From a virus, in the IMG/VR virus record IMGVR_UViG_3300047444_000198, positions 12,396-76,395 of that record: a stretch of 64,000 bases of DNA. One strand, 5' to 3'. The position numbers and the translations under genes were made by a program. Shown piece after piece: positions 1-64,000 of the stretch; within the stretch, counting starts at the first letter, position 1; the number at the start of each line of letters is the position of its first letter. A model generated the notes under the pieces. It did not search any database and was not told the origin of the DNA. It was given only the letters and a program-made list of their open reading frames with translations.

Positions 1-614
1 CCGTAGCCGACGTTGATGGCCGTGGTCGAGGTGTCGTAGCCGTACACCGCCGACGACGAGCGCTGGAGTGCCGTGCGGGCCTGCGTGTCGATGTACAGCG
101 CCATGTTGCGCCCGAGGAGCCGCGAGGCCGAGGCCATCACGTCATCGAAGCTGGCGTTGAGCAGCAGTTCCGTCACCGAGACGGCAAAGCCCTGCTCAGC
201 CACTTTTATTTGGTACTGCTGCGCGCTGAGAGCGTAGGTCCGCATGCGGACACCCTCGACCAGGGGACCGGCAGGGATCGGCAGGTTGTTGTAACGCATG
301 AAGTTGACGGTCAGTCCAGGCATGATGCCCAGTTCCGTCTTCTTGACCGCGAACTGCTCGAATCTCAGGACCGGCATGGCCTGAAAGAGGATCTCCTTCG
401 ACCAGATGACCTGGATCGCTGGACCCATCATGGACGAGGCCGTGGTGGGGGCGACGGAGTAGCCGCCACTCCCATCAGGACCAGCAGCCATGTTGTAGCC
501 AGCGGCGTTGCCGTAGACGCTGTACTGGGCGCCGCCAGCGACTTGGTTGGTACCGGTGACCGCGGACCCGGTGGGGAACGGGCTACCGATCGGGGCTGGT
601 GTTGCGTTGGCCAT
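1..614 (-). CDS. Major capsid protein, N4-gp56-like (N-terminal part; runs off the window)
   Basis: Not in the ORF track. My translation from ATG 614 reads MANATPAP...AIQVIWSKEILFQAMPVLRFEQFAVKKTELGIMPGLTVNFMRYNNL...LVEGVRM...VSVTELLLNASFDDVMASASRLLGRNMALYID; lies directly downstream of scaffold and portal. Confidence 0.85.
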   Translation of the reverse strand, partial: MANATPAPIGSPFPTGSAVTGTNQVAGGAQYSVYGNAAGYNMAAGPDGSGGYSVAPTTASSMMGPAIQVIWSKEILFQAMPVLRFEQFAVKKTELGIMPGLTVNFMRYNNLPIPAGPLVEGVRMRTYALSAQQYQIKVAEQGFAVSVTELLLNASFDDVMASASRLLGRNMALYIDTQARTALQRSSSAVYGYDTSTTAINVGY

Positions 615-654
615 TACTGCTCACTTCCCTTCCAGATGGAAGACGTTGTTGTGT

Positions 655-1512
655 CTACTGGGCCTGGCGCTGGTTGAGGCCTTGGGCTCCTGCTCGGGAA
701 GCGATCCCCAGTAGTTGGTCGCGATAAATAGCGAACGTCTTGTTGTCCATCTGACGGATTTCATCCGCCGAAAGGGTCTGTGTAGCCATCTGTTGTTCCA
801 TTGGCCCCACTGGCGGCGCTCCGGTGGGGGCCACTCCCCGGATCGGTCCTCGTTGCTGTGTCACCGCTGCTTGGAGATTCTGCACGATGGTAGCCGTGCG
901 CTGCTTCATGATCTCGATGGCGTTGTCGATCTCAGCCGGGTTGGAGCCGATGATCAGGTCCCGAAGCTCGGGCAAGATCCACTCCTGCTCCTGCTCGATG
1001 CGGTCACGCCGGTAGTCCTGGAGTTGTGTGAACTGGCGCTCCTGCGCGAAGATGGCCAGGTCACGCTCCCGCTGGGACTCGATGTCAGCCAGGCGGGTGT
1101 TCCACTCCTGGTCCTTCTTCTCCAGGAGTTGACGCACGTCCAAGGCCTCTTCAGCCTTGGCCTGGGCCTCGGCGGCAAGGCGCTCCTGCTCCTGCTGCGC
1201 CTGCGCCTCACGGGCCTCACGGTCCTGGCGAAGCTGATCTAGCTCCCTCTCCATCTCGGTCATCCGGCCGTAGAGCTTGTCCTTCTCCTCGGTGCGAATC
1301 GCCCCGACCTCTTCCTCGGTGAAGAACCGCTGCCCCTGCGGGCCAGGCTGACCCTGCCCACCAGGGCCGTTGTTGATGACAACATGCGGTACCTGTCCAC
1401 CGCTCTGCTGCATGGCTAGAAGGTCTGCCTGGGTCATGGGTGGGGTGCGCGGGTCAGCGCCCGTGATGAACCCGTTGCCGGTGTCGCCGGAATGCGTTGC
1501 TTGGTCACTCAT
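655..1512 (-). CDS. Capsid scaffolding protein
   Basis: E/Q/R-rich coiled coil located between portal and major capsid genes. Confidence 0.75.
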   Translation of the reverse strand: MSDQATHSGDTGNGFITGADPRTPPMTQADLLAMQQSGGQVPHVVINNGPGGQGQPGPQGQRFFTEEEVGAIRTEEKDKLYGRMTEMERELDQLRQDREAREAQAQQEQERLAAEAQAKAEEALDVRQLLEKKDQEWNTRLADIESQRERDLAIFAQERQFTQLQDYRRDRIEQEQEWILPELRDLIIGSNPAEIDNAIEIMKQRTATIVQNLQAAVTQQRGPIRGVAPTGAPPVGPMEQQMATQTLSADEIRQMDNKTFAIYRDQLLGIASRAGAQGLNQRQAQ

Positions 1513-1539
1513 AGGGTCTCGTTCTCCATGTTGTCACAC

Positions 1540-3195
1540 TTACTGCTGGGTCGTGTCGTTCTGGTCGTAGTCCATGACCTGCGGCGGCATCACCTGGTAG
1601 GCCCGTTGCATCATCTCTTGAGCTAGTGCTGGGTCAACAGGGGCACCAGGCGCCATGCCACCATCCGGTAGCAGAATGGGCTGCCCATCGGGCGTCATGC
1701 CGGTCGAAGCCATCTGGAACTGCGACACCTGCAAGCGGATCAGGTCGAGAGCGCCCTGCTCCTTCAGGTCCTCCATCATCTCCTCGAAGATCTCTCGCAG
1801 CTTCTGATCGGGGTACTGCTCGCCCAGGTCACGCAGGGCGCCCTTGCGGGACTCCAGGCTCATCGCCATGAGGGCCTGGATCTCGTTGATCTTGAGCAGC
1901 CGGTCCATGGGCATGGGGTCCGGCCAGAAGATCTCGGTGCGGTAGGTGACCGGGTCGAAGGGGTCCAACTGCATCAGTTGGTCCGGGTCCGGGATCACCC
2001 CAGCTAGGGAGGGGTTGTACTGGAGGCTGTCGGGCTCGAACAGCGCGATGTACTTCAGGGCTAGCTCGTTGACCGTCTTGAAGCCCGACGTGTACTGCGT
2101 CCGCTTCTGGTGGTAGCGGTGCATCATCGACGCGTATTGCATCTGAAGCGCCACGCCCGAGGTGTTGCTAACTGGTGTCTGTTGACCCAACGCCCCCTCG
2201 GGGACACCGGTCATCTCGTGCATCGAGCGCTTGAGCAGTTCCATGTAGCCCAGCGGCCCCGCGAAGTTGGTGTCCAACTCCAGGTTCTCGATCTTGGCGT
2301 CCTTGTTCCCGATGGACCAGACCTTCTTCGGCCCCTTCTCCAGGTTCGACGCCTTGGCCCCGATGATCACCGTGACGGGGCTCGCGTGATAGTTGATCAC
2401 GTCGGAGATGTTCGTGGCCCGCTCGTTGTACTCCCGGTTGATGGCGATGATGTCGTTGCAGTCACCGAGACCCCACGGTGATGACGCAACAGGCACGTTC
2501 GGGATGTGCACGATGGGGATGGTGCCCAGGCTGTTCTCACGGCGGTCGATCAACTCGTCGTTGACGTACTCCTCGATCGACTCGTCGGTGACAAGCTCGA
2601 CGTAGGTGTACACCTGTCGGGTGCCGTCCTGAGCCGTGCCCCAGAACTTGTACTTGAGCTTGAAGCGCTGGATGCGGGACCGATCATGGGCGTGGAACTC
2701 CGGGAAGCAGAACGCCGGGTTCAACGGCAGGATGCGGACCTTGCCCGGGTGGATCATCCCTGTTGGGTCAACCCAAGCCTCTTCGTAGGCCACCTTGATG
2801 AACACGTCACCGGAAACGCCACCCAACTGGCCGATCTCCCACAGGAGCTTGGCTTTGTTGTTGTCGATCTCCCACACCCGCTTGAGCAGCGGCGGGATGA
2901 CCAGGCTGGTGGCCTCAGGGGAGTGGAACTCCACACCACGGCCGAAGGTGAAGTTGTTGATGTAGTCGCTGAACGCCTTGATGTAGTTGAAGGTGAGTTG
3001 GGGCTCACCAATCTCCCGCTTGTACGCCCAGTGATGGCCCAGGTACCAGGCCCAGTTCATCGCATAACGATTTAGTCGAGGGCCGTGGACCTCGAACTCC
3101 TCGTCTGCTAACTCAACAAGGCCCAGCGGGCTGATGGCGATGGTCAGGTCACTGGCTGCGGCCCGGTAGCTCGGCGGGTAGAAGTTGACTGACAT
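1540..3195 (-). CDS. Portal protein (SPP1 gp6-like)
   Basis: 551 aa; LGTIPIVHIPN...WGLGD and SNTSGVALQM motifs typical of SPP1-like portals; position in head module. Confidence 0.85.
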   Translation of the reverse strand: MSVNFYPPSYRAAASDLTIAISPLGLVELADEEFEVHGPRLNRYAMNWAWYLGHHWAYKREIGEPQLTFNYIKAFSDYINNFTFGRGVEFHSPEATSLVIPPLLKRVWEIDNNKAKLLWEIGQLGGVSGDVFIKVAYEEAWVDPTGMIHPGKVRILPLNPAFCFPEFHAHDRSRIQRFKLKYKFWGTAQDGTRQVYTYVELVTDESIEEYVNDELIDRRENSLGTIPIVHIPNVPVASSPWGLGDCNDIIAINREYNERATNISDVINYHASPVTVIIGAKASNLEKGPKKVWSIGNKDAKIENLELDTNFAGPLGYMELLKRSMHEMTGVPEGALGQQTPVSNTSGVALQMQYASMMHRYHQKRTQYTSGFKTVNELALKYIALFEPDSLQYNPSLAGVIPDPDQLMQLDPFDPVTYRTEIFWPDPMPMDRLLKINEIQALMAMSLESRKGALRDLGEQYPDQKLREIFEEMMEDLKEQGALDLIRLQVSQFQMASTGMTPDGQPILLPDGGMAPGAPVDPALAQEMMQRAYQVMPPQVMDYDQNDTTQQ

Positions 3196-4544
3196 CAGAA
3201 GTCGATCTTCATACGCTTGGCCGCATCAGAGCGGCGATCCGGTACCGCACCTTCAGACGAGCGGGAGAAATCGAAGCTCGGTGTCAGCTTGCCCGTGAAC
3301 TGGTCCTCACGGAGCAACGATGGTGCGTCGTGATACTTGCCAGCAGCATCCTGGACCGAGGCCGTCAGTGGCTCAGGGTCCTTCGTGGCCCGCTCGTGGG
3401 ACCACACGTTGGACTGGAGGTCCCCCGGCAGCATCCGGTGCTTGAACGCCACACGAGTGGAGAGCATCTTGTCCACGTCGTACTGGCCAGCCTTCTTGTG
3501 CAGGGTCTCAGGCATGCCCTTGGCTGAGAGATCCCACGCGTCACTGGTGTAGGACCCAGCGTAGGCAGCCCGTACCGCCGTGGGGATCTGCTCCTGGCCT
3601 ACTGACAGCCCCTCGTTGAAGTTGGGCACCTTCTCCATGCCCTCGGTCTTGGCGGGCAGCGGGTCGGACGAGGTACCAGGCCGACCCAGCGAGATGGCGG
3701 CGCGCTCCTTGGACAGAGGCAACCCGATACCGGGCGACTCCCGGCCCAGGCGCTCCAGTGTTGACTCACGGGCCTTCACACCGGGGAAGCGGCTCTCCCG
3801 CTCCCGCACGGCGCGCCCCACGTTGGTGGCCGTGGTCAGGTTGGGCGTCGAAGGCTGGTTGGCGTTGCCCATGGACCACGGCGTGCGAGGGCTGGTCTGG
3901 GCCACAGCGCGGGTCATCGACGCCATGGAGGAGTCAGTCTGCGCCGCCGCCGTCTCGATGCCCGGAACAGCCTGGCCGGGGGTGACATGACCAGTCTCCT
4001 CGTCCCGGCCGCTGTACCACGGCGACGTAGGTGCTGCGGCCATCAGCTTGGTCAGGTGCGCCATGTGGCGCGCACCCTGGCCGTAGTCGTCCCCGGCTGG
4101 GGTCTGGTGAGGCACATCGATGGGGTGGGAGGCTCGGGTCTCAGCGAAGTTCTGGATGGCGTTGACCTTGCGCTGATGGGCTGACACGGCACCCGTGGGG
4201 CTCGCCTCGATCCCCGGCAGGAAGCCACCCCCACTGGAAGCCAGCGGTGGTGCTACCCCGGCAGCGTGGGCGATCTCAGACACCGGCTTCTCGAACTGCT
4301 GGGTCTGGAACAACTGGCCCTGGTTCGGGTCGCCCTTGCCCGAGGGCATGAGACCATGCGCTACCAAGGTGGCCTCACGCGCAGGCTGGCGCAGAGGCAC
4401 GTTGGGTGCCGGACGGCCAGACTTGCGGCCCGCCATGGGGCTGAACCCGCCTGTGGAGTGCGCCGGACCCATGGGGATGGCGCCCTCGGTCCGCTCCGGG
4501 GCTGCTCCCGAGAAGGAGTCCACCCGATTCCGTGCGATGACCAT
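3195..4544 (-). CDS. Hypothetical protein with a C-terminal domain resembling phage HhH-GPD/glycosylase-like proteins
   Basis: Pattern WY...AQTSPRTPW...N...KVPNF...YTSDAW...LQSNVW; disordered N-terminus containing QGQLF. Confidence 0.4.
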   Translation of the reverse strand: MVIARNRVDSFSGAAPERTEGAIPMGPAHSTGGFSPMAGRKSGRPAPNVPLRQPAREATLVAHGLMPSGKGDPNQGQLFQTQQFEKPVSEIAHAAGVAPPLASSGGGFLPGIEASPTGAVSAHQRKVNAIQNFAETRASHPIDVPHQTPAGDDYGQGARHMAHLTKLMAAAPTSPWYSGRDEETGHVTPGQAVPGIETAAAQTDSSMASMTRAVAQTSPRTPWSMGNANQPSTPNLTTATNVGRAVRERESRFPGVKARESTLERLGRESPGIGLPLSKERAAISLGRPGTSSDPLPAKTEGMEKVPNFNEGLSVGQEQIPTAVRAAYAGSYTSDAWDLSAKGMPETLHKKAGQYDVDKMLSTRVAFKHRMLPGDLQSNVWSHERATKDPEPLTASVQDAAGKYHDAPSLLREDQFTGKLTPSFDFSRSSEGAVPDRRSDAAKRMKIDF

Positions 4545-4855
4545 CAGCTACCTCCCGCAGTGGGGCTCGCCCGTCGCCGCTTGTTGTTGACGTAGCTCAG
4601 CGCTGACGGCGCCAGGCCGGGAGGCATGTTGATGCCCATCATGTCGTCAGCCCGCTTCATGACCTCCGGCTTCATCTTGGCCCAGAGGAGTCGGTAGTTC
4701 TCCGGCTTCTCTTTGTCCTTCTTCAGCCGGATGTCATGGGGCGGGATGACGATGGGTCGGCCTGGTGAGAGGCCACCAAAGACGCGTTCGTGCACCGTTT
4801 GGGTGCTCGGCAGACGGGTTCCTACCGTCTGCATGCGCTGCGGTGGCCAAGGCAT
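4544..4855 (-). CDS. Hypothetical protein (start MPWPPQR)
   Basis: Start/stop coupled to both neighbours. Confidence 0.6.
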   Translation of the reverse strand: MPWPPQRMQTVGTRLPSTQTVHERVFGGLSPGRPIVIPPHDIRLKKDKEKPENYRLLWAKMKPEVMKRADDMMGINMPPGLAPSALSYVNNKRRRASPTAGGS

Positions 4856-5232
4856 CAGTCGTTGACGACGGCGCGGTTGGGGCGCCGCTTGAGACCTTCG
4901 CTCTCCCGCTCGAAGCCGTAGCCGGTGCCGAAGGCCTGTGAGCCGTGGACGAACTCGCCCAGCATGCTCGGTGCCTCGATCCAGGTGGACGAGCCCATGT
5001 GGGCGCGCTCCCGCATCGTCTCGGCCTGGCCCTTCCAGCACGTGACCGGCCGCTCGTTGGCGGTGTCGGCGTAGGCGCCACGGCGGAAGTCGTTGGGCAC
5101 GTCAGTGTCAGTGGCGATTCCCTCCTCGAAACGAAGGGGACCACGACGCCGATCGTTGCTGGCGATGTCGTGTTCGTACTGGGCTCCTCGGAACTTCTCG
5201 GGGCCGAGGGACGGGACCGGTGCGATGCCCAT
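4855..5232 (-). CDS. Hypothetical protein downstream of terminase
   Basis: GGAGG RBS upstream; coupled to next gene. Confidence 0.65.
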   Translation of the reverse strand: MGIAPVPSLGPEKFRGAQYEHDIASNDRRRGPLRFEEGIATDTDVPNDFRRGAYADTANERPVTCWKGQAETMRERAHMGSSTWIEAPSMLGEFVHGSQAFGTGYGFERESEGLKRRPNRAVVND

Positions 5233-5278
5233 GGGTGACCTCCGTGGGGTCGGTTGGCGGGATCATACGCCTGTTGGC

Positions 5279-6895
5279 TCAGCGAGACGCGAAGAACGGG
5301 CTCTCGCTCACTTCGACCGAGTCCTCGACCTCGGTCATGGACGCCGCACAGGCTAGGGCCAGGGAGTCAACGAAATCGTCATGGGCCTCCACCTCGTCTG
5401 GTGCCTCAACGAGCATTTGCCCTGCTCGGAACACCTTGATGACGTCCGACATCTGTTGACGGAACCGGCGCCAGACACGAGTGCGGCGGGCCTTGGAGTG
5501 CCCCGGGTACACCATCAAGCGCCGGTCGATCAACGTCTGGAGGTTCTTCCACCGGGTACCCTGCGCCTTGGTGTCGGACCCCATGGGGATGACGACACAA
5601 CGAGAGCCCAGAAGCAGTTGGAGCCGTTCTGCGATGGCGGTACCCATGGCCTGTGCATCGACGGCGACGTAAGCGAGCCGGTAGTTGTCCAGGAAGTCAG
5701 CGATGGCGAAGTACTGCTCCTCCCAGGGCTGGTTGTGTAGCTCCAGCCAGTCCAGGACTCGGTGCTCTCGGAAGCCAAACGGATCAGGGTAGTCCCAGTC
5801 CACCCAGCACACGGTGACCACTGTTGAGTCACGAAGGCGGGCCGGGTCCACCCCGGCCACACATGCGCTCTTGTACCAGGAGCGCACCAGGGGCATGCTG
5901 GTGTCCATGAGTGAGTCCATGACCTCGTCGGTGACGAACTGACCTCGCTCCAGCAACCACTTGATGGCGTAGCTCATCTGGAACTCGTCGCTGTCCTCGC
6001 CCAGACGACGCTTCTCCTTGGAGATGTACTTCGCATAGAGGGGGTTGTACTTGGAGACGATCTTGTAGTCGTACTCGTAGTGGTTGTGCCGACGCATCCG
6101 GCTTGTGGCTCGACGCTTGTTGAGTTGAATCGCCCGGTAGAAGTCACCCTTCACGCGGCTCGGGGTGCCGATCTTGACCATGGTCCCCGCCGTGGCTGCC
6201 ATCATGGGGTGCACCGACTTACGCACGACATCGGCGTCAGCATCCTGAGCTTCGTCTATGACGATGACGTGGTAGGTCTTACCCTCGATCTTGGCCTTCG
6301 GGTTGCACGTCTGTCGTCGGGCGAGGCTCCCGTTCTTCAGCCGGATGACCTTCCCCTTCCCCTTCACCTCGTCATCGATCTCGGGGTCCATCAGGAACTC
6401 AGTGGCGAAGTCACTCGTGAGCCGGTCCACGATGCGCCCATGCAGGGTTTCCGACTGGTCTTCGGTGGGCGCGAAGCACCCCACCCAGAGCCCCTTCTTG
6501 AACCGGGACAACATGTCGAAGCTCAACGCCAGCTTTGGTAACAGCACCATGAGACCGGCGAAGGTGTTGGCCAGGGTCTCGGTCTTGCCCGCCTGACGAC
6601 TGATGAGCGCCGTCAGTTCCTCGGCGTCGTTGAGGAGGATCGACTCGATGATGCGGTAGCTGACCTCGCGCTGGTACGGGTAGAAGGGGACCTCGCAGAA
6701 CTCCTCGATGAAGAGGATGCACCGCTTGACGAGGTTGTCGATGAACTCGGCCGTTGACTCATCAAGCTCGATCTGATCGGCAGGGTCCTCGTCTAGAACC
6801 GCCTCGTCGTCCTCGTCGTAGACCGGCTCGTCCTGGGCCTGAAAGGCATCAGGCAGGCGCTCGATCAGATCAGTCACCACATCATGGTGGCACAA
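5279..6895 (-). CDS. Terminase large subunit
   Basis: Walker A ISRQAGKT, Walker B VIVIDEAQ, motif III IGTP, nuclease acidic residues AGVDPA and HDDFVDS. Confidence 0.95.
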   Translation of the reverse strand: MCHHDVVTDLIERLPDAFQAQDEPVYDEDDEAVLDEDPADQIELDESTAEFIDNLVKRCILFIEEFCEVPFYPYQREVSYRIIESILLNDAEELTALISRQAGKTETLANTFAGLMVLLPKLALSFDMLSRFKKGLWVGCFAPTEDQSETLHGRIVDRLTSDFATEFLMDPEIDDEVKGKGKVIRLKNGSLARRQTCNPKAKIEGKTYHVIVIDEAQDADADVVRKSVHPMMAATAGTMVKIGTPSRVKGDFYRAIQLNKRRATSRMRRHNHYEYDYKIVSKYNPLYAKYISKEKRRLGEDSDEFQMSYAIKWLLERGQFVTDEVMDSLMDTSMPLVRSWYKSACVAGVDPARLRDSTVVTVCWVDWDYPDPFGFREHRVLDWLELHNQPWEEQYFAIADFLDNYRLAYVAVDAQAMGTAIAERLQLLLGSRCVVIPMGSDTKAQGTRWKNLQTLIDRRLMVYPGHSKARRTRVWRRFRQQMSDVIKVFRAGQMLVEAPDEVEAHDDFVDSLALACAASMTEVEDSVEVSESPFFASR

Positions 6896-7085
6896 CAGGT
6901 ACTAGACGGTGTATCTCCTCACCGTCTCATCGAACAGCGCGTTGCCCTTGCCGCGCCAGACCCTCTGGCTACTACGCAGGCCACCGGCTGCCGGACGCAC
7001 GTCTATCCAGACCCGTACCTCGTCCCGGAACAGCCCCCGCCACAAGTCGATGTGCAGGTCCCCGAGAACCAGACTGCGATCCGGC

Positions 7086-7301
7086 TCACTCCCAGCCATC
7101 TTCTCCTCGGTGCCTGCGGATGGTCTCCCACGCCCGCACGAACGTCACGAAGCCCCACCCCAGGGCCACCATGATCGTCCACAGCATGGCCACGATGGCG
7201 ATGGCCTTGGGCCAGCCACCGATGGGTGAGACCGGCGCCTTGGAGTTGTTGAGGCTCTGCGCGAAGAGATGGATCACTTGATGACCTCGATCGCTTGCCA
7301 C
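7086..7301 (-). CDS. Small membrane protein
   Basis: One long hydrophobic segment. Confidence 0.45.
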   Translation of the reverse strand: MASDRGHQVIHLFAQSLNNSKAPVSPIGGWPKAIAIVAMLWTIMVALGWGFVTFVRAWETIRRHRGEDGWE

Positions 7302-7422
7302 GACAGCAGCATCGTGGGCTTGGGGAAGTGCCCGTCAGCATCAACGGGATGGATGATGCTGACAGCGTCCATACTGACCATCACGTTGTCGCACACGTAC
7401 ACGGTGCCGTCCACAATGACCT

Positions 7423-7644
7423 TCACCGGCCCGGGTCCTCCTCGTAGTCACCGATGTGACTACGGACCTCAGCCATCTCCTGGGTGATGTCCATGCCCTT
7501 GGGCCAGATCATCGCCCACAGCTTCTCGTAGAGGCGGAACGTGAGCGGGCTGAAACGCACCGGGGCGCAGTGGATGGCGGCGTTCATCTTGTCGGCGTGG
7601 TAGTTCTGCTCGAAACACCACAGCAGCACCTCATGTACGTCCAT
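7423..7644 (-). CDS. Hypothetical protein (start MDVHEV) directly after the tRNA
   Basis: The longer ORF-track call overlaps the tRNA; in-frame ATG at 7644. Confidence 0.55.
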   Translation of the reverse strand: MDVHEVLLWCFEQNYHADKMNAAIHCAPVRFSPLTFRLYEKLWAMIWPKGMDITQEMAEVRSHIGDYEEDPGR

Positions 7645-7645
7645 G

Positions 7646-7719
7646 TCGGGGTGACAGGACTTGAACCTGCGACCTCTGGTCCCCCAGACCAGCGCGCTAA
7701 CCAACTGCGCCACACCCCG
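7646..7719 (-). tRNA. tRNA-Pro(GGG)
   Basis: CGGGGTG acceptor, D arm GCGCAGTTGGTTAGCGC, anticodon arm CTGGT-CTGGGGG-ACCAG, T arm GCAGG-TTCAAGT-CCTGT, 3' CACCCCGA; CCA not encoded. Confidence 0.95.
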
Positions 7720-7776
7720 GCGAGAAGGGGAACGATCACGCTGTGACCCGGAACGCCCCCCAACTCGACGCTGAAC

Positions 7777-8166
7777 CTAGCTCTTGAAGACACCTTGGGC
7801 GACGAAGGACGTCACCACCGGATCATCGATCGGACCCTGCTTCACGGTGCCGGAGCACTCGTAGGTGGCACTGGGTACGAGGGGCGCCTTGAAGAAGCCG
7901 TCCACCTGCGTGCCGTTGAAGAAGATCTGGAGCGAGTAGGGCTGGAACTTGGAGCCGTCCGGCAGGAACACCGGGCCGCTCCCGTTGCCCTGCACCGTGA
8001 ACGAGGTGAAGAAGTTCCCCAGCCCCGGCTGCAAGGGCGTGCAGGTCACGAACGGGAACACGATGGCCTTCTGGCTGTTGAACGGGGCCGCACCAGCCGG
8101 GAGAGCCATGCCCAAGACGGCAGCGCCCCCGACCGCTCCGGCGAGGAGCTTTCGCATGAGTGTCAT
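7777..8166 (-). CDS. Secreted hypothetical protein
   Basis: Signal peptide MRKLLAGAVGGAAVLGMALPAGA. Confidence 0.6.
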   Translation of the reverse strand: MTLMRKLLAGAVGGAAVLGMALPAGAAPFNSQKAIVFPFVTCTPLQPGLGNFFTSFTVQGNGSGPVFLPDGSKFQPYSLQIFFNGTQVDGFFKAPLVPSATYECSGTVKQGPIDDPVVTSFVAQGVFKS

Positions 8167-8186
8167 GGTGCGGGACCATAACACGG

Positions 8187-8222
8187 AAGAAGCCCCCGGC
8201 CGGGAGGGGCTAGGGGCTTCTT
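8187..8222. terminator. Intergenic hairpin, possible intrinsic terminator
   Basis: AAGAAGCCCC...GGGGCTTCTT 10-bp inverted repeat. Confidence 0.45.
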
Positions 8223-8275
8223 GCCGGAACCTGGATGTCCATCGTGTCACCGAAGAACCACCAAGGACTCCTACT

Positions 8276-8617
8276 TTACCTCGGATTCGGTGTCTTTACA
8301 AGTCGCCGTCGCCGGGGTGCTGGTGGTGGGACCGTGAGGGTGCCTGCGGCCTCCCGGAAGGAGATCACCGCACGCCTGCTGACCTGGGCCTGGAGGTCAT
8401 GGACGTCGTCGTCACCGTTGCCGTGAATCTGCGCCACGTGCTGGCCATGGCGGGCTTCCACGAGCCGCCACAGCCAGTCGAACGCCGCTGCGTCCAGGTT
8501 GACCTGGTAGAAGGGCTCGATCCGCTGGAGATGCTTCTTGCCCTGACCTGCTGGTATCGATGGTGGCCCGGTACCAGCAACGGGCTCCATGTCAGGCGGC
8601 GGTCTTCTTCGAGGCAC
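8276..8617 (-). CDS. Hypothetical protein
   Basis: ORF in minus-strand operon; true start may be internal (MEPV). Confidence 0.5.
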   Translation of the reverse strand: MPRRRPPPDMEPVAGTGPPSIPAGQGKKHLQRIEPFYQVNLDAAAFDWLWRLVEARHGQHVAQIHGNGDDDVHDLQAQVSRRAVISFREAAGTLTVPPPAPRRRRLVKTPNPR

Positions 8618-9101
8618 GCTTGGACACGACCTTGGCCGGTGTCGCGGGCCGCTTGGTAGCTGCCTTGGCCGGTGCCGCCTTCTTGGCCGGAGCCTTCTTG
8701 ACCGCTGGCTTCCGGACTGCTGCCTTCTTCACGGGGACAGCGGTGCCTCGATGGTTCCCCTTGCGCCGCTCGTAGGCCTCGTGCTGCTTCTGGCGGCAGA
8801 GGTTCCCGTGGCAGCCCGACTGGTAGCGGTAGATGCTGGCGTAGGGGCAGACCGACGAATCGCTGTCGGGCTCGACCGCACAGACCCCCCGCTGGCGGAT
8901 GGCGATGAGTGGCAGAGGCTTCCGTCCTGGTCGCTCAGCCTCCAACATCTCGATCCGCTGCTCTAGAGAGTCGATACGGTGCCCATCGTTGAGGACGGGC
9001 TTGCGGGGTGCCGGAGCCTTGACGGGTACCGCCTTGGTCACCGCCTTGGGAGCCCGCTTTCGGGGCTCTCTCGTCTTCGTGGGTGTTGAGGTTCGGGCCA
9101 C
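8592..9101 (-). CDS. Basic DNA-binding protein with histone-H1/HupB-like PAKK tail
   Basis: KKAPAKKAAPAKAATKRPA repeats; central Cys cluster. Confidence 0.6.
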   Translation of the reverse strand: MARTSTPTKTREPRKRAPKAVTKAVPVKAPAPRKPVLNDGHRIDSLEQRIEMLEAERPGRKPLPLIAIRQRGVCAVEPDSDSSVCPYASIYRYQSGCHGNLCRQKQHEAYERRKGNHRGTAVPVKKAAVRKPAVKKAPAKKAAPAKAATKRPATPAKVVSKRASKKTAA

Positions 9102-9146
9102 GCTGAATCCTTTCCGTCGTGCTGTGTCATCGTACCAGTGCCCGAA

Positions 9147-9368
9147 TCAGAAGAGTCTCATCTGAGCGGTCTCAGGATGCTCCTCGAAATACCCCTGGAA
9201 CAGTTCCGTGAAGGTGGTGAGCAGAAGCTCCATGGCGTCAGTGTCAGTGCTGTCAACGAACCGCAACCTGTCCACGAAGCCCATCTCATCCACCTCCACG
9301 ACGTCATGGTCGAGCCCGTAGCGGCGGAAGAGCTTGTTGATCTCAGCGGCGATCTGTTGCAAGGTCAT
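9147..9368 (-). CDS. Hypothetical protein ending in QMRLF
   Basis: Coupled to the whiB-like gene; C-terminal clamp-binding-like motif. Confidence 0.6.
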   Translation of the reverse strand: MTLQQIAAEINKLFRRYGLDHDVVEVDEMGFVDRLRFVDSTDTDAMELLLTTFTELFQGYFEEHPETAQMRLF

Positions 9369-9646
9369 GACGCGACGTTACCCCGTTGCTGTTCCCTACG
9401 AAGACGCTGCGCCCGTGTGCGGATGATGCTCCGTCGTTCCTTGTCACTGGCCCCACCCCACACGCCCCAGCGCTCCCGGTACCGCAGGGCGTGCTCCAGG
9501 CACTCGCCCCGCACCGGACACTTGGCACAGACTCTCTTGGGGGTGTCGGTGTCGCCGCCCCGCTCGGGGAAGAAGAGTTCTGGGTCGATCCCTCGACACG
9601 CAGCTTCAGCTTGCCAATCCAGGCTTGTCTCGTTGTTCCAGAGCAC
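9365..9646 (-). CDS. whiB: WhiB family transcription factor
   Basis: WQAEAAC...LFFPERG...KRVCAKCPVRGECLEHAL...GVWGG: four Cys plus G[VI]WGG turn. Confidence 0.95.
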   Translation of the reverse strand: MLWNNETSLDWQAEAACRGIDPELFFPERGGDTDTPKRVCAKCPVRGECLEHALRYRERWGVWGGASDKERRSIIRTRAQRLRREQQRGNVAS

Positions 9647-10118
9647 GCAACGCCTCCAGGGCCATCTCGGCGTGCGCGACGGCTTGGTTGATCTTGGTCG
9701 GGTCGATGATCCGGGAGTCCCGCCAGACAGACAGGTTGAAACCCGCCATCATGATCTCGACCTCGGCGTAATCGATCAGGTCGCGCAGTGGCAGCGACAC
9801 GAGACGCGCACTGACACTGACGGGGTCAGGAGGCTGGTGGCGGTTCCGACGTACCAGGCCCACGCCACGCTCCGATTTCCGCAGGGTCGAACTCCAGATT
9901 CCGAACGCCCAACTGCTTGTACACGTCCATGTCGGGCTCAGGATTGGGGTGACACCGGCCCACCTGGATGGCCCTGTGACCGATCCTGAGCCGCACACCA
10001 CTACCGAGGCGCCAGGGCTCGGCCCGCTCCCGGAACCAGGCCCGCGACACGATCTTGGATTCGTCGGTGTAGCTCTCCCACCCCACGTACACGCTACGGA
10101 CGCTCTTGAGGGTCAGCA

Positions 10119-10531
10119 TCAGTACCCGCCGTCGTAGGGGCGGTAGGGGAAGGTGTTGAGCGTGTGGTTGACGTACTGGCCCTGCGAACCCGCCGACCGG
10201 AAGCCCGTCCACACAGCCGGAGGCACGGCGTCGTAGACGTAGGGCTGGTTGCCGTTGACCCACTCCAGGATCAACTGACGGCGGCTCGGGCTGTAGCGCC
10301 CGCTCGCCACCCGGGTCGAGTTGAAGTAGTCGTCCTCCCAGTCATCGACGTCGTCAGCGAAGGTGATGACCGCTTCGTGAATCCGCCGCCGTGCACTGGT
10401 GGTATCAAGGTCCGGCCCGGTCCCCATGTCTGAGGACCGGGCCGTGGCGCCGTACCGGGGGCTGCGTTTGCGGCTCTTGGGTGCGTCACCGAAGAGCGAC
10501 TGCTGTCCAGGAACCTGCCTACGCTGCGCCA
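10119..10531 (-). CDS. KTSC domain protein
   Basis: STRV..GRY...L.LEW.NG..YVYDAVP..VW..F..AGSQGQYVN pattern; probable start MAQRRQ. Confidence 0.75.
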
Positions 10532-10881
10532 TCCCCTTCATCCTGGCTCTCGGGCACGCCACCCGTCCAGCGGAATGTCAGGTTCTTGATGATCTCGTCA
10601 CGCTGCTCGGGCCATGTGGTCAGCATCTCGATCACGGTCTTGCACCTGATCACACCCTCGATGATCTGCGGAATCAGGTCTTGGAGATCCTGCGCCGTGA
10701 AGGCCAGCGGCACTACACACTGCCCCTCGACCCCGGCGTGATGAGCCAACTGCTCCCCTATGGCATCCACAGGGATGACAGCATTCAGTACCAGCACCGG
10801 GTCCTGGGTCTCCTCGAAGAAGGAGATGCCGAGGTTCATCCCCAGGACCCGGGGGATCATCGCAACTTCGTCGTCAGCCAT
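10519..10881 (-). CDS. Hypothetical protein
   Basis: Globular-looking ORF coupled within the operon. Confidence 0.55.
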   Translation of the reverse strand: MADDEVAMIPRVLGMNLGISFFEETQDPVLVLNAVIPVDAIGEQLAHHAGVEGQCVVPLAFTAQDLQDLIPQIIEGVIRCKTVIEMLTTWPEQRDEIIKNLTFRWTGGVPESQDEGDGAA

Positions 10882-10902
10882 GAGGCCGGACCCTAACAGG
10901 GG

Positions 10903-11631
10903 TCAACCGCAGGCCCGCCCGGTAACCGGGTCGCCGCGAAGGACCCACGGACACCAGCCCTGGGTGTGCCATAGCTCCAGCGACTTGGCCAGATTGAGTT
11001 CCGGCTGGACCTCCTGATACACCGGCATCCAGGCGCACAACTGCATGAGGCCCATGGCGTAGTTGCGCCCGCCGCAGTGGCTCCCGGAGCGAGCCGAGGG
11101 GTTGCAGCCCGACTCCCGGTGCATGACGTACATCACCGTCCTCATCTGGCTCTCGGGCCAGCCCACGTCGAGCGCCATCTGGTAGTACTGCGGACACTGC
11201 GCCCACGACGGCGGGTCCGGTGGCGCAGCGGGTGTCTCCGGTGGATGGCAGGAGGCGTCGTCGGTGACGCATACGCCCGCCGCTACTCGCACCGCAGGAG
11301 CAGGTGTCGGGTCAGCCGGTATGGCGTCAGCGGTCAGAGCAGCAGCAGGTGGGGCAGGTGCAGCCACCTCGGCGCTCGCAGTCGGCTCCGGTGGAGCAGG
11401 AGCCGTAGTCGTTGGCTCAACCGTCGCAGGTGGCGCTGTCGTCGGTGGAGCAGTGGTTGTGGGATCGGGTAGGGCGGTTGTTGTAGTGGTTGTCGGCACA
11501 TCGGGTGCCGCAGTTGTTGGCTCATCAACCGTGGTCACCTCGGTGGATGAATGCTGGGGAAGCAGCACCGCCACGCACAAACCCAAGAGGGCTATCAAGA
11601 ACGCGTAACGATACCGCTGGGTGGATGTCAT
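10903..11631 (-). CDS. Membrane-anchored/secreted lytic transglycosylase (SLT-like)
   Basis: N-terminal hydrophobic segment, T/P/A linker, catalytic HRESGCNPSA and MGLMQL motifs. Confidence 0.8.
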   Translation of the reverse strand: MTSTQRYRYAFLIALLGLCVAVLLPQHSSTEVTTVDEPTTAAPDVPTTTTTTALPDPTTTAPPTTAPPATVEPTTTAPAPPEPTASAEVAAPAPPAAALTADAIPADPTPAPAVRVAAGVCVTDDASCHPPETPAAPPDPPSWAQCPQYYQMALDVGWPESQMRTVMYVMHRESGCNPSARSGSHCGGRNYAMGLMQLCAWMPVYQEVQPELNLAKSLELWHTQGWCPWVLRGDPVTGRACG

Positions 11632-12451
11632 GGAACCGTAGCATTGTAAGGTTAGCGCACGGTGTCAAGTCATGAAGGCCTGGGCAGGCGCTTCATCACC
11701 TTCGTCTTTGTTGGCTTAACACCACGCTCGACCTGCATCAGACCATGACCACGAGGATCTGGTACCCAATCGTAGGGACGGCACTTGGGGCAGTCCACGT
11801 CGCTGTACCACACGGTGGCGTCTTCACGAGCACAGCGGGCGCCACACTTGGCGACGACGCCCGCATGCGTCTGATCCTTCAACAGGTGCTTCACGCCTCG
11901 TCCACGTCCCAGATGGAGATGTTGAACGTCGCGTCACTGTCGCCCTCGCCCACCTCAAGGTCTTCGGGAAGCTCGATCCTGACAAGCTCCATGATCGCTT
12001 CCAAGACCTGCCCCCTGGTGGCTTGCGCCGTGCCATCCACATGTTCGACCGAGACGTTGAGCGTAAGAGTGAAGTCCATGGTCCCAGTGTAGTGGTGTTA
12101 GGGTACGGGATGTGTTAAAGTGGGGGAATCTGGTGGAAGATGGGGAGGACGGCCTATGCCCGTGAACGCTGTGGACTACACGAGATGCCGGACCTACGGC
12201 CACGCCTGGTTCGACGCCGACTCAGATTGGAAGTCAGACCGGGGAGTGCCAGTAACGCTGCGCTGTGAGCGCTGCATGATGGAGCGGAGGGAAGTATGGA
12301 GCCGGACCAGCGGACACCTGATGTATCGGACGTACATCAGACCGAGGGACTACCTGTACGCCCGGGGGGAGAGGCCATCGAAGGACGACTTCCGTCTGGC
12401 GATGCTGGCCCTGAGGCTACGGGAGGCCCGCAAGCTCAAGGCGGTCCGGTG

Positions 12452-12850
12452 ATGCCACCCATTACCAAGCCCAAGCCCAAACCCAAGCCGTTCGTCTGTG
12501 ACATCCCCGGCTGCACGTGGGGACTGGATGGTGGGCCAGCGTCCTACGCCATGCCCCAGCACCTCGGGCTGCACAAGTACCACAAGCACGGCATCAAGGG
12601 CGAGACCCGTCTCACCAGGAAGAGGGCCGGAGAACCACCCCAGCCCCGACCCATCGGCCGACCCCCCAAGAACGGGTCCCCGCCCCAACAACGCAAGATC
12701 CGCGCTCTGGACGCCGAGGAAGTGTGCCGCATGGTGCTGGAGACGGTGAGCCCCAGTGGAACCATCCCCATCGACGCCATCGGCGCCTACAACGACTGGG
12801 TCATGGCGACGGAGGCGTTCATGCACAAGATGGTGGTGGGTCGTGCCTAG
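12452..12850 (+). CDS. C2H2 zinc-finger / AT-hook-like DNA-binding protein
   Basis: KPFVCDIPGC...LGLHKYHKH and GRPPK; start MPPITK coupled to upstream stop. Confidence 0.55.
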   Translation: MPPITKPKPKPKPFVCDIPGCTWGLDGGPASYAMPQHLGLHKYHKHGIKGETRLTRKRAGEPPQPRPIGRPPKNGSPPQQRKIRALDAEEVCRMVLETVSPSGTIPIDAIGAYNDWVMATEAFMHKMVVGRA

Positions 12851-13028
12851 ACCACGAACCAAGGGCCGACAACCTGCCGCTGACGGCCGTGTGTACATAA
12901 CACTGCGGCTCGACCCGGGTCTACTGGAACGACTGGACGGGGAGGCCGAGGCGCGCATCGTCAGCCGCACCTTCCTCGTGGAGAAAGCTGTTGACGAGTG
13001 GCTTGAGGCGCACGAAGGTGCAGCATGA
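12843..13028 (+). CDS. Ribbon-helix-helix (CopG-like) protein
   Basis: YITLRLDPGLLERLDGEA...SRTFLVEKAVDEWL. Confidence 0.75.
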   Translation: MPRPRTKGRQPAADGRVYITLRLDPGLLERLDGEAEARIVSRTFLVEKAVDEWLEAHEGAA

Positions 13029-14333
13029 AGCTCGTCACCCAACGCTGCTCCCACTGCACCACATGCAAGGCCTCCCCGGCTCACGCCCTGTACCAGTGCG
13101 AGGCCATAATCAGCCCGCTCAGCCCGGTGGTCACCATGGAGGGCATCCGCCAGATCCAGGAGTCCCTAGCTCAGGAGACCCTGACTCAGGAGACCCTGAA
13201 TCCGCACATCACCAGGACGCGCATCGAGGAAGAGATGAAGAGGGTGAACGAGCTACAGGCCCTTGAGGGGCTGCTGCCCCGGGAACTACTGCCCCACCAA
13301 CGAAGGATGCTGGAGCAGGCCTGGAACACAAACCGTGGACAACGGCTCTCAGAGCGGAACCCTCAGGAGCAGAGGGTCCCTCACCCTCAGGACATGGACC
13401 ACGCGCCGAGCTTCATCAGCCCCCGGCTCACCAAGACGATCCAGACAGCCTGCAAGCAGGACGAGCGCATGGACTTCGCCTGGACCCAGATCACCGGCCG
13501 GGTCCAGTCAGGCCTGGACGACTACATCGTGCAGGGTGTCTTCGATACGTTGATTCAACTTTTCAAGATATGGGACGACGACAAGGCCCAGCGGGACGAG
13601 AGAAACCTCAACAACATCCGTTCCCTCGGGGAGGCCGCTCGTGAAGCACTGGACGCCTTCGAGAGCGCCAAAGACCGAGAGAGCGTCCTGTACATGGTGG
13701 ACACCATGGAAGAACTAGACGCCGCCCTCTACGACCTCACGCAGAAGGACACCTGATGCCCACTGACACTGACGATCCATGGCAGCACCCTGACACCAAG
13801 GCATGGCTGGAGAACACTCGCAAGAGGCTGCCACCCATGATCCGAGACTCGATGATCACCGTCTCCCTGGTACCAGATGAGGCCCGCAACTCTGACCTCA
13901 AGTTCGCCGTCGAGCTAGGGCTCAGCATCATGTTCGACAAGCCGATCCTGTGCGTTATCAAGCCTGGCATGCAGGTCCCTGAACACTTGGTGCGGGTAGC
14001 CGACCTGATCGTGGAGTGCGACTTGAACAACCCTCGGGACCGAGAGCGCCTGGGAGAGGCCATCGCCAAGTTCGCGAAACAGTACGGCGAACCCAACGAT
14101 GACGTGGCCTGAGTGGATGACTCAACTGGAGGTTGACCGCATGCACACGATCCGGCTACGCCGACGCTGGTGGCGGCGGATCAACCTGGAGTGCATCGAG
14201 TGCAACGAGTGCCTGGCCAGTGGGCGCTCAGGGGAACCCTGGCTGACACCAGCCAAGCTGTGGGGCTACGAGCAGATGCACAAGGGTCGAAAGACTCAGG
14301 GTCCACCGATTCCGAATCAGGTACAATCCTGAC

Positions 14334-15452
14334 ATGACCGCAGGAGGGAAGACCGGTGGCATGGAGGTCACCTACGCCCTACGAGGCGACAAGCTCGTGA
14401 TCCTGGCCGCAGACGGCAGTGAGGTCGAGGTGGACAGAGACCGAGTAGCGGAAACACTCGCCACCCGAGAAGCCATCATCAACAGCATCCCCATCGAGAT
14501 CCGGCCTCAGATGGTGCCCGAGCACCGGCTGGACATGGCCCGCACAGCGCTCATCATGAGCCAGTCAGAGTTCTTCGCCAGCAACCCCGACATGGCCCCA
14601 TACTCCATGGAGTGGATGCTGGGCGAGATCATGTACGGCGACCTGTACTGGGTCAGCCCCGACATGTGCTCGTTGCTACAACACGCCGCACCGTCACTGC
14701 CGCCGACCACGCTCACGCCCGACCTGCTGCCATCGAAGTCCGGCGTGCTGTTCTTCGCCACGCCGCTCGTGGGGATTGACGCCCGAGCGGACTTCGACCG
14801 CATCCTCGTGCAGGCCATGGTGTGGGGGCCGTCCAAGTACGACATCGAGAAGGGCACCCGAGCCGACGTTCACCACACGTCTCCCGCACACGAACGAGAC
14901 GTCGCTGTCTACACGGTTCCCAGCGACTCCCCAGCGCTCCAGGAGTACGAGCGCTTCACAGGTGACGGCATCTCCATCGCCACCTGGCGCAAGTGGACCA
15001 TGTGGAGCCCGCTGGGCCGCACCGACTGGCCCTTCGGCTTCGACACCGAGGGGGAGTTCGCGCCGCCCGACTTCACCGACACGCAGTTGGCCTCCATCAT
15101 CGAGGACCGCCGCATCCTGGCTGCCTTCGCCCTGTTGAGTGCACAGGAGAAGATCACCACCACGACCGAGGTGAACCCACCCAACGCCGTACGGAAGCGC
15201 CTGACCCGAGCAGGCCACAAGGTGCCCAAGGTGCGCCTGGTGGACATCCACAAGAGCCACAAGCCGTCGAGTCAGGCCAAGGGTGAGAGGCACGTCGAGT
15301 GGACCCACCGTTGGATCGTCAAGGGTCACTGGCGCCAGCAGGCCTATGGCCCCAAGCGCCAGTTTCGGCGCCCCGTGTACATCTCCAGCCACATCAAGGG
15401 ACCCGACGACCTGCCTCTGATTGAACAGGACGTCGTCAAGGTCTGGAAGTAG
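14334..15452 (+). CDS. Hypothetical protein of a type common in actinophages
   Basis: C-terminal HRWIVKGHWRQQ..GP...HIKGP motif; TACAAT just upstream of ATG. Confidence 0.65.
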   Translation: MTAGGKTGGMEVTYALRGDKLVILAADGSEVEVDRDRVAETLATREAIINSIPIEIRPQMVPEHRLDMARTALIMSQSEFFASNPDMAPYSMEWMLGEIMYGDLYWVSPDMCSLLQHAAPSLPPTTLTPDLLPSKSGVLFFATPLVGIDARADFDRILVQAMVWGPSKYDIEKGTRADVHHTSPAHERDVAVYTVPSDSPALQEYERFTGDGISIATWRKWTMWSPLGRTDWPFGFDTEGEFAPPDFTDTQLASIIEDRRILAAFALLSAQEKITTTTEVNPPNAVRKRLTRAGHKVPKVRLVDIHKSHKPSSQAKGERHVEWTHRWIVKGHWRQQAYGPKRQFRRPVYISSHIKGPDDLPLIEQDVVKVWK

Positions 15453-18400
15453 GGTCTCCCGCCTGATGGAGCACTACTTCGACCGCCAGGGAAACCCGAT
15501 CGGCCTGTTCGCCTGGGCGCGCATGTTGGAAGCCGGGGACAATCACGTGGCCCAGGACTGGATCAAGGGCGTCCGGATCTCCACCGTGTGGCTGGGGCTC
15601 AACCACAACTTCAGCCTGGAAGGGCCACCACTGATCTTCGAGACGATGATCTTCTCCGAGACGGGCGACCTGGAGATGGACGAGTACTGCTGGCGCTGGT
15701 CCACCGAAGTGCAGGCCTTGGCCGGACACGACCAGGCGCTCGCCCTGGTGCGGGATGCCATGGCCCGCAAGTGTTAGGGTTCTACTTCCTATGAGCGCAC
15801 CATGGAACCCCAGCGGGTACCGCGCCCCCCATCGGAACCACCTCCTGAACCGCAGCAAGTGGCACCGGGACAAGCAGTTCCCCTGCTGGTGCGGCGAGAG
15901 CCTGGTGCCGCGCTACCGGATGTTGGTGGATTGCTGCGTTGACTACCTGTACATAGTGGGACCACACGTGTACCTAGACCTGGAGGAGAGCAGTGAGTCC
16001 AGAGCGGATCAGGGAACGGTGTCAGTACCTGATTGAGCGAGGCCAAGGGGACGAGCCCATCTGGACGAGCGCGCAGATGGAGGACATCGTGGTGGCGTAC
16101 ATGCGGGTCCTTGACGAGTATGCCCGAATCCGCACGGGCATTTCTTAGGGCTATACTGGGGACATGATCGATACGAACGATTTCGGGCGGCGGTTCGCTG
16201 ACCGGCTCTTCGACATCTCGGCTGAGAACCAAGGGATCAGCCGGATCGAAGTAGTGCGGCGCTACCACACGGACAGCAAGTACAAGGGGATGGTGGACGC
16301 CATCGTGTGGGCCGCAACGACGGTGATCCAGTCGATCGAGCAAGACGGCTGGGACCCCCTCGGCTCACTGCAAGAGACCTTCCAGCACGAGGTGTCGGGC
16401 CTGCTGGACATCGATGCACCCGGTTCCGAGCACTGACACTGACAATGGCCCTCGTTCACCTTCAAGCCCTACTACCCAGTTCTGATGGTACTGGCTGGTA
16501 CGCCGCCGCAGAAGGCAACATCTGCCGGTGTTCCACCCGCCACTGCCAGAGGCTCGCCGTGGCCTACCACCACCATCCCGGCACCCGTAAGCGGATGTGG
16601 CGGAACAAGTACCGCTGCATGGAGCACCTACCCCCCGGCCTCAACGTCATGTACGGACGGGTCTGGCTGGACCGACCCCCCAAAGAGTCCGTTCGGCCCA
16701 CATCGCAGGGTTCCGCATCGTAGTAATCTCTAGCCATGGCAAGCGTGGCAGAGACAGAGAAGCGCAACCGGTACTGGTTCGAGAACTGGCAGGACTTCAC
16801 CTGCCAGGTGGTGGTCTCCACCCCGGCTCAGCGCTCCCTGCACGTCGGGGCCATCGTGAGCGGCCTCTTCGCCTCGATCCCGATCCCCTACCAGAGCCGG
16901 GACACCGACTCGGGCACCTTCGTGATCCGCGACGGGTGCTTCTGGGTGTACTCGCCCCGGGAGACCTACTGCTGGCCCCTGAGCGAGGCCCAGGTCGCTC
17001 CCTGCCGTGACGGCGTGGAAGTCCGGTGCCCCAACCACCCCGTGGTCACCCTGCGGGGACCGGTAGCAGCCCCGCTCGCTGGTGCCTACGCCAGCATGGG
17101 GCGCTTGGAGGTCTGATGACCTCTGAGGTTCCCATCTACCTGATCCTGTTCGGTGCCCAGGGCTACCGCAGCCACCCGATCCGCTCGATCCGCCACATCG
17201 GCATCGAGCGGATCGAAGAGGACGGACTCATGGTGGTACCACGTTGCAACGTCCACTACCGAGGCTCGAAAGACCTCAGCCCTCGCCGCTTCCGTGAAGC
17301 CGAGGGTGTAGAGCAGGACTACCCGGTGTGCAAGCGCTGTCTGGCCTGGAAGGAATACGACTACGGCGTATGACCAAGCACAACGTGTTCGTGAACGACA
17401 AGGTGCATGTCCGACGCCGCCAGTGCGAGACGTGCATCTTCGGGAAGAACTCCCCGATCAACACCGAGCGTCGCGACGAAATGGTCGCCAAGTGCGGTGA
17501 CGAAGGTGTTATCCCCTGTCACAAGCACATCCACCAGGATGCGCCGATCGAGCCGGTCTGCCACGGCTTCTACGCCCTCAAGGGCAACATGACCCTGCGC
17601 CTGGCGGATGCGCTCGACTACATCGAATGGTGGGACGACTGATGTCGGCGGCTAGCGAGATGACGGCGGTGCTCAACCGCATGCAGGCCTTACTGGATCA
17701 CCTCAAAGCAGAGCCCTGGATCGAGTACGACACGATCTTGGTGCGCTCCGAAGTGATCCTGACAAAGCGGGCCTTCACAGAGCTACAGAAGGTCGCCAAG
17801 GCGATCAGCAAGGTCAGGCCCGAAGACACGAGAGGGCCGGGTGTGCCGTGGTACGAGGGCGTACTGGACGACATGGTATGAGCACCGCCCACCACCGCAC
17901 CGACTGGGAGGTCTACGCCGTCAGCGCCTGCTGGGTGGCGATGTGGGTCGTCCTAGCCATCTGCTTCACCATCCTGGCGATCTACGGCACCATGTTCGGC
18001 GTGGCCACGATGAAGGCGCACTGGCCATGAGCCGCAACAACCGACGCGGTGCAGGCCACAAGAAGCCCGCGCCGAGTGACCGGCGTATGACGCCCCACCA
18101 TGACCGAGAGGTGCGGTATTGGACGCCAGGTGAGGATGACGACGTGCCCTTCGGGTTCCACGAGACGAACCTGGCCCCCTGGGAGCAGCCCTACGCCCTA
18201 GAGGACGACAAGGAGCAGGAGTGATCCGCTACTTCCTCCAGGGTCGCTACGGCCCGTGGTACGAGATCGAGGAGATGCAGTGGGCCGAGGCAGTGGGCCT
18301 GCCCGTGGTGACTCAGCCCGACGACTACCTCTACGAGGAGTACGACCTGCCCCTGATGCGCTGTGTCGTCGTCAACACCGCCAAAGCCTGGAAGGACGAC

Positions 18401-19162
18401 ATCAAGCGAGAGTTCCCCGGGCTCCAGGACTTGATCTGGTTCCCCGACATGCGCTGCGGCGAGTGCGGAGGCCGTCTGGTGGACGAACTGGCCTCAGAGC
18501 CCGACAAGCGATACCCGCGCTACGTCCACGCCACCGGCATGATGGACCGCCATGGTGCCTGGCCCGTGGAACAATGGGACTGATGACTGTCGCGCTGATG
18601 GGCCTCGATGACCGCGTGATGCACCTGCCGAGCGATGAGCACGGCAAGGCGCAGTGCGGCGAGCGCATGCGCGACCCCTGGGCGGCTGGCCCTCTGGAGA
18701 CGATTGCTCAGTCGGCTTCCGAAGCCTGTGAAAGCTGCTTCGATTTCTAGCCACTGACACTGACAACTACGGTGCCGCCGTGCACGTGATGTTGGTGGAG
18801 CGCCTGGACCGCCACAACCGGGTCGTGGTAGCACATGGCACCGTCGATGGTCAGGCCGCAGGCGCGTTCGTGCGCTCCCTGGTCACCGACACGATCTCGG
18901 CCGAGTGTGAGGACGGCTGGGATCTGTGGCGCTGGTACGTGCGTCAACACAAGGGCCGACGTCAAGTCAACAAGGTCAACATCTACCGCGCCTAGCTGTC
19001 AGTGTCAGTGGCCCATAGTGGCCCTTATGTCAAGTCGGGCGCTGGTAGCCGCTCAGCGCGTCGTGGCATCGCTTCCGTTCGGTGCTGTCATGATCGGTGA
19101 TCGGACGCCCACATTCGGGACAGCACGGTTCGTCAGTCACGCCGCGACGCTAGACGCTGTCA

Positions 19163-20936
19163 TCATCGGTACACGACCACCATGCCCACGACGCCGCGAA
19201 GCAACACGACCTCGACGCCCAGGCCGTCGAAGTGCGCCCGGATCTCGTCCATGGGCAGGCTCAGGCTCTCCCCGGTGAGCCCCACCACGAGCACCGGGCG
19301 CCTCAGTGGCGCCGGTCGTGGTTCCACAGCAAATAGATCAAGAGGGCTAGGAACACCATGTCGATCAGACTCATCGGTCACTTCCGAACCGTCCTCGTGT
19401 TGCGCTCAAGCCAGTAGATGTCGTTGATGTCCCAGTCGTTCATGCTGATGGCCCCACAGGCGCAGCGGCGCACGAACACGTGCACGTTGTTCTTGTCGGT
19501 GTAGCCGCCTCGGGTCTGCGTCCAGCAGGTGTGACTCTTGGGCGGGACGATGGCGTCGTGCCACGGCACACCGTTGAGGTTCCACATCTCGGTACCAGAT
19601 GGTGTGTCCTCACGGATGAACACCCCCTGCGGCGGCATGTCCTCGGTGACGGTGTTGAAGAACGGCACCTTGTGGCGCCGCATGAGGACCGAGGTGACGA
19701 CCACGCTGGCGACGAAGCTGATCACCAGAGCGATAACGAAGATCCCGATCATGGTCGCTCCCACTGGATCTGCGCCAGGTAGGCCCGAGCACAGGGCAGG
19801 CAATAGAACCGCGACCCTGGAGCTTCATCGCCTTCGATCTCGATGGCCACAGAGGCCCCCTTGTCGCACGACCCACCTTCGGGCATCCACCGACCGAACG
19901 GGAGCACGCCCTGGTAGATCAACATGCGCTGCTGCTCGTCCGAGAGCCCGTTCCAGCACGTGAGCCCGAACCATCCGGTCGTAGGAGTGTCCATCACGGC
20001 GCCAGCCTCCGTAGTGACACCAGGCACCGCTTGCACGTCACGAACTTGGCGTCATGAGGATTCACGGCGCGACCCTTCTTGGTCCCACACAGAGGCACGC
20101 CATTGACGCGCAGGTGGATGGGCGGCTGGCGCTTCATAAGGCTGGACACTCACCCTGCATGTGCTCCCAGCCCGCCTCGTCAGAGCCGAAGCGGAACCAC
20201 CCGGCCTCGATGGGCTTCCCGCACTTGCGGCACGTCACGACCGTCAAGGGCTGCACCATGGTCTCAACGGCCAGCAGCTTCGGCCCTTGACTCAACCCAT
20301 GCTGCAACTTGACCCCGGTGTCGAACCCGGCCTGGTAGAAGCTCTCGTTCTCAGCCCTCGCAGCGTCCAGAGCGGCCTGTAGCTGTTCGATGGCGTCAGC
20401 GGCGGCGAGTGCATCTCGTGGGGAAGCCGTATCCCGTAGCCGTCGCACGAGGTCGCTGTAGTCGCTCATCGCAGCGCCGCCCGCATGGCGTTGACGACGC
20501 GGCCCTCACTGCTGCCGTCCCGGACCATGGGCTGCCACTTGATACCGTCGTCCACCCTCGTGTAGGGCAGGTGCGCGCAGGCTTCCGTGGACGGGCTGAC
20601 CACCATGATGTTCATGGCTTCACGCACGGTCCGGTCCCCGGCCAGGAACCGCGCCTGTAGCTCCCCGGGGACCAGATCCGGGAACGGGTCGCTGATCTTG
20701 GCCGTCAGACAATACGTGTCCACCGTCAGACAGGCCATCACCACCGGATCAGCTTCCGCCCACTGCGCCGCGAACGCCGCCAGGCCCAGCAACACCTCGT
20801 CCACGTTGTCGGCGCCCATGAGCACCACCATCGTGCCCGAGCGCTGCGTGGTGGTGATCTGAGCGTTCCAGCGCTCCCCGGAGAACATCTCCTGGACGAG
20901 CTTGATCTCAAGTTCCAGCCGCTCGTTCACCGTCAT
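19163..20936 (-). other. Minus-strand block of small hypothetical genes
   Basis: Coupled ORFs 19163-19381, 19378-~19752 (membrane), 19749-20036, 20134-20469, 20466-20936. Confidence 0.55.
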
Positions 20937-21205
20937 GCCGCCGCCGTCCGCTCCACCATGGCCCGCAGGCGCTCGATCTTGTCATCCTGACGGCAGACGT
21001 CCACGAAGGCGATCCCGCCCCATATGCCGTACAGCGGGAAGCCCGCCTCGACGGCCTGGAGCGCCAGGAGAGCGCAGTCGCGCTGCCCCGGGCACCCCTG
21101 GCACACCGACAGCGCCCGAGCCCGCTTGGCCCGCCCCATGCGCCCGATACCCCAGTCGTCGGGGAACATGGACGGAGCATCCGGTAGCTGACAGTTGGTG
21201 ATCAC
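20933..21205 (-). CDS. Second, divergent WhiB-like protein
   Basis: C...MFP...ALSVCQGCPGQRDCALLAL...YGIWGG. Confidence 0.75.
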   Translation of the reverse strand: MITNCQLPDAPSMFPDDWGIGRMGRAKRARALSVCQGCPGQRDCALLALQAVEAGFPLYGIWGGIAFVDVCRQDDKIERLRAMVERTAAA

Positions 21206-21221
21206 TTGCCCCCCAGCACGT

Positions 21222-21476
21222 TCATGCAGTCCTCTTCTGTCGCGCCGGTACCTTCTTGGCCGGTACCCGCTTCATGACCTTCTTGGGCACTTCCTTGGTC
21301 GCCTTGACCGGCTTCACCGGCTTGTCCAGTTGCGGCGCCAGGAACGGCTCCTCTTGCAGGTAGCCCTCCAGCGCCTTGCGGATGATCGTGTTCCGGGGCA
21401 CCCCCGAGTTGTCGCTGAAGGCCACAAGGCGCTCAGCCAGTTCGTCGGGGAGCCGGATGTTCGTGGTATAGGTCAT
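21222..21476 (-). CDS. Ribbon-helix-helix protein with basic tail
   Basis: TTNIRLPDELAERL...GVPRNTIIRKALEGYL. Confidence 0.8.
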   Translation of the reverse strand: MTYTTNIRLPDELAERLVAFSDNSGVPRNTIIRKALEGYLQEEPFLAPQLDKPVKPVKATKEVPKKVMKRVPAKKVPARQKRTA

Positions 21477-21972
21477 TACTGGACAGTACCAGTTAGTTCG
21501 TCCAACAGTTCCCGGAGGTTCCCCAGGGCCTCCGTGTTGCGCCCGGGGTAGGGCTCGTAGATGGCCCCCTCATAGAACGAGAGCGCGGCATAGAGCCACG
21601 ACAAGGCGGCGTCCAGTTGGCGCTGGGAGATCTCCCCACCACCCCCCAGCGTCGTCAGAGCGGCGACACCCATGTGCACGGGCGTGTCCGTCTTCCTGGA
21701 CGAGGCCGAGACCATGCCCTCCGGAATCGGCACCCCTGGCTGCCACCGCAGCGCCAACTCGAACAGCCGGTCCCAGTGAAAGCTCCGGCGCCCGTCCTCA
21801 TCCCGAGGCAGCCGGTAGTACGGCACCGCTTCTAGTTCCATCCCCCTAACCTAGCCCCTGGTACCACCCAGCAACATAGGTCGGAAGGCCCCTTGGTAGG
21901 TAGTAGGGGCGCTCCTGGCCGTGGAAGGACTTGCCGGTCCCTACCCCGTAGGAGCGCCCCTGGAACACTCTA

Positions 21973-22191
21973 CTACTCCTCCCACCGCCCGAGAGCCGCA
22001 TCCCACTGCCTCTGAATGGCCCTGGCCCCGGCAAAGTCCCGAGCCACACTCTCGGGCGTGGAAGAGGGCGGCAGCGCCCCATCCAGGAGCCTCACCATCA
22101 ACTGGTTGGTACTGACCCCCTCCACCACCGCCCTAGCCTTCACGCGGCGCCACAACTCCTCGGGCATGCGAATGCTGGAGTTGTGGCTCAC
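21973..22191 (-). CDS. Arc-like ribbon-helix-helix protein
   Basis: SSIRMPEELWRRVKARA..EGVSTNQLMVRLL. Confidence 0.8.
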   Translation of the reverse strand: MSHNSSIRMPEELWRRVKARAVVEGVSTNQLMVRLLDGALPPSSTPESVARDFAGARAIQRQWDAALGRWEE

Positions 22192-22493
22192 TTGAAGTCC
22201 TTGACCCTCTTCGCGGCCATGGCAGCCATCTTCTTGTCCACCAACCCCTGGAGATCAGTACCACTTGATACCGGCCCAGCAAGGGAGGGCGGTTGAGGGA
22301 TGCCCTGGCGCTTACTCACAGCCTGAGGAGGAGCAGCCCTCTTCGAGGACGGCTTCTTGGTGGGGTCTCGTCCCAAGCTCGCTTCGAGCAGCCTGGTGAT
22401 GAGGTTGTTCAGTGAACGGCTTTCGGCAGTTGCACTCACTTGCAAGCGCTCGTACAACCGATCGTCCATGCGGATGGTCACATTGCGCGTCAT
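22188..22493 (-). CDS. Arc/HicB-like ribbon-helix-helix protein
   Basis: MTRNVTIRMDDRLYERLQVSATAESRSLNNLITRLLE; start trimmed to MTRNV. Confidence 0.8.
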   Translation of the reverse strand: MTRNVTIRMDDRLYERLQVSATAESRSLNNLITRLLEASLGRDPTKKPSSKRAAPPQAVSKRQGIPQPPSLAGPVSSGTDLQGLVDKKMAAMAAKRVKDFK

Positions 22494-22609
22494 ATGCACA
22501 CGATAGCACTCACTTGCACTCATACGCCACCCCCCACACGAGCTACACGAGGAAACACGACAACACGAGGAAATGGCCCTTGACCTGCACAAACGGGTGA
22601 TCAGGGCCG

Positions 22610-23040
22610 GTGACATGTGTCACGGGACCATTAATGCGCCCGGGTAGGCCGTATGGCCTACCCACGCACACCCTCTGACCTGGTGTTTCACACCTGGTGA
22701 GGTTTGTCAACAACATAGGCCGTAGGGCCTATGTTGTGTTACCAGGTGGTAGTGTGCTAGGGGTGCTCATGTTGTGTGAACATGAGCGCATTAGGGCAGG
22801 TCACAGTACGTGCCCATGGTCACGACAGGCGTGTGAGTGTGTCACTCACGCCTAAGGCTAGGTTGGGTAGGGTGTGACTCATGTCATTGCCTGCCCATGG
22901 CATGGACGTGACTTGACACACCCTGTCTATAGGCTGAACGACCCTTATAGGCCTGGCCCATGGCGCCGAACTACTCCGCACTTGGTACCGAGCGGTACTA
23001 GGGGGACAACGCAAAGGGCGCCCTGTGAGGGGCGCCCTTA
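22610..23040. repeat. Non-coding island with at least six inverted repeats
   Basis: GGGTAGGCC-GTAT-GGCCTACCC, CAACATAGGCC-GTAG-GGCCTATGTTG, GCTCATGTT..AACATGAGC, GTGAGTG..CACTCAC, AAGGGCGCCC..GGGCGCCCTT, GTGACA..TGTCAC. Confidence 0.8.
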
Positions 23041-23081
23041 TACGGTGTGACCAGGTTGTCAGTGTCAGTGCTCGCCAGGCG

Positions 23082-24626
23082 TCACCCCTCCCGGTAGCTA
23101 TCGAGCAGTGCGGCGGCGATGCTGTCGTCGTCCAGGATCGTGGTCGCTGTACCGTCCAGTACGGTGCCAGTCACGGCAGCCTTGTCATTGAGGATCGACA
23201 TGAGCCGTTCATCCACCGTCGCCACGCCATTGGTACCGAGCATGATGTGGCTCACGACCTCGCGAGTCTGGCCGATACGGTCTAGGCGATCCTCGACCTG
23301 TTGTAGGTCTCCGGGCGTCCACGGTAGCTCCGCGACGACGATATGACGGGCCGCCGTGAGCGTGAATCCCACGCCAGCGGCGACGATGTTCCCCGCCAGT
23401 ACCCGGGCCTTGCCTGACTGAAAGGCGTCTACGGCAGCTTGTTTCTGGACCGTGGAATCGTTCCCTGTGATGGTCACGGCGCCGAACGCCTCGACCATGG
23501 CGCGGATCGTGTCGGTATGCGTGGCGGCGATGAACACTTGCTCGCCCTCGTCCAGGAGCCCTTGCACGTACTCGACCACGGCCGCGACCTTAGCCTGGCC
23601 GATAAGGCGCCGCAGGGTATTGAGCAGTACCAGAGCCTCAGCCTTGCCTGCGGACTCAGCAGCCTTGTCGCCACGCTCGCCCCGCACGTAGGCAATCAGG
23701 TCATCTTGCGCCCGCACGTAGTCACGTGCAGCCGTCCCGGCCATGGCGGTCCCGACACTGATACGGCCCTTGCCTGGCAGCGTGAGCACTTCCGAACGCA
23801 GGCGCCGCAGGTAGAACGTGGAGACCATGGTCTCGTGAAGCTCACTCAGGTACGCACTCCCACGCGTGCCCCACCGGTCCAGTACCGGACAGTAGCGATT
23901 GAGGAACGACCACCAGCCGCCGAACACATGATCGACGCCCGCGATACGTAGCTGGGTGGCTAGTTCACTGGGCCGGTTGACGATAGCCGTGCCACTCATG
24001 AGCACCCGCAGTGCACCATGGGGGAGCGTGGCGGCGAGCGCCATGGCGGCACGTGCGCGTTGTGCCTTGTATGACTTGAATCGATGCGCCTCGTCTACCA
24101 CCAGGGCGCGGATGCCCATCGTGGTCAGTACCCCGTTCACTACGTCACGTGACTTCCCGGTCCGCTGGTCAGTCACCTTGACCAGACCGGCCCACTTGCT
24201 GAGTACAGCGTCACCGATCACGTAGAAGTCAGCGTCGGCAGGCAGCACCGGCTTGGTACCAGTCAGCACCACCACGCGGGCACCCGGCACCAGCCGCACA
24301 ATCTCGTTCCGCCAGTTGAGCGTGAGGCTAGGGGGACACACAACGAGAGCCGGGTACGTGCTGGGTGCCAGCGCAATGGCGGCGATGGCGGCGAACGTCT
24401 TACCCAGGCCCATCTCGTCGCCGACGTAGCTACCGCCGAACCGGGCGACGTCGGCATGGATGCGCTGGACTGCCTCGACCTGGTGGTCAAGGAGGGGCAG
24501 CGCGAGAGCCGTGAAGTCGAACGACGTCGTAGCGGCGATGGCGGTGGCGGCGACGACGGTAGGCAGGGCCGCGCTAGGCGTGGCGGCGAAGAATGCGGAC
24601 AGGGCGTTAGTGGGTGCGTTGGTCAC
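23082..24626 (-). CDS. SNF2/SMARCAL1-like (HARP-type) SF2 helicase
   Basis: DEMGLGKT, VVDEAH, MSGT, AGVGFTL, QVEDRLDRIGQ motifs; start reassigned to GTG 24626, 7 nt below a TAGGCT -10 box. Confidence 0.9.
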   Translation of the reverse strand: MTNAPTNALSAFFAATPSAALPTVVAATAIAATTSFDFTALALPLLDHQVEAVQRIHADVARFGGSYVGDEMGLGKTFAAIAAIALAPSTYPALVVCPPSLTLNWRNEIVRLVPGARVVVLTGTKPVLPADADFYVIGDAVLSKWAGLVKVTDQRTGKSRDVVNGVLTTMGIRALVVDEAHRFKSYKAQRARAAMALAATLPHGALRVLMSGTAIVNRPSELATQLRIAGVDHVFGGWWSFLNRYCPVLDRWGTRGSAYLSELHETMVSTFYLRRLRSEVLTLPGKGRISVGTAMAGTAARDYVRAQDDLIAYVRGERGDKAAESAGKAEALVLLNTLRRLIGQAKVAAVVEYVQGLLDEGEQVFIAATHTDTIRAMVEAFGAVTITGNDSTVQKQAAVDAFQSGKARVLAGNIVAAGVGFTLTAARHIVVAELPWTPGDLQQVEDRLDRIGQTREVVSHIMLGTNGVATVDERLMSILNDKAAVTGTVLDGTATTILDDDSIAAALLDSYREG

Positions 24627-24699
24627 GAGAGAAAGCCTATCAGGTAGTTGAGTCAACAGGTGGTCAGGAGGCATAGGCCATTCGGCCTATTTGCCCTGG

Positions 24700-25590
24700 T
24701 CAGGCGTGGTGCATGGGGTACTGCCCACGGTAGTCCGGCGTGCTCGCGAGGCACGGTTCCCCCACGGTCTCGACCAGGTTGGCACCACACTCGGCGCACG
24801 CTTCCGACAGGATGGCGTCCACGGTCGTGTAGCTAGGCGCTACCACCTTTCCGGACGGACGGGTCACGGGCCGACCGAGCACGTCGGCAGCTTCCTCATA
24901 GGTGGGATACCACCAGCCGTGACGGGCGGCGCACTTCGGGCCGTACCCGGCCGCGAGGGACCTGTCGTCGTCAATATCAAGTCCGCAGTTACAGCAGAAG
25001 CCGTGCAGCTTCCCGAACGCGGACGCTTCCTCCTGGCTCATGGCATGGGCGACGCCCTCGCTCACGTAGCGCTTGACGATGGCGACACCACCCCGCACGT
25101 AGTCGAACGTGCGCCCACGGAGCACCTTGCACGCCTGATAGCCGTTCTGAGTCGTGTACAGCTTCCACACCGCGGACCCATCGTCCAGCGTGTAGAGACC
25201 GTTATCGAGCACCAGGGTAGCGGCGGCGACCGTAGCCGCATCCGCCACGGCGCAATCGCCCTCATGATGGAACGTGAGCCACTTCCCGGTGCTTGACTTC
25301 TGAATCCACCCAGCACCGGCCGGAACGTTCCCCTTGCACGTCTGGCACTTTCCGGGGTAGCCGTTCGACCGTTTGGCCGGAGCGGTAGCCGTGGCGGCGA
25401 CAGTGTTCTTCATGCCTAGAAGCGCCTCGATCATGGCGCTAGCCGTGCCGGACTTCCCGCCCGTCAAGGTGCTCTCTAGTTGCGCCATGGCGGCGGGGAC
25501 GTCATTGATCCCGGTCTGGTCGGCGGGGATCTGCTGGAGCAGCGAACGGATGAAAGAGATCTGCTTAGGGGAAGCCGGTGCGTTGGTCAC
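24700..25590 (-). CDS. DUF6011-like zinc-binding protein
   Basis: CCNCGLDIDDDRSLAAGYGPKCA; N-terminal ASPKQISFIRSL; leaderless GTG at 25590. Confidence 0.7.
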   Translation of the reverse strand: MTNAPASPKQISFIRSLLQQIPADQTGINDVPAAMAQLESTLTGGKSGTASAMIEALLGMKNTVAATATAPAKRSNGYPGKCQTCKGNVPAGAGWIQKSSTGKWLTFHHEGDCAVADAATVAAATLVLDNGLYTLDDGSAVWKLYTTQNGYQACKVLRGRTFDYVRGGVAIVKRYVSEGVAHAMSQEEASAFGKLHGFCCNCGLDIDDDRSLAAGYGPKCAARHGWWYPTYEEAADVLGRPVTRPSGKVVAPSYTTVDAILSEACAECGANLVETVGEPCLASTPDYRGQYPMHHA

Positions 25591-25655
25591 GATCATGAGT
25601 CTAGGCGCTTTCTTAGGGTCCCGTATGGGCCATACGGCCCTTCTGTTGACTCACC

Positions 25656-28600
25656 TTAGGAGGGGCGGCGGGCCGTCACCACCAGGGGCACCGCGAGACC
25701 GTGCGCCACAGGGCGCCGCAGGCGTCCGGAGCACGTGTCGAACGTGGTCACCAGCACGTGGTCACCACGGTCCTCGACCTTGTGGACCGTGGAGACGTGC
25801 GCGAGCACGTCCCCCGGCCGCAGGTCACCGGCCAGCACAACCGTGCTCACGCCGTCACCTCGGCGTTGCGGCGCGCACGCCGCAGCTTGTCTTGCAGGCT
25901 CATAGCCTCAGCGGCCAGCGTGGGCCAGGCGTTGGCCTGGCAGTTGTGCCACTCGCTCGACAGGGCGAGGATCAGCGTGCTCATTTCGCCCGCTGTGAGC
26001 GTGATCGTGGTGGGTGCGTTGGTCATGAGAGTATCTTACCTCCAAGAGTTGAGTCAACAAATAGGCCATTCGGCCCTTTGGCTCCAAGCTCCAAGGGCTA
26101 GCCCTCCCACTCACTGAGGAAGGCCAGCACGTCAGCCGTGTCCTGTGACGTAGCTCCAAGCACGCGCCCTGTGATGGTGCACGCATCGCCCGCACCGGTC
26201 ACCGCGTACAGGTCGCCTCCAAGGTCGTAGAGCACGTGGAAGTTGTACGCACACATGAAGTTGCGCGATACGAAACGGCGGCGCAAGGCAGGCGTGACAG
26301 GGACGTCACGCTCGATCCGCGGCCAGGCGTCAGCCGGGAAGGGCCGCAGGTCCAGGTCCAGCATCACGGCACACGGTTGGCACGTGGGCACGTCACCCAG
26401 GATCGGATGCGAGACCACGCCCGCAGCGGGGCGCACGCACCGGGCGAACCACTTGCACGTGGTCACTTGACCGGCTCCAAGGGCGCCGATGCGAACAGGT
26501 TGCTTGCGTAGTACACGCGTCGCGACTGGTCGCCGTCCCGGTCCAAGAACCGAAAGCCCTTGTAGTTGCCGGTGTCCATGAGCACGTCCTCGATCATGCC
26601 AGCGACCGCGTAGCGGGCCTGCACCTGGTCATCGGCCGAGTTGGCGAGCATGTTGTTGGCGAAGTCGAGCACGCGCTTGACGTTGATCGTCTTGCGAGCC
26701 TTGACGTTGGTGCTGGTCGAGTAGGGCATGAGAGTATCTTACCTCCTTGTTGACTCAACTACTATGGTCCATTAGGCCCTGCTTCTGGCGCTCGTACACA
26801 GCGCTGGGATGTTGTGCCATGGCGCACGCCCTGCACACAGAGACACCACCCATGCGGGTCGTAGCCTCCTGTGAGCACGGACGCAGCCACTCGTCAGACG
26901 ACTGGCAGGTCACCGGTACACCACCCGGACCTCACGAGCCTCTAGGCACTCCTTGACTGTGAAGTCAGCGCGCACCCGGCCACCCTTGTGAGCGAGGTTG
27001 TAGCCGACAGCGAACGTCGTGATGCCGCGGTTCTGTAGCACTCGGATGGCCGAGAACGTAGGCAGCGGTTGGCCGATGTGGTCGGACCAGCCGAGACCGG
27101 GGTAGAACACCTGTTCGATGCGAGCATCGCTCGCCCTCGTGTTGAGGTTCCGACGCGACAGGTGGCGACGGATGGGCAGCGGGGGAGTGTTGTGATTGGT
27201 CATGAGATGGCTTTCATCTGCGTGATGGACCGGCGTGCGCTCTTGCGGCCGGGATGCGGACAGGTGACGATCGCGGTGGGCGAGCACACACCGATGGTGT
27301 GCTGGCAGGTCGGGCACTGGTAGGTGGTCATGAGTACAGCTTACTTGACTGTTGACTCAACACCTATGGGCCATTCGGCCCTAGCTACCGTCAGCACGTG
27401 AGCGAAATGTTGGTGCAGCCGGTCAGCAGCGCGCAGCGCCGCGGCCTCGTTAGCCTCCTGTGAGACCAGGGACGAACGAACCGCCAGGCCGGTCGAGTCG
27501 AGCGTGACAAAGCCGACGTGGTAGCTCACGGTGCCACTCTCGTAGGTGATCGAAGCAGCATCGATGATGCCACCTGGTACGTCGTAGGTCACCAGTGTGG
27601 TGTACGTGCTCTCAGTCATCCCTCGCCCCACGTCTGCACCACGTCACCGGGGAGCACGCGGAACGTGCCACCGCGGATCGTGCCGAAGTCGATGGTCAGC
27701 CACTTGCGGCCGACGATGGTCACGGTGCCGAAGCACACCACGCCGAACATGGCGGGATGGAAGGCCTCGACCGTGTCACCGACCTTGAAGTCGGAGAGTG
27801 TGAAGGTGGTGGTCATGGTGTCCATTCTAGTGAGTAGTTGAGTCAACAGCTATGGGCCATTCGGCCCTAGAGCAGACCCTCGGACGTAAGCAGCTTCACC
27901 AGGTCCGCGAGTCCACCCTCTAGCTCCGTGGCATGCGAGACGAACGCAAAGCGCTCACCGAACGTGAAAGCAGCGTTCACGAAGCAGCAGCTACCCCCGG
28001 CCATCATGCCGACGTGGCCGATGGCCTTGCCCTCGCGCATGATGGCAGCGCTGGACTTGTTCTTGCGGCGAAGCGTCAACATGGTACCAGTGTACCGGAC
28101 GTGTTGACTCACCACCATGGGCCATTCGGCCCCTTATCTGGTGGTACCAAGTGCTGTCAGTGTCAGTGCGCTCGTCGGACCGTAGCGAGCACCGCAGGCC
28201 AGGGCACCACCCCCAGACTCGGTCCACCATGTGGCGACAGGGGACCAACCTGGTCGCTACGGCCCGAACAACGCACTGACACTGACGGTCTAGAGCCCTT
28301 CCTCGTTGGCGAAGCGCTGCATCATGTTGACGCAATCGTCGCGGTAGCGCTCAGCAGCACACCACGCACTCTCGCCCTTGAACGTCTTGCCTCGCGGCCA
28401 CGTGGTGGCCCACTCAGGGCGCTTGGAGACGCTGACACGGTGGGCGCCATCCTCGTAGCGGTAGCCACCACGTGAGTCGAGCAGCGGCCCGGTCTCGATC
28501 TGCACGGCGCCGATGCGTGAGCCGTAGTAGCCGTTCACGTTGGTGCGGGCGATCGTGCTCCAAGGGCCTGGTGTGCTGTAGCGGGTCATGGGATCAGTCT

Positions 28601-31600
28601 ACCGATCCTGTTGACTCAACGCATGAGTCATTCGGCTCATTGCATGCGAAGGCAGGATCGCACTCGTCCTCGCACGCCGCGCAAGGCAAGGGGCACGGTT
28701 CATCGTGGCGAGGATCGTGACAGTGCATCATCGTGCGCTCCAAGCGGCACGCTTGGCCTCGTCCACGCGCATCCGGTGCTGGGCCTCCAAGACCTGGGAC
28801 TCCAAGACCTCACGCTCCGTCCAGCGCTTCACCTCGGAGGCGATCTGGTCAGCCGTGTCATTGCGGCCGATCATGGTCCACACCATCATCGAACCGTTGA
28901 CGAACGCAGGCCACGCGATCATCTCGTCGGCGTGCTTCTTGCACGTCACGAACGTGGCCCACCGCCATCCCATGGTGTCGGCCTCGTCCAGTACCACGTC
29001 GTTCAACAGGCAGACGACGATGCGGTTGGCACGTGCGCTGCACCGGCCAGAGCCCTGGCACAGTCGGCCAGCGGCCCGGTTGCGCTCGCAGCGCTCGTAT
29101 GTCTCTTGGCTCACGCTGTATCCCATGAGAGTCAGTCTACACTCTCTGTTGACTCAACGCCTGAGTCATTCGACTCATTGTGGATGCGAGCCTCGGGGCC
29201 AAAGCCGCACCAGCACACCCGCATGCCGTACAGATCACAGGGATTGAACCGATGGGTAGCTGACGCGGCCGGGAAGTCATCCGGCGTGACCACGGTGAGC
29301 ATGGTGGAACGCTTGGGCCGTTTCGGCTCATTGGTGGTCCAGCCCTCGTCGCTCTCGTTGTCGCGGTACTGGATGACCACCAGGGCACCGGGATTGATCT
29401 CCTGGTAGATGGCAGCCGCACTACGAGGGTGGTAGGCACTCGTGGGATCGAACGGGCCGTGCTGCATGGAGCAGCCATTGACCAGCACCATGTACTGGTA
29501 GCGGACCATCTTGTCGGCCATTAGAACGTGCCCTCGTGCTCGGTGTAGTCGATGCCATCGAGAGCCGCAGCCATCTCGGGCGTGATCAGGGTGTAGCGCT
29601 GGATATAGACGCCATGGTCCACGTCCTCGTCAGTGATGACGACCTCACCCGAACGGATGCGCTGGACTAGCTCGTCAGCGACCTCGTAGTCCTGGATGGT
29701 GTCCAGAGCGAAGGTATCCCAATCGCTCACGAGGTTGACAACCTCGCGGCCTCCAAGGAACTCATGCAGGAAGGCAAAGGGCGCACCGTCGTGGACACCA
29801 GGATCACAGCCGTCGCCATCGGTGTTGTCGAGCCAGATCTGGCCGTCGAAGCGGACGACAGAGCCGCACTTGTAGCAGATGCTCGGGGTGATGGTCATGA
29901 ATCCTCCTGGTCGTCGTCCCACTCGTCAGGAGTGGGACCGTTGAAGCGGCGCCCGTTGATAGACGACGCCCGGAGACGCTGACCATCACGGAACGCTTGG
30001 CGGTCCGCATCGTTCCAGCGGTGGAGTGTGCGGCTCATGTTGAACAGTCTACTCCAAGAGTTGACTCAACACATGGGCCATTCGGCTCATTCGGCGCAGA
30101 CCTCGGCCCACTCCAAGGGGAACAGAGCCACCACCGCATCGTCGGACCCTTCACAGGCTCGCAGGTAACGCTTGATCAGCGCTGACTCGTCCTCGGTGCA
30201 GTCGATACCGTCGCGCTTGCGCTGGATGGTGGCCGTCAACTCACTGAGGATGACCACGTTCGGGTTGGTCTCGGGGCCGTCACCGACCACCATGCCGGTA
30301 CAGGCCTCGTGATGGTCACTCACCACGCAGCCACACTCGGGGCACAGGGCCTCGCAGGGGTAGGGCGCGTGGTCCATCTCGTCGTACGAGGCGCCGCACG
30401 TAGTGCAGAAGTCACCGCCACCAGTGTGAGCATGATCCTCGCCCCGCACGTCCTCGTAGGCCTCGATGCGGCCATCCAGGAGCGCCTGACCCGTTATTGA
30501 GCCGGGGCCAACGATCTGGTTGTTGTTGGCGATGCGCCGGTTGACGTCAGCGATCATGGCGAGCACCGTGGCCCTCGTGTCCAGCAAGGCGTTGGCGTAG
30601 CCCGCCTGGTTGGCCCGCTGCACGTTGTTGCCTGCCTGGTCGTACTCACGGCAGCGCTGCTCGGCGTAGCGAGCCTGGGCAGCCAGGCTGTCAGCTAGTT
30701 CTTGCAGGTTGGTGGGGTTGGTCATGATGAGAGTCTACCTCCCTCTGTTGACTCAACGCCTGAGTCATTCGACTCATCCTCAGGCTTCCAGTTGAACGGG
30801 CGACTGAGGCTCAGCTTGCCTGCGTTCACAAGCTGCTGGATGGCACCAGCGGCCTCGTCCGAGACGTTGGCCTCACGGATGACGTGGAGCAGGTAGGCAG
30901 CGTCCAAGGCCCGACGACGCTGGGTAGCGGCCCTCTGCTCAGCCTGTTCGGCCTCAAACTTGGCACGCTGGGCGCCGATGCGCTTCTGGTAGGTCTCGAA
31001 GTCAACGACCTGGCGCTTGTTGACCAGGTAGTACTGACCCTCTCGGTAGGTGCTCGGCTCACCCTGAGCCTTGTCGGCCTCGACCGTCACGACCAGGACG
31101 TAGTCACCGCCCCGCGACTTGTAGCCGTACCAGTCCTCGATGGACTGGCCTTGCCTCATGTGGACGGGGCCGGGACCACTGCCACTCATGTTGGCCCGAA
31201 CGACGCGCACGGTGGTCCACTGCGACTTGTCGGCATCCCAGCCAGTGCGGCCGGAGCGGTTGATCAGGGCGTAGACCTTGCGGCCCTCCCACATTTCCTC
31301 GTATTTCATGATGTAAGTCTACCTAGTTTCGTAGGGTTCGGGAATGGGTCATTCGGACTGTTAACTCAACACCCTCCAAGGGTGTCAGTGTCAGTGCCTC
31401 ACCACGGCCCGCACAGACCGTGATACCGCTCGGTCAGGCCGGAGCCGTCACAGATCGACCAGCGGTAGCGGTAGACCTCGCCCTGGGCGATCGGCCCGGA
31501 GCAATCGTCGCACTGGTACTCCTTGCGGGCACGCTGTAGGCGTGTCACCACCAGGACCGTGCCGACTTCCTCGTCGTGATGGACCCGAAGCTCGCTCATC

Positions 31601-32917
31601 CGTACGCCTCCATGATGGCAAGCTCGGCCTGGTACTTGACCAGAGCCTCGGCCGCACCCTTCGCGAGCCGGTTGTAGGCATCAGCGGCGCGGTTGACGTT
31701 CTGCGTCAGGCTCGCCCGACGTGCACCCTCGGCATGTGCGGCCTCGTCGCGCAGGTAGCGCTGGACCGTGGCCTCGACCGCCTCCAAGAGGGGCCGCACG
31801 TACGTCTTGGGCGCTCCACCCATGGCTCGGGCTAGCTCGTAGTCCACCGTGCCGTCCTGGGGGATCACGCCGTAGACCTGGCTGTTGCTGTCGCCCTTGG
31901 CGTCGCGCTCGGCCTGGTTGCGGGCGTACCAGTAGCCCTTGGGCTGGCCCTGGTCGTTGGTGTGGATGTACCGGATGGCGTACTCGTTGCCCCGGTAGAC
32001 CAGCGTGCCCTCTACGAACACGTCATCGGTGCTCATGGCACACACCATGAGTCCACCGGTCACCTTGCCGTGGTTCACGTCCATCTGGACGTTGGCGACC
32101 CGCTCGTGCCACTCGGGCACCGGAACGGAGAGGGGGAGAGTTTCCTCAATGTCGTAGGTCTTGGTCATGAGCACAAGTCTACGCTTGTTGAGTCACCACC
32201 GCATGAGGCAAACGGACCATTTCGTCAGGTTCCGTGTCAGTGTCAGTGGCCTCGATGGTGGGATCACCGTGCAGAGCAAACGTGTGCTCGCAAGGCTCAC
32301 CCTTGGGCGGGGCGAACATGATGCGCTCCACGTCCAGCCGGTCGAGAGCATCCAGCAGAGGCACGCACGCCGTGACCATGGCACCCAGGATGAACAGGGC
32401 GCCGATCATCGCCGCGACCTTGTGCGTGCCCTCCGCGAAAGCGCCTGTGTACACGTAGCCGCCGACCGTGAACAGGACACCGGTAGCGCCCATCCAGCAC
32501 CAGAAGCGTTTGCGCTGGCTCATCGTGCGTGCACCGGGCAGTGCTTCCCCTCGTCGTGCAGGATGCCACCGCCCCGAAGCTCACGGCCGGTGCACAGAGA
32601 CTCCATGGCCTCAGCACACACGGCCGGATTGTCGAACGTGAGCAGGAGCGTGTACGGACGGGTGCCGTACTCAGCTTTGGCTACGAACGCCACATTGATC
32701 CAGTGCTCACGGTACCGATGCTCTTGTGTCACTCGATCAACCCCCGGTGTCGTGCTTCGCCCTCCAAGCAGTCTCGCATGAGGTCGGTTCCCCAATCCTC
32801 TCCAAGACGACGACGAAGCTGGGCGTCCGTCATGTCGCGCACGTCCAAGCCGTTGATCATGGCCTGGCCCTTACGGGGACGCTCACCGGGTCCACGTGTC
32901 TGCTGGTAGTCGCTCAC
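25656..32917 (-). other. Array of about 20 small hypothetical genes, most with their own promoter unit
   Basis: For example 25847-26026, 26098-26466, 26463-26729, 27616-27816, 27867-28082, 28290-28589, 28728-29126, 29132-29521, 30087-30725, 30722-31309, 31596-32168. Confidence 0.7.
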
Positions 32918-32973
32918 GATCACAGTCTACCCGCCATTGTGTTGACTCACCATGAGCCATCCGGCCCATCTTG

Positions 32974-33028
32974 TGGAGCACCGGGGAGTCGAACCCCGCT
33001 AGCTACCCATGCCCCGATGGAGTGCCCC
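32974..33028 (-). ncRNA. 55-nt tRNA-like RNA with Ala-type acceptor stem (G3:U70) and full T arm but no canonical D/anticodon arms
   Basis: GGGGCAC pairs with GTGCTCC then discriminator A; T arm CGGGG-TTCGACT-CCCCG; intergenic. Confidence 0.6.
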
Positions 33029-33364
33029 GTCAGTGTCAGTGCTCAGGCCAGCACGAAGAACGCCAGCGTGACCACCACCATGGCCGCAAACAACACCTTG
33101 CCAGCCAGGCGATGGCGTACTGACCAGGGGTAGCGCTTGCGGTAAGCACGGCGCTTCACTCGGTACCGGCGCTTGACGTCACGGTCCCAGGCTCGGCGCA
33201 TCTTGCGCTCACCACGCCGTGTCTCGACCACGTGCATCCGGCCGTAGACGTCTACAGGCACCTTGATCGAGCAGAGGGGCACGTCGCGAGAGGACCCAGC
33301 GGTGCCGTTGACGGGAGGAGGAGGACCAGTCAACGGCACCGATGAGGGTGGGGGAGGAGGCAAG

Positions 33365-33946
33365 TCAGACCCCGGCTCGTGCCGCACGCTCACGGGTGAC
33401 AAGTACCAGCCACGCGCCTCCAAGAAGGAGGGCAATCGCTCCAAGGGCCAGCGGAAGCGAGACGGTACCGGTCGTGGGTAGTTCCGTAGGGACGTGCGGT
33501 GCAGGAGTGGCAGCACTGTCCGGCGTACTGACGTCCGGCGTGGTGCTCGGCGTGGGGGGAGCAGTGGTGGCAACGGTGGTCACCACGCTCGGGGGCACGG
33601 TCGTCTCCACAACGCTGGGGGGAGTCGTGGGGGGCACCGATGATTCTGGCGTGCTCGTGACAGGTGTAGACGTGGGAGGCACGCTGGACTCAGGCACGCT
33701 GCTCGGTGCGCTGCTAGGCGGTACCGATGACTCGGGCACAGACGAGACGGGCACGCTGCTCGGCTCGCTGCTCGGGGTGCTGGACGGCGGCACACTGCTG
33801 TCAACCTCCGTGCTGCTCGGGGTGCTGCTCGGCGTGGACGTGGGCGGTTGGTAGCTGTGACTGCCGTGGGCCGACGCAGAGCCGATGACGAACGCACTCC
33901 CGCCGAACATCACGGCACCAGCCAGTAGCAGGTGCTTGATGTGCAT
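33365..33946 (-). CDS. Sortase-type LPxTG cell-surface protein, S/T/P-rich
   Basis: Signal peptide ending ASA; (P)SSVP repeats; LPTTG + hydrophobic helix + RERAAR. Confidence 0.8.
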   Translation of the reverse strand: MHIKHLLLAGAVMFGGSAFVIGSASAHGSHSYQPPTSTPSSTPSSTEVDSSVPPSSTPSSEPSSVPVSSVPESSVPPSSAPSSVPESSVPPTSTPVTSTPESSVPPTTPPSVVETTVPPSVVTTVATTAPPTPSTTPDVSTPDSAATPAPHVPTELPTTGTVSLPLALGAIALLLGGAWLVLVTRERAARAGV

Positions 33947-33996
33947 GGTTCGGCACCCTATCAGGCTCCAAGATTCATAGGGATAGGCCGTTTGCC

Positions 33997-34656
33997 CTAT
34001 TGCTTGCAGGCACGCCTGTGAGTCAAGCACACCAGGACCACGCCCACCAGCACCGACATGACTCCAACACTCCCCAGGGGCACGCTCGGGCTACCGGTGA
34101 CCGGCAGGGAGGCAGCCGGGGCCGTTGTTGCCACATGGTGCGACTTGGGTGGGCCTGTACGGACCTCTGAGGCCGTCTTGTCAGTGTCAGTGGCTACCGG
34201 TGACCCTGCCAGCGCCGTTGACGGCTCCTGCGCCACTACAGCGGTCGTGGTGGTGGGATCAGGCGTGGTAGCTCGGGGACTGTCACAGGACACAGGCTCC
34301 TGCGTGGGTGATCCAGGGACGATGCACACCGGCACGCCGCCGATGACCGTCTGGTGCGGGGTGGTATCAACCGGGGCCGTGGTCGTGGTAGTGGGCGCGC
34401 CACACGCCACGTCTCGGGATGCAGTCCAAGGAGTGAACACCTTGGTACCGTCTGACAACGTGCCAGCGACCCGGCCGCTCTCGCTCAGAGTGTTGCGAAG
34501 CTGAGCCGTGATGGCCTTGCTCTCGCCCGGTCCCAGGTCCAAGCCGACGATCCATGAGTCGGCCGTGGCACTCTGACCGTGGAAGGCCAGCGCCGCATCG
34601 TTGGTGATGGTGACTACCACGTGGTAGTCACAGTCCATCGAGCCGTTGGCGATCAT
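33997..34656 (-). CDS. Second LPxTG-type surface protein (no clear signal peptide)
   Basis: LPVTG + hydrophobic helix + HRRACK; T-rich linkers. Confidence 0.65.
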   Translation of the reverse strand: MIANGSMDCDYHVVVTITNDAALAFHGQSATADSWIVGLDLGPGESKAITAQLRNTLSESGRVAGTLSDGTKVFTPWTASRDVACGAPTTTTTAPVDTTPHQTVIGGVPVCIVPGSPTQEPVSCDSPRATTPDPTTTTAVVAQEPSTALAGSPVATDTDKTASEVRTGPPKSHHVATTAPAASLPVTGSPSVPLGSVGVMSVLVGVVLVCLTHRRACKQ

Positions 34657-35090
34657 GCCTGGCCCATGATGTTGCGGGCGTCCCGAATGAGAGTCACCAG
34701 CGTGCCCGGAGCGCCGTCAGTGGTGAAGTCGTCAGCGACGTGACGAACGAAGCTCGCAAGCTCGCCCACGTCGTACCCCTCGCTGGGCGAGTCTCCCTCG
34801 GGGCTGTCGCCGTACATGAGCCAGTTGCTCAGCGTCTCGTCCAGGTCGGTGATCTTCTCCATGGCGTCGTCGCCGTAGAACTTGATCTCACAGCCAACAG
34901 AGCCGTAGACGATGTGGAGCGTGTGACCGGTGCGACCGATGACCTCGACGCCATTGCTGGTGTAGCGCTCGGGCACGCTGGTGAGTTGAACGCTGGTGAC
35001 GGTGTCCAGCTTAATCGTCTTGCGCTGGCCGAAGGTGTCCCACAGGCAGATAGCTCGGGCGTTGACGACGTAGTCGGTGTAACTGCTCAT
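34653..35090 (-). CDS. Hypothetical protein
   Basis: Leaderless ORF under a promoter unit. Confidence 0.65.
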   Translation of the reverse strand: MSSYTDYVVNARAICLWDTFGQRKTIKLDTVTSVQLTSVPERYTSNGVEVIGRTGHTLHIVYGSVGCEIKFYGDDAMEKITDLDETLSNWLMYGDSPEGDSPSEGYDVGELASFVRHVADDFTTDGAPGTLVTLIRDARNIMGQA

Positions 35091-35094
35091 GCAG

Positions 35095-35484
35095 TCAGTC
35101 TAGTTGCGTTGACTCAACAGCGCATGAGTCGTTCGGCTCATCTTCCAGCACGTCCCACACGTTGGTCACGAACTCGACCAGGGGCAGGATGGGATCACCG
35201 CGCTTGCACGTCCACTGCACCAGGCCCAAGCCGGTCAACCGGCGCACGTGACCTTGTACACAGGACGTGCTGAGACCGGTCCTGTCGCGCAGATCGTGAA
35301 TGCTCTCCACGCCGTCCATGACATGGAACAGAAGCTCGGTAGCAGTCGGACCCACGGCCTCGAAGCCACGCATGCGCCAGTAGCCGATCTGCTGCGGTCG
35401 CCAGTTGGGACCTAGCTGCTGCGGCGCAGAGGGCGGAACTACAAGAGCCTCCGGAGAGGCAGGGTCATCCGGAGGCTCCTGCAT
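35095..35484 (-). CDS. Winged-helix/HTH protein
   Basis: SIHDLRDRTGLSTSCVQGHVRRLTGLGLV. Confidence 0.6.
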   Translation of the reverse strand: MQEPPDDPASPEALVVPPSAPQQLGPNWRPQQIGYWRMRGFEAVGPTATELLFHVMDGVESIHDLRDRTGLSTSCVQGHVRRLTGLGLVQWTCKRGDPILPLVEFVTNVWDVLEDEPNDSCAVESTQLD

Positions 35485-35709
35485 CGGTTCCAGTGTAGCG
35501 GCTTTGGCACCCTCTACACATGGGCCAAACGGCTCATTCGACTGTCAGTGTCAGTGGGCGAATCGTGATGACTCACCATGACAGGAACGTGTGTTCTTAC
35601 CCCTCCTTGGGGGTGCTGCGTGGTGCAGGCTCGGGCGGCGCAGCATCGAGCACAGCATCGAGCAGTTCGCCGGGGTTGGGCAGGGGCTTGACGTCGAGCG
35701 GTTCGTCAT

Positions 35710-36963
35710 TCATGAAGGCCACGCTTTCGTAAAGATGTTCTGCTTCATGTCCCGGTAGATCTGGTACTTGGTACCACTTGTGGCCTGCCACCCAAAGCTG
35801 TCCTCTCGACCGTCGCCGGTCTTGCGGTCGATGGCACAGAACCAGAAGAACGGGCCGAGACGGTTGGCGTACTGGTTGAGGCAGCCACCGGGGAGGTAGG
35901 CGTTGAGCGCATCCTGAGCCCGCTGTGACTGCGTGGCCTGATTGCCACCCACGGCGCTACGGGGACAACCGGTCTCGGTGGTCCACAAGCTCACGCCCCG
36001 CCCTGGTGCGTACTTGTCGATGATGGCGAGCGCCGCCGCCACTGCCTTGGGTGACCATGACGGCCAGTTACCCACGTCCTTGCACGCCGTGTCGGTGTCC
36101 AAGTACGGGTGCCAACCGACAGCATCGCAGGCCGAGAACAGACCTTTCTGGCCGTAGCTCTCGATGGTGGACAACGCGCCACACCCTGGCGGGGACGGCT
36201 GGCCGGTGGACTGGAACACCGTGTCGGCCGTGGACAGGCCTCCGCTCACGACGATCATCTGAGGCACTGACGCCTTGATCGCCGGGTAGGCAGCCTTCAT
36301 CATGCGCGTGTACTTGCCTCGGTAGGCGTCATCCGTGGACGGCTGGCCGGTCCAGAAGCCGGAGAGATTCTGCTCGTTCCACAACTCGATGGCGGTCACG
36401 CCCATGTTCCACAGGTGCCCCGCCGCCTTGCTGCACCAGTCGGCATAGTCCCCGTCGTTGGTGGGCGGGTTCTTGTCGTTGGACGCCCCGTTCATCCATT
36501 GAGGCAACATGTACAGAATCGGTAGAGGCTTGATTCCGCGGGTCAGGGCCACTTGGACCCAGCGGTCAGTGTCGGCCCAGTTGTAGACGCCCTTCTGCGG
36601 GGACACCTGGCGCACCGGGTAGTCACCACGCCACCAGCCCGCGCCGACGTCCTTGATTATGTCGCCCTGTTGGGCCAGGAAGTCAGACGGCACGCCCTGC
36701 ACCTGCTCTAGCGGCATGGAGAACGCGCCATAGCGCTGGCCGAGAGTCTGTGTGGTCGTGGGCGGCTGGATCGGGGGCTGGATGGGCGGCTCAACCGGGG
36801 GTGTGACGGGCGGCTTGTACGCCGCTAGGGCGTCAGCGTCGGCATTGATCGCCGCCGCTGCGTTGTTGACGTTGGTCGCCTGTTGAGTCAGGGCGGTGCC
36901 GACGTTGGTTAGGGCGGTGGCCTGCTTACGCAGGTCATCGATGACTGGTTGCAGGTCACTCAT
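35710..36963 (-). CDS. Clan GH-A glycoside hydrolase (GH5/GH39-like)
   Basis: Acid/base IELWNEQN and nucleophile WTTETG motifs, YNW..TD, GWHPY; N-terminal coiled coil and Pro linker. Confidence 0.8.
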   Translation of the reverse strand: MSDLQPVIDDLRKQATALTNVGTALTQQATNVNNAAAAINADADALAAYKPPVTPPVEPPIQPPIQPPTTTQTLGQRYGAFSMPLEQVQGVPSDFLAQQGDIIKDVGAGWWRGDYPVRQVSPQKGVYNWADTDRWVQVALTRGIKPLPILYMLPQWMNGASNDKNPPTNDGDYADWCSKAAGHLWNMGVTAIELWNEQNLSGFWTGQPSTDDAYRGKYTRMMKAAYPAIKASVPQMIVVSGGLSTADTVFQSTGQPSPPGCGALSTIESYGQKGLFSACDAVGWHPYLDTDTACKDVGNWPSWSPKAVAAALAIIDKYAPGRGVSLWTTETGCPRSAVGGNQATQSQRAQDALNAYLPGGCLNQYANRLGPFFWFCAIDRKTGDGREDSFGWQATSGTKYQIYRDMKQNIFTKAWPS

Positions 36964-38681
36964 GCAACCGAACCGTAACACGTCACCACTTACCCCTCAG
37001 CGACCAGCCGTTCAGCCTCCACGAACAGATCCAGGTCGAAGATGCGTACCAGGTGGAAGGCCCGACACAGGTCGCCGCCGTCCTCGTCAACGATGATCCG
37101 GTTGTGATCGCCCTTGACCATGGCATCGATGGCGTCGCGGCAGTCCGGGATGGCGTTGGGGCACTCCATCGCCCACGTCATCCACCACGTGAGCGCATGC
37201 TCGGTGCCCTTGAACAGGATCATCTCGGGCAGGAGTTGAGCCAGCGGGTGTTCAGTCATCCGTCCAGCCTCTTGCACGTGGCGCATTCCGGAGCATCTGA
37301 TGCGGTGCCCTTCCACGTGGAGTACGTGATGAGCACGCCACACAGGGTCAGTTCAGCACCACCAGGGATACCACGGACGTGGTGAGCGGCGACGTGCTGC
37401 TCAGTTGCCAGGCCCTCGGCATTGACCGAGACGTCGGGGTAGTTGACCGTAGTCATGACGTCAGGTAGTTCACGACGATGTTGCGGGCGTCGGGCCACTC
37501 GATCTCGACCTGCTCGGCGTAGACAGCAGCCGTGATCTCATCGGAGAAGGGCACCGAGAAGTGCTCAGGCCCAGCGAAGTGCGGACCATCGATGGAGAAG
37601 GTGACGGAGTGGGTGGGAGGCATGGTCTCAGTCTACTCCCTCTGTTGAGTCATCACCATGGGTCATTCGGCCCTCCGTGGTCTGCGCGCCATACCTCGTA
37701 ACGAGCCTTGACGATCACCAGGACTGTCAGTGTCAGTGCACTCAACAGCGCGATGCGCTTCATATCGTGCCCCTGAGCATCACACTCTTGACCGTGACCG
37801 TTATCTCGGGACTCAGATCTTCGGCCTCAGCAGCGATGGCCTCGGCCAGAGTGTTGATGTTGAGCGTCGGCTCGTCAGGATTGGGCGGCTCGTGATGCAC
37901 CACCCGCAGCGTCACCTCGTACTCGTAATCGTGCGCCTTCATGCGTACGGGCCGCTCGGATTGTACGGGCGCACCGTCACGTCACCAGGCTTGTCCCACA
38001 CCACGGTCCCTGATTCCAGGTCCAGGATGTACGGGGCATTGTCCCACGTGGGCGACTCCATCCAGTCGGTGAGCCGCAGAGCATCGTCAGGCGCGAAGCC
38101 CTGACGCTCCATGGTGCGGCGAAGGGACGCCCGCCGCCATGCCTTACGAAACGTCTGACGCTTGCCCATGCTCTGTCCCTCTCGTCTCTTTGACCCACCC
38201 TGCCCACCAGGACAGAGCATCGTACAGGTTCGGTACCTCGGGGAAAGTCTCGGGGTGACCGAACCAGGTGGAGCGGACCACGCTATTGCCGTGCACGTCG
38301 TAGCCCTTGAAGATGGCGACGTAGTCACTGGTCGTGACCGTCTTGGCCCGGTGGAACAGCGACCGGCGCACGTCCACCAGCCACGCGTACTCGTAGTCGA
38401 AGTCAGCGAACGCCTGTACCCACATCCACGTGGTGTCGTCCACTCGGGTGCCCTCGGCCGGTTGCACGGCAGCCAGCTTGTTCAGGATGCCCGCTAGCTC
38501 GTCGTTCACCAGATCGGTGCCGTGGATGGCCCGACGTTGGGCCGCAGTAGCAGTCATCACCGCCCCAATCTAAAGACGGTGATGACGAGAGCGAGCAGAG
38601 AGACCGGACGGACCCGCCGCTGCTCACGGTACCGGAGCGCTCGGGGCTGCTTCCGCAGCCGCATGGGAGGCATGGGGAGCA

Positions 38682-39485
38682 TCAGACGGCCACCTTCCCC
38701 TTGTTGGCGTTGATGGACGCCATGAGGTCGGACAGGAGGTCAGGACCGGACGGCTGTGCGTCAAGGACCACCGCAGGCTCGACACCCGCCGCCTTGTTGT
38801 CCACGTAGGTCTGGATGGCCTGCGACGTGGTATCGACCAGTACCGGGGCGCTCACGCCCACGCTCTCGATCAGCGCCAGAGCAAGGTCGCTCTCCTGCTT
38901 GCTCACGGTCGCCGTGGGCAGATCGATGGGCTGGCGGATGGCGTCGGCCGTGACCACGTACCGGAGGTCCCCGGCGCAGTCCAGGATGGCGTACCGGGCC
39001 GGTCCCCGCATGGCGAGCTTCACCAGCGCGACCACCTTGCGCTCCTTCATGGCAGCGAGCAACAGCGTCAGCGCCTTGACACCGGACGGGTCCGACTTGC
39101 CCTTCACCCGGCGTGGCCTGATCTGGTACAGGCCTTCCGTGAGGTACTGGCCCAGGTTGCGGGTCTGGATGAACGTCTCGATGACGGCGATGCCCTTCGG
39201 CATGGTTGCGTCAACGATCTCGTCGTCGTCCAGCGTCACCCACGCACCGGACGTTGCCTCAGCACGGCGCACCACGTCAGCGCGATCGATGATGACACCG
39301 GTCGTCTTGTTGGTGAGCGCACGGCCCACCGGCTGCCAGGCGCCCTCAGCGTCCTTGGTGAACTCCTTGCGGGCGATCCGCACTTCCTCGGTGCCGGTGT
39401 AGGCCGAGACCGGAATGTTGAGCAGACCCCAGGAGATGGTGAAGGAGGTTGTGGCCCGGTTGGGAGTGGGGGCGATTGCTTTCAT
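38682..39485 (-). CDS. ku: Ku-like DNA end-binding protein
   Basis: TISWGLLNIPVSAYTGT, WVTLDDDEI, LLLAAM, DLALALIES, DLLSDLMASI follow the prokaryotic Ku layout. Confidence 0.8.
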   Translation of the reverse strand: MKAIAPTPNRATTSFTISWGLLNIPVSAYTGTEEVRIARKEFTKDAEGAWQPVGRALTNKTTGVIIDRADVVRRAEATSGAWVTLDDDEIVDATMPKGIAVIETFIQTRNLGQYLTEGLYQIRPRRVKGKSDPSGVKALTLLLAAMKERKVVALVKLAMRGPARYAILDCAGDLRYVVTADAIRQPIDLPTATVSKQESDLALALIESVGVSAPVLVDTTSQAIQTYVDNKAAGVEPAVVLDAQPSGPDLLSDLMASINANKGKVAV

Positions 39486-39549
39486 GTCTCTATTCTACTC
39501 TTTCCGTTCCTTGTACGTATGGGCCGTTCGTACCATTTGGTACCGCCCC

Positions 39550-40596
39550 TCACCCGAATGGTGAGGGGCTGTCGGCGAAGTTGTCGCCAGAGCCAGTGAG
39601 CGGGTGCCGGTTGTCGGCAGCGTTCGCGATCAGGCCCTTGAACGACCGGGACTCGACAATCTCATCGAACACCAGTTTCTCGTCGGCCGTGAACATGGAG
39701 CGCAGGACGAACAGCGCCATGTCAACGCCATCCTCGATCACGTCTGAGCAGACCCGCATGAGCGCGCTGGTACCAACTGGCGTCCGGATATGGCCGGTGG
39801 CCCTCGCCTGGCGCAGAGCGTCACCCAGCGTGCGAACCGCATCGTTAGGGATCAGCCGGTGCTCGACCGTGGGATCGTAGGCCCATTCCAGGTGCCGGAA
39901 CCGGTTGGCGAAGGCCTCATTCAGCGCACCCGCGCCCCGGTAGTTGGGGTTCATGGTGCCGACGATCCACAGGTCGGGACTGATGTGCACGGTCTCAGGC
40001 ATGAAGCCGTCGCCGGGGACCTTGACGGCCTTGGCCCGGTTGGTGAACGAACGCCGCCAGTCGGCCATGGGATGCAGGGAGGACGTGACCCGCTCCGGCA
40101 TCATGTTCACTTCGTCCAGGTAGAAGATGCCGCCGATCCTGGCAGCCATGTCAGCGATGCCGGGGAGCCAGACGATCTGCTCCTGGCCGGTCTCGGGATT
40201 GGTCCAGGCCGTGGGTTGACCGAACATGTCGAAGTCGGTGATGCCGTTGCTGGCCGAGAGGGTGAACACCGGGACCGGGAGCACCTTGCCATCACGGTTC
40301 AGGCCCATGGCCTCCCCGATGTGGATGGCGAGGACGTTGACGAGCATCGTCTTGCCACCCTGCGTGTCGCCCACCAGCAGGACGTTCTCCCGGCTGGCCC
40401 ACTTCGCCAACAGGTACTCGACGTCAGTCTTGCCATTGGGCAGCTTGCGACTCACGTACTCCTGCACCAGCGCCGGATCGGGCCGGAACATGTCGAGACG
40501 AGGGTCATCGATGGTCAGCGCGACCGATTCCTCGTGCGTCACCGTCAGGTGGCGGGGAGCGGTGCGCTTCATCACTTTGGTGGGCTGCTCGGTCAC
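39550..40596 (-). CDS. MoxR/CbbQ-NirQ-like AAA+ ATPase
   Basis: LLVGDTQGGKT, FYLDEVN, GTMNPNYRG, LNEAFANRF. Confidence 0.9.
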   Translation of the reverse strand: MTEQPTKVMKRTAPRHLTVTHEESVALTIDDPRLDMFRPDPALVQEYVSRKLPNGKTDVEYLLAKWASRENVLLVGDTQGGKTMLVNVLAIHIGEAMGLNRDGKVLPVPVFTLSASNGITDFDMFGQPTAWTNPETGQEQIVWLPGIADMAARIGGIFYLDEVNMMPERVTSSLHPMADWRRSFTNRAKAVKVPGDGFMPETVHISPDLWIVGTMNPNYRGAGALNEAFANRFRHLEWAYDPTVEHRLIPNDAVRTLGDALRQARATGHIRTPVGTSALMRVCSDVIEDGVDMALFVLRSMFTADEKLVFDEIVESRSFKGLIANAADNRHPLTGSGDNFADSPSPFG

Positions 40597-40776
40597 TGTC
40601 GTCCTCTCGTCTCAGGTTCGATGCCCATTCTAGCAAGGTCCCGTACCAGGTGCATGGGCCGAAAGCACCATTCTGTTGACTCACTACTCTCTCACGTGTT
40701 GACTCACCCACCACCAGAGCCGAAATAGGTCTCCCGGCCCATGTAGTGGGTACGGTACCCTGCTAGACTGGTGCTC

Positions 40777-42765
40777 ATGACCGAACCAGACGCCACCCGC
40801 ACGCTGCGGGACGTGAGGCGGCAGCAGGCCAGTGAGCGCCGCCGCCTGAAAGAACAGCAGCAGCGGACCCGAGAGCGGATGGATGCCGTCTCGGACAAGA
40901 TGAGCACTGAACAGGCTGAGCGCATCCGCCGCCACAACGCCGTGGTAACGGGCATGGTGCCCCGCATCACCGGGGCCGTGGACTCGTGGGCAGGCAAGCG
41001 CGTGCCCATGAACGTCCAGCACCCGGCCAGCCGGTTCTTCGCCGCTACGGACTTTGAGCGCATCACGCTCATGATCCCCGAGACCGAGACCATCGACCTG
41101 GACTTTGCGGCTGACCTGCGTGGACTGGCGTATCACGAGGCCGGACACATCTTGAAGTCGGTCCCCTTCGCCACGCTGGTCAACGCCGTCATGCCTCTCG
41201 ATGAGAACGTGGCGAGCCACAGCAACCGCATGCGGAGCCTTTCCAAGATGGTCGATCTGGACCAGGACAAGCTCCACCAGGCGTGGAACGTGCTGGAAGA
41301 TCAGCGCATGGAGTCGGCCATGGTGCGGGAGAGCACCAACCTCGGCCGGTACTACAACGTGATCGTCTTGGAGCACGTGCTGCACGGCGGGGTGTCTGAC
41401 ATTGCCTACATGTGGGTCTACGGGCGCAAGCACGTGGATGCCGACGTGCGGGCGGCGGCTCGCGCCGCCATGGTCGTCCAAGAGGGTGAGGCAACGGTCC
41501 AAGCCGCTGAGCGCCTGATCGACACGTACAAGCAGTCCAACGACCCGCTCGTCATGTGGGAGTCGGTCGTCAAGTTCGGTCAACTCATCGGGCACTGCTC
41601 GAATGGCGGCGACCTGGGCAACGGGGCCATGGATGACCATGAGGAAGCCCGCAACCCCGAACCCAAGCCGTTCGACCTTGATGAGTCAACGGAGCCGTCA
41701 CCAGAGCCAGACAGTGAAGGCGAGTGCGACGGCGACGGCGGTGACGGTGAAGATGAGGAAGGCACCGGAGCGCCCGGTGGCGACGGTGACGACAACGACA
41801 GTGAGGATGACGCTGAGGGTCAAGAGGGTGGTGACACCGCTGACCGCCAGGCTCACGGCGATCCCGATGCCTTCCAAAGCGACACCGGAGCGTCCAAGAG
41901 CGTCAACGATGCCGATTGGAGCCGCCGCCTGGTGACTGACGCTCTCAACAAGGCGAGGGAGTCGCGCAACCGGGACGGGAACGTGCTGGGTGACGTCAAG
42001 GCGTACAACCAAGCCGTGTCCGAGGGCCGGGGGAAACTCCCGGTGGCACGCATCCCCTACACCGTAGAGCCTGACGCCATGGTGACCAGCCAGGCCGTCA
42101 AGCTGAATCAGGCTCTCCGCAACCTCATGGAGCAGGCGCGTGCTGAGTCATCGCCCACGTGGCAGACGCAGCAGCGGGCGGGCGTGCTCGACGTGCGGGC
42201 GTACATCACCCGCCAGCCTGGCGAGATGGAGTTCTACAAGCGCTACGCCGAGGGCGGCGACATGCACCTGCCGAACATGGCGGTGAGCCTGTTGCTTGAC
42301 GGGTCATCCTCCATGGATCACCAGGCCCAGCGCCTAGCCATCGCCGCGTTCGGCGTGAAGTCGGCCTGTGACGTGGTGGGCGTGCCCTGCACCGTCACGG
42401 TCTACGACACCGATGCGTACCTGTTGTGGGATGACGAGGATCGTCCGATGGACGTGCCGTACAACATCCTCCCCAGCGGTGGTACCGATCCGAAGCGGGT
42501 GCTCGACCTGCTCGACATGCAGAAGTGCGACAAGGCCAACCACCTGGTCATCATCATGACTGACGGTGCCTGGTCACACCAGTGGCAGACGTCGCTCTCG
42601 CTGGCGCACTACGCCGCCGCCGACCGGGACATGGTCCTGTTCTACCTGGACTGTGACCCGGCGTACGGGCCGCAGGGCACCGACACGTGCTCGCTGGTGC
42701 AGCGCATCGATGACCTACAGGAGATTCCCCGGTTCCTGATGCGCTACCTCGTACGGGCGATGTAA
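40777..42765 (+). CDS. vWA-domain partner of the AAA ATPase (CobT-like) with HExxH motif
   Basis: YHEAGH, WNVLED.RME, acidic linker, MIDAS LLDGSSSM, GGT, IMTDG; leaderless ATG 40777 after TAGACT. Confidence 0.85.
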   Translation: MTEPDATRTLRDVRRQQASERRRLKEQQQRTRERMDAVSDKMSTEQAERIRRHNAVVTGMVPRITGAVDSWAGKRVPMNVQHPASRFFAATDFERITLMIPETETIDLDFAADLRGLAYHEAGHILKSVPFATLVNAVMPLDENVASHSNRMRSLSKMVDLDQDKLHQAWNVLEDQRMESAMVRESTNLGRYYNVIVLEHVLHGGVSDIAYMWVYGRKHVDADVRAAARAAMVVQEGEATVQAAERLIDTYKQSNDPLVMWESVVKFGQLIGHCSNGGDLGNGAMDDHEEARNPEPKPFDLDESTEPSPEPDSEGECDGDGGDGEDEEGTGAPGGDGDDNDSEDDAEGQEGGDTADRQAHGDPDAFQSDTGASKSVNDADWSRRLVTDALNKARESRNRDGNVLGDVKAYNQAVSEGRGKLPVARIPYTVEPDAMVTSQAVKLNQALRNLMEQARAESSPTWQTQQRAGVLDVRAYITRQPGEMEFYKRYAEGGDMHLPNMAVSLLLDGSSSMDHQAQRLAIAAFGVKSACDVVGVPCTVTVYDTDAYLLWDDEDRPMDVPYNILPSGGTDPKRVLDLLDMQKCDKANHLVIIMTDGAWSHQWQTSLSLAHYAAADRDMVLFYLDCDPAYGPQGTDTCSLVQRIDDLQEIPRFLMRYLVRAM

Positions 42766-42802
42766 TCGTGACTCAACACCCACTGACACTGACAGGCAGG
42801 CC

Positions 42803-43216
42803 ATGAACAGCGACACGGCAGGACTCATCCTCAACGTCTACCTCATCATGCGGCGGCACCAACGGGTACTAGCCGCTACCGGGGACAACCGTCTGGCGAA
42901 CAAGGCCGCATGGCACACCTACGGGCTGATCTGGCTAGCCGGGTGGGCGTTCATCGCCCCTCTCGGCTGCCTGTTCCTGGCCCTGTTCTCACCGGGCTTC
43001 CTGGTGGCCGCAGGCATCCTCGCGCTGCTCATCCCGGTCTGGTTCTACGCCTGGTCGGCTGATCGTCGCTGGGAGGCCACGCTGAGTGCTCAGGCCATCG
43101 AACCGCCGCCGATCCCTGAGCAGTACCCCATGAGTGCCCCTGAGCGCACCATCACCCAGCCGGTGCTCACGGCGTTCTACCGGCCACCGGCCAAGCAGAT
43201 CAGGTCGGCTCGATGA
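42803..43216 (+). CDS. Membrane protein
   Basis: Two hydrophobic segments. Confidence 0.6.
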   Translation: MNSDTAGLILNVYLIMRRHQRVLAATGDNRLANKAAWHTYGLIWLAGWAFIAPLGCLFLALFSPGFLVAAGILALLIPVWFYAWSADRRWEATLSAQAIEPPPIPEQYPMSAPERTITQPVLTAFYRPPAKQIRSAR

Positions 43217-43302
43217 GCCGAATGGCTCTGTCGTGACTCACCAGGAGCCGTGTATACTGAGTCAACACAGAACCTCTAGGACAGGATGGAGCACAAGACG
43301 AG

Positions 43303-43716
43303 ATGGCAACGATTCTCAGATCGTATGACTGGTCACAGGTCAGCCGAGCCAACAAGCGGGCCAGGAGCCGGAGCTACCCCTGGGATGACTGGTTCGATGG
43401 CCGCATCTGGCAGCTAGAGCCGAGGGTGGACTTCGATGGTCCTGCCGTCAGCTTGGAGCGGGTCATCCGGACATCGGCCAACCGTCGCGGTATCAAGGTC
43501 CGCATCCGCATCGATGGCGACGTCGTCGTCGTGCAGCGCCATGAGGACGGCGATCCCTTCCGGACGATCACCAAGTCCCCGAGCTTGAAGTCGATCAAGG
43601 CGGCGAAGGAGGCCGAGACGAACGGCCACAAGCCCGAGCCGGTCAAGGTCTCGGCCACGAAGAAGGTCGCTCCCGCCACGCCTCGTAAGCGCGTGTTGAA
43701 GCGCGTGAGCGTCTAG
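43303..43716 (+). CDS. Hypothetical protein with basic tail
   Basis: YPWDDWFDG motif; preceded by a promoter unit. Confidence 0.65.
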   Translation: MATILRSYDWSQVSRANKRARSRSYPWDDWFDGRIWQLEPRVDFDGPAVSLERVIRTSANRRGIKVRIRIDGDVVVVQRHEDGDPFRTITKSPSLKSIKAAKEAETNGHKPEPVKVSATKKVAPATPRKRVLKRVSV

Positions 43717-44103
43717 TACCACCCAGCCTCCCCTAGTAAGAGGGGGCGTGTAGAAGCCAGGAACCCGCAACCGCATTTGACCCGAAGCACCGCCCACCGG
43801 ACTCACAGAGTCCAGGGCACCGCTGGCAGGCACAACCGGGCGCGTAAGTGTTCCTGGCTTCTTGCGTTGTCAGTGTCAGTGCGTGCTATGGTCCCGTACC
43901 AGGTGCAAGGGCTGTCCGATCCCTCCACCAAGGGTCGTGCTCCCCAGCTAAGGACTACCGCCAGTCCGAGACGGCCCTTGCACCTGCAAGAGTGGAGCGT
44001 TGAGTCAACAAGATGGGCCGAATGGCCCATGTCAGGGTGGTACCACCGGGTGTATACTGGTCCTTGAACCTGAGGAAACCATCCCCACTGAAAGGGCCAG
44101 CAC

Positions 44104-45447
44104 GTGATTACCGACCACCTTCCCGATTGGATGAGCACCTACGTCAGCGAGACCGCTGCGGAGTTGCAAGTCCCGATCGATGCCGTTGCTCTGCTGAGCC
44201 TCGGCGCTCTGTCCGCTGCCGTGAACGGCGGCGCCACTTCGCTCCCGGTCGATTCCTGGGCCGAGCCGTGCGTGCTCTACACCGTCGCCCTGCTGGCGTC
44301 GGGCGAGGGCAAGTCCCCGGCCTTCACGAAGCTCTTGGAGCCTGTCGTGCGGGCGTTCGAGGAAGTCACTGGCGTGCACCAGGCCACCGATGCCAAGACG
44401 CAGACGATCCGCAACCGGGTCAATCGCAAGCACATCAAGAAGGTCGAGAGCGATGCGCTGCGGGCCGTGGCCAAGGGTTCGATGAGCCTGGAAGAGGCCA
44501 TCGGGGAAATCGCCGCCGCCGAGCGGGCCGTCGCCCTGTTCAACAACACCAACATCCCGCTAAAGGTCGTCACCGACGTGACGCCCGCTGGTCTGCTCGA
44601 TGCCTTGCAGGACAACAACGGTCGCGTTGTGATCGCCAGCCCGGAGGCCGAGAGCCTGATGAGCTTCCGGGGAGGGTCCAAGGAGGCCATCCTTAAGGGC
44701 TTCGATGGCGAGACCATGACACAGGGCCGTCGTGGTACCGGTGAGGTCACCATCGCCCGCCCGACCATCACGGCGATGCTGGCGATGCAGCCAGCCATCC
44801 TCGGGTCGCTGGGCGCCGACATGGTCAACCGTGGCGTGATGCCCCGGTTCCTGATCAGCTACCCGGAGTCCATGGTGGGCCACCGTGAGGCTCGCACCGT
44901 CCTGGTCTCGCCTGAGGCTGAGGCTGAGTACGAGGCCGAGATGACCAGGATCGTGACCGCCTACAGCGAGCCACGGCCGAAGCTCATCACCTGGGACCCC
45001 GCTGCCAAGCGTGAGATCGGCACCTGGCGGGTCGAGATCGAGCCGTTGCTGGCGCCGAACGGTCTCTTGGCGTCCATCGCCGCATGGGGTTCCAAGGTGC
45101 GTGGGGCGCACTTCGTTCGCCTGGCGGCGCTCCTGGGGATCGCCAACGGCCGGGACTTCGTCAACGTGGACGATTGCGTCCAGGCCAAGGCCATCCTGCG
45201 CTCGCTCATGATCGACGCGAAGCGGGCGTTCGGGGCCATGGGGGCGTCGTTCTCCGACGATGACGTGGTGCACCTGATGAGCATCGTGGAGCGCCTTCCG
45301 GAGCGCACGTTTGCCAAGCGCATGATCATGCGCCGGTCCAACAGGCTTAAGACGCCCGACCGGGCGGGCCAGGCTCTCGACAAGGCCGTGGAGGAAGGTC
45401 TGCTGACCTACGACGAGGGCACCAAACAGTGGACCTACGTCGAGTAG
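44104..45447 (+). CDS. DUF3987/YfjI-family P-loop protein (replication/primase-helicase associated)
   Basis: ELQVP.D, LYTVALLASGEGKSP, TDVTPAGL, RGVMPRFL, RLAALL. Confidence 0.8.
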   Translation: MITDHLPDWMSTYVSETAAELQVPIDAVALLSLGALSAAVNGGATSLPVDSWAEPCVLYTVALLASGEGKSPAFTKLLEPVVRAFEEVTGVHQATDAKTQTIRNRVNRKHIKKVESDALRAVAKGSMSLEEAIGEIAAAERAVALFNNTNIPLKVVTDVTPAGLLDALQDNNGRVVIASPEAESLMSFRGGSKEAILKGFDGETMTQGRRGTGEVTIARPTITAMLAMQPAILGSLGADMVNRGVMPRFLISYPESMVGHREARTVLVSPEAEAEYEAEMTRIVTAYSEPRPKLITWDPAAKREIGTWRVEIEPLLAPNGLLASIAAWGSKVRGAHFVRLAALLGIANGRDFVNVDDCVQAKAILRSLMIDAKRAFGAMGASFSDDDVVHLMSIVERLPERTFAKRMIMRRSNRLKTPDRAGQALDKAVEEGLLTYDEGTKQWTYVE

Positions 45448-45453
45448 ATCCGA

Positions 45454-45479
45454 AGGCCCGGGGCAAACGTCCCGGGCCT
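45454..45479. terminator. Hairpin between convergent genes
   Basis: AGGCCCGGG-8 nt-CCCGGGCCT. Confidence 0.55.
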
Positions 45480-45492
45480 GCTGCTGTCAGTG

Positions 45493-45768
45493 TCAGTGCC
45501 GGTGCCGACTGGTGTGACACCCACGGCACAGCGGTACCACGTCGTTCTCGTGGCCAGCGTCGTAGCCACGGTGGTGGTGCCACTGATCAGCAGGTTCCCA
45601 GCAGTCAACACAAGCGTGTAGCCGGACCGGAGGCCGACTCCGAGCTACACGCTTGTGGATGGCGTTCCGACGCCTGCGTTCTTGCTCGCTACCGGGGCCA
45701 GGCTCCTGCTCAGGCCAGTCCTGCCGACCCGTCCAAGAGGGGTCCAGAGGGTGCTCGACTACAGACAC
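45493..45768 (-). CDS. HNH endonuclease-like protein
   Basis: CVDC...HHH.GY...VVPLCRGCH...H. Confidence 0.7.
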   Translation of the reverse strand: MSVVEHPLDPSWTGRQDWPEQEPGPGSEQERRRRNAIHKRVARSRPPVRLHACVDCWEPADQWHHHRGYDAGHENDVVPLCRGCHTSRHRH

Positions 45769-45792
45769 GTCCGGAACCTACCCCCAACGGAG

Positions 45793-47151
45793 CTAGTGGC
45801 TTGACCATGGGGTTGGTGAGTCATCCGGGCTCAGGGTCCTCAGAACCTCGTCGCTAGAGACCGGGATGGGCAGTGCCCGAGCCGCCGTTCCAACGCCCTC
45901 ACCGAACAAACGGGACAGCACCCCACCGTTCGCCTTAGCCTCCATGGAGAACCTGAACGTGGCCGAGTCGTCCAGTATGTCCTTCATCTTCGCCATCATG
46001 GAGAAGAGCCTGTCCATCTCGGCCGAGAGCGCTGCGTCAACACCCTGGCCGTCTAGCTGCTCCCCGTACCGGGCGAAGGCCACACGCTGCATCTGCATCT
46101 CGATCCCGGCCTGACAGATGGCCTGGATCTGGTCCTTGGTCCGAGCCTCTACGGGGATGTTGAACGCGCACGTCGCATTCAACTGATGGGCGGGGCAGGT
46201 CGCTGCTAGATAGCACGTGTTGCACTGCCTGAACGACGTCCCCAAAGTGATGATCGTCTGCATGGTCTCAGTGCGCTGAACACCGTCGCCATCGGTCACC
46301 ACGCGGTCGTTGTCCACCATCTCCAAGCCGGGGAGGAGGATCTGCGCTCGCCCTCCTCCGGGGCCGGGTTGGTGCCCGGTCGGTTGATCCACGAGAGCAA
46401 GCCGCCGCTCGCTCGATCCGGTTCCGTCCTGGTCGCTGTAGACCTCGTTGCTTGACAATGGGACCACCGTTCGGGGCGTGTAGCGCTCCTCCCACTCCTG
46501 CCAGGACCGGATCGCCAGCCGCGACGTCTCCACCGGGTCATCCGCCAGCACCTGGCTGTAGTCCACTCCTAGCCGTTCAATGTCAGCCCGGTGCTTGGGC
46601 CGAGCCTCGGCCTTGCGGTTCCCGGCGTAGCGGTGCAGCTTGTTCCCCGCCCACACCTGGGTCTCCCCGAAGCGCTGGGCCATGAGCCAGGCATAGCTCA
46701 CCACCATGTCCAAGCGCTCCACGCCCTTGGTTGCTCCAGTGACGGCGCACAGGATGCTGGCCGTGTACTGGTTCATGATGCGCCGCAGCGTCACAGAGGC
46801 CTTCACGGTGTCATCAGTGAGGCCGACGATGGGCCACACGTTCGGCTCGACACCCTCGCTCCAGAACGGTCCAAAGGCCGCTCCAGGCTCGAAGTGCTTG
46901 GCCCACGTGATCGGCCCGAGCACCATGTAGGGCTGCTGCTCGATGAACGGCTCAGCCATCTCCCACGTGGTCTCCAAGTCGGCGTAGACGATCCAGAGCG
47001 CCCCGTCCGGCAGGTGGCTGTCCACGTCGAAGTTCTTGCTGGCGATCCGGTCCAGGTTGGTGAGGTTGAGCGCGAAGCGCTCGACACCACACTCGATCAA
47101 CAGGTTCCGGTGGCTGGGCTGCTCAGCGCCTGCAAAGAAGAGCTTGGTCAC
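45793..47151 (-). CDS. Hypothetical protein with C-terminal CxxC...C...C cluster
   Basis: 452 aa; RQCNTCYLAATCP...TCAF; TAGCCT box 7 nt before GTG. Confidence 0.65.
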   Translation of the reverse strand: MTKLFFAGAEQPSHRNLLIECGVERFALNLTNLDRIASKNFDVDSHLPDGALWIVYADLETTWEMAEPFIEQQPYMVLGPITWAKHFEPGAAFGPFWSEGVEPNVWPIVGLTDDTVKASVTLRRIMNQYTASILCAVTGATKGVERLDMVVSYAWLMAQRFGETQVWAGNKLHRYAGNRKAEARPKHRADIERLGVDYSQVLADDPVETSRLAIRSWQEWEERYTPRTVVPLSSNEVYSDQDGTGSSERRLALVDQPTGHQPGPGGGRAQILLPGLEMVDNDRVVTDGDGVQRTETMQTIITLGTSFRQCNTCYLAATCPAHQLNATCAFNIPVEARTKDQIQAICQAGIEMQMQRVAFARYGEQLDGQGVDAALSAEMDRLFSMMAKMKDILDDSATFRFSMEAKANGGVLSRLFGEGVGTAARALPIPVSSDEVLRTLSPDDSPTPWSSH

Positions 47152-47237
47152 ACAACAGAGGCTACGTCAGCGCCGCAACAGCAGTACCACGACCACGATG
47201 ACGATGATCAGGATGATGAGACCGCTGCCGATGTACA

Positions 47238-48002
47238 TCAGCCGAGCATGGTTCCCTGGTTGGGGTTGAACGATGAACGACGGCCCCGTACCGAGCGCGT
47301 GGACGGCAGCGGCGCTCCAACACGAGGGATCATGTCCTCCCCCGTGCCGGGAAGCACCGGAGTGGATGAGGCCTCGATGATGGGTCCCTGGGGCCTGGGC
47401 GTGGGTGCTGGGCCACCAGGACGGGCGGTAGCCGGTCCAAGGGCACCGATGGCCTGGTTGCCGGAGTCCAGAGCGGGCGTACGTGCCGGTCCTAGCTCCG
47501 TCATGGGGCCAGCGGGCATCGGGTACCCGGGACCGCTCGTTGAGAAGCCCTGGTAGGCCTGTGGCGCCCCTGCGCCGAGCGCCTTCATGCCCTGGGGCAC
47601 CTCCAAGGGCGGTAGGCCCTCTTCCTCGCCTCCACGCCGGGAAGCCATGAAGTTGCTGATCCGCCGCCCACCCTCGCGGAGATCCTTACCCACACCGGAC
47701 CAGTCGCCCGATGAACCGCCCCAGGGCCGCAGGTGGGGCTGCTGCCCGGGCTGCTGTGTGGGGCTGGACACGTGGTGGCCCTGCTTGACCTTGCCGTAGA
47801 GCGAGCCAGCGTCGGTGTAGTTGTGTGACGACGACGGGCCGAACCGAGCGCCCGAGAGCACGCTGTGATGCGAACCGCCACCACCCTGGTAGCCGTGGAG
47901 CGCCATCGTGTCCATCCCGGCGAACTGCCCGAGCGAAGCCAAGTGCCGAGCCTGAGTCGCCCCCGCCCCGTACCCGTAGCCCCGCATCACCGGGAGTGCC
48001 AT
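47238..48002 (-). CDS. G/P-rich low-complexity protein
   Basis: Start MALPVMRG; contains LGQF and ends NQGTMLG. Confidence 0.5.
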   Translation of the reverse strand: MALPVMRGYGYGAGATQARHLASLGQFAGMDTMALHGYQGGGGSHHSVLSGARFGPSSSHNYTDAGSLYGKVKQGHHVSSPTQQPGQQPHLRPWGGSSGDWSGVGKDLREGGRRISNFMASRRGGEEEGLPPLEVPQGMKALGAGAPQAYQGFSTSGPGYPMPAGPMTELGPARTPALDSGNQAIGALGPATARPGGPAPTPRPQGPIIEASSTPVLPGTGEDMIPRVGAPLPSTRSVRGRRSSFNPNQGTMLG

Positions 48003-48411
48003 GGCTAGCCTCCGCTCCGTTGACGCAACATGCGCTGCTTGGCGGCACTGGCGTGACCGTGGGTCGCACCGTGGGAGCCTCGGGTGCCGTGTGAGCCCTG
48101 CGAGCCCGACGACGAGAGGTTCGACCCGGCCACCCTCCAACGAGGTCGTGGGTCGGCGCCCGGTGTTGACATACACACCGCCGTCTTCAACGAGCCTCGC
48201 GTCAACGCGGGCTTCTCACCCGCACCGCAGATACCACCGCCCCGGACGACCTTGATGCGCTTGCCTCCAACCATCTGGGAGTCATCCTGCTCATCACGCT
48301 TGGCCGGGACCATGTCAGGTACTGTACTCCGTGCTCAGAGACGTGCTCACTCTTGCCCTCTTGGTGGTGCTGTTCGCCCTGGTAGGGCTGTGGGTCACCC
48401 ATGTTGACTGG

Positions 48412-48960
48412 TCAGGCGTCATCAATGGACCAGCCCCCACCACTACGACTACCGACCTCGTCCACCTGGACGCCGTTCGTCCGGTCATGCTGAGCCTGCT
48501 GCAAGGCCACCAGACGCTCCCAGGCTCGTGGTGGACCGTTCGATGGCAGCCAAGCGGGCCGTAGCATGTGATGAGTCAACAGCAGGCTCGACACCCCCAT
48601 GCTGTACACCTGGCGCACCGCGTCAGGGTCCACGTCCAGGTACAGCCCGACCGGCCAACCGGTTCCAAGGGCTTCTCGGACCTGCGAGACCTTCCAAGAG
48701 ACATCGGTCAGCACACTGTCGCCCTTGTCCAGCAGAATCTCGTAGCGCACCGTGTTCGAGCGCATGATGCGCTGAGCTTCTTCTCGGGGACTGGTCGTGA
48801 GCACAACAGTGCGGAACTCCGTCGCCAGGCCCCGGTACATGGCCAGGTGCCGGTCGATCTTGTTGTCCTCGATCGACAGCACCCCCTCCAAGGCGATCAT
48901 CAGCGACTCACCCGCCATCAGATGCGCCTCGGTCGTCGGCCCCCTACGGCCTTGCTCCAC
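48412..48960 (-). CDS. HAD-fold-like protein, probably degenerate
   Basis: LMIALEGVL (motif I-like without Asp), VVLTT, LYLDVDP. Confidence 0.45.
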   Translation of the reverse strand: MEQGRRGPTTEAHLMAGESLMIALEGVLSIEDNKIDRHLAMYRGLATEFRTVVLTTSPREEAQRIMRSNTVRYEILLDKGDSVLTDVSWKVSQVREALGTGWPVGLYLDVDPDAVRQVYSMGVSSLLLTHHMLRPAWLPSNGPPRAWERLVALQQAQHDRTNGVQVDEVGSRSGGGWSIDDA

Positions 48961-49325
48961 GCATCACCTGCGTCAGTGCGCTGCGGCGAATGCTTGGGGG
49001 CGGGCACCCCTCGGGTCTCACCAGCGATCTCGTGCCCTTGACTCCAAAGGGACGAAGCTACGCCCTGGCGCTGGAACTGCTTTGAGGTGTACACGCCGAT
49101 GATCTCACCGGTCTTGTGGTGCCAAGACATTGACCCCATGGGTCGGTGACCGGGATCAACGTAGGACCCCTCCCACCTCCGTCGTTCCGATGGGTGCTCC
49201 TGCGCCCATGATGAGTCAGCATGCTCAGGCTCCCATGCCTCGATGGTGTGCACCGAGAGACCACCCATCGACTTGGGGTTGGCCGGATGGAACACCGTGG
49301 TGAACTGGGTGCCCTTGGTCTGCAT
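48918..49325 (-). CDS. GNAT acetyltransferase
   Basis: IGVYTSKQFQRQGVASSLW acetyl-CoA motif A; HS..RT.AG.AW. Confidence 0.75.
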   Translation of the reverse strand: MQTKGTQFTTVFHPANPKSMGGLSVHTIEAWEPEHADSSWAQEHPSERRRWEGSYVDPGHRPMGSMSWHHKTGEIIGVYTSKQFQRQGVASSLWSQGHEIAGETRGVPAPKHSPQRTDAGDAWSKAVGGRRPRRI

Positions 49326-49586
49326 CTAGACCTGCCGAAGTCGGTGCACCGGCTCCACAGTGGTACCAGTCGGTCCCGGCCTCCAAGACACGTTGACGTG
49401 CGTGCCCCCGGAGTGCTGGGCCACCACCTTGCCCACCTTGCCAGTCTCACCGTGCTCGACCATGGTGCCGGTGGGATGCTCCGGCGCTCCCATGGTGGTC
49501 GAGAAGCGCGCCATCACGGCATCGAACTGCTTGGGGTTCAGGTGACCGGCCTTGCCTAGCTCCCGAAGCGGCTTGAGATTCGGCAT
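49326..49586 (-). CDS. Small protein with LNPKQF motif and a small beta-rich domain
   Basis: Start MPNLKPL coupled to the upstream stop. Confidence 0.55.
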   Translation of the reverse strand: MPNLKPLRELGKAGHLNPKQFDAVMARFSTTMGAPEHPTGTMVEHGETGKVGKVVAQHSGGTHVNVSWRPGPTGTTVEPVHRLRQV

Positions 49587-49842
49587 CACACCACCACCCA
49601 TGTTGTGCCGTTCCACCACGCGTTGCCATCGGTGAGAGGTACGGCGTTGGTCACTGAGCCCCAGGTCGTGGCCGGACTGGCGGTGATGCCCGTACCCGTG
49701 CCGAACTGGGCTTTGGAGGGCACCACACGACCAGCCGGGGTGAACGTGCCGGGGGTACCCATGGTCGCCCCGGTCGGACGATAGGCCGTGTCCGTCCACG
49801 TGGGAGCGTTCATCCACCCGCCACCTGTGAACGCCGAGACCA

Positions 49843-50496
49843 TCAGTGCCCGCCTCGTAGCTTCCGGATGGCCTGTTGTTGAGCCAACGCTTCACGCTGA
49901 CGCTGGCGCTGCTTCACCTTCAAGCCGTCCTCGTCGTAGTCGCCACGCTTCATCCGGATCTGCGGGATCACGTAGCTGTGCACGAACGGGCACAGGTGGC
50001 ACAGGTACATGCGGTCGTTGGGGGCCATGCCCTTCTGGGACTCGTGGTCTCCAACCATCTTGGACTCGCTGAAGACGTCCATGCACCGGTCCGTGGGCCG
50101 GTGGTGCTCGTTGAAGCACGCCATCGCGTCGTCCTTCAACTGGTCCCGCTCGTCGTACATCAAGCCGTGGGAGTCCTTGAGTCCGGTCTGGATCTGCTTG
50201 ATGATGTCGGTGGCCTCCCACGTGAGCTTGTCGATGAAGGCCAGGTCCCACTTCTCCAAGTCAGGGATGTGGATGTCGTCATGGGCGTGACGGCTGACCC
50301 AGTCCTCCAAGGCCGGGTCCCACTTGTGCACCATCGTGGGCATGCCCTTGTCGTCGCGGTAGGTCATGTCAACCTCACGCCCGTCCTCCATCCAGGCAAC
50401 ACGAGCCGGTACCAAAGGCGCGCTGGCGGGGGGATCAGGAAGGCGGGTGAGCGTCCGGCAGATGTGACAGGTAGCTAGGCGAGGCATCAATCCCAC
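49843..50496 (-). CDS. Zinc-binding hypothetical protein
   Basis: CHIC, C..HH...C, YLCHLCP. Confidence 0.6.
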   Translation of the reverse strand: MGLMPRLATCHICRTLTRLPDPPASAPLVPARVAWMEDGREVDMTYRDDKGMPTMVHKWDPALEDWVSRHAHDDIHIPDLEKWDLAFIDKLTWEATDIIKQIQTGLKDSHGLMYDERDQLKDDAMACFNEHHRPTDRCMDVFSESKMVGDHESQKGMAPNDRMYLCHLCPFVHSYVIPQIRMKRGDYDEDGLKVKQRQRQREALAQQQAIRKLRGGH

Positions 50497-51101
50497 TTCT
50501 CCAAGGAGCGCACCTTGTCACGATAGGTGGGTGGTGCGTCAACAGCGTCCGGGTGCGAGAACCGCTCCGTATGTGCTACCACACGGTCCCACGGGATCTG
50601 ACTGCGGGTGCGGGCGTAGGGGTCCACGTTGGACTGGAACCAGTTGTCCCCCTGGTGCACGGCCATCTTGACGATGCGACCCCCGCCGACCACACGGCGG
50701 GGCATGTAGCTGTGCGCCGTCGCCGCCTCGACTCCGGCGTTGGTGCCCTCCCAGCCTGGCTCGATGGCACCCCGCTCGTCGGACTGGACGTAGCCCCGGC
50801 TCTTGGCCTGTTGGAACTCGTCCTCGCTCATGCCCCGGAACACGTGCGTGACATGCCCCGGCAGCGGCGACTCCTTAGGGCCACTGCCACTGACGCCCAC
50901 GTCCCTGATCCCCGGCAGCCATGATGACTCACCAAGCTGCTTGATGAGCCGCTGACGCTTGAGTGAGGAGAACGCATGATCAAGGTCACTCGCCTGCATG
51001 CGAGTGTTCAACCAGTCGGGCGCGTCAGTGTCAACAGGAGTCGAGTGAGGACCCGACTCGATGCCGGGGAAGTCCCGAAGCTGCGTGCCCTTGGGCTGCA
51101 T
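50487..51101 (-). CDS. ADP-ribosyltransferase-like protein
   Basis: HVFRGMSEDE...GTNAG..A.SY...RIVKM...IP..RV layout resembling ART folds. Confidence 0.5.
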   Translation of the reverse strand: MQPKGTQLRDFPGIESGPHSTPVDTDAPDWLNTRMQASDLDHAFSSLKRQRLIKQLGESSWLPGIRDVGVSGSGPKESPLPGHVTHVFRGMSEDEFQQAKSRGYVQSDERGAIEPGWEGTNAGVEAATAHSYMPRRVVGGGRIVKMAVHQGDNWFQSNVDPYARTRSQIPWDRVVAHTERFSHPDAVDAPPTYRDKVRSLEKWD

Positions 51102-52066
51102 CAGTCATAGCCCTCACGGTTGAGCGTGCGCCCCTCGTTGATGGCGTCGTCGTCCATGTAAGCCCGATAGTTGCCCGCCGCCTTCCGCGCCGCAAAGCTC
51201 GCCTCCAAGCGAGCATGGGTGTCTTTGCTGGCCTGGCTCCTGGGATCAGCAGCGGACTCCCGATCGGCCTGGTTGTGTACGAGCACAGAGCCGGGACCGA
51301 ACGGGGTGCCCAAGTCCGAGGGGCGTCCCACCTTGCGGGCCGGATGGTCAGCCTTGTTCTCGGGGGGAGGTGAACCGTGTCCGGCCATCACTCACTCTGC
51401 CCATGCCAAGAGCGCACTGCTCGACGTGGCACTTCCTGCCGAGTGGGGTAGGGAGCCACATCACCAGCCGTGAAGTGCTCCCGAGCCCGTTCACCAGTGA
51501 GATCGCCAGCCCCGGCGATCGCCTTCCAATGAGCGACAGAATCCCTCGTCATCGACGCCTGATCAACCTTGCGGCCAGGGTGGTTGGCCTTGTCTGGCGC
51601 TGGCGGTGATCCGTGTCCGGCCATCAGTAGCCAGCCGGTTCTTGAACGGGAGGCTGAGCGTTGCCGCCACCCGTGCTGCCGTCACCTGTGTCCCGGCCCA
51701 CCTGCCGCGCAGAGTTGTTGGCCTGGTCCTCAGGCGGGTCCGATCCGTATCCAGCCATGGCTACCTCCCGGTGTACTTGTCGCGGCCCTCGCTCAGCCGC
51801 TGTCCGGCAACCCGGACGGCTGTACGTGCCCGCTTGAGGGTGCGGACGCTCCCACCACGTCCACCGTTCATGGCACCGCCTGCTACATCCCAGGCGAAGC
51901 GCGTGCCACGATCACTGAGCTTGGAGCCCGAGCCCACCGGAGGCCGGTACTCCCGCACCGCTCCAAGGTCACTCTGCTCCGTCAACATGCCCGAGTCCCG
52001 GTGCACTACACGACTGGTCTCCAAGGCACGGTCGGGGGGAGGAGGCGAGCCATGTCCGGCCATCAC
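51101..52066 (-). CDS. Four tandem small paralogues sharing an N-terminal MAG[HY]GS.P leader (51101-51391, 51388-51624, 51624-51758, 51761-52066)
   Basis: Shared leader of about 20 aa, unrelated C-termini, coupled starts and stops. Confidence 0.75.
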
Positions 52067-52179
52067 TTCTTCTCCTTCTCGTCCTTCGATCCGAAGGCGG
52101 GAGCCTGCTTGCCGCCGAACTTGGTACCACCCTTGGACGCCGCCTTCTTCTTCTCCTTGGGGGCAGGCTGCTTGGCCAT
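52063..52179 (-). CDS. 38-aa Lys-rich peptide
   Basis: MAKQPAPKEKKKAASKGGTKFGGKQAPAFGSKDEKEKK; GGAGG RBS; coupled on both sides. Confidence 0.6.
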   Translation of the reverse strand: MAKQPAPKEKKKAASKGGTKFGGKQAPAFGSKDEKEKK

Positions 52180-52691
52180 CAGCCCTCCATCACCCGGGGC
52201 GTCGAGCCCTTGTCGGTGAGAGGACGGTCCACGACGTCGCGCCGAGGCAGGTACGCCGAGTACGGCTCGATGGCCTCACCCGCACGGTGGCGCCGAGCGA
52301 AGTCGAAGGGGTCCTGCGGTCGGATCTCGGCGTTGAGGTACTGGAAGGGCATCGTGTTGACTGCACGATCCACCCGCCACTCCATCTCCACGATGCCGCC
52401 GACGTTCGGAGCGATCTGGATGTAGCTGCTGTCGATGCAGCCCTGGCGGAAGTCATCCGTCATGCTGCGGTCTACTGCGTGGGCCATGACTTCTCCTTCG
52501 CCACCTACTAGGGCGCTCCCACCGTACACCCCAGCCTGCCTTCTGGCAGTTCCAACAGGGCTGGAAGATGCCTGTGGTCAGGTCCAACACGGCGCTGTTG
52601 AGGCGACACACCATGCAAATGCAGTCGTGAGCCGCCCACGGCCCGCCATCGGTGACGATGACGGGCTCGTGGAGTTGCGGCTCCAGGAAGA

Positions 52692-53330
52692 TCAGGACTT
52701 GCTGCGAGGGTCCACGACGGGCGGCTCCCCGGTGACCGGGATCTCGTTGGGGAGGGTGTTGTCGGGGTGCTCCCCGCCGCCACCGGGCTGCGGAGGCTGC
52801 TCCGTGGCGTCGGGCGGCACCTGGGCCTTCGACACCGGCTCGTCGGCATTGATGACGATCTCGGTCATCTGGCCCGCCACCACATCGATGGCGATGGACC
52901 CGATGAAGTCGCCGGAGCCGTCACGGTTGGTGTCGTTGGTGTAGGTGACGCTGGCCGAGCCGACGACACCGGTCGGGATGGCGAAGCACTCCGTGGGGTT
53001 GGCGCTCTTGTTCTGGAGCACCCGGACGATGGCGTTGTCGCTGGACTGCCACACGGCATCGCCTGTGATGTCCACGGGGTTGCCGTAAGCGTCGGTGCCC
53101 GACACCGACAGGTGAACCATTTGGTCGGCGGTCAGTTGCAAGGTGATCTCACTTTCTTCGGGTACGGAACCCTGTTCTGTTGATGAATCTGGGAGGGTGA
53201 AGCCTGCTGGCTTGAGACCGATGACGAGGTGCCAATGGAGGATGCGGGCCTTGGGATCGGGCTTCGGGATGACCTCTGTGTGAGTCCACACATCCCAGCC
53301 GAACGGAGCCTTCCCTTCAACGGGGATCAT
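52692..53330 (-). CDS. Ig-like domain protein, possible virion decoration
   Basis: LSVSGTDAYGNPV...VWQSSD..IV pattern. Confidence 0.55.
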   Translation of the reverse strand: MIPVEGKAPFGWDVWTHTEVIPKPDPKARILHWHLVIGLKPAGFTLPDSSTEQGSVPEESEITLQLTADQMVHLSVSGTDAYGNPVDITGDAVWQSSDNAIVRVLQNKSANPTECFAIPTGVVGSASVTYTNDTNRDGSGDFIGSIAIDVVAGQMTEIVINADEPVSKAQVPPDATEQPPQPGGGGEHPDNTLPNEIPVTGEPPVVDPRSKS

Positions 53331-53363
53331 CGGTAGCGCGTCTGTGATGGTGTCTCCCTCCTT

Positions 53364-53780
53364 TCAGCCCATGGGATTGACGTTGCCGCTGGCGTTGCGA
53401 ACAGAGCCGTCCCACATCTGGTCTTCTTCGTAGGCACGACGCATTGTACGCACTTGGGGAGCTACCCAAGACCGACGCTGCGGAGCCCACATCGACGTGT
53501 CCAGAATCTCACTGATGGTGGCCGGGTCATGAACGTAGCCGAACTGCGGGGGAAACAACTGCTGTGGTACCGGAGGCCGAGTCTGAAGAATCTGCTCCCG
53601 AGGCACCTCGGCCCAACGCATCGCCTCATTGGCAACCAGATCATTCTGACCGTAGCCCGGTCGATCTGCCCAGGGAGCACCACGCTGGCCGTCGTCATAC
53701 ACGATCACCGAGCCCGCTGTCGCCGCCCCGGACATGGGGTCCAGATACTCGTACCCGTCTTCCAGGAAACGAACGGCCAT
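53364..53780 (-). CDS. Hypothetical protein
   Basis: TAGGGT box 6 nt before ATG. Confidence 0.6.
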   Translation of the reverse strand: MAVRFLEDGYEYLDPMSGAATAGSVIVYDDGQRGAPWADRPGYGQNDLVANEAMRWAEVPREQILQTRPPVPQQLFPPQFGYVHDPATISEILDTSMWAPQRRSWVAPQVRTMRRAYEEDQMWDGSVRNASGNVNPMG

Positions 53781-53847
53781 GAGACGACCCTACTCCATCG
53801 TTGTGTCATCAGGTGCACTGACACTGACAGGTGTCAGTGTCAGTGGC

Positions 53848-54915
53848 TCAGGTGTACGGATACGCCTCGGTCGTAGGCGTCTTGATGTGCACGGCGTTAT
53901 CACCCTTGGACGTGAGCATGACACGACCACCAGGTGCCCTCTTGAACGGCCCCTTGGCCTCGTTGATGTCGGTGTAGTGCAGCACTGGTACGAACTGGTG
54001 GCTCCAGGTACCACGGGTCTCATGCTCTGACGCTGAAGCCAGGCGATGGTGCCCGCCCGCGAGCATGCGCTTGCCCTCGGTGCCCTTGACGCCCTCTGCT
54101 TGACCGACAGCCTCGCTGAGTCTGATGGGTGACTGAACCCCCTCCTTGCCGATCGACTCGTGCAGAGTGACGCCGGTCTTGGCCTCGATGTGCTTGTAGT
54201 TGGGCTCGTCGTTGGAACCAACGCCTGACTGGTCACTGTCGTAGGTCCAACGCGACGACTGGTGGCCGATCATGTGCCGGTTCCTGATCACCTTCGATGG
54301 CACACCAATCTGCTGCCCCAACTCAAGATCATCCTCGCTGACGTGACCCTTCGACTCGCTCAGCTTGCGGGCGTACAGCGCCGAGTCCGTCTCCGGTGCG
54401 TCGTGATAGGAACCACCACCTTCCGAGCGCTGGACCCAGTGCTCATGCGGCGCACCTCCTGAGTGCGTGCGCCCGAACTCCTTCCGGTGCCCCGCTTCTC
54501 CGGTGTAGGGCGACGAGCCCGACCAGGTACGCCGGTCCCCCTGGGTGCCTTCTCTGATGGTGCGGTCGTTATCCAGGGGTTGGTACCCGGCGTGGATCTC
54601 GGACGGCGTCATGAACATCTTCAACTGTTCGCCCTTGGATGCAGCGGGAGAGTCAGGCTGGCGGTACTCACCCTTGCGTGACGCCATGCTCGCTGCGGTG
54701 TTGGCAGCCAGCCGCTCCGTGGTCTGCTCCGGGGTCTCGAAGTGCCCTCCAAGGGTCTCCCGGTGCACACCAGGCTGCTCCGGACCCTGGTTGGCGCGGG
54801 CCTCCTTGTAGTCCTGGTGCTCCTCGAAGGCGGCGGCTGCCTCAGCAGGCCTGCCTCGCTGACCCATGCGACGACGCTGGGACATGAACTGATCGACACC
54901 CCGGGCTTGCATCAC
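53848..54915 (-). CDS. Protein with C-terminal ParB/Srx-like domain
   Basis: LHESIGKEGVQSPI...LAGGHHRLASA...FVPV. Confidence 0.7.
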   Translation of the reverse strand: MMQARGVDQFMSQRRRMGQRGRPAEAAAAFEEHQDYKEARANQGPEQPGVHRETLGGHFETPEQTTERLAANTAASMASRKGEYRQPDSPAASKGEQLKMFMTPSEIHAGYQPLDNDRTIREGTQGDRRTWSGSSPYTGEAGHRKEFGRTHSGGAPHEHWVQRSEGGGSYHDAPETDSALYARKLSESKGHVSEDDLELGQQIGVPSKVIRNRHMIGHQSSRWTYDSDQSGVGSNDEPNYKHIEAKTGVTLHESIGKEGVQSPIRLSEAVGQAEGVKGTEGKRMLAGGHHRLASASEHETRGTWSHQFVPVLHYTDINEAKGPFKRAPGGRVMLTSKGDNAVHIKTPTTEAYPYT

Positions 54916-55126
54916 TGCAACATCAAACCAATGGCGACCAGGCAGAGTCCAGCGTCCACCAGCGCCGGAGTCCAGCCCCAGTACGCCGCTCGTGGCTCAG
55001 GACCAGGGTTGCCCCCGAAGATGTGAGCGAGCGCCGCGATACCGAAGAGGATCGCTGCGATCAGAAAGAGAACATCAGCGGTGCCGGTGTTCCCTGATGC
55101 GATGTCAGCTAGCAACATGGTTCCTC

Positions 55127-56041
55127 CTAGTGTCTCTCGTACTTGCGTCCGAGATGGCTGCGCCCCGAAGGGAACACTGCGTCCTGGTGTAGCTGGCTCT
55201 TGGCGGTGAGGCTGGTGTTCCCACCCGTCGCCTCGGCGTGAGCTTGAGCACGGTTCCAAGACCCTCGACCTGGTGCTGGCGAGCCCCAGTTGTCCCGGTC
55301 ATCACTGGGATCGTTGGGGTTGATGGGGAAGATCTTGTCGCCCACTGACCAGGGCATGAGCGACAACTGCTCCGGCGTCCGGCCCTTGGGCTGCGTCACT
55401 CGCTCCGTGTTGGTCTGCACCATCGACTTGGGCGTGATCTCCATGGCCGGATCGAACTGCTGTTGACTCAGCGCCACGTCGTGCGGATGCACTGCATAAC
55501 CCTGGCTGTGCGCCTCGGCTACGTCCTGATGCCAGGCCCGGAGGTTCTGCGAGGGCCGTGGTACCAGCGCACTCTTGCTGCCGGTGTCCTCGAAGGCGTT
55601 GGGGTAGGCGACGGGACGGCCAGCGCGCAGGTGCTGGGCGATCTGGGTCACCTCGGGAGCGTCCTTGATACTGGTCGCCATCGCCACGTCGTGCGGGTGG
55701 TACGTCAGCCCCGCCTGGGCGATGTTGAGGTTGGAGTCCGACGTGGTCTGCATGGCCGGGGTCTGGGTCATGCGCCGAGCCCAGATGCGCCCACCGCTAG
55801 GCATGTCACTCTGAGAAGACTTGTCCGTGGGTGACGTGTTGGCTGACACCTGAAGCAGCCGGTCTGAAGCTGCTGTCTGCGTGCCGACGTGGGCGTACTC
55901 CCCCTGCTGCCAGTCGGCACGGTGCGAGGCGTGGAACACGGTGCTGCGGCTCTTGGCCCACTGGTTGAAGGGAAGCTGCCCGGGATGCTCAGCAGCAGGC
56001 GCTGCCTGCCCTCCAAGGTCGAAGGAGAGTTGATCAGCCAT
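55127..56041 (-). CDS. ADP-ribosyltransferase-like protein (polyvalent-protein ART type)
   Basis: VFHAS...HVGT..AA..R...Y.N..ED.GS.S..V. Confidence 0.55.
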   Translation of the reverse strand: MADQLSFDLGGQAAPAAEHPGQLPFNQWAKSRSTVFHASHRADWQQGEYAHVGTQTAASDRLLQVSANTSPTDKSSQSDMPSGGRIWARRMTQTPAMQTTSDSNLNIAQAGLTYHPHDVAMATSIKDAPEVTQIAQHLRAGRPVAYPNAFEDTGSKSALVPRPSQNLRAWHQDVAEAHSQGYAVHPHDVALSQQQFDPAMEITPKSMVQTNTERVTQPKGRTPEQLSLMPWSVGDKIFPINPNDPSDDRDNWGSPAPGRGSWNRAQAHAEATGGNTSLTAKSQLHQDAVFPSGRSHLGRKYERH

Positions 56042-56772
56042 CAGAACAACGTCCCCTGCTCAGGTTGGGGCTGCTCTGGTGCGGGCCGCGACCCACGGAT
56101 CATGTTCCGAGCGGTGCTGCGCCCCTGCATCACCTCTTGGTGACTCAACCTCTCAGCCCCGGTGGGGTCGAACCCGACAGGATCGGTGCGGAACTGTGTC
56201 TGGTTGGTGATGCTAGGCGCGTCCCCTCCAACGATGCCCCGACTCTGGAGATGCCCCACCAGGGCTGCGCTGTGCTGGGACAGGTCGGTGGAGGGTGTGA
56301 GGCTCCGGCCATGCTCTTGAAGGGTCCGGTTCTGTGCGATGCCCAGCATCGTGAGGGTCATCGGCCGAGCTTCCTTGGTACCGATCATGGTGTGCACCGT
56401 GGACGAACCCGGCTTGTACTCCGTCCCGAAGAGCCTCTGCTGCCCACCCTCCAACACCGGCTTCATCAGTTCAGACTCAGCGTCGTTCATCCCCCCATGC
56501 TGAGCACGCTCCGCTACGTAGTCCTGAGGCAGGTCCGAGACGTGCCAACGACCACTGCCCTGACCACCACCGCTGCTCATGGCGTAGGAGTATTCGTCAG
56601 GCTGATGGAGCACGTTCATCGTCTGATGAGCTTGGAAGCCACGCGGGGTCTGATGAACGTAGCTGTAGGTGTCGAGCCCGAGACCCGAGCTAGCTGAGAA
56701 CTCAGACCGAGCGAACACAGCACGCTGCGACCTGGACCCGAAGCTCCCGAACTGTGAGCCCTTGGGGTTCAC
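56041..56772 (-). CDS. Hypothetical protein, possibly divergent GNAT fold
   Basis: N-terminal MNPKGSQF, internal QQRLF, C-terminal QGTLF. Confidence 0.55.
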   Translation of the reverse strand: MNPKGSQFGSFGSRSQRAVFARSEFSASSGLGLDTYSYVHQTPRGFQAHQTMNVLHQPDEYSYAMSSGGGQGSGRWHVSDLPQDYVAERAQHGGMNDAESELMKPVLEGGQQRLFGTEYKPGSSTVHTMIGTKEARPMTLTMLGIAQNRTLQEHGRSLTPSTDLSQHSAALVGHLQSRGIVGGDAPSITNQTQFRTDPVGFDPTGAERLSHQEVMQGRSTARNMIRGSRPAPEQPQPEQGTLF

Positions 56773-56969
56773 GTGCCCCGCTTCTTTCTCGTTGCCGCTG
56801 CCTTCTTGGCCATGTCACTCCGGGCCTTCGGTCCCTTCGCCGCCTCGTTGCTGATCGCTGCCGCCTTGCTCTTGTTCGCCTGGGACTCCGGGTTCTTGCC
56901 CTGCTCCTTGATGGCCTCGTACTGGTCCGGCTTCTTGATCGAAGGACCAGGGTCTTTCCCTCCGGGCAT
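56769..56969 (-). CDS. Small basic protein
   Basis: MPGGKDPGPSIKKPDQYEAI...KSKAAAISN, resembling small actinobacterial basic proteins. Confidence 0.55.
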   Translation of the reverse strand: MPGGKDPGPSIKKPDQYEAIKEQGKNPESQANKSKAAAISNEAAKGPKARSDMAKKAAATRKKRGT

Positions 56970-57180
56970 CAGATTCCTCCTTCTCCGTCTCGGTCCTCTG
57001 TTCCATGGACTGGATGTACAACACGAGGAACGCCCCAAGTAGGAGAGCGCCGAGGGTAAGGAGAACGGTGGCCGCACCGAGGTTGCCCTGCGGTCCGATG
57101 TCCGCAACCAACCGCACTCCCGCGATGATGCAGACAGCGGCGACCAAGACGAGGGGCCACCTCCCCAGCGCCTTCCACAT
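56815..57180 (-). CDS. Holin candidate
   Basis: Two transmembrane segments, immediately downstream of the endolysin. Confidence 0.55.
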   Translation of the reverse strand: MWKALGRWPLVLVAAVCIIAGVRLVADIGPQGNLGAATVLLTLGALLLGAFLVLYIQSMEQRTETEKEESDARRERPWSFDQEAGPVRGHQGAGQEPGVPGEQEQGGSDQQRGGEGTEGPE

Positions 57181-57186
57181 CAGCCA

Positions 57187-58083
57187 TCAAGCACCCTGAT
57201 AGAAGTTGTCATCGGTCCAGTCCACCTTGTCACCAGTGGGCTTGGGGCCGACGAGGGTGATGGTGTTCAACTCAGCCTGCTTGCGATGGATGACGTCCGT
57301 CCCATCGATGCGAGGCGTGACGTTGTCAGGCTGGAAGCCGATCAGCTTGTTGAGTTCGGGTCCCAGGTAACGCATGAAGTGGATGATGCCTTTGTTGTCA
57401 GCGTCCCCGGCGAACCGGGCGTAGGCGTCGTCCACGATGATGAGGGTGTTCACGAGGTCGTTGCCTCCTGGTGTCGGCGTGGGGGTAGGTGCGGGAACAT
57501 TCCCGGCCTGGATGATGCTGGGTAGCAACGGATAGAGGACGTTGCCCGGGCACGCCGTGGCACCCACGTCCCGGTGTCCGTACCACCCAGGCTGCCCACG
57601 AGAGATGGCCCGTGCTAGCACGTCATCGGTGAGCCGTCCGCTGCCGACCATCCACGCCAGCCACGCCTGGAAGACAGCTACAGCCTCAGGTGTCGGCTCG
57701 TGGTTGTAAGGAGGGTGGAAGAAGCCGATGAAGCAGATGCCAATAGACGAGCTATTGAACGCCCGTCCCGTCGAGGGATCAGGCGCCACTGCATGGCAAC
57801 CCCTGGTGTCACCGAAGCCGCCATGGAGCACGCCAGTGGGGTAGACGAGATAGTTGTACTCGATGGCTGCACCGTCACGACCCTCTCCGTAGCTCTCGAT
57901 CTGGCGGCTGAACGCCTCCTCCTGGCCCGCAGGAGGCTGGTTCGAGGCCGAGTGATGCACGACCAGCTTGGTGCACGGCGTGATCGTGGGACGCCCGTTG
58001 GCAGGGTCGTACCGGGAGGCGAAGCGAGCGCCCCAGTCAACCGGAGGGACAACGAAGGCCGGGGCGTCGGGACACCACGTCAC
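57187..58083 (-). CDS. Endolysin, N-acetylmuramoyl-L-alanine amidase (PGRP/Amidase_2)
   Basis: VVHHSA, YNYLV, GCHA, SIGICFIG, GHRDVGATACPG zinc ligands. Confidence 0.9.
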   Translation of the reverse strand: MTWCPDAPAFVVPPVDWGARFASRYDPANGRPTITPCTKLVVHHSASNQPPAGQEEAFSRQIESYGEGRDGAAIEYNYLVYPTGVLHGGFGDTRGCHAVAPDPSTGRAFNSSSIGICFIGFFHPPYNHEPTPEAVAVFQAWLAWMVGSGRLTDDVLARAISRGQPGWYGHRDVGATACPGNVLYPLLPSIIQAGNVPAPTPTPTPGGNDLVNTLIIVDDAYARFAGDADNKGIIHFMRYLGPELNKLIGFQPDNVTPRIDGTDVIHRKQAELNTITLVGPKPTGDKVDWTDDNFYQGA

Positions 58084-58219
58084 TCCTCCTCCTCCTCGGG
58101 GCTCACCTGGCCGTACTCGTCCTCGTCGTACACTTCCAAGGGCACTGACACTGACGGGTCGTCACCCTTGTCAGTGTCAGTGCTCTCTTCACGCCGACGC
58201 GGTGGCAGTCGTTGACTCA

Positions 58220-58774
58220 TCACATCCTCCCTTGTCCGGCGTACGAGACGCCGACCTGGGCTCGTCCGGTGCTCCACGGTGGAGCCTGTGCCATCAGCGC
58301 ACCGCGACGATCGGGATTGATGGGGCTCCACGCCACCGTGCGACCACGTGGGATGCCACGAGGACCCACCGTCTGCTGGTCCCACTTCGCGTCGCCCGTC
58401 ACCTCGGCTCCAAGGCCTGGCGGGGCGAACTTCACCCCTGCTGACTCCATCATGAGCCCAGTCATGGGGCCGAACTCGACGGGCCAGAAGTAGTCCGAAC
58501 CGTCGATCTTCTCGCCCTTGTGCACACCCCTCGCGTAGGGCCGCTTCTGCGACCGGTCGATGAGGTTCTGCTCCAAGCGATCACGACGCCGGGACTCCAA
58601 GGTGCCCAGGTAGCCGTCCGGATACGTGGCCTCCGGCGTAGCCCGCCACGCCGAGCGCTTCTCATCGAGCACGCTGCGGAAGTACGGCTGCGGCCCGCCC
58701 ATCGTGGGCACGTTGAACGGAGCATCACCAGCAGGGTAGGCCCGTGATTCTTGCCACTGAGAGAAGCTAGGCAT
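58220..58774 (-). CDS. Hypothetical protein
   Basis: EATYPDGYLGTL...RGVHKGEKID; located in the late region. Confidence 0.6.
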   Translation of the reverse strand: MPSFSQWQESRAYPAGDAPFNVPTMGGPQPYFRSVLDEKRSAWRATPEATYPDGYLGTLESRRRDRLEQNLIDRSQKRPYARGVHKGEKIDGSDYFWPVEFGPMTGLMMESAGVKFAPPGLGAEVTGDAKWDQQTVGPRGIPRGRTVAWSPINPDRRGALMAQAPPWSTGRAQVGVSYAGQGRM

Positions 58775-58851
58775 CTACCAGCACCTTCCCGCTGGCCCTG
58801 TCCGTGATTGTTACGTCATCAAGTGATCCATACTTGCCGCGGGATACTACC

Positions 58852-61800
58852 TCAGGTGCGGATGATGTAGTTGACCGTGAGGTACGGCTGCACGTTGTCG
58901 CCCGAACCTTGGGCACTGATGCCGTGGAGATGGTCCGGCGCTCCCTGACCAGCGTCGGTCCAGCCGCTCACGCTGTGGGCGTGGTCTGCTGACTCAGTTC
59001 CAGTAGCAGCACTGACCTCAAAGATGCTGCGAGGTCCAGTGGTCACACCGAGAGTGCCTGCACCACCCTGAGCAAGGAGATTCGTGCTCTGGTTCCCGGC
59101 GTTGTGATAGTGCGCGGCGTTCCGGCCCGCGGTGGCGAAGTTGCTGGAGTGCTGATGAGCGAGCGAGCGGTCAGACGCTCCCGTATAGCCACTGTGGTTG
59201 TGTGAGGGCATGGTGGCCACGGTGGTACCACCAGCCTGCCCAAGAGCGGCGAAGTACCCGCCGTCCCTACCGACCGGGACCCGTCCGTTCAGGTTCGGGA
59301 CGTTGAACGTTGTTGAGCCATCACCGGCGCCGTATGCGGTACCACACACTGCGAACAGAGCAGCGTAAGTAGTGCGGCTCCGAGCAGCACCGTCACACAT
59401 CAGGTAGTTCGTCGGGGCTGTGCTCCCAGCGAAGGCCTGGATCACTCCGGTCGGCTGGTCAGGACCAGGAGGACCCACCGGCCCGCCAGGGTCACCCTTG
59501 TCCCCCTTGTCTCCCTTCGCACCACCCACTGGTATGACGGAAGCGAACGAACTCCCCCCACCGAGAGGGATACCCACGGCATTGGCGATGTTCGCCGTGA
59601 ACGTGAGGTAGTCACCTATCTGCATGTCGAACTGGCCGACAGCAGTCGCTTCCAGGTAGGTGCTCGCTGGACCTCCCGGCCCGACCACCGTCGCGATGGC
59701 CTGCTGGGTCCCGGCAGCGTTGTAGTGGATGATGCCCGCTCTGGTGTACTGAACCGCTGCGGTGGACCCGTTCCATGCCACCACCAGAGTCGCCTGGTAC
59801 CGTCCCTGCGCCTGGGCGACAACCTGCCTGTTGCTACCCGCCAACGTGAACGAAGTGGCACGTGTCGTCGCCCAGTCCAACGTGTATGTCACGTCGGTAC
59901 CAGGAGCAGCAGGCGTGGTCGCCACTGCACCGAACCAGGAACCACCAACGTTGGTGGCACTACCAGGCAGGCCAGGCGCTCCAGGATCACCCTTCATACT
60001 GCTCAGGTCTTCCAGCATGAACCGACTGCCACCATCGGTCCACACCACGCACGTAGTGCTCGACCCGGTTCCTCCTACGCCCAAGGTGTAGATGCCATCG
60101 ACACTGACGGTGATCTCCCACTCCCAGTTGATGGCGCCGTAGGTCTGCCCCGCCTTGAAGTACGCGTCCAGGCTGGCTGTAACGGTGCCCGGACCGGTGG
60201 CTGTTGACATACCAAGGCGCACGTACTGCGCCCAGTCGCCGTTCGTGTGGAAGGCACGGCTGTTGACTGATCCCCGATACCTGACCCCGGCACGCAGGAA
60301 GACGTTGCTGATCCGGTACATCTCCGTGCCCGGATACGTCGTGGAGAGAGTGAGACCAGCTATCGAGCCGTAGGCGATACCGATGACGCGAGAGAACTGC
60401 TGGGCCTGGGCGCTGCTGAAGATCGACCCCATGTCCACCCAGACCGAGCCGTTCCAGGTCCACAGATGCTGTGAGTCCGAGGCCAACCAGGTGTCATTGA
60501 TGTTGGCTGTCAACGGAAGGGTGTTGTAGGTAGTAACGGTACCTTTCACATTGATGCTGGCGCCTTGCGGCCCTGACCCAGCCCGCCAGATCGCCATCGC
60601 AGGACTAGTCGGATCAGTACCAGTACCTGCTGTGACAGTACCGAGTGTGAAGTTCGACCCGGCCTCGTGATAGAAGGCCAGCGCCACCTGATCGCCCTGG
60701 TTCAGACGTAGCTGACCGGAGATGGTGATTGACTCGTAGGCATGCTGCCGATTCGCCATGCTCCGAATCGCTACGACGCCGTTCACTCGAATGGCGAGGA
60801 AGGAACCTGCCGGGAAGACAACACCTGACGTACAGATCCACCCAGTGACGTCATACACACCAGTCGCCGGGATCGATATGCGTGTCGAGGTACCGTCAGG
60901 GGTGTAGGTGCTACCAAGTGCTACGTCCGTGGTGGGCAGAGCAAGCTCTGTCACCGTCGTGGTGGGGATCACATACGCCGTAGAAGCTCGCCGTCTGAAC
61001 CCATCGAACGTGCCACCCGGAGGGCCAGGGTCACCCTTGGTGCCGCCTACTGGTGTGATCTCCAACCAACTTGAGGTGACGTTGATGGTGAAGGCAGCGT
61101 TCGGGTTGACGAAGATCTGGATGATGTCCCCGACAGCACAGTCGAGGATTGTCTCGCCCGTCGCCACCGTCCACATCCCGTTGGCACCCAGCGGATTGTT
61201 CTGCCCTCGCGTCGCCTTGACCGTAGCTGTTGAGTCAAGATGACTTATCTGTGTGGAGATGATGGTTCCCGCACCACCGGAGTACCCACTGATCTGTGCT
61301 GCTACCCGGTACTTCCCCGCCTGCGTAACAATGATATTGGTACCACTAGCGTTGAAGGTGAAGCCGTTGTTCTGGATGGTGGGGTACAGCCACCAGATGA
61401 CGTTCTGCGTGTTGGCAGACATGGCTGGTGTACTGCTGCTCGCCTGGGCGTAGAAGTAGCTCGACTGAGCCTGCACGACACTGGGACCGACGTCACCCTT
61501 AGAACCACCGACCGGGATGATCGAGATAGACGTACCCGTAGTACTGATAGTTGCGCCCGCCCCATTCGGCTGCCATGACGCAACGATGTAGTCACCCACA
61601 GACATGCTGAACTGCGCTTCATGGCTGGGGCTAGTCCAGCCAGCCGCCGCCATCTGCGTGCCAACAAGATCATGCTGTGCGATCAACGATCCGATCGAGT
61701 TGAACTGCTCCAACCGAAGCTGGGCGTAGTTCATCGCGATGGAGTTGTTGACACTGGCCTCCACCTGCACCCGGTACCGGCCAGCCTGACTGGCGGTGAC

Positions 61801-62604
61801 CCGCTGGTTCGACCCCGCCAGGGTGAAGTTGTTGAGGAAGGAGGCGGGTGGGCTGGCAACCGCCCAAGTGATGATGTTCCAGGCCCCCGACGTATTCCCC
61901 GCCGACGCCAACGCGAGGTAGGCGTAGCTCGACTGCACCAACGTGACGTCAGGACCCTGCGGTCCCGTCAAACCAGCCGGACCTATCGCTCCCGACTCAG
62001 ACGTGACAGTGATCTGGCCTCGATTAACGGCGTACGTTCCCGCCGTGACCTGAGTGAGACGTACTTGCACCGTGATCGTACGATCACTCGGGCCGCACGA
62101 GACGATGCCAGAGCCAGCGAAGGTGGACCACCCGCTTGCTACGGCGCACGTGCCACCGATCTGCAAGCCCGGGATCGTCGTGTTCGGGGCCTGCATGTCG
62201 TAGGACTGAAGATCGGTGGTGCCGTTGAGCGTGCTCGCGGTACCAACCACATCAACGTAGACGTTGTAGTCCGTGAGCGCCTTGCCCGCCCATGTCACAG
62301 TGCCGATCACGGTGGCGGTGGTACCAATGGCTGCTGAAGGGACCAATGCCTGCTGCGCGACCAGTGTGGTACCTGATGCCCCACTAGCCGGTGTAGCCCA
62401 CGTCGTGTCGTAGTCAGTAGCCGAGCCCTTGACCAGCGCCTGACCTACCGTGCCTCCCGGTGGCACAGTGACTCGGCACCACCGCGTGCCGTCCGAAACG
62501 TACACACAGTCGTCAGTCGTGTTGTAGTACGTGTCACCGTTCGGACCTACCGGAGGAGCGGTAGCCCAAGGCGCAGCGTTGGTAGGTCCGTACTCTCGGG
62601 GCAT
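58852..62604 (-). CDS. Tail fibre with collagen-like linkers, repeated beta modules and C-terminal tail-collar domain
   Basis: G-X-Y linkers (KGDPGPPG); PTGVIQAFAGSTAP..YLMCDG...YAALF..GDGSTTFNVPNL; start MPREYG. Confidence 0.85.
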   Translation of the reverse strand: MPREYGPTNAAPWATAPPVGPNGDTYYNTTDDCVYVSDGTRWCRVTVPPGGTVGQALVKGSATDYDTTWATPASGASGTTLVAQQALVPSAAIGTTATVIGTVTWAGKALTDYNVYVDVVGTASTLNGTTDLQSYDMQAPNTTIPGLQIGGTCAVASGWSTFAGSGIVSCGPSDRTITVQVRLTQVTAGTYAVNRGQITVTSESGAIGPAGLTGPQGPDVTLVQSSYAYLALASAGNTSGAWNIITWAVASPPASFLNNFTLAGSNQRVTASQAGRYRVQVEASVNNSIAMNYAQLRLEQFNSIGSLIAQHDLVGTQMAAAGWTSPSHEAQFSMSVGDYIVASWQPNGAGATISTTGTSISIIPVGGSKGDVGPSVVQAQSSYFYAQASSSTPAMSANTQNVIWWLYPTIQNNGFTFNASGTNIIVTQAGKYRVAAQISGYSGGAGTIISTQISHLDSTATVKATRGQNNPLGANGMWTVATGETILDCAVGDIIQIFVNPNAAFTINVTSSWLEITPVGGTKGDPGPPGGTFDGFRRRASTAYVIPTTTVTELALPTTDVALGSTYTPDGTSTRISIPATGVYDVTGWICTSGVVFPAGSFLAIRVNGVVAIRSMANRQHAYESITISGQLRLNQGDQVALAFYHEAGSNFTLGTVTAGTGTDPTSPAMAIWRAGSGPQGASINVKGTVTTYNTLPLTANINDTWLASDSQHLWTWNGSVWVDMGSIFSSAQAQQFSRVIGIAYGSIAGLTLSTTYPGTEMYRISNVFLRAGVRYRGSVNSRAFHTNGDWAQYVRLGMSTATGPGTVTASLDAYFKAGQTYGAINWEWEITVSVDGIYTLGVGGTGSSTTCVVWTDGGSRFMLEDLSSMKGDPGAPGLPGSATNVGGSWFGAVATTPAAPGTDVTYTLDWATTRATSFTLAGSNRQVVAQAQGRYQATLVVAWNGSTAAVQYTRAGIIHYNAAGTQQAIATVVGPGGPASTYLEATAVGQFDMQIGDYLTFTANIANAVGIPLGGGSSFASVIPVGGAKGDKGDKGDPGGPVGPPGPDQPTGVIQAFAGSTAPTNYLMCDGAARSRTTYAALFAVCGTAYGAGDGSTTFNVPNLNGRVPVGRDGGYFAALGQAGGTTVATMPSHNHSGYTGASDRSLAHQHSSNFATAGRNAAHYHNAGNQSTNLLAQGGAGTLGVTTGPRSIFEVSAATGTESADHAHSVSGWTDAGQGAPDHLHGISAQGSGDNVQPYLTVNYIIRT

Positions 62605-64000
62605 CAGCCAGCGACCACTACTCGATACCCGGCTCCAAGGTTCGGGTTGTAGCGGATCGTTGCTGTGTTGACAGAGGTGGCATCCCAATCCACCGAGACA
62701 GCAGTGAACGGAGTGGCACCATTCAGTACCGTCAACTGGATGTCCCTGGTGTTCAGGTTGTGGGTGACCACCTCAGGGCTGGACGTGCCAGCGAGCGCCG
62801 CCGCGAACTTGGTGGCGTACACGGTGGGCGTCACCCACTGCGTGTCGAAGTCCGTAGCCGACTTCTTGGCGAGCACCTGATTGATAGCACCACCTGCTAC
62901 CACCGCATCGAGCTTGACCCACGGTGACCAGAAGCTCGCCCGCTGGCCTCGATACCAGACGCCTTGACTGGTACCACCCGTTCCCTCGCTCTGCCAGATC
63001 TGTGAGCAGTAGGTACCGCCACCGTTAATGGGCTGCGTAACGATCAGCACACCCGAGCTACCGATCGACGTCGGAGGAGCGTTGGTGTTCGGGGTCGAGA
63101 TGTTGTAGATGCCGGTCTGCGTGAGCGTGTTGAAGTCCACGTTCCCCGGCTGGAGCGGAGGCCCGAGGACACTGTCCCATCCCACTGCATAGTTCGTGGC
63201 CGACGTCTTGACGAGCGCCTGGGTGATCGTGCCAGCAGTTGGCAGGATGACCGAAGGGTTGACGTGGATCTCGTCGGCGTTGACGACAATGGTTGAGTCA
63301 CCAGCGATAACGTTGAGGGTGGCATCAGCCGAGAGCGCACCACCACCGGTCAGACCAGCACCAGCGATGACTTGCCGAGAGGTCGGCACATAACTGGCGA
63401 GCGAGGCCACCGAGGCAATCACACTCGTGTTCACGTGTAGCTCATCAGCGTTGACGAGGAGACTGGTGTCCCCGGCGATGACGTTGAGCGTGTTGCCGCT
63501 CTGCGTCATACCGGCGCCAGCGGTTACCGTCCCACCGCCTGCGAACTGCGCCCAGAACATGTTGTCGGTGCCCAACACGAAGCCTGGGTTGTTGGTGCAG
63601 ACCCAGGCCGTGTCGGCGTAGAGCGTGCCTTCCTCCACGAACACCGCGGCACCTGGTATCTCAGTCGAGGAGTTGGCGTCCTGTGCTCGTGCCCACGCTC
63701 CCACCGCCGCTACGTAGATGCCGTTCTGAGCAGCGTTGACCCCAGTCCAACCCCGAGACAACACCCGATCACCAGCCGCCAACACCACCCCATCAAGCGT
63801 GCTCAACCCGGTCAGGGTGACAGGGGAGCCAGGAGCATCAGTAGCCCGCACCGCTTGCTTCCAAGACAGCCCCGCCACGGCGTTGTCCACGTAGCTCTTG
63901 TTGGTGGCGTCACCGACGCTGACCGGGGTAGCAACGTTGGTGATCAACTGGTTCTGCATGTTGAGTGCACCATTCACCGCCAGAGCGTTGAGATGGATAG
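62604..64000 (-). CDS. Tail fibre/minor tail protein (N-terminus probably outside the window)
   Basis: DATNKSYVD, LDGV.L..GDRVL, QNGIY, and DFNTLTQTGIY knob-like motifs. Confidence 0.75.
   Translation of the reverse strand, partial: IHLNALAVNGALNMQNQLITNVATPVSVGDATNKSYVDNAVAGLSWKQAVRATDAPGSPVTLTGLSTLDGVVLAAGDRVLSRGWTGVNAAQNGIYVAAVGAWARAQDANSSTEIPGAAVFVEEGTLYADTAWVCTNNPGFVLGTDNMFWAQFAGGGTVTAGAGMTQSGNTLNVIAGDTSLLVNADELHVNTSVIASVASLASYVPTSRQVIAGAGLTGGGALSADATLNVIAGDSTIVVNADEIHVNPSVILPTAGTITQALVKTSATNYAVGWDSVLGPPLQPGNVDFNTLTQTGIYNISTPNTNAPPTSIGSSGVLIVTQPINGGGTYCSQIWQSEGTGGTSQGVWYRGQRASFWSPWVKLDAVVAGGAINQVLAKKSATDFDTQWVTPTVYATKFAAALAGTSSPEVVTHNLNTRDIQLTVLNGATPFTAVSVDWDATSVNTATIRYNPNLGAGYRVVVAG

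Follow-up and report, generated by a model that had tools for sequence, protein, structure and literature searches.

What might read a 13-base word that an uncultured phage repeats letter for letter across its genome, and what would the reading achieve? The word, CACTGACACTGAC, occurs 26 times in the whole 76-kb IMG/VR contig of a high-GC uncultured phage (G000), and 23 of these exact copies, nine on the plus and 14 on the minus strand, lie within the window (the whole stretch of 64,000 nt that was analysed), at exactly the coordinates listed in the original prediction. Dinucleotide-preserving shuffles (n = 100) gave no exact copy, against the 23 in the window, and the reversed word used as a control has no copy in the contig. 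A single copy with one mismatch (at 50882) and two or three independent copies with two mismatches were found, and the set is therefore unusually sharp. The full word can be written B-CAYTGACAYTGAC-R, i.e., two hexamers in tandem, with any base except A at position -1 and a purine at position +14, the latter in 63 of 65 copies from G000 and two relatives, G001 and G005. No second conserved box was found within 40 nt on either side of the 13-mer, which is sharply bounded and asymmetric rather than palindromic. The word is non-random, asymmetric and real.

The word is common to three related uncultured phage lineages, with 26 copies in G000, 30 in G001 (a complete 118-kb relative) and nine in the 60 kb of the incomplete G005. 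Variation is limited to the equivalent third position in each hexamer and differs between lineages: all 26 copies in G000 are C/C, those in G001 comprise 16 T/C, ten T/T, two C/C and two C/T forms, and G005 has seven T/T copies and two others. A closer relative of G000 retains one orthologous site in the C/T form. Approximately ten junctions bear the word in G000 as well as in G001, two genomes with proteins that are just 40-80% identical. The nearest isolates of the phage lineage are the Streptomyces BRock-like phages. Relatives further off lack the word, among them Streptomyces phage BRock itself and prophage-like genomes that are related only distantly through the portal protein. Lineage-wise C/T variation at the third position is what would be expected if a repeat-reading protein co-evolves with its sites, and the retention of the word in relatives through this change therefore suggests that some phage factor reads it.

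Gene coordinates come from our own codon-usage gene caller, so that some junction assignments may be off; on these calls, copies lying wholly within genes number 12 of 26 in G000, 13 of 30 in G001 and one of nine in G005, against an expected proportion of about 88% (junction enrichment p = 3e-7, 8e-10 and 1e-6, respectively). The distance from stop codon to word is mostly -6 to 21 nt, the copies typically lying 0-20 nt past the stop. The copies in the window and the elements next to them are as follows.

5101..5113, minus strand: sense copy within the 125-aa gene 4855-5232, reading T-D-T-D
9237..9249, minus strand: sense copy reading TDTD in the called ORF 9147-9368, with an in-frame ATG 3 nt further on; G001 copy 30034 lies at the equivalent junction
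9809..9821, plus strand: antisense copy where the two minus-strand genes 9826-10119 and 9606-9863 adjoin; G001 copy 29641 keeps the position, the antisense orientation and the flank GGGTCAGG.GGCTG
13761..13773, plus strand: sense copy 4 nt past the stop codon of 13025-13756, forming codons 3-6 of 13756-14112
16431..16443, plus strand: sense copy whose first TGA is the stop of 16164-16436, with an ATG 1 nt beyond
18752..18764, plus strand: sense copy 1 nt past the TAG stop of 18574-18750, the next start being 15 nt on; left arm of a convergent pair
18998..19010, minus strand: copy 2 nt past the stop of the 71-aa plus-strand gene 18780-18995, at a plus/minus convergent block boundary; right arm of the same pair
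23058..23070, minus strand: sense copy 11 nt after the stop of a helicase gene, with a strong terminator hairpin and then 564 nt of non-coding sequence downstream; G001 copy 11138 lies at the same helicase junction, also with a hairpin and a 580-nt gap
28156..28168, minus strand: sense intergenic copy, with a promoter cassette and gene 27867-28118 downstream
28274..28286, plus strand: antisense copy 3 nt past the stop of 28290-28589 (minus), paired with 28156 at a distance of 105 nt
31384..31396, minus strand: sense copy 2 nt past the stop codon of 31399-31599, with a promoter cassette downstream
32236..32248, minus strand: sense copy reading TDTD close to the 3' end of ORF 32179-32493, with gene 31596-32174 61 nt on; G001 copy 1063 is placed alike relative to the orthologue of that downstream gene
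33029..33041, minus strand: sense copy 1 nt past the stop codon of 33043-33282, abutting a tRNA-like element
32975..33028, minus strand: tRNA-like acceptor/T-arm mimic, beginning at the base right after the preceding 13-mer
34180..34192, minus strand: sense copy reading TDTD in ORF 33997-34656, where the surrounding coding potential is weak
35544..35556, minus strand: sense intergenic copy, with the weak winged-helix gene 35095-35484 lying 59 nt downstream; junction kept in G001 (copy 116693)
37726..37738, minus strand: sense copy 21 nt past the stop of 37760-37942, with a promoter cassette downstream
42781..42793, plus strand: sense copy 15 nt past the stop codon of the gene for a 664-aa protein, the next start being 9 nt on; kept in G001 as 110218
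43869..43881, minus strand: intergenic copy, antisense to the flanking plus-strand genes and followed by a strongly structured stretch (-64 kcal/mol per 120 nt)
45486..45498, minus strand: copy at the convergent junction of a DpdA-like gene (minus) and a helicase gene (plus), with a terminator hairpin 7 nt on; the junction is likewise occupied in G001, by 107421, which supplies the DpdA stop with its TGA, and in G005, by 9340
53816..53845: perfect inverted pair (53816 plus, 53833 minus) with a 4-nt spacer, 2 nt past the stop of 53848-54915; the orthologous junction of G001 holds just one copy, 98525
58143..58182: inverted pair (58143 plus, 58170 minus) separated by 14 nt, in the gap from the endolysin gene 57187-58083 to 58220-58774; this junction holds just one copy, 96233 (sense), in G001

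The predicted association with stop codons held for 16431, 18752, 23058, 31384, 33029, 37726, 42781 and 53833, but not for 45486, which lies 294 nt past the DpdA stop. Downstream of the 13-mer there is often a terminator hairpin or a promoter cassette, and once the tRNA-like element, which matches two Rfam families below threshold, mascRNA (E 0.0042) and the tRNA-like domain of tmRNA (E 0.0017), and is not called by ARAGORN; the structured stretch after 43869 has no match in Rfam. A strong terminator-like hairpin follows within approximately 20 nt in ten of the 65 copies and precedes the word in four, compared with 8% in controls, and several of the hairpin-followed copies sit at convergent junctions. 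Convergent pairs of the word are seen in all three lineages that bear it.

Word orientation flips with the strand blocks and tracks transcription. By hand, sense and antisense copies number 18 and 8 in G000 and 23 and 7 in G001, so that approximately 70% run with transcription, and the estimate of about 17 sense copies agrees with the 17-18 of 23 obtained for the window from our own gene calls. An automated count over all three lineages gives 43 to 22 (p 0.0125); at only about 2:1 to 3:1, the bias is not near-absolute. With approximately 30% of copies antisense, polarity is a tendency and not a rule.

Copies inside genes are under selection at the nucleotide level. The embedded TDTD copies of the original prediction were recovered in full, all six TDTD peptides in G000 being encoded by the word, and the six IDTD peptides in G001 are likewise all spelled as the word, by way of the rare codons ACT or ATT. 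Conservation of synonymous sites in intragenic copies had been suggested as a check, and at 5101 the peptide IATDTDVP is kept, with ACC GAC ACC GAC in G001 against the rare ACT used twice in G000, indicating that the site was made by two synonymous changes. The antisense copies are also non-random, being written with the rare codon AGT, and one of them is conserved (9809 and G001 29641). Since these copies are non-random and convergent pairs recur, recognition of double-stranded DNA is favoured over a purely sense-RNA signal.

The phage encodes two Arc-like ribbon-helix-helix (RHH) repressors, a WhiB protein and a weak winged-helix protein.

22188..22493, minus strand: Arc-like ribbon-helix-helix protein, a candidate reader only, with an orthologue in the same place in G001
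21222..21476, minus strand: second ribbon-helix-helix protein, with a basic tail, likewise a candidate only

No RHH, WhiB or winged-helix homologue was found in the incomplete G005. Just one small basic protein is common to the three word-bearing lineages, and its family is widespread in phages that lack the word. The ParB-like domain said to be encoded beside 53816 was not borne out, as the 355-aa protein of 53848-54915 has no Pfam or PHROG match, and the parS/ParB alternative finds no support: ParB_N (PF02195) is absent from G000, G001 and G005, and the word is not palindromic, as parS sites usually are. Searches with Phage_integrase, Resolvase and ParB_N gave no match, even in the complete 118-kb G001, and neither an integrase nor a serine recombinase was found. 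The phage is probably lytic by its gene content, and in the absence of integrase, serine recombinase and ParB a role in lysogenic immunity is unlikely.

The explanation that best fits these observations, tentatively held and somewhat short of an even chance, is that the word is a docking site for a putative phage protein, one that would read hexamers in tandem and would punctuate transcription; that the reader is a protein, that it reads the word on DNA and that transcription is its target are three separate points that we infer. The sequence-specific factor would be encoded by the phage lineage and would recognize B-CAYTGACAYTGAC-R, most likely as a DNA-binding protein with two identical subunits or domains, each contacting one CAYTGA hexamer; the two Arc-like RHH proteins or the weak winged-helix protein are candidates. 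Sites would be retained wherever the genome tolerates them, most of them in the few free bases that separate a stop codon from whatever comes next, be it a start codon, a promoter cassette or a terminator, and the preferred orientation would be the one met by the transcribing RNA polymerase. The bound factor could then act as orientation-dependent punctuation, stopping or insulating read-through transcription at cistron ends, and two converging copies may form a block in both directions. Such an effect would resemble that of Cluster A mycobacteriophage stoperators, with temporal control rather than lysogenic immunity as its putative purpose. Against a reader of double-stranded DNA, a 6-bp period is unusual for cooperative binding, the near-lack of degenerate copies is sharper than in usual operator sets, and a factor bound at sense copies in late genes (e.g., 5101) would stand in the way of essential transcription if its binding were unconditional.

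An unlikely alternative is that the word is read during or after transcription, either as the RNA CAYUGACAYUGAC in nascent transcripts or mature 3' UTRs or on the single-stranded non-template strand of the transcription bubble as in ops/RfaH. A phage RNA- or ssDNA-binding protein or nuclease would then help transcripts to terminate, define or shield the 3' ends of mRNAs, or cut up polycistronic messages. The 6-nt tandem period is more usual for single-strand readers, letter-perfect conservation is like that of ops-type elements, most copies are sense, and the usual order is stop codon, word and terminator hairpin. RNase P cuts 5' of tRNAs, and a cut at the tRNA-like element abutting 33029 would leave the word as the 3' end of the upstream mRNA. 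The antisense copies (8 of 26 in G000, 7 of 30 in G001) are nevertheless non-random, conserved and written with rare codons, the predicted RNA accessibility of the word is no higher than that of a word planted randomly or after other stops, and the only RNA-binding protein found, a KTSC-domain protein, also occurs in BRock, which lacks the word. A DNA mark unrelated to transcription, serving Chi-like recombination, replication, packaging, nicking or DpdA-like 7-deazaguanine modification, is improbable. Its exactness is akin to that of nuclease or modification-enzyme recognition sites, more copies seem better, with sites created even within genes by synonymous changes, and a TGT/DpdA-like gene adjoins a conserved copy. 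BRock, however, has a DpdA homologue and no word, orientation tracks transcription blocks rather than genome position, and the strong preference for junctions is unexpected of Chi-like or modification sites.

The purine at +14 in 63 of the 65 copies also admits a phage-specific promoter or promoter core, with transcription starting at that purine and mRNAs often leaderless. Some copies abut start codons, as GAC-ATG (G001 24339, 6189 and 65968), GACaATG (16431) or GAC-GTG (5101), the phage clearly uses leaderless cassettes elsewhere, and the T forms hold TTGACA and TTGACR, in agreement with the Streptomyces -35 consensus. Such a promoter is very unlikely, as TANNNT occurs in the appropriate window (-10, 16-19 bp downstream of the -35-like hexamer) in only two of the 65 copies with no conserved downstream column, many copies would fire directly at a convergent gene or a terminator, the proteins scanned included no RNA polymerase or sigma factor, and the G000 form, CTGACA, weakens the -35 mimicry. 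Least probable of all is mimicry of a host site that recruits or titrates a host factor, for which the WhiA GACAC box, the PafBC -26 element and sigma region 4 binding are candidates. GACAC, the WhiA motif, forms the centre of the word, and the phage encodes WhiB, but GACAC becomes GACAT in most G005 copies and in a third of G001 copies, and host factors leave the lineage-specific C/T switching unexplained. The PafBC-dependent promoter has the form tGTCgg-N10-tAnnnT (PMC8635444), and the reverse complement of the word holds TGTCAGTG, similar to the -26 element tGTCgg (PMC8635444). While TGTCAG is thus present in the reverse complement, TAnnnT columns at the PafBC spacing are not enriched in either register.

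Dispersed polar words of this type are known to have been worked out experimentally only in the Cluster A mycobacteriophages, in which their role is in lysogenic immunity. The same layout is seen here in an unrelated, probably lytic, uncultured actinophage clade with a different site design, the tandem hexamer, and the signs of selection are unusually clear, with every permissive peptide recoded by rare codons to yield the word, C/T switching of all sites together between lineages, and the conserved junctions. Identification of a reader protein would show genome-wide transcription punctuation to be a general phage strategy. High-GC hosts would also gain a DNA-protein pair that is compact, highly specific and orientation-dependent, and the design of binding experiments is eased by the three specificity states found in nature (C/C, mixed and T/T).

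Several known systems share single features with the word. The Omega (RHH) repressor of pSM19035, one of several ribbon-helix-helix regulators with sites built of short contiguous repeats, binds contiguous 6-7-bp repeats in direct or convergent arrangement, and by analogy the contiguous short repeats of the word could be read by one of the two Arc-like RHH proteins, although Omega arrays lie at few promoters whereas here approximately 26 two-repeat sites are dispersed at gene ends. Elements of the ops/RfaH type are letter-perfect, strand-specific words of 12-13 nt read during elongation on the non-template strand or the nascent RNA, but they occur in operon leaders, once per operon, whereas each genome here has many copies, placed at the ends of cistrons and 30% of them antisense; the phage yielded no paralogue of NusG or RfaH. 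The start-associated sequences of Cluster K mycobacteriophages, which immediately precede start codons and take in the ribosome-binding site, and the conserved inverted repeats of phiC31, which are palindromes at promoters, are likewise dispersed, highly conserved short intergenic words of actinophages tied to gene expression, but their role is matched here by a separate TGTTGAGTCAACA cassette rather than by the 13-mer.

The closest likeness is to the Cluster A operators and stoperators, as described for L5 gp71 and the TipsytheTRex repressor (PMC9283540), and the proposed analogy stands for layout (junctions, orientation bias and conservation) but not for membership of Cluster A, to which this phage lineage is unrelated. 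The Cluster A system uses a monomeric L5 gp71-type repressor (HTH and Stoperator domain), and comparison of L5 gp71 (from Z18946) with G000, G001 and G005 by tblastn and phmmer, at the sequence level only, gave a best E of 0.17, i.e., no homologue. Cluster A phages are temperate and their sites silence lytic genes in the lysogen, the bound repressor halting elongation according to site orientation, whereas this probably lytic phage has no integrase or partition genes. The Cluster A site is non-repetitive and its orientation strikingly correlated with transcription, compared with a letter-perfect tandem hexamer and a correlation of only about 70% here, and the present copies follow stops and precede terminators, with none assigned to a promoter, unlike in Cluster A, where sites lie at an early lytic promoter. 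Both systems nevertheless consist of asymmetric 13-mers dispersed over the genome in more than 20 copies, which occupy short gaps between genes or overlap starts and stops, in an orientation that correlates, here in part, with transcription and with a site sequence that varies between related phage lineages. A fuller proposal, rather doubtful at present, is that a probably lytic actinophage lineage has independently invented a stoperator-type, genome-wide and orientation-sensitive punctuation for temporal control rather than lysogeny, read as two tandem hexamers by a phage protein, possibly an Arc-like RHH protein, with as many sites as coding allows and a T-to-C specificity switch made together with all sites.

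The window contains 23 copies of the 13-mer CACTGACACTGAC, each exactly where it was originally predicted, compared with none in 100 shuffles, and the whole contig contains 26. The reversed word is absent from the contig, and this control together with the shuffles rules out chance or low complexity as the source of the word. Near-matches are scarce, with one copy carrying a single mismatch and two or three independent copies carrying two. Lone CACTGA hexamers outside the 13-mers number about 39 against about 29 expected from a rough composition estimate, and as this is not a clear enrichment, the tandem rather than the hexamer is the unit. The 65 copies pooled from the source contig and its relatives give the consensus B-CAYTGACAYTGAC-R, in which all eleven non-Y positions are invariant, A never occurs at -1, a purine occupies +14 in 63 copies, and no other column within 40 nt of the word is conserved. 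Variation is confined to base three of the two hexamers, one position in each, and every lineage has its own pattern there. Written as hexamer 1/hexamer 2, all 26 copies of the source contig (G000) are C/C, the related uncultured phage G001 has 16 T/C, 10 T/T, 2 C/C and 2 C/T, and a second such relative, G005, has 7 T/T and two mixed forms. In L009, a closer relative of the source contig at 74% nucleotide identity, the orthologous site (about -811) survives as CACTGACATTGAC, so the C/C purity of the source contig is recent and concerted.

The source contig is a linear IMG/VR virus sequence of 76,395 bp, of which the window takes in bases 12396-76395; it is about 79% complete and 63.7% GC, and megablast against deposited phages returns no match. 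Its closest isolates are the Streptomyces phages BRock, Alone3 and their relatives (portal identity 59%), and the genomes of Streptomyces, Nonomuraea and Terracoccus harbour portal relatives that are more distant, so the host is probably an actinobacterium. Gene coordinates here and in the relatives come from an in-house codon-usage gene caller and are approximate; besides the features below, the window encodes one WhiB (20933-21205), two ribbon-helix-helix (RHH) proteins and one weak winged-helix protein (35095-35484).

1540-3195, minus strand, portal
5279-6880, minus strand, large terminase
7645-7719, minus strand, tRNA-Pro (GGG), single gene, 5′ of the terminase gene
23082-24626, minus strand, helicase 1
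38682-39485, within 38682-40596, minus strand, Ku homologue (Pfam Ku, E 3e-14)
38682-40596 region, minus strand, AAA_5 ATPase adjoining Ku
43303-43716, plus strand, basic protein of 137 aa; its N-terminal domain of 95 aa (YPWDDWFDGRIW...ERVIRTSANR) is conserved, and its tail is rich in lysine
44131-45447, plus strand, helicase 2
45793-47151, minus strand, TGT/DpdA-like protein (queuine tRNA-ribosyltransferase; PHROG 887, E 5e-27)
57187-58083, amidase endolysin
58852-62604, minus strand, tail-fibre protein

An IMG/VR portal search gave 80 loci, and relatives were retrieved in full: G001, complete at 118,220 bp, has terminal repeats, G002 and G003 belong to its species but are fragments, and G005 is covered over 60 kb. 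A helicase-based search matched only G001, a twin contig of it, and G005. Among the 80 loci the word is restricted to those whose portal identity is 70% or higher, and only three independent lineages carry it. It is missing from G004 (portal 70%, GC 57%), from prophage-like relatives, and from BRock, Alone3 and pSt2308. BRock has no alternative over-represented word, and repeated 13-mers in more distant relatives are unrelated collagen-like G-X-Y coding repeats of tail fibres rather than counterparts. In the literature the word turned up only within primers or oligonucleotides. The Ku and AAA_5 ATPase genes are kept in both G001 and G005; Ku has been reported from a few mycobacteriophages having short cohesive ends. 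The TGT/DpdA-like gene is conserved in G001, G005 and BRock, and the phage DNA may contain 7-deazaguanine bases.

Copies embedded in genes carry a distinctive codon signature. All six TDTD peptides of the source contig are spelled xxC ACT GAC ACT GAC, a spelling with a chance probability of about 0.006 per peptide, ACT making up 10% of Thr codons, and all six IDTD peptides of G001 are spelled ATT GAC ACT GAC, where ATT accounts for 5% of Ile and ACT for 7% of Thr codons. The peptide at copy 5101, IATDTDVP, is conserved: ACC...ACC encodes it in G001 and G005, and two synonymous C-to-T changes in the source contig create the word. In-gene antisense copies use the rare codon AGT and are located in variable loops. 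Selection thus acts on the nucleotides of in-gene copies: to carry more of them the phage accepts a cost in codon usage and at times one in the peptide.

Although about 88% of positions are coding, copies lying fully in called genes number only 12 of 26, 13 of 30 and 1 of 9 in G000, G001 and G005, respectively, a junction preference with p values of 3e-7, 8e-10 and 1e-6. Copies outside genes are usually found -6 to 21 nt past the stop of the same-strand upstream gene, and this proximity persists despite long gaps to the next start, as in three copies:

23058, 11 nt past the stop and 564 nt from the next start
33029, 1 nt past the stop and 105 nt from the next start
31384, 2 nt past the stop and 74 nt from the next start

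In two cases (16431 and G001 107421) the stop codon is supplied by the word's own TGA. A strong terminator-like hairpin follows within about 20 nt downstream in 10 of 65 copies, compared with 4 of 65 upstream and 8% in controls. At convergent junctions (45486; G001 17832, 3672 and 107421) the word stands ahead of the shared terminator, and in the early region it is followed by a promoter cassette. This cassette, TTGAGTCAA, has 13 exact copies as well as degenerate ones, 11 of the exact copies within 24600-35150 and at 44000, and consists of a small hairpin (GGGCCGAATGGCCC), the near-palindrome TGTTGAGTCAACA(G), TAGACT or TACACT, 6-7 nt and ATG. By their sequence the cassettes look like a leaderless early promoter series with a common operator, and their TGTTGAGTCAACA palindrome is a second repeated element that needs a separate reader. 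In G001 a related palindrome, TGTTG-N3-CAACA, often lies 2-10 nt from the 13-mer. A further repeat, GGTACCAC, has 30 copies in the whole contig; most are in genes, and they often form the palindrome GGTGGTACCACC.

Three non-coding stretches adjoin copies, and beside the copies Rfam returns no known family except a sub-threshold tRNA-like match at the third.

22494-23057, 564 nt between the helicase and RHH genes, dense in hairpins and short palindromes; no Rfam match
43740-43868, minus strand, just past antisense copy 43869 and between two plus-strand genes, very strongly folded (-64 kcal/mol for 120 nt); no Rfam match
32975-33028, minus strand, 54-nt tRNA-like element with acceptor stem and T arm but no anticodon arm, its first base directly after copy 33029

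The first may be an origin or control region, and G001 has a similar-sized gap (580 nt) at the equivalent place. The second could encode a minus-strand small RNA, and the third matches mascRNA and the tRNA-like domain of tmRNA below threshold, with no call from ARAGORN.

The word's reading direction follows transcription in part. Hand counts of sense to antisense copies are 18:8 in the source contig and 23:7 in G001, with orientation flipping with transcription blocks, and an automated nearest-gene rule over three genomes gives 43:22 (p 0.0125). The polarity of the word is thus real but partial. The antisense copies are not noise, as the chance of any exact copy is essentially zero, antisense copy 9809 is kept with its flank in G001, and convergent pairs recur (18752/18998, 53816/53833 and 58143/58170 in G000; 40979/41148 and 65968/66270 in G001; 39812/39851 in G005). 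G000 and G001 are collinear with protein identities of just 40-80%, and about ten of their junctions have the word in common:

23058, after the helicase
42781, after a 664-aa gene
45486, convergent DpdA/helicase junction, also in G005
35544, upstream of the winged-helix gene
32236, upstream of a 192-aa gene
9237, 9809, 53816 and 58170, with 18752 partly shared

The remaining copies are restricted to one lineage, so sites are both maintained and gained.

Several other functions for the word were considered. The T forms hold TTGACA/TTGACR, although TANNNT follows at promoter spacing in only 2 of 65 copies, which rules out a sigma-A promoter; a bipartite promoter lacks both a conserved flank and a -10 element in the pooled copies, and a PafBC-box promoter, suggested by TGTCAG in the reverse complement, lacks the -10 element at N10. 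The parS-like alternative had been tied to a ParB-like domain encoded beside the 53816 pair; it is unsupported, as the neighbouring protein has no family match and ParB_N is absent from G000, G001 and G005. A DpdA target is rejected on co-occurrence, BRock carrying DpdA and not the word. Mobile insertion is ruled out as a general origin since at least one site (5101) arose by point mutation, and a role as a mobile cassette boundary is a weak reading, the inserted gene 53848-54915 bringing a second copy and other relocated genes none. A co-transcriptional or RNA-level reader is rather unlikely, and so, taken together, are the remaining rivals. In predicted RNA accessibility the word is no different from planted controls, with no selection beyond composition, a result that weighs neither for nor against an RNA role. 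Recognition of duplex DNA is favoured by the convergent pairs and by antisense copies that are not random. An effect on transcribing RNA polymerase is favoured by the orientation bias and by placement at cistron ends, where the word precedes terminators, promoter cassettes or convergent junctions. Our tentative reading, possible though short of probable, is thus a protein that reads duplex DNA and punctuates transcription in an orientation-dependent manner. The bound reader would serve as an orientation-dependent block or insulator limiting read-through, and with lysogeny genes absent, its role would be temporal control, by shut-off or delay of gene sets, instead of immunity.

Three observations point to a reader protein with two equivalent heads that co-evolves with its sites: the variation falls at equivalent hexamer positions, whole lineages have switched together, and the word has no partner box. 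RHH proteins read contiguous short repeats, direct or convergent, and the two Arc-like RHH proteins (22188-22493 and 21222-21476, both minus strand) are therefore the best candidates. Of four small proteins searched against PDB sequences, only the winged-helix protein 35095-35484 gave a match, a weak one of Lrp/AsnC-type HTH. Among small proteins, the basic product of 43303-43716 alone is common to the three word-bearing lineages and absent from G004 and BRock; it has no Pfam family, and its medium-confidence structure model matches no known fold. Its family has 43 metagenomic homologues and about 120 viral-contig matches, and a reader role by phyletic pattern is unsupported, as many of these contigs lack the word.

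The original prediction compared the word with cluster A stoperators, the oriented 13-bp sites of mycobacteriophages. L5-type sites number more than 20; they are asymmetric 13-mers located in short gaps between genes, and their orientation goes with transcription (PMC9283540). The word shares this layout in number, asymmetry and placement, and its orientation is tied to transcription in part. Unlike cluster A phages, this phage has no L5 gp71 homologue detectable by sequence search and no sign of a temperate lifestyle, integrase and resolvase being absent even from complete G001, and the polarity of its word is weaker than that of L5-type sites. The analogy thus holds for layout and not for repressor or lifestyle, and the system would be stoperator-like in its working while standing outside cluster A.

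Follow-up and report, generated by a model that had tools for sequence, protein, structure and literature searches.

A question raised by this locus is why nearly the same short block of sequence stands directly ahead of so many genes in one arm of the phage genome, and what it does there. The window, a stretch of 64,000 nucleotides, is part of the 76.4-kb record of an uncultured phage, which is 79% complete and contains two genes encoding WhiB-like proteins; the host is therefore actinobacterial. By GC3 frame analysis the genes across 24.6-40.6 kb lie on the minus strand. We consider it rather probable (roughly 60% for the explanation as a whole) that the stretch represents the arm of the phage with small genes and DNA metabolism, mostly directed leftward, in which about 22 genes or mini-operons each have one compact promoter module.

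The full module was found 19 times; counted from where box A begins up to the start codon, it spans 54-56 nt. It consists of box A (RATGRGYC-GAAT-GRCCYAT), a spacer of 21-22 nt, a -10 box TAnnnT (mostly TAGACT) and, 6-7 nt further on, an ATG or GTG, which opens a real ORF in 19 of 19 cases (Ku at 39485, the 145-aa ORF at 35090 and the 372-aa ORF at 14334 are examples). Five further units retain the box-to--10 core in altered form. In the following list box B is the palindrome GTTGASTCAAC, and a leaderless start is one placed 6-7 nt after the -10 box.

24624..24690, minus strand: SNF2 helicase unit; box A ATAGGCCGAATGGCCTAT, exact box B (24647-24657), 44 nt from box A to the -10 box TAGGCT (24639-24634), then 7 nt and GTG at 24626, a start consistent with homologues of 511-528 aa
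25588..25642, minus: DUF6011 protein (296 aa); box C GGACCCTAAGAAAG in the spacer, box-B-like site (one mismatch) upstream at 25645-25655
26024..26078, minus: 59-aa ORFan; exact box B, TAAGAT, leaderless ATG
26727..26781, minus: 88-aa ORF; exact box B, TAAGAT, leaderless ATG
27329..27383, minus: 43-aa ORF; exact box B, TAAGCT, leaderless ATG
27814..27869, minus: 66-aa ORF; exact box B, TAGAAT, leaderless ATG; the left arm of box A contains the TAG stop of the upstream gene
28080..28134, minus: 71-aa ORF; box B with one mismatch, TACACT, leaderless ATG
28587..28640, minus: 99-aa ORF; box A of the form ATGAGCCGAATGACTCAT, exact box B, TAGACT, leaderless ATG; kept with its upstream flank in relative G001 at 5441-5892
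29124..29178, minus: 132-aa ORF; exact box B, TAGACT, leaderless ATG; within the 3' end of the upstream ORF
30036..30090, minus: 47-aa ORF and two further genes; exact box B, TAGACT, leaderless ATG
30723..30777, minus: 212-aa ORF; exact box B, TAGACT, leaderless ATG; within the 3' end of the upstream ORF
31307..31361, minus: 195-aa ORF; box C in the spacer, TAGACT, leaderless ATG; box-B-like site GTTGAGTTAAC (31360-31370) adjoining box A upstream
32166..32220, minus: 190-aa ORF; box-A loop GTTT, box B with one mismatch, TAGACT, leaderless ATG
32915..32969, minus: 62-aa ORF; box B with one mismatch, TAGACT, leaderless GTG
35088..35141, minus: 145-aa ORF; exact box B, TAGACT, leaderless ATG; within the 3' end of the winged-helix gene
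35482..35537, minus: winged-helix gene (35095-35484, 129 aa); box B missing, TACACT, leaderless ATG
37621..37675, minus: 56-aa ORF, followed by genes for 117 and 423 aa; box B with one mismatch, TAGACT, leaderless ATG
39483..39536, minus: Ku-like gene (267 aa); box B missing, TAGAAT, leaderless ATG
40594..40671, minus: AAA_5 ATPase; box A read as ATGGTGCTTTCGGCCCAT (40671-40654), 21 nt, TAGAAT (40632-40627), leader of about 24 nt with GAGAGGA, GTG at 40596
40717..40779, plus: 662-aa protein, divergent; left part GAGCCGAAA, 10-nt insert, right arm GGCCCAT (40736-40742), 21 nt, TAGACT (40764-40769), 7 nt, ATG at 40777; two box-B-like sites in the divergent region (40675-40685 and 40698-40708)
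43213..43305, plus: 137-aa gene with a leader; box A, spacer with GTGACTCAC, TATACT (43253-43258) directly followed by GAGTCAAC, start at 43303
43999..44106, plus: DUF3987 primase/helicase-like protein; exact box B (43999-44009) upstream of box A (44013-44030), 22 nt, TATACT (44053-44058), 45-nt leader, GTG at 44104
14282..14336, plus: 372-aa ORF; AAGGGTCGAAAGACTCAG, 22 nt, TACAAT, 6 nt, ATG
16684..16738, plus: 126-aa ORF; AGAGTCCGTTCGGCCCAC, 22 nt, TAATCT, 6 nt, ATG

The original prediction of an array of repeated three-part units proved correct, exact-copy and composite counts being far above chance. Its range, 24627-44058, does hold the array, and the last two units listed lie outside it. 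Box A followed after 22-23 nt by TANNNT occurs 19 times in the window (0.02 expected), 18 times with a start codon 6-7 nt further on (0.0 expected); other spacings yielded none at 17-21 nt and one at 24-28 nt. In 21 units the distance from the loop G of box A to the -10 box comes to 32 or 33 nt, as the predicted fixed spacing requires. In the helicase unit it is 44 nt, one helical turn beyond the others, and in the divergent unit the 10-nt insert lies within box A itself. The gap of 6-7 nt to the start codon, predicted as the usual one, holds in the 19 modules but not for the genes starting at 40596, 43303 and 44104, which have leaders of 24-45 nt with Shine-Dalgarno-like purines. Since these three retain the geometry between box A and the -10 box, the fixed partner of box A is the -10 box and not the start codon.

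The closest known kind of element is the promoter-early stem-loop (PeSL), a mobile cassette of T4-type phages (Arbiol et al. 2010, PMC2839356; Comeau et al. 2014, PMC4122927). Both are small composite intergenic modules present in dozens of copies, each with a host-type promoter and a dyad, ahead of ORFans in a plastic, non-structural part of the genome; in both the module edges hold the upstream stop and the downstream start codon, and the gene order around the modules varies between relatives. However, a PeSL combines a complete sigma-70 promoter, with -35 and -10, with AT-rich sequence upstream of it, a terminating GC stem-loop and a Shine-Dalgarno leader, whereas the array has no -35, mostly no leader and a geometry fixed to within 1 nt. 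Its dyads appear to be kept as sequence, as putative protein sites, rather than as structure, and do not look terminator-like.

Taken strictly, the PeSL model would make box A an RNA stem-loop by which the transcript from upstream is terminated, attenuated or shielded at its 3' end, and the constant distance a mark of the common descent of copied cassettes. PeSL stem-loops do terminate transcription (PMC2839356), the GGGCCGAATGGCCC copies of box A fold at -11 kcal/mol, an upstream stop codon often precedes or falls within box A, and GGCCGAAAGGCC-type hairpins are frequent after genes in all taxa. Nevertheless, box A is a sequence motif and not a conserved hairpin. Its right half is best conserved, and loop and right arm are kept as sequence across unrelated phages, while about one third of the copies have uncompensated mismatches (16 C.A, 11 T.C and 12 A.C in 48 copies from three phages); fold energies lie between -11 and -1.4 kcal/mol, with no folding in some copies. 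Mycobacterial polymerase is reported to require a U-tract for termination. No U-tract was found after box A, terminator-like sites were not enriched (11 against 7.5 expected), and six of the 18 minus-strand units lie within the ORF upstream, so that a transcript terminated there would end short of the stop codon; termination is therefore not the main role of box A. Moreover, the spacer between box A and the -10 box keeps its length while its sequence is unrelated among units, which speaks for selection acting on the spacing and against descent. We thus regard the strict PeSL model as unlikely.

In the promoter reading, box A would work as a double-stranded DNA sequence. With its centre near -43, or a helical turn farther out, and held 21-22 nt upstream of the -10 box, it stands where a -35-replacing or class-II-type factor would be expected to bind, in agreement with the original prediction. 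It would take the place of the -35, most likely binding a dimeric factor that aids the polymerase instead of a -35 contact. Since a -10 alone suffices for many actinobacterial promoters, initiation might not require box A. T4 middle promoters, as outlined in PMC8635444, similarly combine the host -10 with a specific box replacing the -35 (MotA box, AsiA/MotA sigma appropriation), but the MotA box has its centre at -30 and depends on two phage proteins, whereas box A lies at -43 and turns up in phages that are unrelated and ahead of a few host genes.

These occurrences bear on the nature of the factor. In a relative of 118 kb (G001) box A precedes -10 boxes at a distance of 42-43 nt in all five units. 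A further phage, G003, has 14 copies against none in the control, and the only protein that it shares with the present phage is a WhiB-like one; its distances are 32-36 nt, so strict phasing is not universal. A 67.8-kb contig also carries box A before a -10. Host DUF222/HNH genes with box A, 22 nt, -10, 6-7 nt and ATG were found in 3 of 401 sampled actinomycete genomes. A general host regulon is nevertheless not supported by the host counts, which are near control (8 exact composite matches against 5 for the control pattern; box A at 1 of 30 sampled DUF222 loci). From the phage sharing only the WhiB-like protein and from the host DUF222/HNH genes it follows that the factor is more likely host-encoded, or tied to a WhiB-like or winged-helix protein common to these phages. 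The 129-aa winged-helix (Lrp/AsnC/MarR-like) product of 35095-35484 is a candidate regulator, with E-values near 1e-3; searches for HTH_3, tyrosine integrase and sigma regions 2 and 4 gave no match in the 79%-complete record.

A second, independent palindrome in the spacer had also been predicted, and box B bears this out. Its 11 exact copies all fall within 24647-44009 (0.01 expected), and 36 copies with at most one mismatch occur genome-wide (1.04 expected), 18 one-mismatch sites lying outside promoters. Being a perfect palindrome with the core TGASTCA, it has no relevant orientation. It was said to float, and its position does vary, mostly in the spacer, although only within 5-12 nt of the -10 box (mode 9), with its centre near -27 in 13 units. 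This variable offset suits a repressor without proving it. As predicted, the sites at 25645, 31360 and 43999 and those of the divergent region (40675/40698) place box B on the upstream side of box A, and the Ku unit (39529) lacks it.

Box B is probably the site of a phage-specific dimeric regulator, as is also suggested by G001, in which another palindrome, GTTGTGTTCTGACAACA, occupies this position (centre -27/-28). Most likely it is an operator through which the ORFan class of units is repressed or shut off, an activator of the SiwR/PafBC style being the alternative. In other units the same slot holds box C, GGTGGTACCACC or nothing, which would give several regulatory classes in one frame. 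The stoperators of L5/D29 and the conserved inverted repeats of phiC31 are multi-copy repressor sites of temperate actinophages. They too are one short site repeated through early or non-structural genes, in or beside promoters, by which one phage protein can control many units. However, stoperators are asymmetric and orientation-dependent, whereas box B is symmetric and one slot of a larger fixed module, and the phage record yielded neither an integrase nor a Cro/CI-type repressor.

The roles of the two boxes could also be reversed, since activators in actinobacteria can bind a palindrome centred at -26: SiwR activates from a 19-bp palindrome between -35 and -10 (PMC10693628) and PafBC recognizes a -26 element (PMC8635444). 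Box B would then adapt sigma-A to -35-less promoters, in SiwR/PafBC or MerR style, and box A would be a repressor, shut-off or insulator site. The sigma-adaptation promoters described in these two papers are likewise -35-less and defined by an element around -26 plus a canonical -10. The box-B centres here and in G001 would fit, and a true PafBC-type element (tGTCgg-N10-TAnnnT) stands in the same slot behind box A in G003, the 67.8-kb contig and one host DUF222 gene. We find this exchange of roles improbable, because the box-B offset varies by up to 7 bp, three units have the box on the upstream side of box A, and about seven apparently complete promoters lack it. Box B, a perfect 11-bp palindrome, also departs from the PafBC consensus: its GTC lies 8-14 nt from the -10 box, mostly 11 and not 12, and by our reading of the sequence is missing in the S=C orientation. 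The PafBC/SiwR descriptions include no upstream box at -43, where the array has box A.

The -10 boxes are invariant at T1, A2 and T6. The variants predicted (TAGACT, TAAGAT, TAGAAT, TACACT, TATACT) all occur, to which TAAGCT, TACAAT and TAATCT can be added. A scan for canonical sigma-70 promoters gave 3 sites against 3.1 expected, so that no -35 enrichment was seen, and most units have no Shine-Dalgarno sequence. The gap of 6-7 nt is what transcription start at the start codon requires, and these appear to be host-type -35-less promoters of mostly leaderless layout, as had been proposed: a sigma-A-type -10 without -35 hexamer, the transcript probably beginning on or beside the ATG or GTG. Cluster K mycobacteriophages have start-associated sequences, but a comparable role for the block at the RNA level, in how long polycistronic transcripts are translated or processed, with TAGACT no promoter, is very improbable: the block adjoins start codons, GGAGG-like purines lie 12-14 nt before ATG in some units and a weak inverted repeat surrounds TAGACT (P about 0.009), but the invariant positions are exactly those of a -10, Shine-Dalgarno sequences are mostly missing, long-leader units preserve the distance from box A to TAnnnT and not to the start codon, and the copies on both strands all face the gene they precede. 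The leaderless, -10-only sigma-A promoters of Actinobacteria (for example in the M. tuberculosis TSS map, Cortes et al. 2013, as cited in PMC8635444) have the same TAnnnT, the start codon at the expected TSS and no -35 consensus; such host promoters are individual, whereas the phage employs a single module about 22 times over, in which the upstream box is conserved and keeps its distance while the word in the spacer can be exchanged.

The regulatory part of the original prediction (-35-less TAnnnT promoters, an upstream box at fixed distance and a separate spacer palindrome) thus stands, while nothing found here supports a host-takeover or anti-defence cargo. The cargo is mostly ORFans together with replication and repair genes: 20 small proteins encoded in the array had no Pfam or PHROG match, and those that can be named are the SNF2 helicase, Ku, the AAA_5 ATPase, the DUF3987 primase/helicase-like protein, DUF6011 and the winged-helix protein. 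From gene content alone, the array may be early.

The order of the cassettes is permuted between this phage (G000) and G001, and they appear to be the points where gene order differs between relatives. Near-identity between modules spans 35-55 nt, which may offer homology for swapping and reordering gene cassettes, a secondary role that is partly shown. On the sequence evidence, the array is a leaderless version of the repeated promoter cassettes known in other phages, and this leaderless form is new.

The intergenic gaps of the window, read on the minus strand, carry the three-part module described in the original prediction, composed of an upstream box (box A, RATGRGYC-GAAT-GRCCYAT), a spacer and a -10 box TAnnnT placed before an ATG or GTG. 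The proposed number of about 22 units was confirmed by our tally, and two more units lie beyond the range first proposed:

24624 to 39536, minus strand: 18 units
40594-40779: divergent pair of units
43213 and 43999/44013, plus strand: 2 units
14282 and 16684, plus strand: 2 units beyond the proposed range

Box A followed after 22-23 nt by TANNNT, a composite for which 0.02 occurrences were expected, was counted 19 times in the window; with a start codon 6-7 nt downstream it was counted 18 times (0.0 expected). When box A and TANNNT were separated by 17-21 nt the count was 0, and at 24-28 nt it was 1. The spacing was said to be fixed, and indeed in 21 units 32 or 33 nt (distance d) separate the first base of the box-A loop from the -10; in 19 units the first base of box A is placed 54-56 nt from a start codon that opens a real ORF.

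The virus record (76,395 bp, the window being bases 12396-76395; G+C about 63%) is annotated as a linear sequence with a completeness of about 79%. No close relative was obtained when the cultured-phage collection was searched by nucleotide similarity and with proteins. Arthrobacter phage Waltz was a distant match to the helicase in the cultured-phage search, and box A is absent from it. The closest metagenomic relatives include P0001, with 91% identity, and P0121, carried on a 119-kb contig. A metagenome scan with the helicase alignment was dominated by generic SNF2 motifs, the best match having 41% identity, and the motif strings had no match in the literature text searched. Between 24.6 and 40.6 kb the genes are on the minus strand. 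The genes of interest are the following:

9365-9646, minus strand: WhiB-like protein 1
20933-21205, minus strand: WhiB-like protein 2
23082-24626/24674, minus strand: SNF2 helicase
array cargo, minus strand: DUF6011 protein
array cargo, minus strand: Ku-like protein
array cargo, minus strand: AAA_5 ATPase
array cargo, plus strand: DUF3987 primase/helicase-like protein
35095-35484, minus strand (candidate regulator): 129-aa winged-helix protein, with an HTH that resembles M. tuberculosis Lrp/AsnC regulators

For 20 other small array proteins there was no Pfam or PHROG match. To our knowledge the WhiB-like family is restricted to Actinobacteria and their phages, and the presence of two such genes therefore indicates an actinobacterial host. 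Neither an HTH_3 domain nor a tyrosine integrase was found in the record, which is about 79% complete.

A -10 box was found in every unit, with the T, the A and the final T invariant. The unit alignment showed no conservation in the -35 region, and a canonical sigma-70 scan returned 3 sites against 3.1 expected, with no excess of promoters that have a -35. Leaderless actinobacterial sigma-A promoters have TAnnnT 6-8 nt before the start codon, and 19 units share this geometry, with 6-7 nt. In these leaderless units +1 is predicted on the start codon, and the timing of the units would be early. Other initiation systems were discarded: an archaeal BRE/TATA reading is disfavoured by the WhiB genes and the TAnnnT geometry, which point to bacteria; CCGAAT was rejected as an ECF-type -10, since the region upstream has no conserved -35; and a phage-encoded sigma factor is unlikely, as neither region 2 nor region 4 of sigma factors was found in the record of about 79% completeness.

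Some features were observed around the -10 and the start codon. Inverted repeats flank the -10 in the regions 28596-28601, 29134-29139 and 14322-14327 (GGATC..GATCC, GAGAGT..ACTCTC and TCAGG..CCTGA), but over all units this repeat is weak (P about 0.009), reaching at least 5 bp in 3 of 19 units. The genes at 24626, 25590, 26026 and 30725 have near-identical first codons (ATG/GTG ACC AAC GCA/CCC CC..., giving MTNAP or MTNP), and nine of the 19 leaderless genes start with ATGACC. The shared codons may be cassette homology extending into the coding sequence, or codons favoured by leaderless translation.

Box A occurs in two forms, GGGCC...GGCCC and TGAGTC...GACTCA, which taken alone suggest compensatory change. 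The comparison of 48 copies from three phages showed that 'pairs' 2, 3 and 4 contain 16 C.A, 11 T.C and 12 A.C mismatches, all uncompensated. The predicted fold energy goes from -11 to -1.4 kcal/mol, and in some copies the stem is not formed at all. Intrinsic terminators consist of a GC-rich hairpin and a U-tract, whereas after box A no U-tract was found, save one T-rich run at box A 26076, and terminator-like sites were not enriched (11 against 7.5 expected). Moreover, in 6 of the 18 minus-strand units the upstream ORF crosses the entire module and its stop codon is 15-48 nt past the loop, so that a terminator there would shorten the message. The mismatches, the weak folds, the lack of terminator enrichment and the ORF-internal units speak against a terminator and show that box A is conserved as a sequence element, not as a hairpin.

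What is kept in box A is the word CC-GAAT-GRCCYAT, its right half being the most conserved, together with the distance to the -10. The sequence of the spacer is wholly different between units and its length is constant, as would be expected if spacing is under selection. Where units deviate, the shift is close to one turn of the helix: d is 44 in the helicase unit, unit 40717-40779 has a 10-nt insert within box A, and in G001, a relative of 118 kb, d is 42-43 in all five units. If the -10 occupies positions -12 to -7, box A is centred near -43. Class-II activators bind at roughly -43.

Modules within the 3' end of the preceding ORF are found at 29124-29178, 30723-30777, 32166-32220, 35088-35141, 27329-27383 and 37621-37675; in ORF-internal modules the boxes thereby also encode the C-terminal residues of the upstream proteins. 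The 13-mer CACTGACACTGAC has 26 exact copies in the genome, 16 on the minus and 10 on the plus strand (at 28168, 31396, 32248, 33041, 35556, 37738 and others in the window), and is often found directly upstream of box A, as in units 28127, 31354 and 32213. In G001 the equivalent position is occupied by CATTGACACTGAC. This 13-mer may represent an optional fourth component of the cassette. A tRNA-like 3' end, GGGGTTCGACTCCCCGGTGCTCCACA (32974-33028, minus strand), adjoins unit 32962 upstream; ARAGORN and Rfam gave no call there.

G001 and a fragment of it were found by a helicase-profile scan of IMG/VR. It is a syntenic relative of 118,220 bp, with proteins 35-87% identical to those of the phage under study, and has box-A units at 1090, 3248, 4452, 5538 and 7897. 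Its spacer palindrome is a different one, GTTGTGTTCTGACAACA or GTTGTGACAAC, and 6-7 nt separate its end from the -10. The 'terminal repeat' of G001 was considered as a physical genome end beside the array and discarded, as no more than about 127 bp overlap, which probably reflects a circular assembly.

A pattern scan found G003, a phage of 171,330 bp and 70% G+C, in which 14 copies of box A are clustered at 8.8-33 kb; the reversed control gave 0. The sole protein that it has in common with the phage under study at E<1e-5 is WhiB-like. PafBC promoters have the form tGTCgg-N10-TAnnnT, a '-26 element' with GTC at -27 to -25 (PMC8635444), and the G003 spacer is of this type, for example TGTCGC-N10-TATGAT. 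Its transcripts are predicted to have leaders, and its phasing is looser (d of 32-36 nt). A 67.8-kb contig (L400) also contains box A and a PafBC-type element together; the PafBC consensus was thus found in G003, in this contig and in one host DUF222 promoter. Small genes of G003 (loci L345-L347, about 8.8-37 kb) follow box A and PafBC-type promoters, its leaders have a conserved hairpin, GGCCGCCACGGGGGCGGCC, ahead of the ribosome-binding site, and GAAC-N4-GTTC dyads resembling LexA boxes are clustered at 33.7-37.1 kb.

The exact composite was searched for in 401 sampled host genomes, all from one actinomycete class, and gave 8 matches where the control gave 5, hardly an enrichment. Four of these matches are placed ahead of genes encoding DUF222/HNH endonucleases (L357, L358, L362 and L359, in genomes G049, G069 and G314). 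Three of the four have GGGAATGATCCGAATGRCCTAT, 22 nt, TAGTAT or TATGAT, 7 nt and ATG, and in those three a LexA-type box TCGAACACATGTTCGA (one a near match) overlaps the start; in the fourth a LexA-like dyad is inside the spacer, with a gap of 6 nt to the start. One of the three spacers with LexA over the start also fits the PafBC element. Among 30 randomly sampled DUF222 loci box A was present at one, which rules it out as a general DUF222 promoter element and suggests one sub-lineage and not a family trait. A scan of the genome collection allowing a GAAA loop gave generic hairpins in all phyla and was uninformative. As judged from these occurrences, box A and the -10 form a putative promoter arrangement that is used outside this phage lineage. 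There is a hint that box A is read by a host factor, or by one that these phages have in common, for which a WhiB-like or a small winged-helix protein would be candidates.

The palindrome GTTGASTCAAC (box B) has 11 exact copies, all between 24647 and 44009, against 0.01 expected. With at most one mismatch there are 36 genome-wide against 1.04 expected, and 18 one-mismatch sites are outside promoters. It is a perfect 5-1-5 palindrome in which either central base occurs, so its orientation is irrelevant, as would fit a symmetric dimer. This box was expected to float, and it does: it is in the spacer of 13 units and of the helicase unit, upstream of box A in three (25645, 31360 and 43999), and missing or reduced to half-sites in the remaining ones. 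Its end is 5-12 nt from the -10 (mode 9) and its centre near -27. Another spacer word, box C (GAACCCTAAGAAAG), is common to two units with upstream box B and is also present in G001. Units with box B are mostly ahead of small ORFans; those lacking it are ahead of the genes for Ku, the AAA ATPase, the DUF6011 protein and the winged-helix protein.

On the simplest reading box B, which is between -35 and -10, would be the operator of a repressor or a shut-off site. Since G001 has a different palindrome at the same place, the protein that binds box B is probably phage-specific. A search for the cognate repressor gave one winged-helix candidate and no HTH_3 protein in the record, which is 79% complete. 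Alternatively, box B may by analogy be an activator site: SiwR of actinobacteria binds a palindrome at -26 and activates (PMC10693628). We infer both the factors that would bind box A and box B and the signs of their action.

Other identities for box B did not survive. It does not fit the PafBC consensus, which was not found in the window; a GTC triplet is present 8-14 nt (mostly 11) before the -10, but is missing in four units with the GACTC orientation. A -35 hexamer is ruled out because TTGAGT/TTGACT is just 9-16 nt from the -10, and a collapsed HspR HAIR site or a MerR-type dyad is unlikely on reading of the sequence.

The word TGASTCA is over-represented four-fold genome-wide (52 against 12.4 expected), half of the 52 being outside the array, and GASTC (172 against 245 expected) and GAWTC (62 against 89) are under-represented. 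The arms of the second form of box A, TGAGTC/GACTCA, contain the word that also forms the core of box B.

Among known systems, the array is similar to the promoter-early stem-loop (PeSL) cassettes of T4-type phages in that it is placed before ORFans in plastic regions where the order of neighbours varies between relatives. PeSLs have a full sigma-70 promoter with -35 and -10, a terminating stem-loop and a Shine-Dalgarno leader, whereas the array has no -35 and mostly no leader, and box A does not look like a terminator. Like stoperators and CIR repressor sites, it consists of many near-identical short sites across non-structural genes, although stoperators are asymmetric with an orientation bias and box B is symmetric. 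The array resembles both a PeSL array and a multi-copy operator system, and is not a PafBC promoter set. It stands out by the word of box A and by the recurrence of that word in unrelated phages and at host DUF222/HNH genes.

The modules have 35-55 nt of near-identity among one another. Between the phage under study and G001 nucleotide similarity is limited to single genes, and the gene order is permuted:

G001: 648, 1147, 3476, 3758, 4810, 5468, 6383, 7038, 7950, 8595
Phage under study, same genes: 3758, 3476, 648, 1147, 6383, 4810, 4810, 5468, 7950, 8595, 7038, with lineage-specific genes between

From this comparison with a single relative we infer that recombination may occur at the modules. 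Matching shuffling of gene order has been reported for T4-type PeSL cassettes (PMC2839356, PMC4122927).

Our most far-reaching proposal, to which we give about one chance in four, is that box A would be an undescribed actinobacterial upstream promoter element standing in for the -35 and read by a conserved host factor, or by a WhiB-like protein bound to region 4 of sigma-A. It would be a chassis common to phages that share no other genes and to some DUF222/HNH selfish genes, and its spacer slot would take different words, either the PafBC -26 element or palindromes specific to a phage, box B among them. Box A would then serve 'sigma adaptation' as a modular platform.

Should the modules function as proposed, a large actinophage would control some forty genes, most of them unknown, from one tiny and rigid frame, with no -35 or leader, in which the word in the slot sorts genes into classes. 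That box A is present in phages unrelated to one another and before a few host genes points to a new factor or class of promoters in Actinobacteria, where initiation without a -35 and sigma adaptation are active questions. With 55 nt, the modules are small enough to be tested as synthetic parts and, if they are as read, would be useful compact elements for leaderless expression. The permuted order of the cassettes extends from T4-type phages to actinophages the PeSL idea that regulatory cassettes are recombination joints.

Follow-up and report, generated by a model that had tools for sequence, protein, structure and literature searches.

That phages supply tRNAs and, in rare cases, tmRNAs is known; phage RNAs that are probably chargeable with alanine without being able to decode are almost undescribed. 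The sole published phage analogue found in the literature is mycobacteriophage DS6A, which carries a “TLD only” (CDS-less) tmRNA (PMC4131195, PMC11915505). According to Hudson and colleagues, a molecule similar to the DS6A TLD strongly inhibited tmRNA in E. coli, perhaps by titrating SmpB (PMC4131195, PMC11915505). Tag-less tmRNAs are also encoded in organelles, both as mitochondrial forms and as the ~65-bp plastid forms of Mallomonadaceae (PMC4131195, PMC11915505). Alanine minihelices can be charged by AlaRS (Francklyn and Schimmel 1989, as cited in PMC9976931).

The units described below form a new, compact 55-nt family that shows clear covariation, occurs in unrelated soil and water phages, and is missed by standard tRNA, tmRNA, and Rfam annotation; such units sit unannotated inside seemingly empty intergenic gaps. 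The founding member comes from a 76.4-kb IMG/VR virus record (estimated completeness, 79%; GC content, ~0.63), DNA of which was found in soil and rhizosphere metagenomes and in which the recognizable genes encode terminase, portal, Ku, SNF2 helicase, DUF3987, and amidase. Among the sequencing runs listed as carrying this DNA, none is of RNA. The window referred to throughout is the whole stretch of this record that was analyzed, 64,000 nucleotides in length.

Fold and genomic setting of the mini-tRNA

The element and its immediate surroundings, all on the minus strand, consist of the following features (position i of the element corresponds to window coordinate 33029 minus i):

33043-33045 (-): TGA stop codon of the upstream gene, whose product is a small, basic protein and has a hydrophobic tail
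33029-33041 (-): copy of the 13-mer repeat CACTGACACTGAC, directly 5' of G1; context, outside the family unit
32974-33028 (-): the whole 55-nt anticodon-less alanine-type mini-tRNA gene, seen in the sequence and matched by family model R1; one genomic copy
33022-33028 (-): 5' strand of the acceptor stem, positions 1-7, with G1 at 33028 and including G3; 7/7 pairs with 32975-32981
33021 (-): U8, invariant throughout family alignment A4
33007-33020 (-): small CCAT/ATGG hairpin where a D arm would be, positions 9-22; 4 bp here, 5 bp in relatives
32999-33006 (-): 8-nt linker in place of the anticodon arm and variable loop, with the self-complementary core TAGCTA
32982-32998 (-): T arm, positions 31-47, with a 5-bp stem and a TTCGACT loop
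32975-32981 (-): 3' strand of the acceptor stem, positions 48-54, including U70; pairs with the 5' strand and covaries in the family
32974 (-): discriminator A73; the next bases are CAA, so that CCA is not encoded here
32952-32969 (-): dyad hairpin belonging to the promoter cassette that follows, 4 nt past the discriminator
32924-32929 (-): TAGACT, the -10-like hexamer of a repeated promoter cassette, followed 6 nt later by a GTG start

The 7-bp acceptor stem is contiguous with a 5-bp T stem that is closed by a TTCRANN-type loop, as in tRNAs, and its third pair is G:U (G3:U70; the other strand of the stem runs from 32981 to 32975). Only 23 nt lie between the 5' strand of the acceptor and the T arm, and these take the place of the D and anticodon arms with a single 4-bp hairpin. 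There is no anticodon stem-loop, as just 8 nt separate the small hairpin from the T stem, and the element contains neither a canonical D arm nor an AGGUC-type variable loop. The original prediction of a 7-bp acceptor stem with G3:U70, a discriminator A, and a perfect T arm thus proved exact on the minus strand at 32974-33028, and the 23 nt with a CCAT/ATGG hairpin that it had placed at the site of the D and anticodon arms are seen in the sequence. The GGGGCAT heptamer inside the element, at 33009-33015(-), also pairs 7/7 with the 3' strand of the acceptor, which would create an alternative 42-nt minihelix. This pairing is probably a coincidence of the hairpin sequence, because it is not found in the relatives.

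The mini-tRNA is located in a 119-nt gap between small genes that form a minus-strand array. From 5' to 3' on that strand come the stop codon, 1 base, the 13-mer, the mini-tRNA, 4 nt, the dyad with the -10-like hexamer, and a 64-aa gene, which begins with GTG and has its stop codon at 32729-32731. Units of the dyad type recur through the early region (repeat families D1, D2, and D4), and the previously noted near contact between the 3' end and a promoter unit was borne out, the dyad beginning 4 nt after the discriminator. The 13-mer had likewise been reported directly 5' of G1; that is true of this phage but not of the family, as no relative's locus has it. Exact copies of CACTGACACTGAC number 24 in the window versus 0.28 expected. 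They are oriented block-wise along the genome, often follow stop codons, and sometimes form close inverted pairs; examples are the copies at 33029-33041(-), 9809-9821(+), 53816-53828(+), and 53833-53845(-). The 13-mer resembles the stoperators of cluster A mycobacteriophages and is a putative protein-binding site; it is absent from the relatives with ~70% amino acid identity.

No promoter of its own was found for the mini-tRNA in this phage, and the phage's own genome carries no SmpB, RtcB, or CCA-adding enzyme that might indicate a pathway. Comparison of ten neighboring proteins with PHROGs and Pfam assigned no family, a DNA search of the 1-kb region against isolated phages gave no match, and a search of metagenome contigs with the protein of the neighboring gene yielded no relative. 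Among contigs from four soil or rhizosphere runs, one strain variant, from run X20, spans the mini-tRNA; the differences listed for it are too few to bear on selection. A strain-variant contig in this run (95-99% identical) maps to both sides of ~32918 with ~124 letters of its own in between, so that in this strain the 64-aa gene seems to have undergone an insertion or rearrangement near its beginning.

Chance occurrence was assessed with a pattern that specified a T arm with 5/5 pairs, a TTCRANN loop, G53:C61, and a contiguous 7/7 acceptor stem with its 5' strand 12 to 35 nt upstream. One element in the 76-kb genome fits this acceptor/T-arm pattern, and 2 of 300 dinucleotide-preserving shuffles contained any (mean, 0.007), with neither G3:U70 nor A73 being imposed in the test. 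A chance match was ruled out by these shuffles. The single-sequence fold energy of the mini-tRNA is unremarkable (z = -0.63); its support is geometric and comparative rather than thermodynamic.

Standard finders pass over the element. On the window, ARAGORN called tRNA-Pro(GGG) alone and did not call the mini-tRNA, and Rfam at curated thresholds likewise returned tRNA-Pro(GGG) and nothing more. The Rfam tRNA model RF00005 had no match at the mini-tRNA, loose thresholds included, and the tmRNA model RF00023 at loose thresholds gave it 12.5 bits versus a threshold of 47. The relatives scored 22 to 26 bits with the tmRNA model (22 for L160 and 25.9 for L295), also below 47; the control TLD-only units in L155 and L159 passed that threshold with 60 and 65 bits, respectively. 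The tRNA-Pro gene, located at 7645-7719(-) upstream of the terminase gene, is the only tRNA gene of this phage at that place. The corresponding place in relatives is occupied by tandem tRNA-Pro(GGG) and tRNA-Ala(GGC) genes, 20 nt apart (L135:1449-1618, IMG/VR 3300047322_000252).

Relatives, covariation, and alanine identity

Three pattern scans of viral and metagenome collections yielded further members of the family. The probe that proved most useful covered only the linker CTGATCAG and the T-loop core and placed no constraint on the acceptor stem or hairpin. It retrieved six distinct gapless 55-nt relatives; all sequences that fit the frame had perfect stems, and the other matches were ordinary tRNAs. 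The family frame has a constant length of 55 nt and comprises three helices of 7, 4-5, and 5 bp, U8, a GG loop, and G3:U70, all of which are present in the mini-tRNA. The covariance model R1 scored the window element at 75.1 bits (E = 2.4e-15), the element itself being among the four sequences from which R1 was built. The relatives are as follows:

L142:6925-6979: 55-nt relative
L196:9818-9872: 55-nt relative
L251:6825-6879: 55-nt relative
L292:1146-1200: 55-nt relative, independent of R1, fits the same frame
L295:778-832: 55-nt relative, independent of R1, fits the same frame
L302:6333-6387: 55-nt relative, independent of R1, fits the same frame
L160:398-451: 54-nt relative, 47 bits with R1

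These relatives come from at least 5 phage lineages and from soil, sediment, and water metagenomes. Among the fetched loci, carriers outside the G002/G003 lineage have no clear protein similarity to this phage, no conserved neighbor gene was found across the family, and the flanks of the unit are not conserved among relatives. Since the carriers are mostly unrelated, the unit either has spread among unrelated phages or is old. Each of the three carrier genomes that could be searched whole has one copy. In this phage and in L196, L251, L292, L295, and L302, the unit lies a few to ~30 nt past a stop codon; co-orientation with the neighbors combined with this position was observed in 6 of 8 lineages. 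In L196 and L251 the unit is found upstream of terminase genes and nearly fills the gap. In the G002/G003 lineage, it is antisense between two genes and has a promoter-like site (a TG-extended -10) ~65 nt upstream. CCA directly follows the discriminator in 4 of 9 family members, these positions having been free in every probe. Searches for additional members gave nothing at E <= 1e-5 with R1 in 151 sampled Actinomycetota genomes and no match for an identical acceptor stem with a short spacer in viral contigs.

The closest relatives of the phage, IMG/VR 3300047322_000252 (complete, 118 kb) and 3300046454_000251, have no unit at the syntenic spot (L007 and L008; ~70% amino acid identity): there the upstream gene is directly followed by the next one, with the 64-aa gene homologue at another location. 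A T-loop motif scan of the whole genomes of three relatives detected a homologous 55-nt unit elsewhere in two of them. The unit of the close relatives aligns with the present one without gaps at 62% identity, and the differences are compensating pairs in the acceptor stem, T stem, and hairpin. Compared with L007:4240-4280 and L007:7100-7243, the block that comprises the 13-mer, mini-tRNA, promoter cassette, and 64-aa gene (32729-33042) is an insertion, the 64-aa gene homologue being ~3 kb away in the closest relatives; gene cassettes seem to move between promoter units.

Alignment A4 contains seven sequences (55-nt units) in 55 gapless columns. Standard pairs fill 99.2% of its cells, and 8 of the 17 pairs are changed on both sides; none of 500 shuffles reached the observed values, and slid partners gave 0 to 3 such pairs. 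The pairs of the acceptor and T stems are never broken. Acceptor pairs 4:69 to 7:66 vary freely and covary, T-stem pairs 31:47 and 32:46 covary, and in the hairpin pair 11:20 appears as AU, CG, or GC and pair 12:19 as UA or CG. The invariant features are G1, G2, G3:U70, U8, the first two pairs of the hairpin, its GG loop (G15 and G16), and the T-loop. The constancy of G3:U70 is meaningful because the neighboring pairs 4:69 to 7:66 vary. Furthermore, the invariant G3:U70 and the occasional G:U or U:G pairs fit one strand only, which indicates selection on an RNA and not on a DNA repeat. The original prediction had named lack of covariation as a ground for giving up the element; the family alignment shows the opposite, and the mini-tRNA is very likely to be a functional structured RNA.

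The alanine identity set of bacteria consists of A73, G2:C71, G3:U70, and G4:C69 (PMC9976931). The mini-tRNA holds all four, so that the sequence, together with the invariant G3:U70, upholds the earlier description of an alanine-type tRNA-like unit without an anticodon arm. In A4, G3:U70 and G2:C71 are found in 7/7 sequences each, G4:C69 in 6/7, and A73 in 5/7 (6 of 8 distinct sequences if L160 is counted); two family members carry G73 rather than A73.

The element could in principle be a nonfunctional remnant, either of a phage tRNA-Ala gene after loss of the anticodon arm or of an attachment site that lay inside a tRNA or tmRNA gene of the host. Two unrelated AT-rich phage contigs hold a true tRNA-Ala(UGC), a normal gene that includes the 24-nt 3' half, with exactly the acceptor stem and T arm of the element; the closest relatives have no such element at the syntenic spot, and a full tRNA-Ala(GGC) is present in relatives and missing from this phage. 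However, the gapless 55-nt architecture is maintained in at least 5 phage lineages with compensatory changes and unbroken acceptor and T stems. The full tRNA-Ala of the relatives differs from their mini form in the acceptor stem and T-loop, so the latter is not a recent deletion product of their tRNA-Ala(GGC). Among 185,579 bacterial and archaeal species, each represented by one genome, none contains a match to the 24-nt 3' half, which speaks against the alternative raised at the outset, a decayed tRNA or attachment-site remnant identical to the 3' end of a host tmRNA, and no integrase (PF00589 or PF00239) was detected in the 76-kb record, which is 79% complete. Given the conserved architecture, the covariation, the absence of the 24-mer from the genomes searched, and the lack of an integrase in the record, this explanation was rejected as highly improbable. 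In a scan of the genome collection, the same acceptor stem was found, among the matches listed, only in full-length tRNA-Ala genes of 69 to 74 nt; it is present in the tRNA-Ala of Propionibacteriaceae, Saccharibacteria, and Bacteroidales.

The scans also brought up other shortened forms, none of which is called by ARAGORN. One type combines an alanine acceptor, a canonical D arm, an 8- to 10-nt linker, and a T arm and looks like a tRNA-Ala from which the anticodon stem-loop was excised; it occurs in phages with GC contents from 0.34 to 0.68. Further mini forms of 54 to 59 nt include some with a TATAAT box just upstream (L138 and L139); in this other subfamily, at L138:619-675(+) and L139:930-987(-), TGCTATAAT ends 11 nt before G1 and looks like a putative dedicated promoter of a small-RNA gene. 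In addition, many viral contigs contain tRNA-Ala-like genes of 57 to 60 nt that keep the UGC anticodon arm and miss the D arm; these look like D-armless phage tRNAs. Examples of the first and the last type are as follows:

L220:5512-5569 (+): mini form with D arm
L208:3472-3530 (-): mini form with D arm
L252:1859-1917 (-): mini form with D arm
L200:1385-1443 (+): mini form with D arm
L175:1689-1747 (-): D-armless tRNA-Ala(UGC)-like gene
L173:2487-2545 (+): D-armless tRNA-Ala(UGC)-like gene
L202:4989-5047 (+): D-armless tRNA-Ala(UGC)-like gene
L237:505-563 (-): D-armless tRNA-Ala(UGC)-like gene

Proposed processing, charging, and roles

We infer that the mini-tRNA is a small stand-alone RNA that is processed by host RNase P, charged by AlaRS, and probably acts on ribosome rescue by tmRNA-SmpB; the probability of this combined reading is put at roughly 0.45. 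Transcription would probably occur by read-through from the upstream early gene. Host RNase P would then cut at G1, just past the 13-mer, and the 3' end would be trimmed to A73 and receive its CCA from the host CCA-adding enzyme. Charging with alanine by host AlaRS is proposed because the acceptor stem carries the bacterial alanine identity set, and alanylation, taken by itself, is a reasonably probable step. RNase P, the CCA-adding enzyme, EF-Tu, and the enzymes that modify the T arm need no more of a tRNA than its acceptor/T-arm helix. The GG hairpin loop could dock on the T-loop, and EF-Tu and the T-arm modification enzymes should then take the helix with the docked loop for the upper half of a tRNA. 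Once charged, such a molecule would be unable to read a codon. To our knowledge, tmRNA-SmpB is the sole anticodon-independent route into the ribosome, and for this reason the mini-tRNA would most likely act in trans, on the ribosome rescue of the host. Competition with tmRNA, either for SmpB or for stalled ribosomes, is one possible mode, and tag-free rescue is another. Considered separately, tmRNA-SmpB is a tentative and somewhat doubtful choice of target.

Alternatively, the unit might serve in cis, as mRNA punctuation or a 3'-end signal at which RNase P (and RNase Z) would cut the polycistronic mRNA behind the upstream gene, or which would protect the 3' end of that mRNA, the small RNA being a by-product. 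It is co-oriented with its neighbors a few to ~30 nt past a stop codon in 6 of 8 lineages, and no separate promoter was found for it in this phage. Its best Rfam bit score, moreover, is with mascRNA (RF01684; 24.2 for the mini-tRNA and 23.7 for L292), an RNA that defines the 3' end of MALAT1, although these scores are far under the threshold of 42.5 bits. RNase P has no need of G3:U70, yet this pair is invariant among varying neighbors; CCA is encoded in four members; and the G002/G003 unit is antisense to both of its neighbors and has a promoter-like site of its own. The release of a small RNA is favored over a pure cleavage signal on account of this antisense unit with its promoter-like site, the alanine pair, and the encoded CCA, and a purely cis-acting function appears unlikely. 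The released-RNA and mRNA-signal roles are not mutually exclusive.

A released RNA could also be a putative decoy or substrate for something other than tmRNA-SmpB: a sponge for a toxin that attacks acceptor ends, or a donor or competitor in nonribosomal alanine transfer to the cell wall or lipid. The element keeps all the acceptor-end features and none of the decoding ones, it is spread among unrelated phages in the manner of an accessory gene, and phage tRNAs can counter tRNA-targeting defense systems. A general acceptor-end decoy, however, would have no use for alanine identity, no partner gene is conserved beside the unit, and we know of no alanine-specific acceptor-end toxin. This possibility, too, is hard to favor.

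The linker raises a different possibility. It exists in three versions, CTGATCAG, CTGGCCAG, and, in this phage, GTAGCTAG with its core TAGCTA, all of which are self-complementary, and the differences among the three variants are compensatory (window 32999-33006(-), L142, L196, and L160). As a palindrome of 8 nt has no room to fold back, the pattern hints that two molecules pair with each other or that the site matters at the DNA level. In a dimer, a shared linker duplex would replace the missing anticodon stem. Pairing through the linker is a lead only, hinted at by three sequence variants, and the predicted homodimer energy is not evidence, because any palindrome gives such a value. An 8-nt palindrome is also present in the linker of an unrelated mini form, L169:1630-1688. 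A rather unlikely reading is that of a new phage small RNA, not a reduced tmRNA, that would be charged with alanine, would exist as a monomer or as a tail-to-tail dimer paired through the linker, and would act on a host target that is not phage linked.

Whichever role the mini-tRNA plays, it is an easily synthesized object with which to ask whether phages shut down or re-route ribosome rescue and how the translation machinery treats the aminoacylated top half of a tRNA.

Comparison with TLD-only tmRNAs and other tRNA-like RNAs

The DS6A TLD-only unit, which is not annotated in its record, was located at L171:28478-28557. It shares with the present RNA the G3:U70 pair of the acceptor stem, A73, and a canonical T arm; both are devoid of an anticodon and of a tag reading frame, lie in a short intergenic gap, and are missed by ARAGORN-type annotation. 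DS6A is a phage of a high-GC actinobacterial host, a trait that the present phage presumably shares. The DS6A TLD is, however, 80 nt long, and its D-loop analogue, unpaired and of the tmRNA type, precedes a long P2-like hairpin, whereas the present RNA, with 55 nt, has a short hairpin straight after U8 and then the 8-nt linker. Two units of the DS6A type, L155:2315-2395(+) and L159:3575-3657(-), were encountered as well; they are TLD-only, 78 to 83 nt long, and uncalled by ARAGORN. Each consists of the tRNA-like domain alone, with a D-loop analogue, a P2-like hairpin, and a T arm.

SmpB binds tmRNA through the D-loop analogue and the P2 helix. In the same analysis, an unpaired D-loop analogue and a P2-like hairpin were seen in DS6A, L155, and L159 and are absent from the present RNA. 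Family model R1 does not match the DS6A TLD, so that the likeness to tmRNA is one of resemblance. An mRNA-like domain (resume codon and tag reading frame) is absent, too, from this 55-nt unit with its nonconserved flanks. The label “tmRNA TLD-like” in the original prediction is therefore apt only in part: tmRNA is the best match in the tRNA clan of Rfam, but the score is far below the threshold, the D-loop analogue and P2 are missing, and R1 misses DS6A. The present family may act like a TLD-only tmRNA but, for the latter two reasons, cannot be filed as one.

Among the other known tRNA-like RNAs, the tag-less organellar tmRNAs resemble the present RNA in being alanine type, tRNA-like, and ~55 to 70 nt long and in having no message part. 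They descend from the organelle's own tmRNA and function with imported SmpB, whereas the likeness of the phage RNA to tmRNA is one of resemblance. The mascRNA (RF01684) is of similar size, tRNA-like, without a normal anticodon arm, and located at the 3' end of a longer transcript; it differs in being a eukaryotic nuclear RNA and in having no alanine identity. This likeness is one of shape only, with a score well under the threshold. Bacterial tRNA-Ala shares with the present RNA the acceptor identity set, U8, and the T arm but has, in addition, an anticodon stem-loop, a canonical D arm, and an AGGUC-type variable loop. Finally, the synthetic minihelix-Ala (Francklyn and Schimmel 1989, as cited in PMC9976931) is an AlaRS-charged acceptor/T-arm helix with G3:U70, made as a 35-nt laboratory construct; the phage RNA has 23 extra conserved nucleotides, the GG-loop hairpin included. 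Set against these systems, the mini-tRNA is a conserved phage gene with a proposed function, and its structure is a new variation on the rare TLD-only, tmRNA-like theme.
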